Positions 1-64,000 of a stretch of 64,000 nucleotides of DNA are shown one piece after another. Within the stretch, counting starts at the first letter, position 1. Each line of letters begins with the position of its first letter. Under the pieces are notes generated by a model. That model had not been told where the DNA came from and searched no databases. It saw only the letters and a list, made by a program, of their open reading frames with translations. The DNA is from Podarcis erhardii (lineage: Eukaryota): assembly GCA_964252035.1 (NCBI GenBank), contig CAXUOO010000297.1. One strand, 5' to 3'. The position numbers and the translations under genes are program-made.

Positions 1-3000
1 AACGTAGATTCTATACAGGACGTGCTGGCGGTAAGCGCGTTTTTCCAGTGAGTAGATTCTGGGATTTGAAGAAACGCTGATGTCGGCGAAGAGCTGTTCT
101 GTGGTTCTATGTTTTGCAGTGTTTTTCTGCAATCGATTCAGTTCAATATGAGTAGTGTGAGGGCGTCGATGCGTTCTAGATCTTTTATTTTTTATGGTTG
201 CTGATGAATGCGACTGTGCGATGAACATGCGACATACTAAGAAGGTACAACTGCATTAGTGCTAGATTGGTATCGCGGAACATGAGGCGATGATTTGTAG
301 CATCGATATATCGTTTGAGATGATTGAGAACTGGGGGTTACGAAGAACATTTGCATATTTCTAATGTGTGTCAGGTATTCTCGAGCGGTCCAAGAAGTCC
401 TGCATCGACAATCAAATGAATACAATTTATTGTACATCGTCGCAAGTCAATTGGCATCGTCTGCGTGACGGATGAGGGTTGCGTGTTCTGTGTATGCTCT
501 GTTGGTGATGAGGAGACGCTGCTTTGTTTTGCGATTCCGGAATGCGTTAAAGATGTCTCCAAAGATATATACATGACGCTTCGGTGAGCGCGATTGTTTT
601 CAGCTAGTATAATCGGATGCTGCATTGGCTCATAAGCAGCTCCGAGATAGACTCGGAGGGTGCCTATTTTATTACACAGATATTTATATCCAGTTTGGAA
701 TGTGGCAGTATATAGTGCGTAACAAGGGAGAAGAAATTTGTACGAACAAGTAGAGCGTAGCGGATGCCTGGTCGTTTATATGTTGATGAGAACCTGTTTC
801 TGAAGGCCACTCAAGTGTTGAAATGATCAATATGCTTGACTTGTCGAAAATGTGTCGTTGTCGAGAGTCGCTGTTCTCAGCCGCTGGTACAATTCTGAAA
901 GGTGTCGCTTGATGCTGCAAAAAATCAGCTCTAGATTTTTGGATTGTTGGCTAAAACACACGGCTTGTGGGCAGTTTGTGCCGCCTGCTTAGTGCTTGGA
1001 AGTTCGGCATATAGACTATCTAAACGGGAAGAATATATCGCATGGCTAGCACATAGTGCAATAGTGTATAAACAAGACTGCAAACGTGTGTTATAGGATC
1101 TGGTGGTCAGTGTAGTATTGGCGAAAGCAAACCGATTTTGTTGAAACTGATGATGTGCAGAGATGCGAGCAGAATGGCGCGGTGAGGAAAAAGGCAACTG
1201 CAAGAGAGTCTTCGTCTATCACAGATGAGATGATATCATAGTGCTGACTGCTTTTATATAAGCAGGGATAAGAATTTGTGAGCTTTTTTATGTGATGGTA
1301 ATTTGTGTAGCAGTTTCTACACTGTGGGCGGTAGTTGCAGTATGGTGGGTATAGGAACTGCGCAAGGGCGTTTCTTTCCAACGCTATTCGTTCAACTAGT
1401 CAACCAAACGTGTCAGCAGAATTAAAGATTGGCATAGATCTTTCGGTCATAGAAAAAGCTAAACTGCTAGACGCCTTCATATGATACTGGTTCTTTCCTG
1501 GTTTCGCGTAGCTGGCATTTCTGTTTCGGTCTTAGACTGTGACAAACAATCATGATAGAAGTTTCATTTGTAAAAAGCAGAGCGTACGGTTTCCCTGTCT
1601 CAACAGCGTTTTGTATCAGGACATTGGTTTATTGATTCATAGCCAGTGAGGTTCTGTGATGTAGCCTTGACTAGAGAGTCTGACTTCGAGGAACCGCGGT
1701 TGTATTTGAATCTCTCAGAACATAGGAAGAGACATGCGGTTTTGTGCTTAAATTTGGGTTAGAGAGGTCGAGGTCAGATCACACTTGGATTGCTTTGACA
1801 GCCTGTAAGTGCGTTTGTTAAGAAATGCGCGCTAGAGTAGATATAGAAAGCTGAGATGTAACGTGTCATGGCAGGTTTAATAAATGATTCACACAATGAA
1901 TGGCGAATATGAAAAACGGGGACTGTTTTTCATATCTGGTCAAATCGAGTTGTTCGCAGTCAGGGCAAAATTACAATTCGTATGAATGCGAAGAAAGAAT
2001 ATGAATGGCTTGAGCGATTGACAATGAATGTTTACAAGGAAGAACCGTGTAGACTCTTGATAGCGTAAAATAGGTGTTCCGTTGTCTGAAGAAGGTGACG
2101 TCATTAAGGCTTGGAAACTAGCTCTGTGTGTGTGAACGTCGTTCGCTTACATGAGATGAGCGGCTGAAGAATTTTCTGTGTGTATACTTTCTGAAAAAAA
2201 CAACGTAGATGCTATACAGGACGTGCTGGCGGTAAGCGCGTTTTTCCAGTGAATAGATTCTGGGATTTGAAGAAAAGCTGATATCGGCAAAGAGCTGTGC
2301 TGTGGTTCTATGCTATTGCAGTGTTTCTCGACAATAGAACCAGTTCAATATGAGCAGTGAGTGATGGCGTCGATGCGTTTTGGATGTTTTATCTTTTACG
2401 ACTGCTGATGAATGCGACAGTGCGATGAACATGCGACATACTAGGAAGGTACAACTGCACTAGTGCTAGATTGGTATCGCGGAACATGACGCGATGATTT
2501 GTAGCATCGAGATATCGTTTGACATGTTTGAGAACACGAAGGTATGGGGAACATTTGCTTATTTCTAATGTGTGTCAGGTATTTTCGAGCGGTCCAAGGA
2601 GTCTTGCATCGACAATCAGATGAATACAAGTTATTGTACATCATCGCAAGTCAATTGGCATCGTCTTCGTGACGGATGAGGGTTGCGCGTTTTGTGTATG
2701 CTCTGCTGGTGACGAGGAGACGCTGCTTTGTTTTGCGATTCCGGAATGCGTTAAAGATGTCTCCAAAGATATATAGATGACGCTTCGGCGAGCGCGATTG
2801 TTTTTAGCTAGTATATTCGGATGCTGCATTGGCTCATAAGCGGCTCCGAAATAGACTCGGAGGGAGTCTATTTGATTACACAAATATTTTAATCTAGTTT
2901 GGAACGTGGCAGTATATAGTGCGTGATAGGAGAAATGAGATATATTTCAACAAGTAAGGCGTTTTAGATGCCTGGTCGTTTATATGTTGATGAGAACCTG

Positions 3001-6000
3001 TTTCTGAAGGCCACTCAAGTGTTAACATGATCATTCCGCTTGACCTGTCGAAAATGTGTCGTTGTCGAGAGTCGCTGTTCTCAGCTGCTGTACGATTCTG
3101 AAAGGTGTCGTTTGATGGTGCAGAAAATCAGTTCTAGATTTTTGGTTTGTTGGGTAAAGCACACGGCTTGTGGGCAGTTTGTGCCGCCTGCTTAGTGCAT
3201 GGCGGTTCGGCATATAGACTATCTGTAGGGGGAGAATATATCGCATGGCTAGCACATAGTGCAATAGTGTATAAACAAGACTGCAAACGTGTGTTATAGG
3301 ATCTGGTGGTCAGTGTAGTATTGACGAAAGCAAACCGAATTTGTTGAAACTGATGATGTGCAGAGATGCGAGCAGAATGGCGCGGTGAGGAAAAAGGCAA
3401 CTGCAAGAGAGTCTTCGTCTATCACAGATGAGATGATATCATAGTGCTGACTGCTTTTATATAAGCAGGGATAAGAATTTGTGAGCTTTTTTATGTGATG
3501 GTAATTTGTGTAGCAGTTTCTACACTGTGGGCGGTAGTTGCAGTATGGTGGGTATAGGAACTGCGCAAGGGCGTTCCTTTCCAACGCTATTCGTTCAACT
3601 AGTCAACCAAACGTGTCAGCAGAATTAAAGATTGGCATAGATCTTTCGGTCATAGAAAAAGCTAAACTGCTAGACGCCTTCATATGATACTGGTTCTTTC
3701 CTGGTTTCGCGTAGCTGGCATTTCTGTTTCGGTCTTAGACTGTGACAAACAATCATGATAGAAGTTTCACTTGTAAAAAGCAGAGCGTACGGTTTCCCTG
3801 TCTCAACAGCGTTTTGTATCAGGACATTGGTTTATTGATTCATAGCCAGTGAGGTTCTGTGATGTAGCCTTGACTAGAGAGTCTGACTTCGAGGAACCGC
3901 GGTTGTATTTGAATCTCTCAGAACATAGGAAGAGACATGCGGTTTTGTGCTTAATTTTGGGTTAGAGAGGTCGAAGTCAGATCACACTTGGATTGCTTTG
4001 ACAGCCTGTAAGTGCGTTTGTTGAGAAATGCGCGATAGAGTAGATATAGAAAGCTGAGATGTAACGTGTCATGGCAGGTTTAATAAATGATTCACACAAT
4101 GAATGGCGAATATGAAAAACGGGGACTGTTTTTCATATCTGGTCAAATCGAGTTGTTCGCAGTCAGGGCAAAATTACAATTCGTATGAATGCGAAGAAAG
4201 AATATGAATGGCTTGAGCGATTGACAATGATTGTTTACAAGGAAGAACCGTGTAGACTCTTGATAGCGTAAAATGAGTGTTCCGTTGTCTGAAGAAGGTG
4301 ACGTCATTAAGGCGCGGAAACTAGCTCTGTGTGTGTGAACGTCCTTCGCTTACATGAGATGAGCGGCTGAAGAATTTTCTGTGTGTATACTTTCTGAAAA
4401 AAACAACGTAGATGCTATACAGGACGTGCTGGCGGTAAGCGCGTTTTTCCAGTGAATAGATTCTGGGATTTGAAGAAAAGCTGATATCGGCAAAGAGCTG
4501 TGCTGTGGTTCTATGCTATTGCAGTGTTTCTCGACAATAGAACCAGTTCAATATGAGCAGTGAGTGATGGCGTCGATGCGTTTTGGATGTTTTATCTTCT
4601 ACGACTGCTGATGAATGCGACAGTGCGATGAACATGCGACATACTAGGAAGGTACAACTGCACTAGTGCTAGATTGGTATCGCGGAACATGAGGCGATGA
4701 TTTGTAGCATCGAGATATCGTTTGACATGTTTGAGAACACGAAGGTATGGGGAACATTTGCTTATTTCCAATGTGTGTCAGGTATTTTCGAGCGGTCCAA
4801 GGAGTCTTGCATCGACAATCAGATGAATACAAGTTATTGTACATCATCGCAAGTCAATTGGCATCGTCTTCGTGACGGATGAGGGTTGCGCGTTTTGTGT
4901 ATGCTCTGCTGGTGACGAGAAGACGCTGCTTTGTTTTGCGATTCCGGAATGCGTTAAAGATGTCTCCAAAGATATATAGATGACGCTTCGGCGAGCGCGA
5001 TTGCTTTTAGCTAGTATATTCGGATGCTGCATTGGCTCATAAGCGGCTCCGAAATAGACTCGGAGGGAGTCTATTTGATTACACAAATATTTAATCTAGT
5101 TTGGAACGTGGCAGTATATAGTGCGTGATAGGAGAAATGAGATATGTTTCAACAAGTAAGGCGTTGCAGATGCCTGGTCGTTTATATGTTGATGAGAACC
5201 TGTTTCTGACGGCCACTCAAGTGTTAACATGATCAATCCGCTTGACCTGTCGAAAATGTGTCGTTGTCGAGAGAAGCTGTTTTCAGCTGCTGTACGATTC
5301 TGAAAGGTGTCGCTTGATGCTGCAGAAAATCAGTTCTAGATTTTTGGTTTGTTGGGTAAAGCACACGGCTTGTGGGCAGTTTGTGCCGCCTGCTTAGTGC
5401 ATGGCGGTTCGGCATATAGACTATCTGTAGGGGGAGAATATACTGCTTGGCTAGCACTTAGTGCGGTACTGTATAAGCACGTCTGCAAAACTCTGCTATA
5501 GGATCTGGTGGTCGGTGTAGTATTGGCGAGAGCAAACCGAATTTGTTAAAACTGATGATGTGCAGAGATGCGAGCAGAATGGCGCGGTGAGGAAAAAGGC
5601 AACTGCAAGAGAGTCTTCGTCTATCACAAATGAGATGATATCATAGTGCTGACTGCTTTTATATAAGCAGGGATAAGAATTTGTGAGCTTTTTTATGTGA
5701 TGGTAATTTGTGTAGCAGTTTCTACACTGTGGGCGGTAGTTGCAGTATGGTGGGTATACTACAGAAACTGCGCAAGGGCGTTTCTTTCCGACGGTATTCG
5801 TTCAACTAGTCAACCAAACGTGTCAGCAGAATTGAACATTGGCGTAGATGTTTCGGTCATAGAGCAGGTTAAACTGCTAGACGCCTTCGTATGATACTGG
5901 TTCTTTCATGGTTTCGCGTAGCTGGCATTTCTGTTTCGGTCTTAGACTGTGACAAACAATCATGATAGACGTTTCATTTGTAAAAAGCAAGCGTACGTTT

Positions 6001-9000
6001 TCCCTGTCTCGACAGCGTTTTGTAGCACGACATTTGTTCAATGATTCATAGCTAGTGAGCTCTTGTGATGTAGCCTTGAGTAGAGAGTCTGACTTTGAGG
6101 AACCGCGGTTGTATTTGAATCTCTCAGAACATAGGAAGAGACATGTGGTTTTGTGCTTTGATATGGGCTAGAGAGATCAATGTCAGATCACACTTGGATT
6201 GCTTTGACAGCCTGTAAGTGCGCTTGTCAAGAAATGAGCGACAGAGTAAATATAGAAAGCTGAGATGTAACGGGTCATGGCAGGTTTAATAAATGATTCA
6301 CACAATGAATGGCGAATATGGAAAACGGGGACTGTTTTTCATATCTGGTGAGATCGAGTCGTTTACAGACTGGTGCAAAATTACCATTCATATGAATGCG
6401 AAGAAAGAATATGAATGGCTTGAGCGATTGACAATGAATGTTTACAAGAGTAAACCGTGTAGACTCTTGATAGCGTAAAATGAATGTTTCGTTGTCTGAA
6501 GAAGGTGACGTCGCTAAGGCGTGGATACTAGCTCTGTGTGGACGTCTTTCGCCTACATGAGTTGAGCGGCTGAAGCGTTTTCTGTGTGTATAGTTTCTCA
6601 AACAAACAACGTAGATTCTATACAGGACGTGCTGGCGGTAAGCGCGTTTTTCCAGTGAGTAGATTCTGGGATTTGAAGAAACGCTGATGTCGGCGAAGAG
6701 CTGTGCTGTAGTTTTGTGGTATTGCAGTGTCTTTCGGCAATCGATTCAGTTCAATATGAGAAGCGAGTGATGGCGTCGATGCGTTCTGGACCTTTCATCT
6801 TTTATGATTGCTGATGAATGCGACTGTGCGATGAACATGCGACATACTAAGAAGGTACACCTGCATTAGTGCTAGATTGGTATCGCAGACATGAGGCGAT
6901 GAATTGTAGCATCGATATATCGTTTGAGATGATTGAGAACTGGAAGATACGGGGAACATTTGCATATTTCTAATGTGTGTCAGGTATTCTCGAGCGGTCC
7001 AAGAAGTCCTGCATCGACATTCAAATGAATACATTTTATTGTACATCGTCGCAAGTCAATTGGCATCGTCTGCGTGACGGATGAGGGTTGCGTGTTTTGT
7101 GTATGCTCTGTTGGTGATGAGGAGACGCTGCTTTGTTTTGCGATTCCGGAATGCGTTAAAGATGTCTCCAAAGATATATACATGACGCTTCGGTGAGCGC
7201 GATTGTTTTCAGCTAGTATAATCGGATGCTGCATTGGCTCATAAGCAGCTTCGAGATAGACTCGGAGGGTGCCTATTTTATTACACAGATATTTATATCC
7301 AGTTTGGAATGTGGCAGTATATAGTGCGTAACAAGGGAGAAGAAATGTGTACGAACAAGTAGAGCGTAGCGGATGCCTGGTCGTTTATATGTTGATGAGA
7401 ACCTGTTTCTGAAGGCCACTCAAGTGTTGAAATGATCAATATGCTTGACTTGTCGAAAATGTGTCGTTGTCGAGAGTCGCTGTTCTCAGCCGCTGGTACA
7501 ATTCTGAAAGGTGTCGCTTGATGCTGCAAAAAATCAGCTCTAGATTTTTGGATTGTTGGCTAAAACACACGGCTTGTGGGCAGTTTGTGCCGCCTGCTTA
7601 GTGCTTGGAAGTTCGGCATATAGACTATCTAAACGGGGAGAATATATCGCATGGCTAGCACATAGTGCAATAGTGTATAAACAAGACTGCAGACTTGTGT
7701 TATAGGATCTGGTGGTCAGTGTAGTATTGGCGAAAGCAAACCGATTTTGTTGAAACTGATGATGTGCAGAGATGCGAGCAGAATGGCGCGGTGAGGAAAA
7801 AGGCAACTGCAAGAGAGTCTTCGTCTATCACAGATGAGATGATATCATAGTGCTGACTGCTTTTATATAAGCAGGGATAAGAATTTGTGAGCTTTCTTAT
7901 GTGATGGTAATTTGTGTAGCAGTTTCTACACTGTGGGCGGTAGTTGCAGTATGATGGGTATAGGAACTGCGCAAGGGCGTTTCTTTCCAACGCTATTCGT
8001 TCAACTAGTCAACCAAACGTGTCAGCAGAATTAAAGATTGGCATAGATCTTTCGGTCATAGAAAAAGTTAAACTGCTAGACGCCTTCATATGATACTGGT
8101 TCTTTCCTTGTTTCGCGTAGCTGGCATTTCTGTTTCGGTCTTAGACTGTGACAAACAATTATGAGAGAAGATTCATTTGTAAAAAGCAGAGCGTACGTTT
8201 TCCCTGTCTCGACAGCGTTTTGTAACACGACATTTGTTCAATGATTCATAGCCAGTGAGCTCCTTTGGTGTAGACTTGAGTAGAGAGTCTGACTTCGAGG
8301 AACCGCGGCTGTGTGTAAATCTCTCAGAACGTATGAACAGACATGTGGTTTTGTGTTTACATTTGGGATAGAGAGATCGATGTAAGATCACAATTGGATT
8401 GCTTTGACAGCCTGTAAGTGCGTTTGTCAAGAAATGAGCGACAGAGTAAATATAGAAAGCTGAGATGTAACGGTTCATGGCAGGTTTAATAAATGATTCA
8501 CACAATGAATGGCGAATATGAAAAACGGGGACTGTTTTTCATATCTGGTCAAATCGAGTTGTTCGCAGTCAGGGCAAAATTACACTTCGTATGAATGCGA
8601 AGAAAGAATATGAATGGTTTGAGCGATTGACAATGAATGTTTACAAGGGAGAACCGTGTAGACTCTTGATAGCGTAAAATGAGTGTTTCGTTGTCTGAAG
8701 AAGGTGACGTCGCTAAGGCATGGATACTAGCTCTGTGTGGATGTCTTTCGCGTACATGAGTTGAGCGGCTGAAGCATTTTCTGTGTGTATACTTTCTCAA
8801 ACAAACATCGTAGATTCTATACAGGACGTGCTGGCGGTAAGCGAGTTTTTCCAGTGAATAGATTCTGGGATTTGAAAAAACGCTGATGTCGGCGAAGAGC
8901 TGTGCTGTGGTTCTATGTTTTGCAGTGTTTTTCTGCAGTCGATTCAGTTCAATATGAGTAGTGAGTGATGGCGGCGATGCGTTCTGGATCTTTTATCTTT

Positions 9001-11299
9001 TATGATTGCTGATGAATGCGACTGTGCGATGAACATGCGACATACTAAGAAGGTACAACTGCACTAGTGCTAGATTGGTATCGCGGAACATGAGGCGATG
9101 ATTTGTAGCATCGATATATCGTTTGTCATGTTTGAGAACACGGAGGTATGGGGAACATTTGCTTATTTCAAATGTGTGTCAGGTATTTTCGAGCGGTCCA
9201 AAGAGTCTTGCATCGACAATCAGATGAATACCATTTATTGTACATCATCGCATGTCAATTGGCATCGTCTTTGTGACGGATGAGGGCTGCGCGTTTTGTG
9301 TATGCTCTGTTGGTGATGAGGAGACGCTGCTTTGTTTTGCGATTCCGGAATGCGTTACAGAAGTCTTCAAAGGTATATAGATGACGCTTCGGCGAGCGCG
9401 ATTGTTTTTAGCTAGTATATTCGGATGCTGCATTGGCTCATAAGCGGCTCCGAAATAGACTCGGAGGGAGTCTATTTGATTACACAAATATTTTAGTCTA
9501 GTTTGGAAGGTGGCAGTATATACTGCGTAATAGGAGAAATGAGATATGTTTCAACAAGTAAGGCGTTTTAGATGCCTGGTCGTTTATATGTTGATGAGAG
9601 CCTGTTTCTGAAGGCCACTCAAGTGTTAACATGATCAATCCGCTTGACCTGTCGAAAATGTGTCGTTGTCGAGAGAAGCTGTTCTCAGCCGCTGGTTTGA
9701 TTCCGAAAGGTGTCGTTTGATGCTGCAGAATATCAGTTCTAGATTTTTGGTTCGTTGGGTAAAGCACACGGCTTGTGGGCAGTTTGTGCCGCCTGCTTAG
9801 TGCATGGAGGTTCGGCATATAGACTATCTAAACGGAGAGAATATATCACTTGGCTAGCACATAGTGCAATAGTGTATAAAAAAGTCTGCAAAAGTGTGGT
9901 ATAGGATCTGGTGGTCGGTGTAGTCTTGCCGACAGCAAACGGAATTTGTTAAAAATGATGATATGCAGAGATGCGAGCAGAATGGCGCGGTGAGAAAAAA
10001 GGCAACTGCAAGAGAGTTTTCGTCTATCACAGATGAGATGATAGCTTAGGGCTGACTGCTTTTATATAAGCAGGGATAAGAAGTTGTGAGCTTTTGTATG
10101 TGATGGTAATTTGTGTAGCAGTTTCTACACTGTGGGCGGTAGTTGCAGTATGGTGGGTACACTTCAGGAACTGCGCAAGGGCGTTTCTTTCCAACGCTAT
10201 TCGTTCAACTAGTCAGCCAAACGTGTCAGCAGAATTAAGAATTGGCATAGATGTTTCGGTCATAGAAAAAGTTAAACTGTTAGACGCCTTCATATGATAC
10301 TGGTTTTTCCCTGGTTTCGCGTAGCTGGCATTTCTGTTTCGGGCTTAGACTGTGACAAACATTCATGATAGAAGTTTCATTTGTAAAAAGCAGAGCGTAC
10401 GGTTTGCCTGTCTCGACAGCGTTTTGTATCAGGACATTGGTATAATGATTCATAGCCAGTGAGCTCCTGTGGTGTAGCCTTGAGTAGAGAGTCTCACTTC
10501 GGGGAACCGCGGTTGTATGTGAATCTCTCAGAACATATGAAGAGACATGTGGTTTTGTGCCTAAGTTTGGGTTAGCGAGATCGAGGTCAGATCACACTTA
10601 AATTGCTTTGACAGCCTGTAAGTGCGTTTGTCAAGAAATAAGCGACAGAGTAAATATAGAAAGCTGAGCTGTAACGGGTCATGGCAGGTTTAATAAACGA
10701 TTCACACAATGAATGGCGAATATGAAAAACGGGGACTGTTTTTCATATTTGGTGAAATCGAGGTGTTCGCAGTCAGGGCAAAACTACCATTCATATGACT
10801 GCGAAGAAAGAATATGAATGGTTTGAGCGATTGACAATGAATGTTTACAAGGAAGAACCGTGTAGACTCTTGATAAAGTAAAATGAGTGTTTCCTTGTCT
10901 GGAGAAGGTGACGTCGCTAAGGCTTGGATTCTAGCTCTGTGTGGACGTCTTTCGACTACATAAGTTGAGCGGCTGAAGCATTTTCTGTGTGTATACTTTC
11001 TCAAACAAACAACGTAGATTCTATACAGGACGTGGTGGCCGTATGCGCGAATTTTTCAGTGAATAGATTCTGGGATTTGAAGAAACGCTGATGTCGGCGA
11101 AGAGCTGTGCTGTGGTTCCATGCTATTGCAGTGGTTTTCGACAATAGAGCCAGTTCAATATGAGCAGTGAGTAAAGGCGTCGATGCGTTCTGGATGTTTT
11201 ATCTTTTATGACTGTTGATGAATGCGACTGTGCGATGAACATGCGACATACTAAGAAGGTTCAACTGCACTAGTGCTAGATTGGTATCGCGGAACATGG

Positions 11300-14200
11300 G
11301 GCGTTGATTTGGGCATCTATGTTTTGTTGTAACATTGTGCAGCAGGTATGCTCGAGCGATCGAAGATGTTTGGCATCGCCAATCATTTTTCTAAAATCTT
11401 TCATGCACTACCGCAGGTTCGGTGGAATCATCTGCATAAAGGATGAGGTTTGCGGATGCAGTAAGCCGGTGACAGCTTGCATTGGGTGCCTCGAAGAGTA
11501 TGAGACGATTCTGTGAGCGTGATTGTTTTTCAGCTACACTTTGTGTTGCTAAGGTGGCTTACGAGGGGCTAAACGATAGGCTTGAAGGTGTGTATTCAAT
11601 CACAAAAGTGTTTTTTTCAGTTTGAAATGTAAGAGAATATTTCGCTTGACTGGAGAAAAGATATGTAGCTTAACAAGCAGAGGTTTGTTAACGCCTGATC
11701 GTCTTCGTCTGAATATAAGTGGAAATAGATTTCTTAAGTCCACCACAATGCTGCTTCGCAACAGGTATATAGATTTTTTCATTAAGCGCACGTGCCGTTC
11801 GTAGTATCAAAGTGATTCGCAGCGTCTTTCTTAGACGCTCTTAATATGCAACTGTTGCTCCTTTGGCCGTTCGCCAGTGTGTCGTTTTCTAGAGGTTGTC
11901 CTCAGACTCTTTCATTTCAATGCATGAGAGAAAAGCTGTTCTCAACCGCATTGTAAAAATGCTGAAGGATGTCGCTGGGTGTTGTAGAAAATCAGTCCTA
12001 GCTCGTTGGTTTGGTCGGCTGAAGCACGTGGCTTGTGGACAGTGTATGATGCCTTGTTAGTGCACGGGAGGTTCGGCATGTAGACTATTTGTCGGCAGTG
12101 TAGAGTTCTTGGCTCACTTAGTGTGGTATCAAGAAAGACAACTCTGCACTACTGTGCTATGGGGTCTGTTGGACGGTGTAGTTTTGGTGAGAGCAAAAGA
12201 GTAAAGTAGAAAAGAACAAACGTTCGAAGATGAGAGCAGAGTGTTCTGCAGAGAAAAGAGGCCACTGTGGGAGATTCTTTGTCGGAGACAAACGAGATGA
12301 TATCATTGTACTATTACATAGACAGGCATAGGGAATGGAGACTTTTTTTCTGTTAAGTGGTTTGTATAGCAGTATATAAGCTGTGGGCCACAGCTGCGGC
12401 CTGGTGGATGTACTTCAGGGGCTACACAAGAGCGTTTCTGCCCACGCTTGTCTGCGAATAGTTGTAAAAGGATACTGTTTTTCAGCAGAGTTTGCGAGGC
12501 TGGCATAGACATTGCGGTTCTAGAGTGAGATAAACTACTAGACCTTTCATTAAATACTGTTTGTTCTTAGGAGTCACGTTGCAAGTTTAGGGGTTTCGGT
12601 CGCAGACTGTGATATGCAATTATGATAGAATTTCGAAGTGTCGAAGGCAGAGCTTACGTCTTCCATGCCACGTCAGAGCTTTGTGTCACATCATTTGTCG
12701 AATGATTTGTAGCTAGTAAGCTTTTCTTTTGAAGTTCAGAGTACAGAAACTATCTCTAAAAAGCCGTGGTTGTATGAAATTGTCAGGACATGCCACGTAG
12801 AGCGACACGTGGTTTTGCATTCAAATTTGCGCTAGATGGGTTGAGTCAGATCATCAGCTGTGCTTTCTCCGGTCTGTATTCGCGCTTTGTTCATACACTG
12901 TAAGTGCATCTTCCAATTACTGCGCGAGAGAATAAATGTAGGAAGCTGAGATGTAGCAGCTCATGCTAGATTGAATGAGGCCGAGTTCTTTTATCATAAT
13001 GGATGAGAGCGAGTTGTTCGCAGACTAGTGCGAAACTAGGATTTATATGAATGCGAAGAAAGAATTTTGAAGGGTTCAAGAGACTGATAATGAATGTTTA
13101 TCAAGAGTGAACGCGTAGACAATTGATAGCGTAAAATGAGTGTTTCGCTGTTCGAAGAATGTGAAGTAGTTGTTGCGTGAGACTCGCACTGGGTGTACTC
13201 CATTCATCTATATGAACTGAGCGGCTGAGGTATTCTTTGCGTGTTTGCTTCCTCAAACGAAAAGTGTAAATACGATAGAAGAGGTGCTTGCGATAGGCAC
13301 ATATTTCCACTGAAACTGATTGTCGGATTCGGAGAAATGCCAGTGCCGCTGAATAGCTGTTTTGTGATTCTAGGTTGTTGAAGATTTTTCAACAATGGAA
13401 TCAGTTTGATATGAGCAGAGAATGAGGCGTCGACGTGCCTTGTTTGTTATATCTTGTATGGATGCAGATGAATGCAAATGTGCGATGAACATGCTACATA
13501 TTACGAAGGAGCTAAATCAATATCGCGGCACACTAGGCGTCAATTGTTGTGTCGATGCCCACTGGAGCTGCCTGAGTAGTGGACGTTATTAGTAAAAGTT
13601 TGTATTTTATATTGTGGAAGAGGTTTGCTCGAGCGGTCCAAGAAGTCTTGCATCGACAGACAATTGATTCCGATGCATTGTAAACTATCGCATAGTTGGC
13701 ATAGTCTGCGTGACTGATGAGAGCTGCGGATGTGATTTTCTTTTTTATGGAGATGTGAAAACAAGCTGCTGTGTTCTAAGATCACGGAATGTGTTAAGAG
13801 TGCCTCCAAATATGCATGACGATTCGGCGCGGCGAGCGTGATCGTTTTCAGCTTGTATATTTGGATGCTGCTTTGGCTCATAAGCGGTTTCGAGATAGAC
13901 TTGAAGTTTGTCTATTTAATTACACAAATATGTTTTTCCATTTTGTAATGTGGGAGAATATTTTGCGTGACTAGAGAAAAGAGATGTATCTCAACAAGTA
14001 GAGCGTTGTGGATGTCTGATCAGTTGTATGTTGATGAGAAAAAGTTTCTGAAGGCCACTACGCAAGTGTTAAGTTGATCAATCCGCAGCCGTGCCGATCG
14101 TAATGTGAATGTGATTCAGAGCATTTTTTTGTAGATGCTCTTGTGAATCAAATGTCGCTTGCTTGGCCTGTCGCTAAAGTATCGTTGTCGAGAGGCTCCT

Positions 14201-15870
14201 TTCGACTTTTTGTTTTGATGAGATGCATGAGAGAAATGCTGTTCTCAGCCGCAGATTTCGAATACTGAAGAATGCAGCTTGGTTTTGCTTTTTGGTTTGT
14301 TCGGCTGAAGCAATTGGCTTATGGGAAGTGTCTGATGCCTGCTCAGTGCATCAAGGCTCGGCATGCAGTCTATTGGTTGGCAGTAGAAATTGCTTGGCTA
14401 GCACTTAGTGTGGTGTCAAGTAGTAAGATTCTGCAATACTGCGTTATGGAGTCTGTTGGACGGTGTAGTTTTAGTGAGAGCGGGAAGAATGCGGTAGAAA
14501 ACAACTAATATGCAAAGACGCGATCAGCGTGTTGTGGCGAGAAGAAAGGCAAATGAGGGAGAGTCTTCTTAAGAGGCAGACCAGGCGATATCATTGTGCT
14601 TTCAAATAGACAGGCGTAGGGAGTTCGAGCCTTCTATATGTAAAGATGTTTTGTCTAGCAGTATATATGCTGTGAACCATGAATCCGGTATGGTGAGTAT
14701 ATTTCAGGGGCTGCACGAAAACGTCTCTTCCCACGCTAATATGTGAACTATTGTAAAAGGACAATGCTTGTAAGCGAGGCTGTCAGAGACGTTACGTTTC
14801 AATTGTGGAAGGTTGGCAGAGCTGATGTTTTTCGTGTCACGACACCTTTGTATCACAACATTTAGCAAACGAACTGTAGCTACTAACCTCCTGTTTTGCA
14901 TTCTAGAGTAGAAAGCTGGTTTTGAGCTGCAGAACATTTCACACAGAGCGACAAGTGGTTTTGCTCTTTAAATTTCTATAGAAGTGCTGAAGTCAGATCA
15001 CTATTTGTATCTTCTGAAAGGTTGTAGGTGCACCTGTTGACTAATGCACTATTTGTATCTTCTGAAAGGTTGTAAGTGCACCTGTTGACTAATGCGGGAG
15101 AGAATAGATGTAGGACGCTGAGATGTGACCAAAAATGCTAGGATGAATAAATGATTTACATGGTATATGGCGCACAAGGGAGAATGCTGTCTTTCCTCAT
15201 TTTTGGTGAGGTCGAGTCGTTTGCAGACTAGTGTAAAATTACAATTCTCATGAGAGCAACAAAGGAGAATCCGGAAAGGTTGTGGACTGATAATGAATGT
15301 TTACAAGGAAGAAACGCGTAACTTAGCTGGTAGCGTAAAACGAATGTTTCGCTGTCTGAAGAAAGTGACGCAGTTGTGGCTTAGGAACTCATTCTGGCTA
15401 TACTTCTCTCATTTACACGAATTGAGCGGCTGAGGTTTTTTATGTATTTTCTTTTTCAACCGAACAAAGTAAATTCTACGCAGAACGTGGTGGCGGTAGG
15501 CGCTTATTTCCACTGAGAATGATTGTCGGATTCGAAGAAACGCCGGTGTTGCCGAAGATCTGTGCTCTGGTTCTAGGTTGATGGAGATTCTTCAACAGGG
15601 GAATTAGTTCAATATGAGCAAAGTGTAAAGAGGTGTCGAGGTGCCTTATTTCTTATGTCTTGTATAGTTGTTGTTAAGTGCGAATGTGTGATGAGCCTGC
15701 TACATATCACGAAGATACAATTACACTAGTGCGAGAGTTATATCGTGGTTCACGAAGAGTTGATTTGTAGTACCGATACATTTTTAGAGAGGATTGGGAA
15801 GACGGGGTTACCAGGGACATTAACATACTTTATAATGTGTATCAAGTATTCTCGAACGGTCCAAAGAGCC
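11300..15870. repeat. Divergent-monomer island, copy 1 (about two old-lineage monomers, D1 and D2, plus the start of a third, D3)
   Basis: It is collinear with the main monomer (shared blocks such as TAATGAATGTTTA, TAGCGTAAAA, TGAGCGGCTGA, GTCAGATCA, GCTGAGATGT) but has dense substitutions and private indels. The boundaries are approximate. Confidence 0.92.
14999..15094. repeat. 48-bp tandem duplication inside the D2 monomer
   Basis: CACTATTTGTATCTTCTGAAAGGTTGTA(G/A)GTGCACCTGTTGACTAATG occurs twice, with one mismatch. Confidence 0.97.
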
Positions 15871-18800
15871 TTGCATCGACAATCAAATGAATACAGTTTA
15901 TTGTACATCATCGCAAGCCAATTGGCATAATCTGCGTGACGGATGAGGGTTGCGCGTTTTGTGTATGCTCTGTTAATGATGAGGAGACGCTGCTTTGTTT
16001 TGCGATTCCGGAATGCGTTAAAGATGTCTCCAAAAAGATATACATGACTTTTCGGCGAGCGCGATTGTTGTTAGCTAGTATATTCGGATGCTGCGTAGGC
16101 TTATAAACGGCTCCGTGATAGACTCCGAGGGTGTCTATTTGATTACACAGATATTTATATCCAGTTTGGAACGTGGCAGTTTATAGTGCGTGATAGGAGA
16201 AATGAGATATGTACCAACAAGTAAGGCGTTGCAGATGCCTGGTCGTTTATATGTTGATGAGAACCTGTTTCTGAAGGCCACTCAAGTGTTAACATGATCA
16301 ATCCGCTTGACCTGTCGAAAATGTGTCGTTGTCGAGAGAAGCTGTTCTCAGCCGCTGGTACGATTCCGAAAGATGTCGTTTGATGGTGCAGAAAATCAGT
16401 TCTAGATTTTTGGTTTGTTGGGTAAAGCACACGGCTTGTGGGCAGTTTGTGCCGCCTGCTTAGTGCATGGAGGTTCGGCATACAGACTATCTGTAGGTGG
16501 AGAATATACTGCTTGACTAGCACTTAGTGCGGTACTGTATAAGCACGTCTGCGAAACTATGTTACAGGATCTGGTGGTCGGTGTAGTATTGGCGAGAGCA
16601 AACCGAATTTGTTAAAAATGATGATATGCAGAGATGCAAGCAAAAGGGCGCGGTGAGAAAAAAGACAACTGCAAGAGAGTCTTCGTCTATCACAAATGAG
16701 ATGATATCATTGTGGTGATTGATTTTATATAAGCAGGAATAAGAAGCTGAGAGCTTTTTTATGTGATAATAATTTGTGTAGCAGTTTCTGCACTGTGGGC
16801 GGTAGTTGCAGTATGGTGGGGATACTACAGAAACTGCGCAAGGGCGTTTCTTTCCAACGGTATTCGTTCAGCTAGTCAACCAAACGTGTCAGCAGAATTA
16901 AACATTGGCATAGATGTTTCGGTCATAGAGTAGGTTAAACTGCTAGACGCCTTCATATGATACTGGTTCTTTCCTGGTTTTGCGTAGCTGGCATTTCTGT
17001 TTCGGTCTTAGACTGTGACAAACAATCATGATAGACGAATCATTTGTAAAAAGCACAGCGTACGTTTTCCCTGTCTCGACAGCGTTTTGTAACACGACAT
17101 TTGTTCAATGATTCATAGCTAGTGAGCTCTTGTGATGTAGCCTTGAGTAGAGAGTCTGACTTCGAGGAACCGCGGTTGTATGTACATCTCTCAGAACATA
17201 TGAACAGACATATGGTTTTGTGTTTACATTTGGGTTAGGGAGATTGAAGTCAGATCACATCTGGATTGCTCTGACAGCTTGTAAGTGCGTTTGCTAGGAA
17301 ATGCGCGAGAGAGTAGATATAGAAAGCTGGGACGTAACGGGTTATGGCAGGTTTAATAAATAATTCACACAATGAATGGCGAATATAAGAAATTGGGGCT
17401 GGTTTTCTTATCTGTTGAGATCGAGTCGTTCACAGACTGGTGCAAAATTACAATTCGTATGAAAGCGAAGAAAGAAAATGAATGATTTGAGCGATTGAAA
17501 ATGAATGTTTATAAGGAAGAACCGTGTAGACTCTTGATAGCGTAAAATGAGTGTTCCGTTGTCTGAAGAAGGTGACGTCATTAAGGCTTGGAAACTAGCT
17601 CTGTGTGTGTGAACGTCGTTCGCTTACATGAGTGGAGCGGCTGAAGAATTTTCTGTGTGTATTCTTTCTCAAACAGACAACGTAGATTCTATACAGGACG
17701 TGCTGGCGGTAAGCGCGTTTTTTCAGTGAATAGATTCTGGGATTTGAAGAAAAGCTGATGTCGGCGAAGAGCTGTGCTGTGGTTCTATGCTATTGCAGTG
17801 TTTCTCGACAATAGAACCAGTTCAATATGAGCAGTGAGTGATGGCGTCGATGCGTTTTGGATGTTTTATCTTTTACGACTGCTGATGAATGCGACAGTGC
17901 GATGAACATGCGACATACTAGGAAGGTACAACTGCACTAGTGCTAGATTGGTATCGCGGAACATGACGCGATGATTTGTAGCATCGAGATATCGTTTGAG
18001 ATGATTGAGAACTGGGGGTTACGGAGAACATTTGCTTATTTCAAATGTGTGTCAAGTATTTTCGAGCGGTCCAAGGAGTCGTGCATCGACAATCAGATGA
18101 ATACAATTTAGTGTACATCATCGCAAGTCAATTGGCATCGTCTTTGTGACGGATGAGGGTTGCGCGTTTTGTGTATGCTCTGCTGGTGACGAGGAGACGC
18201 TGCTTTGTTTTGCGATTCCGGAATGCGTTAAAGATGTCTCCAAAGATATATAGATGACGCTTCGGCGAGCGCGATTGTTTTTAGCTAGTATATTCGGATG
18301 CTGCATTGGCTCATAATCGGCTCCGAAATAGACTCGGAGGGAGTCTATTTGATTACACAAATATTTTAATCTAGTTTGGAACGTGGCAGTATATAGTGCG
18401 TGATAGGAGAAATGAGATATGTTTCAACAAGTAAGGCGTTGCAGATGCCTGGTCGTTTATATGTTGATGAGAACCTGTTTCTGAAGGCAACTCAAGTGTT
18501 AACATGATCAATTCCCTTGACCTGTCGAAAGTGTGTCGTTGTTGAGAGTCGCTGTTCTCAGCTGCTGGTACACTTCTCTAAGGTGTCGCTTGATGCTGCA
18601 GAAAATCAGTTCTAGATTTGTGGTTTGTTGGCTAAAGCACACGGCTTGTGGGAAGTTTGTGCCGCCTGCTTAGTGCATGGAGGTTCGGCATATAGACTAT
18701 CTGTAGGTGGAGAATATACTGCTTGACTAGCACTTAGTGCGGTACTGTGTATGCACGTCTGCGAAACTATGTTACAGGATCTGGTGGTCGGTGTAGTATT

Positions 18801-20172
18801 GGCGAGAGCAAACCGAATTTGTTAAAAATGATGATATGCAGAGATGCGAGCAAAATGGCGCGGTGAGAAAAAAGGCAACTGCAAGAGAGTCTTCGTCTAT
18901 CACAGATGAGATGATATCATAGTGCTGACTGCTTTTATATAAGCAGGGATAAGACGTTGTGAGCTTCTCTATGTGATGGTAATTTGTGTAGTGGTTTCTA
19001 CACTGTGGGCTGTAGTTGCAGTATGGTGGGTATACTTCAGGAACTGCGCAAGGGCGTTTCTTTCCAGCGCTATTCGTTCAACTAGTCAACCAAACTTGTC
19101 AGCAGAATTAAAAATAGGCAGAGATGTTTCGGTCATAGAGTAGGTTAAACTGCTAGACGCCTTCATATGATACCGGTTCTTTCATGGTTTCGCGTAGCTG
19201 GCATTTTTTTTTCGGTCTTAGACTGTGACAAACAATCATGATAGAAGTTTCATTTGTAAAAAGCAGAGCGTACGGTTTCTTTGTCTCAACAGCGTTTTGT
19301 GTCAGGACATTGGTTTATTGATTCATAGCCAGTGAGCTCCTGTGGTGTAGCCTTGAGTAGAGAGTCTCACTTCGGGGAACCGCGGTTGTATGTGAATCTC
19401 TCAAAACATAGGAAGAGACTTGTGGTTTTGGGCTTAAATTTGGGTTAGAGAGATCGAAGTCAGATCACACTTGGATTGCTTTGACAGCCTGTAAGTGCGT
19501 TTGTCAAGAAATGAGCGACAGAGTAAATACAGAAAGCTGAGATGTAACGGGTCATGGCAGGTTTAATAAATAATTCACACAATGAATGGCGAATATGAAA
19601 AACGGGGACTCTTTTTCATATTTGGTGAAATCGAGTTGTTCGCAGTCAGGGCAGAATTACAATTCGTATGAATGCGAAGGAAGAATATGAATGGTCTGAG
19701 CGATTGACAACGAATGTTTACAAGGAAGAATCGTGTAGACTCTTGATAGTGTGAAATGAGTGTTTCGTTGTCTGAAGAAGGTGATGTCGCTAAGGCATGG
19801 ACACTAGCTCTGTGTGGACGTCTTTCACCTACATGAGATGAGCGGCTGAAGATTTTTCTGTGTGTATACTTTCTGAAACAAACAACGTAGATTCTATACA
19901 GGACGTGGTGGCCGTATGCGCGAATTTTTCAGTGAATAGATTCTGGGATTTGAAGAAACGCTGATGTCGGCGAAGAGCTGTGCTGTGGTTCCATGCTATT
20001 GCAGTGGTTTTCGACAATAGAGCCAGTTCAATATGAGCAGTGAGTAAAGGCGTCGATGCGTTCTGGATGTTTTATCTTTTATGACTGTTGATGAATGCGA
20101 CTGTGCGATGAACATGCGACATACTAAGAAGGTTCAACTGCACTAGTGCTAGATTGGTATCGCGGAACATGG

Positions 20173-23100
20173 GGCGTTGATTTGGGCATCTATGTTTTGT
20201 TGTAACATTGTGCAGCAGGTATGCTCGAGCGATCGAAGATGTTTGGCATCGCCAATCATTTTTCTAAAATCTTTCATGCACTACCGCAGGTTCGGTGGAA
20301 TCATCTGCATAAAGGATGAGGTTTGCGGATGCAGTAAGCCGGTGACAGCTTGCATTGGGTGCCTCGAAGAGTATGAGACGATTCTGTGAGCGTGATTGTT
20401 TTTCAGCTACACTTTGTGTTGCTAAGGTGGCTTACGAGGGGCTAAACGATAGGCTTGAAGGTGTGTATTCAATCACAAAAGTGTTTTTTTCAGTTTGAAA
20501 TGTAAGAGAATATTTCGCTTGACTGGAGAAAAGATATGTAGCTTAACAAGCAGAGGTTTGTTAACGCCTGATCGTCTTCGTCTGAATATAAGTGGAAATA
20601 GATTTCTTAAGTCCACCACAATGCTGCTTCGCAACAGGTATATAGATTTTTTCATTAAGCGCACGTGCCGTTCGTAGTATCAAAGTGATTCGCAGCGTCT
20701 TTCTTAGACGCTCTTAATATGCAACTGTTGCTCCTTTGGCCGTTCGCCAGTGTGTCGTTTTCTAGAGGTTGTCCTCAGACTCTTTCATTTCAATGCATGA
20801 GAGAAAAGCTGTTCTCAACCGCATTGTAAAAATGCTGAAGGATGTCGCTGGGTGTTGTAGAAAATCAGTCCTAGCTCGTTGGTTTGGTCGGCTGAAGCAC
20901 GTGGCTTGTGGACAGTGTATGATGCCTTGTTAGTGCACGGGAGGTTCGGCATGTAGACTATTTGTCGGCAGTGTAGAGTTCTTGGCTCACTTAGTGTGGT
21001 ATCAAGAAAGACAACTCTGCACTACTGTGCTATGGGGTCTGTTGGACGGTGTAGTTTTGGTGAGAGCAAAAGAGTAAAGTAGAAAAGAACAAACGTTCGA
21101 AGATGAGAGCAGAGTGTTCTGCAGAGAAAAGAGGCCACTGTGGGAGATTCTTTGTCGGAGACAAACGAGATGATATCATTGTACTATTACATAGACAGGC
21201 ATAGGGAATGGAGACTTTTTTTCTGTTAAGTGGTTTGTATAGCAGTATATAAGCTGTGGGCCACAGCTGCGGCCTGGTGGATGTACTTCAGGGGCTACAC
21301 AAGAGCGTTTCTGCCCACGCTTGTCTGCGAATAGTTGTAAAAGGATACTGTTTTTCAGCAGAGTTTGCGAGGCTGGCATAGACATTGCGGTTCTAGAGTG
21401 AGATAAACTACTAGACCTTTCATTAAATACTGTTTGTTCTTAGGAGTCACGTTGCAAGTTTAGGGGTTTCGGTCGCAGATTGTGATATGCAATTATGATA
21501 GAATTTCGAAGTGTCGAAGGCAGAGCTTACGTCTTCCATGCCACGTCAGAGCTTTGTGTCACATCATTTGTCGAATGATTTGTAGCTAGTAAGCTTTTCT
21601 TTTGAAGTTCAGAGTACAGAAACTATCTCTAAAAAGCCGTGGTTGTATGAAATTGTCAGGACATGCCACGTAGAGCGACACGTGGTTTTGCATTCAAATT
21701 TGCGCTAGATGGGTTGAGTCAGATCATCAGCTGTGCTTTCTCCGGTCTGTATTCGCGCTTTGTTCATACACTGTAAGTGCATCTTCCAATTACTGCGCGA
21801 GAGAATAAATGTAGGAAGCTGAGATGTAGCAGCTCATGCTAGATTGAATGAGGCCGAGTTCTTTTATCATAATGGATGAGAGCGAGTTGTTCGCAGACTA
21901 GTGCGAAACTAGGATTTATATGAATGCGAAGAAAGAATTTTGAAGGGTTCAAGAGACTGATAATGAATGTTTATCAAGAGTGAACGCGTAGACAATTGAT
22001 AGCGTAAAATGAGTGTTTCGCTGTTCGAAGAATGTGAAGTAGTTGTTGCGTGAGACTCGCACTGGGTGTACTCCATTCATCTATATGAACTGAGCGGCTG
22101 AGGTATTCTTTGCGTGTTTGCTTCCTCAAACGAAAAGTGTAAATACGATAGAAGAGGTGCTTGCGATAGGCACATATTTCCACTGAAACTGATTGTCGGA
22201 TTCGGAGAAATGCCAGTGTCGCTGAATAGCTGTTTTGTGATTCTAGGTTGTTGAAGATTTTTCAACAATGGAATCAGTTTGATATGAGCAGAGAATGAGG
22301 CGTCGACGTGCCTTGTTTGTTATATCTTGTATGGATGCAGATGAATGCAAATGTGCGATGAACATGCTACATATTACGAAGGAGCTAAATCAATATCGCG
22401 GCACACTAGGCGTCAATTGTTGTGTCGATGCCCACTGGAGCTGCCTGAGTAGTGGACGTTATTAGTAAAAGTTTGTATTTTATATTGTGGAAGAGGTTTG
22501 CTCGAGCGGTCCAAGAAGTCTTGCATCGACAGACAATTGATTCCGATGCATTGTAAACTATCGCATAGTTGGCATAGTCTGCGTGACTGATGAGAGCTGC
22601 GGATGTGATTTTCTTTTTTATGGAGATGTGAAAACAAGCTGCTGTGTTCTAAGATCACGGAATGTGTTAAGAGTGCCTCCAAATATGCATGACGATTCGG
22701 CGCGGCGAGCGTGATCGTTTTCAGCTTGTATATTTGGATGCTGCTTTGGCTCATAAGCGGTTTCGAGATAGACTTGAAGTTTGTCTATTTAATTACACAA
22801 ATATGTTTTTCCATTTTGTAATGTGGGAGAATATTTTGCGTGACTAGAGAAAAGAGATGTATCTCAACAAGTAGAGCGTTGTGGATGTCTGATCAGTTGT
22901 ATGTTGATGAGAAAAAGTTTCTGAAGGCCACTACGCAAGTGTTAAGTTGATCAATCCGCAGCCGTGCCGATCGTAATGTGAATGTGATTCAGAGCATTTT
23001 TTTGTAGATGCTCTTGTGAATCAAATGTCGCTTGCTTGGCCTGTCGCTAAAGTATCGTTGTCGAGAGGCTCCTTTCGACTTTTTGTTTTGATGAGATGCA

Positions 23101-24743
23101 TGAGAGAAATGCTGTTCTCAGCCGCAGATTTCGAATACTGAAGAATGCAGCTTGGTTTTGCTTTTTGGTTTGTTCGGCTGAAGCAATTGGCTTATGGGAA
23201 GTGTCTGATGCCTGCTCAGTGCATCAAGGCTCGGCATGCAGTCTATTGGTTGGCAGTAGAAATTGCTTGGCTAGCACTTAGTGTGGTGTCAAGTAGTAAG
23301 ATTCTGCAATACTGCGTTATGGAGTCTGTTGGACGGTGTAGTTTTAGTGAGAGCGGGAAGAATGCGGTAGAAAACAACTAATATGCAAAGACGCGATCAG
23401 CGTGTTGTGGCGAGAAGAAAGGCAAATGAGGGAGAGTCTTCTTAAGAGGCAGACCAGGCGATATCATTGTGCTTTCAAATAGACAGGCGTAGGGAGTTCG
23501 AGCCTTCTATATGTAAAGATGTTTTGTCTAGCAGTATATATGCTGTGAACCATGAATCCGGTATGGTGAGTATATTTCAGGGGCTGCACGAAAACGTCTC
23601 TTCCCACGCTAATATGTGAACTATTGTAAAAGGACAATGCTTGTAAGCGAGGCTGTCAGAGACGTTACGTTTCAATTGTGGAAGGTTGGCAGAGCTGATG
23701 TTTTTCGTGTCACGACACCTTTGTATCACAACATTTAGCAAACGAACTGTAGCTACTAACCTCCTGTTTTGCATTCTAGAGTAGAAAGCTGGTTTTGAGC
23801 TGCAGAACATTTCACACAGAGCGACAAGTGGTTTTGCTCTTTAAATTTCTATAGAAGTGCTGAAGTCAGATCACTATTTGTATCTTCTGAAAGGTTGTAG
23901 GTGCACCTGTTGACTAATGCACTATTTGTATCTTCTGAAAGGTTGTAAGTGCACCTGTTGACTAATGCGGGAGAGAATAGATGTAGGACGCTGAGATGTG
24001 ACCAAAAATGCTAGGATGAATAAATGATTTACATGGTATATGGCGCACAAGGGAGAATGCTGTCTTTCCTCATTTTTGGTGAGGTCGAGTCGTTTGCAGA
24101 CTAGTGTAAAATTACAATTCTCATGAGAGCAACAAAGGAGAATCCGGAAAGGTTGTGGACTGATAATGAATGTTTACAAGGAAGAAACGCGTAACTTAGC
24201 TGGTAGCGTAAAACGAATGTTTCGCTGTCTGAAGAAAGTGACGCAGTTGTGGCTTAGGAACTCATTCTGGCTATACTTCTCTCATTTACACGAATTGAGC
24301 GGCTGAGGTTTTTTATGTATTTTCTTTTTCAACCGAACAAAGTAAATTCTACGCAGAACGTGGTGGCGGTAGGCGCTTATTTCCACTGAGAATGATTGTC
24401 GGATTCGAAGAAACGCCGGTGTTGCCGAAGATCTGTGCTCTGGTTCTAGGTTGATGGAGATTCTTCAACAGGGGAATTAGTTCAATATGAGCAAAGTGTA
24501 AAGAGGTGTCGAGGTGCCTTATTTCTTATGTCTTGTATAGTTGTTGTTAAGTGCGAATGTGTGATGAGCCTGCTACATATCACGAAGATACAATTACACT
24601 AGTGCGAGAGTTATATCGTGGTTCACGAAGAGTTGATTTGTAGTACCGATACATTTTTAGAGAGGATTGGGAAGACGGGGTTACCAGGGACATTAACATA
24701 CTTTATAATGTGTATCAAGTATTCTCGAACGGTCCAAAGAGCC
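20173..24743. repeat. Divergent-monomer island, copy 2
   Basis: It matches copy 1 at offset +8873 (ORF track 11304->20177, 13101->21974, 14704->23577). Confidence 0.92.
23872..23967. repeat. 48-bp tandem duplication inside D2, copy 2
   Basis: It is the same 2 x 48 bp unit at +8873. Confidence 0.97.
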
Positions 24744-27700
24744 TTGCATCGACAATCAAATGAATACAGTTTATTGTACATCATCGCAAGCCAATTGGCA
24801 TAATCTGCGTGACGGATGAGGGTTGCGCGTTTTGTGTATGCTCTGTTAATGATGAGGAGACGCTGCTTTGTTTTGCGATTCCGGAATGCGTTAAAGATGT
24901 CTCCAAAAAGATATACATGACTTTTCGGCGAGCGCGATTGTTGTTAGCTAGTATATTCGGATGCTGCGTAGGCTTATAAACGGCTCCGTGATAGACTCCG
25001 AGGGTGTCTATTTGATTACACAGATATTTATATCCAGTTTGGAACGTGGCAGTTTATAGTGCGTGATAGGAGAAATGAGATATGTACCAACAAGTAAGGC
25101 GTTGCAGATGCCTGGTCGTTTATATGTTGATGAGAACCTGTTTCTGAAGGCCACTCAAGTGTTAACATGATCAATCCGCTTGACCTGTCGAAAATGTGTC
25201 GTTGTCGAGAGAAGCTGTTCTCAGCCGCTGGTACGATTCCGAAAGATGTCGTTTGATGGTGCAGAAAATCAGTTCTAGATTTTTGGTTTGTTGGGTAAAG
25301 CACACGGCTTGTGGGCAGTTTGTGCCGCCTGCTTAGTGCATGGAGGTTCGGCATACAGACTATCTGTAGGTGGAGAATATACTGCTTGACTAGCACTTAG
25401 TGCGGTACTGTATAAGCACGTCTGCGAAACTATGTTACAGGATCTGGTGGTCGGTGTAGTATTGGCGAGAGCAAACCGAATTTGTTAAAAATGATGATAT
25501 GCAGAGATGCAAGCAAAAGGGCGCGGTGAGAAAAAAGACAACTGCAAGAGAGTCTTCGTCTATCACAAATGAGATGATATCATTGTGGTGATTGATTTTA
25601 TATAAGCAGGAATAAGAAGCTGAGAGCTTTTTTATGTGATAATAATTTGTGTAGCAGTTTCTGCACTGTGGGCGGTAGTTGCAGTATGGTGGGGATACTA
25701 CAGAAACTGCGCAAGGGCGTTTCTTTCCAACGGTATTCGTTCAGCTAGTCAACCAAACGTGTCAGCAGAATTAAACATTGGCATAGATGTTTCGGTCATA
25801 GAGTAGGTTAAACTGCTAGACGCCTTCATATGATACTGGTTCTTTCCTGGTTTTGCGTAGCTGGCATTTCTGTTTCGGTCTTAGACTGTGACAAACAATC
25901 ATGATAGACGAATCATTTGTAAAAAGCACAGCGTACGTTTTCCCTGTCTCGACAGCGTTTTGTAACACGACATTTGCTCAATGATTCATAGCTAGTGAGC
26001 TCTTGTGATGTAGCCTTGAGTAGAGAGTCTGACTTCGAGGAACCGCGGTTGTATGTACATCTCTCAGAACATATGAACAGACATATGGTTTTGTGTTTAC
26101 ATTTGGGTTAGGGAGATTGAAGTCAGATCACATCTGGATTGCTCTGACAGCTTGTAAGTGCGTTTGCTAGGAAATGCGCGAGAGAGCAGATATAGAAAGC
26201 TGGGACGTAACGGGTTATGGCAGGTTTAATAAATAATTCACACAATGAATGGCGAATATAAGAAATTGGGGCTGGTTTTCTTATCTGTTGAGATCGAGTC
26301 GTTCACAGACTGGTGCAAAATTACAATTCGTATGAAAGCGAAGAAAGAAAATGAATGATTTGAGCGATTGAAAATGAATGTTTATAAGGAAGAACCGTGT
26401 AGACTCTTGATAGCGTAAAATGAGTGTTCCGTTGTCTGAAGAAGGTGACGTCATTAAGGCTTGGAAACTAGCTCTGTGTGTGTGAACGTCGTTCGCTTAC
26501 ATGAGTGGAGCGGCTGAAGAATTTTCTGTGTGTATTCTTTCTCAAACAGACAACGTAGATTCTATACAGGACGTGCTGGCGGTAAGCGCGTTTTTTCAGT
26601 GAATAGATTCTGGGATTTGAAGAAAAGCTGATGTCGGCGAAGAGCTGTGCTGTGGTTCTATGCTATTGCAGTGTTTCTCGACAATAGAACCAGTTCAATA
26701 TGAGCAGTGAGTGATGGCGTCGATGCGTTTTGGATGTTTTATCTTTTACGACTGCTGATGAATGCGACAGTGCGATGAACATGCGACATACTAGGAAGGT
26801 ACAACTGCACTAGTGCTAGATTGGTATCGCGGAACATGACGCGATGATTTGTAGCATCGAGATATCGTTTGAGATGATTGAGAACTGGGGGTTACGGAGA
26901 ACATTTGCTTATTTCAAATGTGTGTCAAGTATTTTCGAGCGGTCCAAGGAGTCGTGCATCGACAATCAGATGAATACAATTTAGTGTACATCATCGCAAG
27001 TCAATTGGCATCGTCTTTGTGACGGATGAGGGTTGCGCGTTTTGTGTATGCTCTGCTGGTGACGAGGAGACGCTGCTTTGTTTTGCGATTCCGGAATGCG
27101 TTAAAGATGTCTCCAAAGATATATAGATGACGCTTCGGCGAGCGCGATTGTTTTTAGCTAGTATATTCGGATGCTGCATTGGCTCATAATCGGCTCCGAA
27201 ATAGACTCGGAGGGAGTCTATTTGATTACACAAATATTTTAATCTAGTTTGGAACGTGGCAGTATATAGTGCGTGATAGGAGAAATGAGATATGTTTCAA
27301 CAAGTAAGGCGTTGCAGATGCCTGGTCGTTTATATGTTGATGAGAACCTGTTTCTGAAGGCAACTCAAGTGTTAACATGATCAATTCCCTTGACCTGTCG
27401 AAAGTGTGTCGTTGTTGAGAGTCGCTGTTCTCAGCTGCTGGTACACTTCTCTAAGGTGTCGCTTGATGCTGCAGAAAATCAGTTCTAGATTTGTGGTTTG
27501 TTGGCTAAAGCACACGGCTTGTGGGAAGTTTGTGCCGCCTGCTTAGTGCATGGAGGTTCGGCATATAGACTATCTGTAGGTGGAGAATATACTGCTTGAC
27601 TAGCACTTAGTGCGGTACTGTGTATGCACGTCTGCGAAACTATGTTACAGGATCTGGTGGTCGGTGTAGTATTGGCGAGAGCAAACCGAATTTGTTAAAA

Positions 27701-30700
27701 ATGATGATATGCAGAGATGCGAGCAAAATGGCGCGGTGAGAAAAAAGGCAACTGCAAGAGAGTCTTCGTCTATCACAGATGAGATGATATCATAGTGCTG
27801 ACTGCTTTTATATAAGCAGGGATAAGACGTTGTGAGCTTCTCTATGTGATGGTAATTTGTGTAGTGGTTTCTACACTGTGGGCTGTAGTTGCAGTATGGT
27901 GGGTATACTTCAGGAACTGCGCAAGGGCGTTTCTTTCCAGCGCTATTCGTTCAACTAGTCAACCAAACTTGTCAGCAGAATTAAAAATAGGCAGAGATGT
28001 TTCGGTCATAGAGTAGGTTAAACTGCTAGACGCCTTCATATGATACCGGTTCTTTCATGGTTTCGCGTAGCTGGCATTTTTTTTTCGGTCTTAGACTGTG
28101 ACAAACAATCATGATAGAAGTTTCATTTGTAAAAAGCAGAGCGTACGGTTTCTTTGTCTCAACAGCGTTTTGTGTCAGGACATTGGTTTATTGATTCATA
28201 GCCAGTGAGCTCCTGTGGTGTAGCCTTGAGTAGAGAGTCTCACTTCGGGGAACCGCGGTTGTATGTGAATCTCTCAAAACATAGGAAGAGACTTGTGGTT
28301 TTGGGCTTAAATTTGGGTTAGAGAGATCGAAGTCAGATCACACTTGGATTGCTTTGACAGCCTGTAAGTGCGTTTGTCAAGAAATGAGCGACAGAGTAAA
28401 TACAGAAAGCTGAGATGTAACGGGTCATGGCAGGTTTAATAAATAATTCACACAATGAATGGCGAATATGAAAAACGGGGACTCTTTTTCATATTTGGTG
28501 AAATCGAGTTGTTCGCAGTCAGGGCAGAATTACAATTCGTATGAATGCGAAGGAAGAATATGAATGGTCTGAGCGATTGACAACGAATGTTTACAAGGAA
28601 GAATCGTGTAGACTCTTGATAGTGTGAAATGAGTGTTTCGTTGTCTGAAGAAGGTGATGTCGCTAAGGCATGGACACTAGCTCTGTGTGGACGTCTTTCA
28701 CCTACATGAGATGAGCGGCTGAAGATTTTTCTGTGTGTATACTTTCTGAAACAAACAACGTAGATGCTATACAGGACGTGCTGGCGGTAAGCGCGTTTTT
28801 CCAGTGAATAGATTCTGGGATTTGAAGAAAAGCTGATATCGGCAAAGAGCTGTGCTGTGGTTCTATGCTATTGCAGTGTTTCTCGACAATAGAATCAGTT
28901 CAATATGAGCAGTGAGTGATGGCGTCGATGCGTTCTGGATGTTTTATCTTTTACGACTGCTGATGAAAGCGACAGTGCGATGAACATGCGACATACTAAG
29001 AAGGTACAACTGCACTAGTGCTAGATTGGTATCGCGGAACATGAGGCGATGATTTGTAGCATCGATATATCTCTTGTCATGTTTGAGAACACGGAGGTAT
29101 GGGGAACATTTGCTTATTTCAAATGTGTGTCAGGTATTTTCGAGCGGTCCAAGGAGTCTTGCATCGACAATCAGATGAATACAATTCAGTGTACATCATC
29201 GCAAGTCAATTGGCATCGTCTTCGTGACGGATGAGGGTTGCGCGTTTTGTGTATGCTCTGCTGGTGACGAGGAGACGCTGCTTTGTTTTGCGATTCCGGA
29301 ATGCGTTAATGATGTCTCCAAAGATATATAGATGACGCTTCGGCGAGCGCGATTGTTTTTAGCTAGTATATTCGGATGCTGCATTGGCTCATAAGCGGCT
29401 CCGAAATAGACTCGGAGGGAGTCTATTTGATTACACAAATATTTTAATCTAGTTTGGAACGTGGCAGTATTTAGTGCGTGATAGGAGAAATGAGATATGC
29501 TTCAACAAGTAAGGCGTTGCAGATGCGTGATCGTTTATATGTTGATGAGAACCTGTTTCTGAAGGCCACTCAAGTGTTAACATGATCAATCCGCTTGACC
29601 TGTCGAAAATGTGTCGTTGTCGAGAGTCGCTGTTCTCAGCCGCTGGTACAATTCTGTAAGGTGTCGTTTGATGCTGCAGAAAATCAGTTCTAGATTTTTG
29701 GTTTGTTGGCTAAAGCACACGGCTTGTGGGCAGTTTGTGCCGCCTGCTTAGTGCATGGAGGTTCGGCATATTGACTATCTGTAGGGGGAGAATATACTGC
29801 TTGGCTAGCACTTAGTGCGGTACTGTGTATGCACGTCTGCGAAACTATGTTATAGGATCTGGTGGTCGGTGTAGTATTGGCGAGAGCAAACCGAATTTGT
29901 TAAAAATGATGATATGCAGAGATGCGAGCAAAATGGCGCGGTGAGAAAATAGACAACTGCAAGAGAGTCTTCGTCTATCACAGCTGAGATGATATCATAG
30001 TGCTGATTGAATTTATATAAGCAGGAATAAGAAGCTGAGAGCTTTTTTATGTGATGGTAATTTGTGTAGCAGTTTCTACACTGTGGGCGGTAGTTGGAGT
30101 ATGATGGGTATACTTCAGGAACTGCGCAAGGGCGTTTCTTTCCAACGGTATTCGTTATACTAGTCAACCAAACATGTCAGCAGAATTAAAGATTGGCATA
30201 GATGTCTCGGTCATAGAGTAGGTTAAACTGCTAGACGCCTTCATATGATAATGATTCTTTCCTGGTTTCGCGTAGCTGGCATTTCTGTTTCGGGCTTAGA
30301 CTGTGACAAACAATCATGATAGAAGTTTCATTTGTAAAAAGCAGAGCGTACGGTTTCTTTGTCTCAACAGCGTTTTGTGTCAGGACATTGGTTTATTGAT
30401 TCATAGCCAGTGAGCTCCTGTGGTGTAGCCTTGAGTAGAGAGTCTCACTTCGGGGAACCGCGGTTGTATGTGAATCTCTCAAAACATAGGAAGAGACTTG
30501 TGGTTTTGGGCTTAAATTTGGGTTAGAGAGATCGAAGTCAGATCACACTTGGATTGCTTTGACAGCCTGTAAGTGCGTTTGTCAAGAAATGAGCGACAGA
30601 GTAAATACAGAAAGCTGAGATGTAACGGGTCATGGCAGGTTTAATAAATAATTCACACAATGAATGGCGAATATGGAAAACGGGGACTCTTTTTCATATT

Positions 30701-33700
30701 TGGTGAAATCGAGTTGTTCGCAGTCAGGGCAGAATTACAATTTGTATGAATGCGAAGAAAGAATATGAATGGTTTGAGCGATTGACAACGAATGTTTACA
30801 AGGAAGAATCGTGTAGACTCTTGATAGTGTGAAATGAGTGTTTCGTTGTCTGAAGAAGGTGATGTCGCTAAGGCATGAACACTAGCTCTGTGTGGACGTC
30901 TTTCACCTACATGAGATGAGAGGCTGAAGATTTTTCTGTGTGTATACTTTCTGAAACAAACAACGTAGATGCTATACAGGACGTGCTGGCGGTAAGCGCG
31001 TTTTTCCAGTGAATAGATTCTGGGATTTGAAGAAAAGCTGATATCGGCAAAGAGCTGTGCTGTGGTTCTATGCTATTGCAGTGTTTCTCGACAATAGAAC
31101 CAGTTCAATATGAGCAGTGAGTGATGGCGTCGATGCGTTCTGGATGTTTTATCTTTTACGACTGCTGATGAATGCGACAGTGCGATGAACATGCGACATA
31201 CTAAGAAGGTACAACTGGACTAGTGCTAGATTGGTATCGCGGAACATGACGCGATGATTTGTAGCATCGATATATCTCTTGTCATGTTTGAGAACACGGA
31301 GGTATGGGGAACATTTGCTTATTTCAAATGTGTGTCAGGTATTTTCGAGCGGTCCAAGGAGTCTTGCATCGACAATCAGATGAATACAATTTATTGTACA
31401 TCATCGCAAGTCAATTGGCATCGTCTTCGTGACGGATGAGGGTTGCGCGTTTTGTGTATGCTCTGCTGGTGACGAGGAGACGCTGCTTTGTTTTGCGATT
31501 CCGGAATGCGTTAAAGATGTCTCCAAAGATATATAGATGACGCTTCGGCGAGCGCGATTGTTTTTAGCTAGTATATTCGGATGCTGCATTGGCTCATAAG
31601 CGGCTCCGAAATAGACTCGGAGGGAGTCTATTTGATTACACAAATATTTTAATCTAGTTTGGAACGTGGCAGTATATAGTGCGTGATAGGAGAAATGAGA
31701 TATGTTTCAACAAGTAAGGCGTTTTAGATGCCTGGTCGTTTATATGTTGATGAGAACCTGTTTCTGAAGGCCACTCAAGTGTTAACATGATCAATCCGCT
31801 TGACCTGTCGAAAATGTGTCGTTGTCGAGAGAAGCTGTTCTCAGCTGCTGGTACAATTCTGTAAGGTGTCGCTTGATGCTGCAGAAAATCAGTTCTAGAT
31901 TTTTGGTTTGTTGGCTAAAGCACACGGCTTGTGAACAGTGTGTGCCGCCTGCTTAGTGCATGGAGGTTCGGCATACAGACTATCTGTAGGTGGAGAATAT
32001 ACTGCTTGACTAGCACTTAGTGCGGTACTGTATAAGCACGTCTGCGAAACTATGTTACAGGATCTGGTGATCGGTGTAGTATTGGCGAGAGCAAACCGAA
32101 TTTGTTAAAAATGATGATATGCAGAGATGCAAGCAAAAGGGCGCGGTGAGAAAAAAGACAACTGCAAGAGAGTCTTCGTCTATCACAGATGAGATGATAT
32201 CATAGTGCTGATTGATTTTATATAAGCAGAGATAAGAAGTTGTGAGCTTTTGTATGTGATAATAATTTGTGTAGCAGTTTCTGCACTGTGGGCGGTAGTT
32301 GCAGTATGGTGGGGATACTACAGAAACTGCGCAAGGGCGTTTCTTTCCAACGGTATTCGTTCAGCTAGTCAACCAAACGTGTCAGCAGAATTAAACATTG
32401 GCATAGATGTTTCGGTCATAGAGTAGGTTAAACTGCTAGACGCCTTCATATGATACTGGTTCTTTCCTGGTTTTGCGTAGCTGGCATTTCTGTTTCGGTC
32501 TTAGACTGTGACAAACAATCATGATAGACGAATCATTTGTAAAAAGCACAGCGTACGTTTTCCCTGTCTCGACAGCGTTTTGTAACACGACATTTGCTCA
32601 ATGATTCATAGCTAGTGAGCTCTTGTGATGTAGCCTTGAGTAGAGAGTCTGACTTCGAGGAACCGCGGTTGTATGTACATCTCTCAGAACATATGAACAG
32701 ACATATGGTTTTGTGTTTACATTTGGGTTAGGGAGATTGAAGTCAGATCACATCTGGATTGCTCTGACAGCCTGTAAGTGCGTTTGCTAGGAAATGCGCG
32801 AGAGAGTAGATATAGCAAGCTGGGACGTAACGGGTTATGGCAGGTTTAATAAATGATTCACACAATGAATGGCGAATATGGAAAACGGGGACTGTTTTTC
32901 ATATCTGGTGAGATCGAGTCGTTTACAGACTGGTGCAAAATTACCATTCATATGAATGCGAAGAAAGAATATGAATGGCTTGAGCGATTGACAATGAATG
33001 TTTACAAGAGTGAACCGTGTAGACTCTTGATAGCGTAAAATGAATGTTTCGTTGTCTGAAGAAGGTGACGTCGCTAAGGCGTGGATACTAGCTCTGTGTG
33101 GACGTCTTTCGCCTACATGAGTTGAGCGGCTGAAGCGTTTTCTGTGTGTATACTTTCTGAAACAAGCAACGTAGATGCTATACAGGACGTGCTGGCGGTA
33201 AGCGCGTTTTTCCAGTGAGTAGATTCTGGGATTTGAAGAAACGCTGATGTCGGCGAAGAGCTGTGCTGTGGTTCTATGTTTTGCAGTGTTTTTCTGCAAT
33301 CGATTCAGTTCAATATGAGTAGTGAGTGAAGGCGTCGATGCAATCTGGATCTTTTATTTTTTATGGTTGCTGATGAATGCGACTGTGCGATGAACATGCG
33401 ACATACTAAGAAGGTACAACTGCACTAGTGGTAGATTGGTATCGCGGAACATGAGGCGATGGTTTGTAGCATCGATATATCGTTTGAGATGATTGAGAAC
33501 CGGGGGTTACGGGGAGCATTTGCATATTTTTAATGTGTGTCAGGTATTTTCGAGCGGTCCAAGGAGTCTTGCATCGACAATCAAATGAATACAATTTATT
33601 GTACATCGTCGCAAGTCAATTGGCATCGTCTGCGTGACGGATGAGGGTTGCGTGTTTTGTGTATGCTCTGTTGGTGATGAGGAGACGCTGCTTTGTTTTG

Positions 33701-36700
33701 CGATTCCGGAATGCGTTAAAGATGTCTCCAAAGATATATACATGACGCTTCGGTGAGCGCGATTGTTTTCAGCTAGTATAATCGGATGCTGCATTGGCTC
33801 ATAAGCAGCTCCGAGATAGACTCGGAGGGTGCCTATTTTATTACACAGATATTTATATCCAGTTTGGAATGTGGCAGTATATAGTGCGTAACAAGGGAGA
33901 AGAAATGTGTACGAACAAGTAGAGCGTAGCGGATGCCTGGTCGTTTATATGTTGATGAGAACCTGTTTCTGAAGGCCACTCAAGTGTTGAAATGATCATT
34001 ATGCTTGACTTGTCAAAAATGTGTCGTTGTCGAGAGTCGCTGTTCTCAGCCGCTGGTACAAGTCTGAAAGGTGTCGCTTGATGCTGCAAAAAATCAGCTC
34101 TAGATTTTTGGATTGTTGGCTAAAACACACGGCTTGTGGGCAGTTTGTGCCGCCTGCTTAGTGCTTGGAAGTTCGGCATATAGACTATCTAAACTTGGAG
34201 AACATATCGCATGGCTAGCACATAGTGCAATAGTGTATAAACAAGACTGCAAACGTGTGTTATAGGATCTGGTGGTCAGTGTAGTATTGGCGAGAGCAAA
34301 CCGATTTTGTTGAAACTGATGATGTGCAAAAATGCGAGCAGAATGGCGCGGTGAGAAAAAAGGCAACTGCAAGAGAGTCTTCGTCTATCACAGATGAGAT
34401 GATATCATAGTGCTGACTGCTTTTATATAAGCAGGGATAAGAATTTGTGAGCTTTTTTATGTGATGGTAATTTGTGTAGCAGTTTCTACACTGTGGGCGG
34501 TAGTTGCAGTATGGTGGGTATAGGAACTGCGCAAGGGCGTTTCTTTCCAACGCTCTTCGTTCAACTAGTCAACCAAACGTGTCAGCAGAATTAAACATTG
34601 GCATAGATCTTTCGGTCATAGAAAAAGTTAAACTGCTAGACGCCTTCATATGATACTGGTTCTTTCCTGGTTTTGCGTAGCTGGCATTTCTGTTTCGGTC
34701 TTAGACTGTGACAAACAATTATGAGAGAAGATTCATTTGTAAAAAGCAGAGCGTACGTTCTCCCTGTTTCGACAGCGTTTTGTAACACGACATTTGTTCA
34801 ATGATTCATAGCCAGTGAGCTCCTTTGGTGTAGACTTGAGTAGAGAGTCTGACTTCGAGGAACCGCGGCTGTGTGTAAATCTCTCAGAACGTATGAACAG
34901 ACATGTGGTTTTGTGTTTACATTTGGGATAGAGAGATCGATGTAAGATCACACTTGGATTGCTTTGACAGCCTGTAAGTGCGTTTGTTAAGAAATGAGCG
35001 ACAGAGTAAATATAGAAAGCTGAGATGTAACGGTTCATGGCAGGTTTAATAAATGATTCACACAATGAATGGCGAATATGAAAAACGGGGACTGTTTTTC
35101 ATATCTGGTCAAATCGAGTTGTTCGCAGTCAGGGCAAAATTACAATTCGTATGAATGCGAAGAAAGAATATGAATGGTTTGAGCGATTGACAAATAATGT
35201 TTACAAGGGAGAACCGTGTAGACTCTTGATAGCGTAAAATGAGTGTTTCGTTGTCTGAAGAAGGTGACGTCGCTAAGGCATGGATACTAGCTCTGTGTGG
35301 ATGTCTTTCGCGTACATGAGTTGAGCGGCTGAAGCATTTTCTGTGTGTATACTTTCTCAAACAAACAACGTAGATTCTATACAGGACGTGCTGGCGGTAA
35401 GCGAGTTTTTCCAGTGAATAGATTCTGGGATTTGAAAAAACGCGGATGTCGGCGAAGAGCTGTGCTGTGGTTCTATGTTTTGCAGTGTTTTTCTGCAGTC
35501 GATTCAGTTCAATATGAGTAGTGAGTGATGGCGGCGATGCGTTCTGGATCTTTTATCTTTTATGATTGCTGATGAGTGCGACTGTGCGATGAACATGCGA
35601 CATACTAAGAAGGTACAACTGCACTAGTGCTAGATTGGTATCGCGGAACATGAGGCGATGATTTGTAGCATCGATATATCGTTTGTCATGTTTGAGAACA
35701 CGGAGGTATGGGGAACATTTGCTTATTTCAAATGTGTGTCAGGTATTTTCGAGCGGTCCAAGGAGTCTTGCATCGACAATCAGATGAATACAATTTAGTG
35801 TACATCATCGCATGTCAATTGGCATCGTCTTTGTGACGGATGAGGGCTGCGCGTTTTGTGTATGCTCTGTTGGTGATGAAGAGACGCTGCTTTGTTTTGC
35901 GATTCCGGAATGCGTTACAGAAGTCTTCAAAGGTATATAGATGACGCTTCGGCGAGCGCGATTGTTTTTAGCTAGTATATTCGGATGCTGCATTGGCTCA
36001 TAAGCGGCTCCGAAATAGACTCGGAGGGAGTCTATTTGATTACACAAATATTTTAGTCTAGTTTGGAAGGTGGCAGTATATACTGCGTAATAGGAGAAAT
36101 GAGATATGTTTCAACAAGTAAGGCGTTGCAGATGCCTGGTCGTTTATATGTTGATGAGAACCTGTTTCTGACGGCCACTCAAGTGTTAACATGATCAATC
36201 CGCTTGACCTGTCGAAAATGTGTCGTTGTCGAGAGAAGCTGTTCTCAGCCGCTGGTTTGATTCCGAAAGGTGTCGTTTGATGGTGCAGAAAATCAGTTCT
36301 AGATTTTTGGTTTGTTGGCTAAAGCACACGGCTTGTGGGCAGTTTGTGCCGCCTGCTTAGTGCATGGAGGTTCGGCATATAGACTATCTAAACGGAGAGA
36401 ATATATCACTTTGCTAGCACATAGTGCAATAGTGTATAAAAAAGTCTGCAAAAGTGTGGTATAGGATCTGGTGGTCGGTGTAGTCTTGCCGACAGCAAAC
36501 GGGATTTATTAAAAATGATGATATGCAGAGATGCGAGCAGAATGGCGCGGTGAGAAGAAAGGCAACTGCAAGAGAGTTTTCGTCTATCACAGATGAGATG
36601 ATAGCTTAGTGCTGACTGCTTTTATATAAGCAGGGATAAGAAGTTGTGAGCTTTTGTATGTGATGGTAATTTGTGTAGCAGTTTCTACACTGTGGGCGGT

Positions 36701-37859
36701 AGTTGCAGTATGGTGGGTACACTTCAGGAACTGCGCAAGGGCGTTTCTTTCCAACGCTATTCGTCCAACTAGTCAGCCAAACGTGTCAGCAGAATTAAGA
36801 ATTGGCATAGATGTTTCGGTCATAGAAAAAGTTAAACTGTTAGACGCCTTCATATGATACTGGTTTTTCTCTTGTTTCGCGTAGCTGGCATTTCTGTTTC
36901 GGGCTTAGACTGTGACAAACAATCATGATAGAAGTTTCATTTGTAAAAAGCAGAGCGTACGGTTTGCCTGTCTCGACAGCGTTTTGTATCAGGACATTGG
37001 TATAATGATTCATAGCCAGTGAGCTCCTGTGGTGTAGCCTTGAGTAGAGAGTCTCACTTCGGGGAACCGCGGTTGTATGTGAATCTCTCAGAACATATGA
37101 AGAGACATGTGGTTTTGTGCCTAAGTTTGGGTTAGCGAGATCGAGGTCAGATCACACTTAAATTGCTTTGACAGCCTGTAAGTGCGTTTGTCAAGAAATA
37201 AGCGACAGAGTAAATATAGAAAGCTGAGCTGTAACGGGTCATGGCAGGTTTAATAGATGATTCACACAATGAATGGCGAATATGAAAAACGGGGACTGTT
37301 TTTCATATTTGGTGAAATCGAGTTGTTCGCAGTCAGGGCAAAACTACCATTCATATGACTGCGAAGAAAGAATATGAATGGTTTGAGCGATTGACAATGA
37401 ATGTTTACAAGGAAGAACCGTGTAGACTCTTGATAAAGTAAAATGAGTGTTTCCTTGTCTGGAGAAGGTGACGTCGCTAAGGCATGGATACTAGCTCTGT
37501 GTGGACGTCTTTCACCTACATGAGTTGAGCGGCTGAAGCATTTTCTGTGTGTATACTTTCTCAAACAAACAACGTAGATTCTATACAGGACGTGGTGGCC
37601 GTATGCGCGAATTTTTCAGTGAATACATTCTGGGATTTGAAGAAACGCTGATGTCGGCGAAGAGCTGTGCTGTGGTTCCATGCTATTGCAGTGATTTTCG
37701 ACAATAGAGCCAGTTCAATATGAGCAGTGAGTAAAGGCGTCGATGCGTTCTGGATGTTTTATCTTTTATGACTGTTGATGAATGCGACTGTGCAACGAAC
37801 ATGCTACATACTAAGAAGGTGCAACTGCACTAGTGCTAGATTGGTATCGCGGAACATGG

Positions 37860-40800
37860 GGCGTTGATTTGGGCATCTATGTTTTGTTGTAACATTGTGC
37901 AGCAGGTATGCTCGAGCGATCGAAGATGTTTGGCATCGCCAATCATTTTTCTAAAATCTTTCATGCACTACCGCAGGTTCGGTGGAATCATCTGCATAAA
38001 GGATGAGGTTTGCGGATGCAGTAAGCCGGTGACAGCTTGCATTGGGTGCCTCGAAGAGTATGAGACGATTCTGTGAGCGTGATTGTTTTTCAGCTACACT
38101 TTGTGTTGCTAAGGTGGCTTACGAGGGGCTAAACGATAGGCTTGAAGGTGTGTATTCAATCACAAAAGTGTTTTTTTCAGTTTGGAATGTAAGAGAATAT
38201 TTCGCTTGACTGGAGAAAAGATATGTAGCTTAACAAGCAGAGGTTTGTTAACGCCTGATCGTCTTCGTCTGAATATAAGTGGAAATAGATTTCTTAAGTC
38301 CACCACAATGCTGCTTCGCAACAGGTATATAGATTTTTTCATTAAGCGCACGTGCCGTTCGTAGTATCAAAGTGATTCGCAGCGTCTTTCTTAGAAGCTC
38401 TTAATATGCAACTGTTGCTCCTTTGGCCGTTCGCCAGTGTGTCGTTTTCTAGAGGTTGTCCTCAGACTCTTTCATTTCAATGCATGAGAGAAAAGCTGTT
38501 CTCAACCGCATTGTAAAAATGCTGAAGGATGTCGCTGGGTGTTGTAGAAAATCAGTCCTAGCTCGTTGGTTTGGTCGGCTGAAGCACGTGGCTTGTGGAC
38601 AGTGTATGATGCCTTGTTAGTGCACGGGAGGTTCGGCATGTAGACTATTTGTCGGCAGTGTAGAGTTCTTGGCTCACTTAGTGTGGTATCAAGAAAGACA
38701 ACTCTGCACTACTGTGCTATGGGGTCTGTTGGACGGTGTAGTTTTGGTGAGAGCAAAAGAGTAAAGTAGAAAAGAACAAACGTTCGAAGATGAGAGCAGA
38801 GTGTTCTGCAGAGAAAAGAGGCCACTGTGGGAGATTCTTTGTCGGAGACAAACGAGATGATATCATTGTACTATTACATAGACAGGCATAGGGAATGGAG
38901 ACTTTTTTTCTGTTAAGTGGTTTGTATAGCAGTATATAAGCTGTGGGCCACAGCTGCGGCCTGGTGGATGTACTTCAGGGGCTACACAAGAGCGTTTCTG
39001 CCCACGCTTGTCTGCGAATAGTTGTAAAAGGATACTGTTTTTCAGCAGAGTTTGCGAGGCTGGCATAGACATTGCGGTTCTAGAGTGAGATAAACTACTA
39101 GACCTTTCATTAAATACTGTTTGTTCTTAGGAGTCACGTTGCAAGTTTAGGGGTTTCGGTCGCAGACTGTGATATGCAATTATGATAGAATTTCGAAGTG
39201 TCGAAGGCAGAGCTTACGTCTTCCATGCCACGTCAGAGCTTTGTGTCACATCATTTGTCGAATGATTTGTAGCTAGTAAGCTTTTCTTTTGAAGTTCAGA
39301 GTACAGAAACTATCTCTAAAAAGCCGTGGTTGTATGAAATTGTCAGGACATGCCACGTAGAGCGACACGTGGTTTTGCATTCAAATTTGCGCTAGATGGG
39401 TTGAGTCAGATCATCAGCTGTGCTTTCTCCGGTCTGTATTCGCGCTTTGTTCATACACTGTAAGTGCATCTTCCAATTACTGCGCGAGAGAATAAATGTA
39501 GGAAGCTGAGATGTAGCAGCTCATGCTAGATTGAATGAGGCCGAGTTCTTTTATCATAATGGATGAGAGCGAGTTGTTCGCAGACTAGTGCGAAACTAGG
39601 ATTTATATGAATGCGAAGAAAGAATTTTGAAGGGTTCAAGAGACTGATAATGAATGTTTATCAAGAGTGAACGCGTAGACAATTGATAGCGTAAAATGAG
39701 TGTTTCGCTGTTCGAAGAATGTGAAGTAGTTGTTGCGTGAGACTCGCACTGGGTGTACTCCATTCATCTATATGAACTGAGCGGCTGAGGTATTCTTTGC
39801 GTGTTTGCTTCCTCAAACGAAAAGTGTAAATACGATAGAAGAGGTGCTTGCGATAGGCACATATTTCCACTGAAACTGATTGTCGGATTCGGAGAAATGC
39901 CAGTGTCGCTGAATAGCTGTTTTGTGGTTCTAGGTTGTTGAAGATTTTTCAACAATGGAATCAGTTTGATATGAGCAGAGAATGAGGCGTCGACGTGCCT
40001 TGTTTGTTATATCTTGTATGGATGCTGATGAATGCAAATGTGCGATGAACATGCTACATATTACGAAGGAGCTAAATCAATATCGCGGCACACTAGGCGT
40101 CAATTGTTGTGTCGATGCCCACTGGAGCTGCCTGAGTAGTGGACGTTATTAGTAAAAGTTTGTATTTTTTAGTGTGTAACAGGTTTGCTCGAGCGGTCCA
40201 AGAAGTCTTGCATCGACAGACAATTGATTCCGATGCATTGTAAACTATCGCATAGTTGGCATAGTCTGCGTGACTGATGAGAGCTGCGGATGTGATTTTC
40301 TTTTTTATGGAGATGTGAAAACAAGCTGCTGTGTTCTAAGATCACGGAATGTGTTAAGAGTGCCTCCAAATATGCATGACGCTTCGGCGCGGCGAGCGTG
40401 ATCGTTTTCAGCTTGTACATTTGTATGCTGCTTTGGCTCATAAGCGGTTTCGAGATAGACTTGAAGTTTGTCTATTTAATTACACAAATATGTTTTTCCA
40501 TTTTGTAATGTGGGAGAATATTTTGCGTGACTAGAGAAAAGAGATGTATCTCAACAAGTAGAGCGTTGTGGATGTCTGATCAGTTGTATGTTGATGAGAA
40601 AAAGTTTCTGAAAGCCACTGCGCAAGTGTTAAGTTGATCAATCCGCAGCCGTGCCGATCGTAATGTGAATGTGATTCAGAGCATTTTTTTGTAGATGCTC
40701 TTGTGAATCAGATGTCGCTTGCTTGGCCTGTCGCTAAAGTATCGTTGTCGAGAGGTTCCCCTCGACTTTTTGTTTTGATGAGATGCATGAGAGAAATGCT

Positions 40801-42430
40801 GTTCTCAGCCGCAGATTTCGAATACTGAAGAATGCAGCTTGGTTTTGCTTTTTGGTTTGTTCGGCTGAAGCACTTGGCTTATGGGAAGTGTGTGATGCCT
40901 GCTCAGTGCATCAAGGCTCGGCATGTAGTCTATTGGTTGGCAGTAGAAATTGCTTGGCTAGCACGTAGTGTGGTGTCAAGTAGTAAAATTCTGCAGAACT
41001 GCGTTATGGAGTCTGTTGGACGGTGTAGTTTTAGTGAGAGCGGGAAGAATGCGGTAGAAAACAACTAATATGCAAAGACGCGATCAGCGTGTTGTGGCGA
41101 GAAGAAAGGCAACTGAGGGAGAGTCTTCTTAGGAGGCAGACCAGGCGATATCATTGTGCTTTCAAATAGACAGGCGTAGGGAGTTCGAGCCTTCTATATG
41201 TAAAGATGTTTTGTCTAGCAGTATATATGCTGTGAACCATGAATCCGGTATGGTGAGTATATTTCAGGGGCTGCACGAAAACGTCTCTTCCTACGCTAAT
41301 CTGTGAATTATTGTAAAAGGACTCTGATTGTAAGCGAGGCTGTCAGAGACGTTACGTTTCAATTGTGGAAGGTTGGCAGAGCTGATGTTTTTCGTGTCAC
41401 GACACCTTTGTTTCACAACATTTAGCAAACGAACTGTAGCTACTAACCTCCTGTTTTGCATTCTAGAGTAGAAAGCTGGTTTTGAGCTGCAGAACATTTC
41501 ACACAGAGCGACAAGTGGTTTTGCTCTTTAAATTTCCATAGAAGTGCTGAAGTCAGATCACTATTTGTATCTTCTGAAAGGTTGTAGGTGCACCTGTTGA
41601 CTAATGCACTATTTGTATCTTCTGAAAGGTTGTAAGTGCACCTGTTGACTAATGTGGGAGAGAATAGATGTAGGACGCTGAGATGTGACCAAAAATGCTA
41701 GGATGAATAAATGATTTACATGGTATATGGCGCACAAGGGAGAATGCTGTCTTTCCTCATGTTTGGTGAGGTCGAGTCGTTTGCAGACTAGTGTAAAATT
41801 ACAATTCTCATGAAAGCAACAAAGGAGAATCCGGAAATGTTGTGGACTGATAATGAATCTTTACAAGGAAGAAACGCGTAACTTAGCTGGTAGCGTAAAA
41901 CGAATGTTTCGCTGTCTGAAGAAAGTGACGCAGTTGTGGCTTAGGAACTCATTCTGGCTATACTTCTCTCTTTTACACGAATTGAGCGGCTGAGGTTTTT
42001 TATGTATTTTCTTTTTCAACCGAACAAAGTAAATTCTACGCAGAACGTGGTGGCGGTAGGCGCTTATTTCCACTGAGAATGATTGTCGGATTCGAAGAAA
42101 CGCCGTTGTTGCCGAAGATCTGTGCTCTGGTTCTAGGTTGATGGAGATTCTTCAGCAGGGGAATTAGTTCAATATGAGCAAAGTGTAAAGAGGTGTCGAG
42201 GTGCCTTATTTCTTATGTCTCGTATAGTTGTTGTTAAGTGCGAATGTGTGATGAGCCCGCTACATATCACGAATGTACAACTACACTAGTGCGAGAGTTA
42301 TATCGTGGTTCACGAAGAGTTGATTTGTAGTACCGATACATTTTTAGAGAGGATTGGGACGACGGGGTTATCAGGGACATTAACATACTTTATAATGTGT
42401 ATCAAGTATTCGCGAACGGTCCAAAGAGCC
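37860..42430. repeat. Divergent-monomer island, copy 3
   Basis: It matches copy 1 at offset +26560 (ORF track 11304->37864, 13101->39661, 15745->42305), with more substitutions than copy 2. Confidence 0.92.
41559..41654. repeat. 48-bp tandem duplication inside D2, copy 3
   Basis: It is the same 2 x 48 bp unit at +26560. Confidence 0.97.
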
Positions 42431-42439
42431 TTGCATCGA

Positions 42440-45400
42440 CAATCAAATGAATACAGTTTATTGTACATCATCGCAAGCCAATTGGCATAATCTGCGTGAC
42501 GGATGAGGGTTGCGCGTTTTGTGTATGCTCTGTAAATGAGGAGGAGACGCTGCTGTGTTTTGCGATTCCGGAATGCGTTAAAGATGTCACCAAAGATATA
42601 TAGATGACGCTTCGGCGAGCGCGATTGTTTTCAGCTAGTATATTCGGATGCTGCATTGGCTCATAAGCGGCTCCGAAATAGACTCGGAGGGAGTTTACTT
42701 GATTACACAGATATTTGTATCCAGTTCGGAATGTGGCAGTATATTTTGCGTGACGGGAAAAACAGGACATGTATCAACAAGTAAGGCGTTGCAGATGCCT
42801 GGTCGTTTATATGTTGATGAGAACCTGTTTCTGACGGCCACTCAAGTGTTAGCATGATCAATCCGCTTGACCTGTCGAAAATGTGTCGTTGTCGAGAGAA
42901 GCTGTTCTCAGCCGCTGGTTTGATTCCGAAAGGTGTCGTTTGATGGTGCAGAAAATCAGTTCTAGATTTTTGGTTTGTTGGCTAAAGCACACGGCTTGTG
43001 GGCAGTTTGTGCCGCCTGCTTAGTGCATGGAGGTTCGGCATATAGACTATCTGTAGGGGGAGAATATACTGCTTGGCTAGCACTTAGTGCGGTACTGTAT
43101 AAGCACGTCTGCAAAACTCTGCTATAGGATCTGGTGGTCGGTGTAGTATTGGCGAGAGCAAACCGAATTTGTTGAAACTGATGATGTGCAGAGATGCGAG
43201 CAGAATGGCGCGGTGAGGAAAAAGGCAACTGCAAGAGAGTCTTCGTCTATCACAGATGAGATGATATCATAGTGCTGACTGCTTTTATATAAGCAGGGAT
43301 AAGAATTTGTGAGCTTTTTTATGTGATGGTAATTTGTGTAGCAGTTTCTACATTGTGGGCGGTAGTTGCAGTATGGTGGGTATAGGAACTGCGCAAGGGC
43401 GTTTCTTTTCAACGCTATTCGTTCAAGTAGTCAACCAAACATGTCAGCAGAATTAAACATTGGCAAAGATGTTTCGGTCATAGAAAAAGTTAAACTGCTA
43501 GACGCCTTCATATGATACTGCTTTTTTCCTGGTTTCGCGTAGCTGGCATTTCTGTTTCGGGCTTAGACTGTGACAAACAATCATGATAGAAGTTTCATTT
43601 GTAAAAAGCAGAGCGTACGGTCTGCCTGTCTCGACAGCGTTTTGTATCAGGACATTTGTTTAATGATTCATAGCGAGTGAGCTCCTGTGATGTAGTCTTG
43701 AGTAGAGAGATTGACTTGGAGGAACCGCGGTAGTATGTAAATATCTCAGAACGTATGAAAACATATGTGGTGTAGTTTTTACATATGCGGTAATTAGATT
43801 AAGGTCAGATCACATTTTGAATGCTCTGACAGCCTGTTAGAGCGTCTGTTAAGAAATGAGCGACAGAGTGAATATAGAAAGCTGAGATGTAACGGGTCAT
43901 GGCATTTTTAATAAATGATTCACACAATGAATGGCGAATATGAAAAACTGGGACTGTTTTTCATGTTTGCTGAAATCGAGTTGTTTGCAGTCAAGGCAAA
44001 ATTACAATTCGTACGATTGCGAGGAAAGAATCTGAATGGTTTGAGCGATTGACAATGAATGTTTACAAGGAAGAACCGTGTAGACTCTTGATAGCGTAAA
44101 ATGAGTGTTCCGTTGTCTGAAGAAGGTGACGTCATTAAGGCTTGGAAACTAGCTCTGTGTGTGTGAACGTCGTTCGCTTACATGAGTGGAGCGGCTGAAG
44201 AATTTTCTGTGTGTATACTTTCTCAAACAGACAACGTAGATTCTATACAGGACGTGCTGGCGGTAAGCGCGTTTTTCCAGTGAATAGATTCTAGGATTTG
44301 AAGAAGCGCTGATGTCGGCGAAGAGCTGTGCTGTAGCTTTGTGGTATTGCAGTGTCTTTCGGCAATCGTTTCAGTTCAATATGAGAAGTGAGTGATGGCG
44401 TCGATGCGTTCTGGACCTTTTATCTTTTATGATTGCTGATGAATGCGACTGTGCGATGAACATGCGACATACTAAGAAGGTACACCTGCATTAGTGCTAG
44501 ATTGGTATCGCAGACATGAGGCGATGAATTGTAGCATCGATATATCGTTTGTCATGTTTGAGAACACGGAGGTATGGGGAACATTTGCTTATTTCAAATG
44601 TGTGTCAGGTATTCTCGAGCGGTCCAAGAAGTCCTGCATCGACAATCAAATGAATACAGTTTATTGTACATCATCGCAAGCCAATTGGCATAATCTGCGT
44701 GACGGATGAGGGTTGCGCGTTTTGTGTATGCTCTGTAAATGAGGAGGAGACGCTGCTGTGTTTTGCGATTCCGGAATGCGTTAAAGATGTCACCAAAGAT
44801 ATATAGATGACGCTTCGGCGAGCGCGATTGTTTTCGGCTAGTATATTCGGATGCTGCATTGGCTCATAAGCGGCTCCGAAATAGACTCGGAGGGAGTTTA
44901 CTTGATTACACAGATATTTGTATCCAGTTTGGAACGTGGCAGTTTATAGTGCGTGATAGGAGAAATGAGATATGTTTCAACAAGTAAGGCGTTGCAGATG
45001 CCTGGTCGTTTATATGTAGATGAGAACCTGTTTCTGACGGCCACTCAAGTGTTAACATGATCAATCCGCTTGACCTGTCGAAAATGTGTCGTTGTCGAGA
45101 GAAGCTGTTCTCAGCCGCTGGTTTGATTCCGAAAGGTGTCGTTTGATGGTGCAGAAAATCAGTTCTAGATTTTTGGTTTGTTGGCTAAAGCACACGGCTT
45201 GTGGGCAGTTTGTGCCGCCTGCTTAGTGCATGGCGGTTCGGCATATAGACTATCTGTAGGGGGAGAATATACTGCTTGGCTAGCACTTAGTGCGGTACTG
45301 TATAAGCACGTCTGCAAAACTCTGCTATAGGATTTGGTGGTCGGTGTAGTATTGGCGAGAGCAAACCGAATTTGTTGAAACTGATGATGTGCAGAGATGC

Positions 45401-46440
45401 GAGCAGAATGGCGCGGTGAGGAAAAAGGCAACTGCAAGAGAGTCTTCGTCTATCACAGATGAGATGATATCATAGTGCTGACTGCTTTTATATAAGCAGG
45501 GATAAGAATTTGTGAGCTTTTTTATGTGATGGTAATTTGTGTAGCAGTTTCTACATTGTGGGCGGTAGTTGCAGTATGGTGGGTATACTTCAGGAACTGC
45601 GCAAGGGCGTTTCTTTTCAACGCTATTCGTTCAAGTAGTCAACCAAACATGTCAGCAGAATTAAACATTGGCAAAGATGTTTCGGTCATAGAAAAAGTTA
45701 AACTGCTAGACGCCTTCATATGATACTGCTTTTTTCCTGGTTTCGCGTAGCTGGCATTTCTGTTTCGGGCTTAGACTGTGACAAACAATCATGATAGAAG
45801 TTTCATTTGTAAAAAGCAGAGCGTACGGTCTGCCTGTCTCGACAGCGTTTTGTATCAGGACATTTGTTTAATGATTCATAGCGAGTGAGCTCCTGTGATG
45901 TAGTCTTGAGTAGAGAGATTGACTTGGAGGAACCGCGGTAGTATGTAAATATCTCAGAACGTATGAAAACATATGTGGTGTAGTTTTTACATATGCGGTA
46001 ATTAGATTAAGGTCAGATCACATTTTGAATGCTCTGACAGCCTGTTAGAGCGTCTGTTAAGAAATGAGCGACAGAGTGAATATAGAAAGCTGAGATGTAA
46101 CGGGTCATGGCATTTTTAATAAATGATTCACACAATGAATGGCGAATATGAAAAACTGGGACTGTTTTTCATGTTTGCTGAAATCGAGTTGTTTGCAGTC
46201 AAGGCAAAATTACAATTCGTATGATTGCGAGGAAAGAATCTGAATGGTTTGAGCGATTGACAATGAATGTTTACAAGGAAGAACCGTGTAGACTCTTGAT
46301 AGCGTAAAATGAGTGTTCCGTTGTCTGAAGAAGGTGACGTCATTAAGGCGCGGAAACTAGCTCTGTGTGTGTGAACGTCGTTCGCTTACATGAGTGGAGC
46401 GGCTGAAGAATTTTCTGTGTGTATACTTTCTCAAACAGAC
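42440..46440. repeat. Recent one-monomer duplication (body of M20 and M21)
   Basis: Rare variants recur at +2203 to +2208 (GCCAATTGGCATAATCTG, CTGTAAATGAGGAGGAG, GGTAATTAGATTAAGG). The two copies differ by the 5-bp ACTTC indel. Confidence 0.85.
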
Positions 46441-49400
46441 AACGTAGATTCTATACAGGACGTGCTGGCGGTAAGCGCGTTTTTCCAGTGAATAGATTCT
46501 GGGATTTGAAGAAACGCTGATGTCGGCGAAGAGCTGTGCTGTAGTTTTGTGGTATTGCAGTGTCTTTCGGCAATCGATTCAGTTCAATATGAGAAGTGAG
46601 TGATGGCGTCGATGCGTTCTGGACCTTTTATCTTTTATGATTGCTGATGAATGCGACTGTGCGATGAACATGCGACATACTAAGAAGGTACACCTGCATT
46701 AGTGCTAGATTGGTATCGCAGACATGAGGCGATGAATTGTAGCATCGATATATCGTTTGAGATGATTGAGAACTGGAAGATACGGGGAACATTTGCATAT
46801 TTCTAATGTGTGTCAGGTATTCTCGAGCGGTCCAAGAAGTCCTGCATCGACAATCAAATGAATACAATTTATTGTACATCGTCGCAAGTCAATTGGCATC
46901 GTCTGCGTGACGGATGAGGGTTGCGTGTTTTGTGTATGCTCTGTTGGTGATGAGGAGACGCTGCTTTGTTTTGCGATTCCGGAATGCGTTAAAGATGTCT
47001 CCAAAGATATATACATGACGCTTCGGTGAGCGCGATTGTTTTCAGCTAGTATAATCGGATGCTGCATTGGCTCATAAGCAGCTCCGAGATAGACTCGGAG
47101 GGTGCCTATTTGATTACACAAATATTTTTATCCAGTTTGGAACGTGGCAGTATATAGTGCATGATAGAAGAAAACAGATATGTATCAACAAGTAGAGCGA
47201 CGCGGATGCCTGATCGTGTACATGTGGACGAATCAAGTTTCTGAAGGCCAGTCAAGTGTTAACATGATCAATGCGCTTGACCTGTCGAAAATGTGTCGTT
47301 GTCGAGACTCGCTGTTCTCAGCCGCTGGTACAATTCTGAAAGGTGTCGCTTGATGCTGCAAAAAATCAGCTCTAGATTTTTGGATTGTTGGCTAAAACAC
47401 ACGGCTTGTGGGCAGTTTGCGCCGCCTGCTTAGTGCTTGGAAGCTCGGCATATAGACTATCTTAACGGGGAGAATATATCGCATGGCTAGCACATAGTGC
47501 AATAGTGTATAAACAAGACTGCAAACGTGTGTTATAGGATCTGGTGGTCAGTGAAGTATTGGCGAGAGCAAACCGAATTTGTTAAAAATGATGATGTGCA
47601 GAGATGCGAGCAGAATGGCGCGGTGAGGAAAAAGGCAACTGCAAGAGAGTCTTCGTCTATCACAGATGAGATGATATCATAGTGCTGACTGCTTTTATAT
47701 AAGCAGGGATAAGAGTTTGTGAGCTTTTTTATGTGATGGTAATTTGTGTAGTGGTTTCTACACTGTGGGCGGTAGTTGCAGTATGGTGGGTATACTACAG
47801 AAACTGCGCAAGGGCATTTCTTTCCAACGGTATTCGTTCAACTAGTCAACCAAACATGTCAGCAGAATTAAACATTGGCATAGATGTTTCGGTCATAGAA
47901 AAAGTTAAACTGCTAGACGCCTTCATATGATACTGCTTTTTTCCTGGTTTTGCGTAGCTGGCATTTCTGTTTCGGGCTTAGACTGTGACAAACAATTTTG
48001 AGAGAAGATTCATTTGTAAAAAGCAGAGCGTACGTTTTCCCTGTCTCGACAAAGTTTTGTAACACGACATTTGTTCAATGATCCATAGCCAGTGAGCTCC
48101 TTTGGTGTAGACTATAGTAGAGAGTCTGACTTCGAGGAACCGCGGCTGTATGTAAATCTCTCAGAATGTATGAACAGACATGTGGTTTTGTGTTTACATT
48201 TGGGATAGAGAGATTGATGTAAGATCACAATTGGATTGCTTTGACAGCCTGTAAGTGCGCTTGTCAAGAAATGAGCGACAGAGTAAATATAGAAAGCTGA
48301 GATGTAACGGTTCATGGCAGGTTTAATAAATGATTCACACAATGAATGGCGAATATGAAAAACGGGGACTCTTTTTCATATTTGGTGAAATCGAGTTGTT
48401 CGCAGTCAGGGCAAAATTACAATTCGTATGAATGCGAAGAAAGAATATGAGTGGTTTGAGCGATTGACAATGAATGTTTACAAGGAAGAACCGTGTAGAC
48501 TCTTGATAGTGCAAAATGAGTGTTTCGTTGTCTGAAGAAGGTGACGTCGCTAAGGCATGGATACTAGCTCTGTGTGGACGTCTTTCGCGTACATGAGATG
48601 AGCGGCTGAAGAATTTTCTGTGTGTATACTTTCTGAAACAAACAACGTAGATGCTATACAGGACGTGCTGGCGGTAAGCGCGTTTTTCCAGTGAGTAGAT
48701 TCTGGGATTTGAAGAAACGCTGATATCGGCAAAGAGCTGTGCTGTGGTTCTATGATTTGCAGTGTTTTTCTGCAATCGATTCAGTTCAATATGAGTAGTG
48801 AGTGAAGACGTCGATGCGTTCTAGATCTTTTATCTTTTATGGTTGCTGATGAATGCGACTGTGCGATGAACATGCGACATACTAAGAAGGTGCAACTGCA
48901 CTAGTGCTAGATTGGTATCGCGGAACATGAGGCGATGATTTGTAGCATCGATATATCGTCTGAAATGATTGAGAACCGGAGGTTACGGAGATCATTTGCT
49001 TATTTCGGGTGTGTGTCGAGTTTTTTCAAGCGGTCCAAGGAGTCTTGCATCGACAATCAGATGAATACAATTTAGTGTACATCATCGCAAATCAATTGGC
49101 ATCGTCTTCGTGACGGATGAGGGCTGCGCATTTTGTGTACGCTCTGTTGGTGATGAGAAGACGCTGCTTTGTTTTGCGTCTCCGGAATGCGTTAAAGATG
49201 TCTCCAAAGATATATAGATGACGCTTCGGCGAGCGCGATTGCTTTCAGCTAGTATATTCGGATGCTGCATTGGCTCATAAGCGGCTCCGTGATAGACTCC
49301 GAGGGAGTCTATTTGATTACACAGATATTTCTATCTAGTTTGGAACGTGGCAGTATATAGTGCGTGATAGGAGAAATGAGATATGTTTCAACAAGTAAGG

Positions 49401-52400
49401 CGTTGCAGATGCCTGGTCGCTTATATGTTGATGAGAACCTGTTTCTGAAGGCCACTCAAGTGTTAGCATGATCAATCCGCTTGACCTGTCGAAAATGTGT
49501 CGTTGTCGAGAGAAGCTGTTCTCAGCTGCTGTACGATTCTGAAAGGTGTCGCTTGATGCTGCAGAAAATCAGTTCTAGATTTTTGGTTTGTTGGCTAAAG
49601 CACACGGCTTGTGAACAGTGTGTGCCGCCTGCTTAGTGCATGGAGGTTCGGCATATAGACTATCTGTAGGGGGAGAATATACTGCTTGACTAGCACTTAG
49701 TGCGGTACTGTGTATGCACGTCTGCGAAACTATGTTACAGGATCTGGTGGTCGGTGTAGTATTGGCGAGAGCAAACCGAATTTGTTAAAAATGATGATAT
49801 GCAGAGATGCGAGCGAAATGGCGCGGTGAGAAAAAAGGCAACTGCAAGAGAGACTTCGTCTATCACAGATGAGATGATATCATAGTGCTGACTGCTTTTA
49901 TATAAGCAGGAATAGGAAGCTGAGAGCTTTTTTATGTGATAATAATTTGTGTAGCAGTTTCTACACTGTGGGCGGTAGTTGCAGTATGGTGGGTATACTA
50001 CAGAAACTGCGCAAGGGCGTTTCTTTCCAACGCTATTCGTTCAACTAGTCAACCAAACATGTCAGCAGAATTAAACATTGGCATAGATGTTTCGGTCATA
50101 GAGTAGGTTAAACTGCTAGACGCCTTTATATGATACTGGTTTTTTCCTGGTTCTGCGTAGCTGGCATTTCTGTTTCGGTCTTAGACTGTGACAAACAATC
50201 TTGATAGACGTTTCATTTGTAAAAAGCAGAGCGTACGTTTTCCCTGTTTCGACAGCGTTTTGTAACACGACATTTGTTTAATGATTCATTGCTAGTGAGC
50301 TCTTGTGATGTAGCCTTGAGTAGAGAGAATGACTTCGAGGAACCGCGGTTGTATGTAAATATCTCAGAACGTATGAAAACACATGTGGCGTTGTTTTTAC
50401 ATATACGGTAATGATATTAAGGTCAGATCACATTTTGAATGCTCTGACAGCCTGTTAGATCGTCTGTTAAGAACTGAGCGACAGAGTAATTATAGAAAGC
50501 TGAGATGTAACGGGTCACGGCAAATTTAATGAATGATTCGCACAAAAAATGGCGAATATGAAAAACTGGGACTGTTTTTCATGTTTGCTGAAATCGAGTT
50601 GTTCGCAGTCAAGGCAAAATTACAATTCGTATGTTTGCGAAGAAAGAATATGAGTGGTTTGAGCGATTGACAATGAATGTTTACAAGGAAGAACCGTGTA
50701 GACTCTTGATAGCGTAAAATAGGTGTTCCGTTGTCTGAAGAAGGTGACGTCATTAAGGCTTGGAAACTAGCTCTGTGTGTGTGAACGTCGTTCGCTTACA
50801 TGAGATGAGCGGCTGAAGAATTTTCTGTGTGTATACTTTCTGAAAAAAACAACGTAGATGCTATACAGGACGTGCTGGCGGTAAGCGCGTTTTTCCAGTG
50901 AATAGATTCTGGGATTTGAAGAAAAGCTGATATCGGCAAAGAGCTGTGCTGTGGTTCTATGCTATTGCAGTGTTTCTCGACAATAGAACCAGTTCAATAT
51001 GAGCAGTGAGTGATGGCGTCGATGCGTTTTGGATGTTTTATCTTTTACGACTGCTGATGGATGCGACAGTGCGATGAACATGCGACATACTAGGAAGGTA
51101 CAACTGCACTAGTGCTAGATTGGTATCGCGGAACATGAGGCGATGATTTGTAGCATCGAGATATCGTTTGACATGTTTGAGAACACGAAGGTATGGGGAA
51201 CATTTGCTTATTTCTAATGTGTGTCAGGTATTTTCGAGCGGTCCAAGGAGTCTTGCATCGACAATCAGATGAATACAAGTTATTGTACATCATCGCAAGT
51301 CAATTGGCATCGTCTTCGTGACGGATGAGGGTTGCGCGTTTTGTGTATGCTCTGCTGGTGACGAGGAGACGCTGCTTTGTTTTGCGTCTCCGGAATGCGT
51401 TAAAGATGTCTCCAAAGATATATAGATGACGCTTCGGCGAGCGCGATTCTTTTTAGCTAGTATATTCGGATGCTGCATTGGCTCATAAGCAGCTCGGAGA
51501 TAGACTCGGAGGGTGTCTATTTGATTACACAGATATTTATATCCAGTTTTAAATGTGGCAGTATAGTTTGCGTGACAAGGGAGAAGAAATGTGTATAAAC
51601 AAGTAGAGCGTAGCGGATGCCTGTTCGTGTACATGTGAACGAAACGAGTTTCACAAGGCCACTCAAGTGTTAACATGATCAATCCGCTTGACCTGTCGCA
51701 TGTCGAGAGTCGCTGTTCTCAGCCGCTGGTACAATTCTGAAAGGTGTCGTTTGATGCTGCAGAAAATCAGTTCTAGATTTGTGGTTTGTTGGCTAAAGCA
51801 CACGGCTTGTGGGCAGTTTGTGCCGCCTGCTTAGTGCATGGAGGTTCGGCATATAGACTATCTGTAGGTGGAGAATATACTGCTTGACTAGCACTTAGTG
51901 CGGTACTGTGTATGCACGTCTGCGAAACTATGTTACAGGATCTGGTGGTCGGTGTAGTATTGGCGAGAGCAAACCGAATTTGTTAAAAATGATGATATGC
52001 AGAGATGCGAGCAAAATGGCGCGGTGAGAAAAAAGGCAACTGCAAGAGAGTCTTCGTCTATCACAGATGAGATGATATCATAGTGCTGACTGCTTTTATA
52101 TAAGCAGAAATAAGACGTTGTGAGCTTCTCTATGTGATGGTAATTTGTGTAGTGGTTTCTACACTGTGGGCGGTAGTTGCAGTATGGTGGGTATACTTCA
52201 GGAACTGCGCAAGGGCGTTTCTTTCCAGCGCTATTCGTTCAACTAGTCAACCAAACTTGTCAGCAGAATTAAGAATTGGCATAGATGTTTCGGTCATAGA
52301 AAAAGTTAAACTGCTAGACGCCTTCATATGATACTGCTTTTTTCCTGGTTTCGCGTAGCTGGCATTTCTGTTTCGGGCTTAGACTGTGACAAACAATCAT

Positions 52401-52689
52401 GATAGAAGTTTCATTTGTAAAAAGCAGAGCGTACGGTTTCTTTGTCTCAACAGCGTTTTGTGTCAGGACATTGGTTTATTGATTCATAGCCAGTGAGCTC
52501 CTGTGGTGTAGCCTTGAGTAGAGAGTCTCACTTCGGGGAACCGCGGTTGTATGTGAATCTCTCAAAACATAGGAAGAGACTTGTGGTTTTGGGCTTAAAT
52601 TTGGGTTAGAGAGATCGAAGTCAGATCACACTTGGATTGCTTTGACAGCCTGTAAGTGCGTTTGTCAAGAAATGAGCGACAGAGTAAAT

Positions 52690-55600
52690 ATAGAAAGCTG
52701 AGATGTAACGGGTCATGGCAGGTTTAATAAATGATTCACACAATGAATGGCGAATATGAAAAACGGGGACTGTTTTTCATATTTGGTGAAATCGAGTTGT
52801 TCGCAGTCAGGGCAAAACTACCATTCATATGACTGCGAAGAAAGAATATGAATGGTTTGAGCGATTGACAATGAATGTTTACAAGGAAGAACCGTGTAGA
52901 CTCTTGATAAAGTAAAACGAGTGTTTCCTTGTCTGGAGAAGGTGACGTCGCTAAGGCTTGGATTCTAGCTCTGTGTGGACGTCTTTCGACTACATAAGTT
53001 GAGCGGCTGAAGCATTTTCTGTGTGTATACTTTCTCAAACAAACAACGTAGATTCTATACAGGACGTGGTGGCCGTATGCGCGAATTTTTCAGTGAATAC
53101 ATTCTGGGATTTGAAGAAAAGCTGATATCGGCAAAAAGCTGTGCTGTGGTTCTATGCTATTGCAGTGTTTCTCGACAATAGAACCAGTTCAATATGAGCA
53201 GTGAGTGATGGCGTCGATGCGATCTGGATCTTTTATTTTCTATGGTTGCTGATGAATGCGACTGTGCGATGAACATGCGACATACTAGGAAGGTACAACT
53301 GCACTAGTGCTAGATTGGTATCGCGGAACATGACGCGATGATTTGTAGCATCGAGATATCGTTTGACATGTTTGAGAACACGAAGGTATGGGGAACATTT
53401 GCTTATTTCTAATGTGTGTCAAGTATTTTCGAGCGGTCCAAGGAGTCGTGCATCGACAATCAGATGAATACAATTTAGTGTACATCATCGCAAGTCAATT
53501 GGCATCGTCTTCGTGACGGATGAGGGTTGCGCGTTTTGTGTATGCTCTGCTGGTGACGAGGAGACGCTGCTTTGTTTTGCGATTCCGGAATGCGTTAAAG
53601 ATGTCTCCAAAGATATATAGATGACGCTTCGGCGAGCGCGATTGCTTTTAGCTAGTATATTCGGATGCTGCATTGGCTCATAAGCGGCTCCGAAATAGAC
53701 TCGGAGGGAGTCTATTTGATTACACAAATATTTTAATCTAGTTTGGAACGTGGCAGTATATAGTGCGTGATAGGAGAGATGAGATATATTTCAACAAGTA
53801 AGGCGTTGCAGATGCCTGGTCGTTTATATGTTGATGAGAACCTGTTTCTGACGGCCACTCAAGTGTTAACATGATCAATCCGCTTGACCTGTCGAAAATG
53901 TGTCGTTGTCGAGAGAAGCTGTTCTCAGCTGCTGTACGATTCTGAAAGGTGTCGCTTGATGCTGCAGAAAATCAGTTCTAGATTTTTGGTTTGTTGGCTA
54001 AAGCACACGGCTTGTGGGCAGTTTGTGCCGCCTGCTTAGTGCATGGAGGTTCGGCATATAGACTATCTGTAGGTGGAGAATATACTGCTTGACTAGCACT
54101 TAGTGCGGTACTGTGTATGCACGTCTGCGAAACTATGTTATAGGATCTGGTGGTCGGTGTAGTATTGGCGAGAGCAAACCGAATTTGTTAAAAATATTGA
54201 TACGCAGAGATGCGAGCAAAATGGCGCGGTGAGAAAAAAGGCAACTGCAAGAGAGTCTTCGTGTATCACAAATGAGATGATATCATTGTGGTGATTGATT
54301 TTATATAAGCAGGAATAAGAAGCTGAGAGCTTTTTTATGTGATAATAATTTGTGTAGCAGTTTCTGCACTGTGGGCGGTAGTTGCAGTATGGTGGGGATA
54401 CTACAGAAACTGCGCAAGGGCGTTTCTTTCCAACGGTATTCGTTCAGCTAGTCAACCAAACGTGTCAGCAGAATTGAACATTGGCATAGATGTTTCGGTC
54501 ATAGAGTAGGTTAAACTGCTAGACGCCTTCATATGATACCGGTTCTTTCATGGTTTCGCGTAGCTGGCATTTCTGTTTCGGTCTTAGACTGTGACAAGCA
54601 ATCATGATAGAAGTTTCATTTGTAAAAAGCAAGCGTACGTTTTTCCCTGTCTCGACAGCGTTTTGTAGCACGACATTTGTTCAATGATTCATAGCTAGTG
54701 AGCTCTTGTGATGTAGCCTTGAGTAGAGAGAATGACTTCGAGGAACCGCGGTTGTATTTGAATCTCTCAGAACATAGGAAGAGACATGTGGTTTTGTGCT
54801 TTAATATGAGCTAGAGAGATCAATGTCAGATCACACTTGGATTGCTTTGACAGCCTGTAAGTGCGCTTGTCAAGAAATGAGCGACAGAGTAAATATAGAA
54901 AGCTGAGATGTGACGGGTCATGGCAGGTTTAATAAATGATTCACACAATGAATGGCGAATATTGAAAAACGGGGACTGTTTTTCATATTTGGTGAAATCG
55001 AGTTGTTCGCAGTCAGGGCAAAACTACCATTCATATGAATGCGAAGAAAGAATATGAATGGTTTGAGCGATTGACAATGAATGTTTACAAGGAAGAACCG
55101 TGTAGACTCTTGATAAAGTAAAATGAGTGTTTCCTTGTCTGGAGAAGGTGACGTCGCTAAGGCTTGGATTCTAGCTCTGTGTGGACGTCTTTCGACTACA
55201 TAAGTTGAGCGGCTGAAGCATTTTCTGTGTGTATACTTTCTCAAACAAACAACGTAGATTCTATACAGGACGTGGTGGCCGTATGCGCGAATTTTTCAGT
55301 GAATACATTCTGGGATTTGAAGAAAAGCTGATATCGGCAAAAAGCTGTGCTGTGGTTCTATGCTATTGCCAGTGTTTCTCGACAATAGAACCAGTTCAAT
55401 ATGAGCAGTGAGTGATGGCGTCGATGCGATCTGGATCTTTTATTTTCTATGGTTGCTGATGAATGCGACTGTGCGATGAACATGCGACATACTAGGAAGG
55501 TACAACTGCACTAGTGCTAGATTGGTATCGCGGAACATGACGCGATGATTTGTAGCATCGAGATATCGTTTGACATGTTTGAGAACACGAAGGTATGGGG

Positions 55601-57120
55601 AACATTTGCTTATTTCTAATGTGTGTCAGGTATTTTCGAGCGGTCCAAGGAGTCGTGCATCGACAATCAGATGAATACAATTTAGTGTACATCATCGCAA
55701 GTCAATTGGCATCGTCTTCGTGACGGATGAGGGTTGCGCGTTTTGTGTATGCTCTGCTGGTGACGAGGAGACGCTGCTTTGTTTTGCGATTCCGGAATGC
55801 GTTAAAGATGTCTCCAAAGATATATAGATGACGCTTCGGCGAGCGCGATTGCTTTTAGCTAGTATATTCGGATGCTGCATTGGCTCATAAGCGGCTCCGA
55901 AATAGACTCGGAGGGAGTCTATTTGATTACACAAATATTTTAATCTAGTTTGGAACGTGGCAGTATATAGTGCGTGATAGGAGAGATGAGATATATTTCA
56001 ACAAGTAAGGCGTTTGCAGATGCCTGGTCGTTTATATGTTGATGAGAACCTGTTTCTGACGGCCACTCAAGTGTTAACATGATCAATCCGCTTGACCTGT
56101 CGAAAATGTGTCGTTGTCGAGAGAAGCTGTTCTCAGCTGCTGTACGATTCTGAAAGGTGTCGCTTGATGCTGCAGAAAATCAGTTCTAGATTTTTGGTTT
56201 GTTGGCTAAAGCACACGGCTTGTGGGCAGTTTGTGCCGCCTGCTTAGTGCATGGAGGTTCGGCATATAGACTATCTGTAGGTGGAGAATATACTGCTTGA
56301 CTAGCACTTAGTGCGGTACTGTGTATGCACGTCTGCGAACTATGTTATAGGATCTGGTGGTCGGTGTAGTATTGGCGAGAGCAAACCGAATTTGTTAAAA
56401 ATATTGATACGCAGAGATGCGAGCAAAATGGCGCGGTGAGAAAAAAGGCAACTGCAAGAGAGTCTTCGTCTATCACAAATGAGATGATATCATTGTGGTG
56501 ATTGATTTTATATAAGCAGGAATAAGAAGCTGAGAGCTTTTTTATGTGATAATAATTTGTGTAGCAGTTTCTGCACTGTGGGCGGTAGTTGCAGTATGGT
56601 GGGGATACTACAGAAACTGCGCAAGGGCGTTTCTTTCCAACGGTATTCGTTCAGCTAGTCAACCAAACGTGTCAGCAGAATTGAACATTGGCATAGATGT
56701 TTCGGTCATAGAGTAGGTTAAACTGCTAGACGCCTTCATATGATACCGGTTCTTTCATGGTTTCGCGTAGCTGGCATTTCTGTTTCGGTCTTAGACTGTG
56801 ACAAGCAATCATGATAGAAGTTTCATTTGTAAAAAGCAAGCGTACGTTTTCCCTGTCTCGACAGCGTTTTGTAGCACGACATTTGTTCAATGATTCATAG
56901 CTAGTGAGCTCTTGTGATGTAGCCTTGAGTAGAGAGAATGACTTCGAGGAACCGCGGTTGTATTTGAATCTCTCAGAACATAGGAAGAGACATGTGGTTT
57001 TGTGCTTTAATATGAGCTAGAGAGATCAATGTCAGATCACACTTGGATTGCTTTGACAGCCTGTAAGTGCGCTTGTCAAGAAATGAGCGACAGAGTAAAT
57101 ATAGAAAGCTGAGATGTAAC
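52690..57120. repeat. Recent one-monomer duplication (M25/M26)
   Basis: The sequence is near-identical at a period of ~2206-2207 (ORF track 53285->55492, 53485->55692). Confidence 0.85.
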
Positions 57121-60100
57121 GGGTCATGGCAGGTTTAATAAATGATTCACACAATGAATGGCGAATATGGAAAACGGGGACTGTTTTTCATATCTGGTCA
57201 AATCGAGTCGTTTACAGACTGGTGCAAAATTACCATTCATATGAATGCGAAGAAAGAATATGAATGGCTCGAGCGATTGACAATGAATGTTTACAAGAAT
57301 GAACCGTGTAGACTCTTGATAGCGTAAAATGAATGTTTCGTTGTCTGAAGAAGGTGACGTCGCTAAGGCGTGGATACTAGCTCTGTGTGGACGTCTTTCG
57401 CGTACATGAGTTGAGCGGCTGAAGCATTTTCTGTGTGTATACTTTCTCAAACAAACAACGTAGATTCTATACAGGACGTGCTGGCGGTAAGCGCGTTTTT
57501 CCAGTGAGTAGATTCTGGGATTTGAAGAAACGCTGATGTCGGCGAAGAGCTGTTCTGTGGTTCTATGTTTTGCAGTGTTTTTCTGCAATCGATTCAGTTC
57601 AATATGAGTAGTGTGAAGGCGTCGATGCGTTCTAGATCTTTTATTTTTTATGGTTGCTGATGAATGCGACTGTGCGATGAACATGCGACATACTAGGAAG
57701 GTACAACTGCACTAGTGCTAGATTGGTATCGCGGAACATGACGCGATGATTTGTAGCATCGAGATATCGTTTGACATGTTTGAGAACACGAAGGTATGGG
57801 GAACATTTGCATATTTCCAATGTGTGTCAGGTATTTTCGAGCGGTCCAAGGAGTCTTGCCATCGACAATCAGATGAATACAAGTTATTGTACATCATCGC
57901 AAGTCAATTGGCATCGTCTTCGTGACGGATGAGGGTTGCGCGTTTTGTGTATGCTCTGCTGGTGACGAGGAGACGCTGCTTTGTTTTGCGATTCCGGAAT
58001 GCGTTAAAGATGTCTCCAAAGATATATAGATGACGCTTCGGCGAGCGCGATTGTTTTCAGCTAGTATAATCGGATGCTGCATTGGCTCATAAGCAGCTCC
58101 GAGATAGACTCGGAGGGTGCCTATTTTATTACACAGATATTTATATCCAGTTTGGAATGTGGCAGTATATAGTGCGTAACAAGGGAGAAGAAATGTGTAC
58201 GAACAAGTAGAGCGTAGCGGATGCCTGGTCGTTTATATGTTGATGAGAACCTGTTTCTGAAGGCCCACTCAAGTGTTGAAATGATCATTATGCTTGACTT
58301 GTCAAAAATGTGTCGTTGTCGAGAGTCGCTGTTCTCAGCCGCTGGTACAAGTCTGAAAGGTGTCGCTTGATGCTGCAAAAATCAGCTCTAGATTTTTGGA
58401 TTGTTGGCTAAAACACACGGCTTGTGGGCAGTTTGTGCCGCCTGCTTAGTGCTTGGAAGTTCGGCATATAGACTATCTAAACTTGGAGAACATATCGCAT
58501 GGCTAGCACATAGTGCAATAGTGTATAAACAAGACTGCAAACGTGTGTTATAGGATCTGGTGGTCAGTGTAGTATTGGCGAAAGCAAACCGATTTTGTTG
58601 AAACTGATGATGTGCAGAGATGCGAGCAGAGTGGCGCGGTGAGGAAAAAGGCAACTGCAAGAGAGTCTTCGTCTATCACAGATGAGATGATATCATAGTG
58701 CTGACTGCTTTTATATAAGCAGGGATAAGAATTTGTGAGCTTTTTTATGTGATGGTAATTTGTGTAGCAGTTTCTACACTGTGGGCGGTAGTTGCAGTAT
58801 GGTGGGTATACTACAGAAACTGCGCAAGGGCGTTTCTTTCCGACGGTATTCGTTCAACTAGTCAACCAAACGTGTCAGCAGAATTAAAACATTGGCATAG
58901 ATGTTTCGGTCCATAGAGCAGGTTAAACTGCTAGACGCCTTCATATGATACTGGTTCTTTCATGGTTTCGCGTAGCTGGCATTTCTGTTTCGGTCTTAGG
59001 CTGTGACAAACAATCATGATAGAAGTTTCATTTGTAAAAAGCAAGCGTACGTTTTCCCTGTCTCGACAGCGTTTTGTAGCACGACATTTGTTCAATGATT
59101 CATAGCTAGTGAGCTCTTGTGATGTAGCCTTGAGTAGAGAGTCTGACTTTGAGGAGCCGCGGTTGTATTTGAATCTCTCAGAACATAGGAAGAGACATGT
59201 GGTTTTGTGCTTTAATATGAGCTAGAGAGATCAATGTCAGATCACACTTGGATTGCTTTGACAGCCTGTAAGTGCGCTTGTCAAGAAATGAGCGACAGAG
59301 TAAATATAGAAAGCTGAGATGTAACGGGTCATGGCAGGTTTAATAAATGATTCACACAATGAATGGCGAATATGGAAAACGGGGACTGTTTTTCATATCT
59401 GGTCAAATCGAGTCGTTTACAGACTGGTGCAAAATTACCATTCATATGAATGCGAAGAAAGAATATGAATGGCTCGGAGCGATTGACAATGAATGTTTAC
59501 AAGAATGAACCGTGTAGACTCTTGATAGCGTAAAATGAATGTTTCGTTGTCTGAAGAAGGTGACGTCGCTAAGGCGTGGATACTAGCTCTGTGTGGACGT
59601 CTTTCGCGTACATGAGTTGAGCGGCTGAAGCATTTTCTGTGTGTATACTTTCTCAAACAAACAACGTAGATTCTATACAGGACGTGCTGGCGGTAAGCGC
59701 GTTTTTCCAGTGAGTAGATTCTGGGATTTGAAGAAACGCTGATGTCGGCGAAGAGCTGTTCTGTGGTTCTATGTTTTGCAGTGTTTTTCTGCAATCGATT
59801 CAGTTCAATATGAGTAGTGTGAAGGCGTCGATGCGTTCTAGATCTTTTATTTTTTATGGTTGCTGATGAATGCGACTGTGCGATGAACATGCGACATACT
59901 AGGAAGGTACAACTGCACTAGTGCTAGATTGGTATCGCGGAACATGACGCGATGATTTGTAGCATCGAGATATCGTTTGACATGTTTGAGAACACGGAGG
60001 TATGGGGAACATTTGCTTATTTCAAATGTGTGTCAGGTATTTTCGAGCGGTCCAAGGAGTCTTGCATCGACAATCAGATGAATACAAGTTATTGTACATC

Positions 60101-61500
60101 ATCGCAAATCAATTGGCATCGTCTTCGTGACGGATGAGGGTTGCGCGTTTTGTGTATGCTCTGCTGGTGACGAGGAGACGCTGCTTTGTTTTGCGATTCC
60201 GGAATGCGTTAAAGATGTCTCCAAAGATATATAGATGACGCTTCGGCGAGCGCGATTGTTTTCAGCTAGTATAATCGGATGCTGCATTGGCTCATAAGCA
60301 GCTCCGAGATAGACTCGGAGGGTGCCTATTTTATTACACAGATATTTATATCCAGTTTGAATGTGGCAGTATATAGTGCGTAACAAGGGAGAAGAAATGT
60401 GTACGAACAAGTAGAGCGTAGCGGATGCCTGGTCGTTTATATGTTGATGAGAACCTGTTTCTGAAGGCCACTCAAGTGTTGAAATGATCATTATGCTTGA
60501 CTTGTCAAAAATGTGTCGTTGTCGAGAGTCGCTGTTCTCAGCCGCTGGTACAAGTCTGAAAGGTGTCGCTTGATGCTGCAAAAAATCAGCTCTAGATTTT
60601 TGGATTGTTGGCTAAAACACACGGCTTGTGGGCAGTTTGTGCCGCCTGCTTAGTGCTTGGAAGTTCGGCATATAGACTATCTAAACTTGGAGAACATATC
60701 GCATGGCTAGCACATAGTGCAATAGTGTATAAACAAGACTGCAAACGTGTGTTATAGGATCTGGTGGTCAGTGTAGTATTGGCGAAAGCAAACCGATTTT
60801 GTTGAAACTGATGATGTGCAGAGATGCGAGCAGAGTGGCGCGGTGAGGAAAAAGGCAACTGCAAGAGAGTCTTCGTCTATCACAGATGAGATGATATCAT
60901 AGTGCTGACTGCTTTTATATAAGCAGGGATAAGAATTTGTGAGCTTTTTTATGTGATGGTAATTTGTGTAGCAGTTTCTACACTGTGGGCGGTAGTTGCA
61001 GTATGGTGGGTATACTACAGAAACTGCGCAAGGGCGTTTCTTTCCGACGGTATTCGTTCAACTAGTCAACCAAACGTGTCAGCAGAATTAAAACATTGGC
61101 ATAGATGTTTCGGTCATAGAGCAGGTTAAACTGCTAGACGCCTTCATATGATACTGGTTCTTTCATGGTTTCGCGTAGCTGGCATTTCTGTTTCGGTCTT
61201 AGGCTGTGACAAACAATCATGATAGAAGTTTCATTTGTAAAAAGCAAGCGTACGTTTTCCCTGTCTCGACAGCGTTTTGTAGCACGACATTTGTTCATTG
61301 ATTCATAGCTAGTGAGCTCTTGTGATGTAGCCTTGAGTAGAGAGTCTGACTTTGAGGAGCCGCGGTTGTATTTGAATCTCTCAGAACATAGGAAGAGACA
61401 TGTGGTTTTGTGCTTTGATATGGGCTAGAGAGATCAATGTCAGATCACACTTGGATTGCTTTGACAGCCTGTAAGTGCGCTTGTCAAGAAATGAGCGACA
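56700..61500. repeat. Recent one-monomer duplication (M27/M28)
   Basis: The sequence is near-identical at a period of ~2204-2206 (ORF track 58388->60592). Private variants are shared, such as TTACAAGAATGAACC, CTTAGGCTGTGAC and GAGGAGCCGCGG. Confidence 0.8.
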
Positions 61501-61863
61501 GAGTAAATATAGAAAGCTGAGATGTAACGGGTCATGCAGGTTTAATAAATGATTCACACAATGAATGGCGAATATGGAAAACGGGGACTGTTTTTCATAT
61601 CTGGTCAAATCGAGTCGTTTACAGACTGGTGCAAAATTACCATTCATATGAATGCGAAGAAAGAATATGAATGGCTTGAGCGATTGACAATGAATGTTTA
61701 CAAGAGTGAACCGTGTAGACTCTTGATAGCGTAAAATGAATGTTTCGTTGTCTGAAGAAGGTGACGTCGCTAAGGCGTGGATACTAGCTCTGTGTGGACG
61801 TCTTTCGCCTACATGAGTTGAGCGGCTGAAGCGTTTTCTGTGTGTATAGTTTCTCAAACAAAC

Positions 61864-64000
61864 AACGTAGATTTTATACAGGACGTGCTGGCGGTAAGCG
61901 CGTTTTTCCAGTGAGTAGATTCTGGGATTTGAAGAAACGCTGATGTCGGCGAAGAGCTGTTCTGTGGTTCTATGTTTTGCAGTGTTTTTCTGCAATCGAT
62001 TCAGTTCAATATGAGTAGTGTGAGGGCGTCGATGCGTTCTAGATCTTTTATTTTTTATGGTTGCTGATGATGCGACTGTGCGATGAACATGCGACATACT
62101 AAGAAGGTACAACTGCATTAGTGCTAGATTGGTATCGCGGAACATGAGGCGATGATTTGTAGCATCGATATATCGTTTGAGATGATTGAGAACTGGGGGT
62201 TACGAAGAACATTTGCATATTTCTAATGTGTGTCAGGTATTCTCGAGCGGTCCAAGAAGTCCTGCATCGACAATCAAATGAATACAATTTATTGTACATC
62301 GTCGCAAGTCAATTGGCATCGTCTGCGTGACGGATGAGGGTTGCGTGTTCTGTGTATGCTCTGTTGGTGATGAGGAGACGCTGCTTTGTTTTGCGATTCG
62401 GAATGCGTTAAAGATGTCTCCAAAGATATATACATGACGCTTCGGTGAGCGCGATTGTTTTCAGCTAGTATAATCGGATGCTGCATTGGCTCATAAGCAG
62501 CTCCGAGATAGACTCGGAGGGTGCCTATTTTATTACACAGATATTTATATCCAGTTTGGAATGTGGCAGTATATAGTGCGTAACAAGGGAGAAGAAATTT
62601 GTACGAACAAGTAGAGCGTAGCGGATGCCTGGTCGTTTATATGTTGATGAGAACCTGTTTCTGAAGGCCACTCAAGTGTTGAAATGATCAATATGCTTGA
62701 CTTGTCGAAAATGTGTCGTTGTCGAGAGTCGCTGTTCTCAGCCGCTGGTACAATTCTGAAAGGTGTCGCTTGATGCTGCAAAAAATCAGCTCTAGATTTT
62801 TGGATTGTTGGCTAAAACACACGGCTTGTGGGCAGTTTGTGCCGCCTGCTTAGTGCTTGGAAGTTCGGCATATAGACTATCTAAACGGGAAGAATATATC
62901 GCATGGCTAGCACATAGTGCAATAGTGTATAAACAAGACTGCAAACGTGTGTTATAGGATCTGGTGGTCAGTGTAGTATTGGCGAAAGCAAACCGATTTT
63001 GTTGAAACTGATGATGTGCAGAGATGCGAGCAGAATGGCGCGGTGAGGAAAAAGGCAACTGCAAGAGAGTCTTCGTCTATCACAGATGAGATGATATCAT
63101 AGTGCTGACTGCTTTTATATAAGCAGGGATAAGAATTTGTGAGCTTTTTTATGTGATGGTAATTTGTGTAGCAGTTTCTACACTGTGGGCGGTAGTTGCA
63201 GTATGGTGGGTATAGGAACTGCGCAAGGGCGTTTTCTTTCCAACGCTATTCGTTCAACTAGTCAACCAAAACGTGTCAGCAGAATTAAAGATTGGCATAG
63301 ATCTTTCGGTCATAGAAAAAGCTAAACTGCTAGACGCCTTCATATGATACTGGTTCTTTCCTGGTTTCGCGTAGCTGGCATTTCTGTTTCGGTCTTAGAC
63401 TGTGACAAACAATCATGATAGAGTTTCATTTGTAAAAAGCAGAGCGTACGGTTTCCCTGTCTCAACAGCGTTTTGTATCAGGACATTGGTTTATTGATTC
63501 ATAGCCAGTGAGGTTCTGTGATGTAGCCTTGACTAGAGAGTCTGACTTCGAGGAACCGCGGTTGTATTTGAATCTCTCAGAACATAGGAAGAGACATGCG
63601 GTTTTGTGCTTAAATTTGGGTTAGAGAGGTCGAGGTCAGATCACACTTGGATTGCTTTGACAGCCTGTAAGTGCGTTTGTTAAGAAATGCGCGCTAGAGT
63701 AGATATAGAAAGCTGAGATGTAACGTGTCATGGCAGGTTTAATAAATGATTCACACAATGAATGGCGAATATGAAAAACGGGGACTGTTTTTCATATCTG
63801 GTCAAATCGAGTTGTTCGCAGTCAGGGCAAAATTACAATTCGTATGAATGCGAAGAAAGAATATGAATGGCTTGAGCGATTGACAATGAATGTTTACAAG
63901 GAAGAACCGTGTAGACTCTTGATAGCGTAAAATAGGTGTTCCGTTGTCTGAAGAAGGTGACGTCATTAAGGCGCGGAAACTAGCTCTGTGTGTGTGAACG
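61864..64000. repeat. Partial monomer M29, a near-identical copy of M1
   Basis: It shares the M1 haplotype along nearly its whole length (GTGTGAGGGCGTCG, TTACGAAGAACATT, AAACGGGAAGAATA, GCGCGCTAGAGTAG, AAATAGGTGTTCC). The ORF track offset is ~61861-61862. Confidence 0.9.

What the first reader, a model, noticed from the sequence alone, without database searches (positions are those of the whole stretch)
1..64000. Gene-free, kilobase-monomer satellite array with layered higher-order structure: candidate centromeric or structural locus
Seen: 64 kb of one ~2.2 kb unit with no unique DNA, no credible ORF and no internal short periodicity I could detect, organised into nested duplications and old divergent islands. 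Established: kilobase-scale centromeric monomers are known in chicken and potato, and human macrosatellites such as D4Z4 and DXZ4 are ~3 kb. Higher-order repeats with relict divergent monomers are typical of alpha-satellite evolution. Inference: this may be an undescribed long-monomer satellite family, possibly centromeric, subtelomeric or germline-restricted. I do not recognise the monomer.
Basis: partly seen in the sequence, partly recalled or inferred. Interest (0 to 1): 0.7.

Follow-up and report, generated by a model that had tools for sequence, protein, structure and literature searches.

The report
Kilobase-unit non-coding tandem array, probably parasite
The whole 64-kb window really is 29 head-to-tail copies of a 2.2-kb non-coding unit, grown by copying blocks of several units, but its DNA shows no vertebrate-type CpG decay, so it most likely belongs to the coccidian parasite assembled with this wall lizard and is an ordinary satellite-like array.

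Summary
The window holds 29 same-strand monomers of about 2205 bp with no unique DNA between them. Twenty-three 'main' monomers are 86-100% alike. A pair of old monomers, 67-70% like the rest, occurs three times. Block duplications are nested: 8.87 kb at 99.94% identity, and about 9 kb and 4.5 kb at 98.6-98.9%.

The unit is non-coding by every test run. It has no Rfam, tRNA or Pfam match. Its open frames are no longer than composition predicts and are not conserved between monomers. None of 24 distinct indels is a multiple of three. It has no inner periodicity, including none at about 245 bp.

New here: CpG is at 1.05 of expectation, and CpG transitions are no commoner than other C/G transitions. 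The DNA therefore evolves unmethylated. That fits the coccidian that this scan has noted on other pieces of the assembly, where it also found kilobase satellites, and does not fit the lizard.

Short-read contigs from two samples in different studies reproduce the divergent monomers and their junctions, so this is not an assembly concatemer. A centromere role cannot be tested here.

The closest known analogues are the Toxoplasma B1 and TgIRE arrays; no homology to B1 was found. Verdict: a new member of a known kind, of low interest.

The parts
1..64000 (+). Uninterrupted tandem array of 29 monomers of about 2205 bp, the last one cut by the window end. All are in one orientation. The + strand is G- and T-rich (G 0.266, C 0.163; GC skew about +0.24 in every 2-kb bin).
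1..2203 (+). Reference monomer M01. It has no inner repeat, no Rfam or Pfam match, and a mean folding z-score of about 0.
11317..15465 (+). Divergent island, copy 1. It comprises most of hybrid monomer M06, whose first ~304 bp (11011-11317) are still 89-95% main-like, plus monomer M07. Both are 67-70% like the main monomers and about 67% like each other.
   Evidence: A 4633-nt short-read contig of run X1 matches 11269-14800 with 0 differences.
20190..24338 (+). Divergent island, copy 2 (M10 and M11). By the matrix it is 100% identical to copy 1; the block holding it is 99.94% identical.
37877..42025 (+). Divergent island, copy 3 (M18 and M19), 98-100% like copies 1 and 2.
11001..28623 (+). Youngest block duplication. 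11001-19750 is repeated 8873 bp downstream at 99.94% identity, with 5 differences (M06-M09 = M10-M13).
7001..16000 (+). First copy of an older block (part of M04 to part of M08). It is repeated at +26560 (33561-42560) at 98.6% identity. In addition, 20001-24500 matches 37688-42187 at 98.9%.
61864..64000 (+). Monomer M29, 99.6% identical to M01 at an offset of 61863 bp (28 monomers). This hints that a still larger block is repeated and that the array runs on beyond the window.
14999..15095 (+). 48-bp internal tandem duplication private to the M07-type monomer (also at 23872-23968 and 41559-41654).

Best explanation
This is a non-coding macrosatellite: a single 2.2-kb complex unit with no sub-repeats, amplified head to tail.

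Inferred mechanism: the array grows and is partly homogenised by in-register unequal exchange (or replication-based block duplication) between misaligned copies. Such events duplicate blocks of several monomers at a time and carry along two relict, very old monomers. Short conversion or crossover tracts produce hybrid monomers; M06 is one, main-like for its first ~304 bp and old thereafter.

The sequence itself appears to evolve neutrally and has no detectable product.

The array most likely lies in the nuclear genome of the coccidian parasite co-assembled with the wall lizard, not in the lizard, because it evolves as unmethylated DNA. It probably forms one locus of modest copy number, comparable in kind to the single-locus B1 array of Toxoplasma gondii.

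Shown: the anatomy, the lack of coding or RNA-family signal, the lack of CpG decay, and presence in independent samples. Inferred: the exchange mechanism, the parasite origin, the single locus and the absence of function.
For: Anatomy:
- 29 in-register monomers with nested duplications at 99.94%, 98.9% and 98.6% identity.
- M06 is a hybrid monomer with its breakpoint near unit position 304.

Neutral, non-coding evolution:
- Divergence is spread evenly along the unit. No block stays conserved between old and young monomers, apart from the recently converted first ~300 bp of M06.
- There is no Rfam hit at E<=1 over 16 kb that includes both divergent types, and no tRNA.
- Ten long ORFs and 42 six-frame pieces have no credible Pfam match; the best E-value, 0.0096 over 42 tests, is at chance level.
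- ORF lengths equal the Markov expectation.
- ORFs are intact in only 3-9 of 29 monomers, and 0 of 24 distinct indels are multiples of three.
- The mean folding z-score is 0.01.

Unmethylated genome:
- CpG observed/expected is 1.05.
- Per-site C>T is 0.217 at CpG against 0.228 elsewhere, and G>A is 0.198 against 0.217.
- Among about 175 recent differences between duplicated blocks, the CpG transition rate is 0.68% against 0.95% at other G/C sites (odds ratio 0.71, p 0.28).

Independent DNA:
- Run X1 has an exact 4.6-kb contig of the island.
- Run X2 (another species label, another study) has contigs across the M05/M06 and M06/M07 junctions with 1-2 differences.
- In X1 the summed depth of main monomers (mean about 157) is 6.4 times that of the island (24.5). 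The window's ratio is 23:3 = 7.7, so the reads fit the assembled proportions and one locus.
- The share of words held varies from 0.08 to 0.39 among runs of similar contig total (about 1.31-1.63 Gb), as parasite load would.

Context and precedent:
- Earlier notes of this scan report many coccidian genes and kilobase satellites on other pieces of this assembly. These are leads, not proof.
- Non-coding single-locus B1 and the 1919-bp TgIRE arrays exist in T. gondii (PMC8092015).
Against: - The window has no flank, so no parasite gene is physically linked to the array.
- GC content of 43% resembles the lizard as much as a coccidian. I recall about 50% for Toxoplasma and Eimeria and did not check this.
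- Depths from contigs are rough and cannot be set against host single-copy depth, so 'low molar abundance' is not shown.
- The lack of CpG decay excludes a methylated vertebrate locus but does not by itself name a coccidian.
- The strong, uniform strand asymmetry, together with an asymmetric transversion rate (per site, C transversions 0.206 against G transversions 0.122, p 0.0008), could reflect transcription or one-way replication. That would sit uneasily with 'no activity at all'.
- Two lizard RNA runs gave zero reads, but this is no test if the parasite is absent from them.
Confidence: 0.7

Rival explanations
1. The array is a satellite of the wall lizard's own nuclear genome (for example on a sex chromosome or microchromosome, or germline-restricted) that happens to escape CpG methylation.
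For: The array is found in contigs of runs labelled with two lizard species from four studies, with near-identical junction pieces in a second species label. GC of 43% is lizard-like.
Against: CpG observed/expected is 1.05, and there is no excess of CpG transitions among either old or very recent differences. Methylated vertebrate repeats, from established knowledge, show roughly ten-fold CpG hypermutability. The share held varies about five-fold among runs of similar contig total. Two lizard RNA runs gave no read.
Confidence: 0.13
2. The array is the functional centromere of one parasite chromosome, with a chromosome-specific long-monomer satellite that binds CENH3.
For: It is gene-free and longer than 64 kb, with young homogenised blocks next to old relict monomers. 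That layout is common at satellite centromeres.
Against: By the paper read, T. gondii centromeres were located by CenH3 ChIP-on-chip and Hi-C contact peaks. That they lack satellite arrays is my recollection of Brooks et al. 2011, which I did not check. The depth ratio fits one locus, not a family shared by chromosomes. Earlier notes report a different (~245-bp) satellite family on several other pieces of this assembly, which makes that family a better centromere candidate. No conserved box survives between old and young monomers.
Confidence: 0.1
3. The unit is a decayed tandem gene or transposon copy, or a transcribed non-coding RNA array whose transcription along the + strand causes the G+T excess.
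For: There is a uniform GC skew of +0.24 and AT skew of -0.06 on the + strand, and significantly asymmetric C:G transversions. The Toxoplasma B1 array was first described as a 'gene'.
Against: There is no Pfam domain in any frame and no Rfam family. No ORF is conserved, and frameshifting 1-bp indels dominate. Folding energies show no excess structure. No RNA reads were found, although that test is void if the parasite is absent.
Confidence: 0.06
4. The array is an assembly artefact: a concatemer of a small circular or over-expanded repeat.
For: The 8.87-kb duplication is 99.94% identical and could in principle be over-assembled.
Against: Monomers differ by 4-33%, so this is not one circle read many times. 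Short-read contigs reproduce the divergent island and its junctions in two samples, and the main-to-island depth ratio of 6.4 agrees with the assembled 7.7. There is no plasmid match and no replication protein.
Confidence: 0.02

Closest known systems
Toxoplasma gondii B1 repeat (the 'B1 gene', GenBank AF179871)
   Same: B1 is a non-coding tandem array at a single locus in a coccidian, with 9-19 tandem copies in long-read assemblies and a copy number that varies between strains (PMC8092015). The unit length of about 2.2 kb comes from my memory of Burg et al. 1989 and was not checked here.
   Different: No sequence likeness was found. The four B1 primer sites taken from PMC4842229 have 5-8 mismatches of 20 at best and are not collinear. 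This array has at least 29 units, with relict monomers and nested block duplications. Homology remains untested at full length because no B1 sequence was available to the tools.
TgIRE (1919-bp unit) and SAT350/Sat680 satellites of Toxoplasma and Neospora
   Same: These are kilobase or sub-kilobase non-coding tandem repeats of tissue-cyst coccidia.
   Different: They lie at several subtelomeric sites, whereas the read-depth ratio here fits one locus.
Vertebrate macrosatellites (D4Z4, DXZ4) and long-monomer centromeric repeats of chicken and potato
   Same: The unit is kilobase-scale, and the array is tandem and polymorphic.
   Different: D4Z4 holds a gene (DUX4), and these vertebrate arrays are CpG-methylated; both points are established knowledge. 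This unit has no ORF and no CpG decay.
Alpha-satellite higher-order repeats
   Same: Both show in-register multi-monomer duplication, with young homogeneous blocks beside old divergent monomers.
   Different: The monomer is 2.2 kb, not about 171 bp, and has no sub-monomer structure. No regular period repeats many times; each block occurs two or three times.
The ~245-bp-based kilobase satellites noted earlier in this assembly (s1-263164, s1-241318, s1-263147)
   Same: They are probably from the same source organism, and they too are gene-free, layered arrays tens of kilobases long.
   Different: Those units are multimers of a ~240-bp monomer. This 2205-bp unit (9 x 245 by arithmetic) shows no such ladder, and a look-up by sequence found no look-alike window (a blank there means little).

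Membership tests
Satellite / macrosatellite DNA | Many head-to-tail copies of one unit, uninterrupted | tested here: met
   29 in-register units fill 64 kb.
Satellite / macrosatellite DNA | Unit of about 1 kb or more with no protein or known RNA product | tested here: met
   The unit is about 2205 bp. There are no Rfam, tRNA or Pfam hits, ORFs are at chance level and not conserved, and 0 of 24 indels are in frame.
Satellite / macrosatellite DNA | Real in the organism's DNA, not an assembly product | tested here: met
   Short-read contigs from two samples reproduce the divergent monomers and junctions, and the depth ratio of 6.4 compares with the assembled 7.7. X1 may be the assembly's own sample.
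Regular higher-order repeat (alpha-satellite type) | A fixed multimer repeated many times, with high identity between multimers and low identity within them | tested here: not met
   Only nested blocks present two or three times were found (offsets 8873, 17687 and 26560). The order of monomer types is otherwise irregular.
Centromeric satellite | Bound by CENH3/CENP-A, at the primary constriction or Hi-C clustering point | not testable with these tools
   No ChIP, Hi-C or flanking sequence is available.
Subtelomeric repeat | Adjacent to telomere repeats at chromosome ends | not testable with these tools
   The window has no flank, and TRF found no short tandem arrays in it.
Methylated vertebrate (lizard) repeat | CpG depletion and excess CpG>TpG/CpA changes between copies | tested here: not met
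   CpG observed/expected is 1.05, and CpG transition rates are no higher than non-CpG rates among both old and recent differences.
Toxoplasma B1 repeat | Sequence homology to AF179871 | tested here: inconclusive
   Only four primer sites could be tested. None matched and the best sites were not collinear.
Tandem gene array or transposon-derived array | Recognisable protein domain or conserved reading frame | tested here: not met
rDNA, 5S, snRNA or spliced-leader arrays | Match to an RNA family | tested here: not met
   No Rfam match at E<=1 in 1-16000 on either strand, and no tRNA.

The most novel reading that the evidence does not exclude
The array is not inert. It would be either the chromosome-specific centromere of an unsequenced lizard coccidian, which would be a satellite-based centromere in a group where, as I recall and did not check, Toxoplasma's mapped centromeres lack satellite arrays. 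Or it would be a lizard satellite that wholly escapes CpG methylation, for example germline-restricted DNA. Its strand-asymmetric mutation pattern would then mark one-way transcription or replication through the array.
Probability: 0.1. Interest if true: 0.55.

Novelty: new member of a known kind. Interest (0 to 1): 0.25.

Why it matters
This matters mostly as housekeeping. The finding flags a 64-kb stretch, and probably a whole contig, of a wall-lizard assembly as likely cobiont DNA. It also shows that a simple CpG-decay test can sort gene-free repeats between a vertebrate host and an apicomplexan parasite.

For parasite biology, it adds a long-monomer array to the few kilobase-unit tandem repeats known in coccidia (B1, TgIRE). 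Multi-copy loci of this type are what sensitive PCR diagnostics of such parasites have used, as with B1 in Toxoplasma. It does not open a new mechanism.

Tried and rejected
1. Hidden ~245-bp sub-monomers, as in the other satellites of this assembly (2205 = 9 x 245). Ungapped autocorrelation, 7-mer-seeded self-BLAST and a ladder check found only one isolated spike at 488 bp and no multiples. Rejected.

2. Coding potential on the minus strand, where all long ORFs lie. It is explained by composition. The ORFs are not conserved, indels shift the frame, and there is no Pfam match. Rejected.

3. Homology to Toxoplasma B1. The four published primer sites do not match. Burg 1989 and Grigg 2001 were not held, so no full-length test was possible.

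4. A known RNA family or structured RNA. Rfam was blank. The folding z-scores average 0, with one window at -3.3 (611-730, minus strand) caused by two small palindromes that are not kept in all monomers.

5. A small plasmid or vector concatemer. There was no plasmid match.

6. The same repeat elsewhere. A degenerate 40-mer scan of metagenome contigs found nothing, and the scan's own index by sequence was blank.

7. Expression. Two RNA runs under the lizard species label gave zero reads, which is uninformative if the parasite is absent.

8. Literature on coccidian satellite centromeres. The search returned nothing specific.
Full report
**Observation.** The window has no N, and its composition is very even: GC 0.42-0.44 and GC skew +0.21 to +0.27 in every 2-kb bin. 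The commonest distances between repeated 16-mers are 2203-2208 bp, followed by 8873, 17687 and 26560 bp. BLAST of the first 2203 bp against the window tiles it with 29 same-strand units, with nothing between them.

A MAFFT alignment gives the identity matrix:
- 23 main monomers are 86-100% alike.
- M06/M10/M18 are about 70% like the main group.
- M07/M11/M19 are about 67% like the main group.
- These two old types are also only about 67% like each other.

The first ~304 bp of the M06 type are still 89-95% main-like, and identity then drops to about 60%. M06 is therefore a hybrid monomer with a crossover or conversion breakpoint.

**Nested duplications.** Ungapped diagonals show three block duplications (difference counts):
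- 11001-19750 is repeated at +8873 with 99.94% identity (5 differences).
- 7001-16000 is repeated at +26560 with 98.6% identity.
- 20001-24500 is repeated at +17687 with 98.9% identity.

M29 is 99.6% like M01 at an offset of 28 monomers. This suggests an even larger repeated block and an array that continues beyond the window. The order of monomer types is otherwise irregular. The structure is therefore nested block duplication, not a regular higher-order repeat.

**Not coding, and no known RNA.**
- An Rfam scan at E<=1 of 1-16000, which includes both divergent types, gave nothing, and ARAGORN found no tRNA.
- All ORFs of 90 aa or more are on the minus strand. This follows from composition, because the minus strand is poor in G and so poorer in stop codons. 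Second-order Markov sequences give as many long stop-free runs (mean 115 against 127 observed) and equally long ones (up to 286 against 272 codons).
- The longest frames of M01 are intact in only 3-9 of 29 monomers, and none of 24 distinct indels is a multiple of three; 19 are single bases.
- Ten long ORFs and all 42 six-frame pieces of 35 aa or more from one unit have no credible Pfam match.
- Folding energies in 120-nt windows average z = 0.01. The single outlier, 611-730 on the minus strand, comes from two short palindromes that several monomers have lost.
- Divergence between old and young monomers is spread evenly along the unit, with no conserved box.

**No sub-repeat.** Earlier notes of this scan describe 2.4-kb and 1.45-kb satellite units in this assembly that are multimers of a ~240-bp monomer. 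Since 2205 = 9 x 245, I tested for the same structure here. Autocorrelation shows no ladder at 244-246 bp or its multiples, and sensitive self-BLAST finds only two tiny matches. The unit is a complex sequence.

- CpG is at 1.05 of its expectation.
- Variants were polarised against the main-group majority. Per-site C>T is 0.217 at CpG and 0.228 elsewhere, and G>A is 0.198 and 0.217.
- Among the roughly 175 differences between recently duplicated blocks, which need no polarity, transitions hit 0.68% of CpG positions and 0.95% of other G/C positions (odds ratio 0.71, p 0.28).

Germline-methylated vertebrate repeats lose CpG about ten times faster than other sites (established knowledge). This array, which is old enough to hold monomers 33% diverged, shows none of that. 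It therefore evolves as unmethylated DNA.

The scan's earlier notes, which are AI notes I did not re-derive, report many spliced coccidian genes and several kilobase satellites on other pieces of this wall-lizard assembly. A coccidian cobiont is the natural source.

In public runs, 15 hold part of the monomer. They come from four studies and carry two species labels. The shares run smoothly from 0.39 down to 0.08 at similar contig totals of about 1.31-1.63 Gb. That spread fits varying parasite load better than a fixed host locus. I put the parasite origin at about three in four. No gene is physically linked to the array in this window, and GC content does not discriminate.

**Reads.** One read-laying run was made, on 5994 letters (8807-14800).
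- Run X1 is the best holder and possibly the assembly's own sample. It has a 4633-nt contig identical to 11269-14800, at depth 24.5.
- In X1 the summed depth over the main monomer averages about 157. The ratio of 6.4 is close to the assembled 23:3 = 7.7. The assembled proportions are therefore supported, and the family need not exist outside an array like this one.
- Run X2 has another species label and comes from another study. It has contigs across 11005-11191 (1 difference) and 13241-13465 (2 differences). These cover the M05/M06 and M06/M07 junctions, so the relict monomers and their placement are shared between samples.
- Two RNA runs under the lizard species label gave no read. The tool itself marks this as no test unless the organism is shown to be in the run.

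**Strand asymmetry.** The + strand has G 0.266 against C 0.163, and T 0.303 against A 0.268. Per site, C transversions (0.206) exceed G transversions (0.122; p 0.0008). Transitions and A/T changes are symmetric (from the counts). The skew thus seems to be maintained by a strand-asymmetric mutation process, as transcription or one-way replication would cause. I cannot tell which, and majority-rule polarity is approximate. This observation remains unexplained.

**Mechanism.** The anatomy is what in-register unequal exchange or block duplication within a tandem array produces. Multi-monomer blocks are copied, relict monomers hitch-hike (three copies of the M06-M07 pair), and short conversion tracts give hybrid monomers. 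These steps are inferred from the pattern and were not observed. I found no evidence of a sequence-level function, and neutral or selfish persistence is the default reading. A centromere or chromosome-end role is not excluded but cannot be tested without flanks, Hi-C or CENH3 data.

**Comparison with known systems.** In Toxoplasma gondii, long-read assemblies show B1 as a non-coding single-locus tandem array of 9-19 copies. They also show TgIRE (1919-bp unit) and SAT350 as subtelomeric repeats at several sites (PMC8092015). B1's ~2.2-kb unit length is from my memory of Burg et al. 1989; that paper and Grigg 2001 were not held. Four B1 primer sites from PMC4842229 have no counterpart in the monomer: the best matches have 5-8 mismatches of 20 and are not collinear. 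B1 is therefore an analogue, and homology is unsupported, though it could not be tested at full length. A metagenome scan with a degenerate 40-mer and a plasmid search were blank.

**Verdict.** The interpretation as a long-monomer satellite is right in kind. However, the array is most probably parasite DNA, is not a regular higher-order repeat, and has precedents in coccidia. It is a new member of a known kind and of low interest. This scan has already reported similar gene-free layered arrays of the same cobiont on other DNA.

A majority rule was used inside scripts only to polarise substitutions in this non-viral repeat.

Noticed in passing
window:1-64000: Strong, uniform strand asymmetry: GC skew about +0.24 and T>A on the + strand. 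It appears to be maintained by asymmetric C:G transversions (per site 0.206 for C against 0.122 for G, p 0.0008), while transitions are symmetric. This could mark one-way transcription or replication through the array.
   Followed up: partly
window:1-2138 and 61864-64000: The first and last monomers are 99.6% identical at an offset of 28 monomers (61863 bp). This hints at a ~62-kb super-unit and an array longer than the window.
   Followed up: no
window:11011-11317 (also 19884-20190 and 37571-37877): The first ~304 bp of the old M06-type monomer are 89-95% main-like, and the rest is about 60-70%. There is a sharp conversion or crossover breakpoint inside a relict monomer.
   Followed up: partly
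window:640-658: A perfect 7-bp-stem palindrome with a 5-nt loop lies next to a second short palindrome (about 621-640). It gives the only low folding z-score (-3.3). The old M07 type keeps it with one two-sided change, but M06, M08 and M23 break it, so it is probably chance.
   Followed up: partly
Read-laying run X1: The longest contig in run X1 is 36,104 nt, while the mean contig is about 190 nt. That size recalls a coccidian apicoplast genome (about 35 kb, from memory) at high copy number. I could not inspect the contig.
   Followed up: no
window:14999-15095, 23872-23968, 41559-41654: A 48-bp tandem duplication (2 copies, 97% matches) is private to the M07-type relict monomer and is present in all three of its copies.
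   Followed up: no
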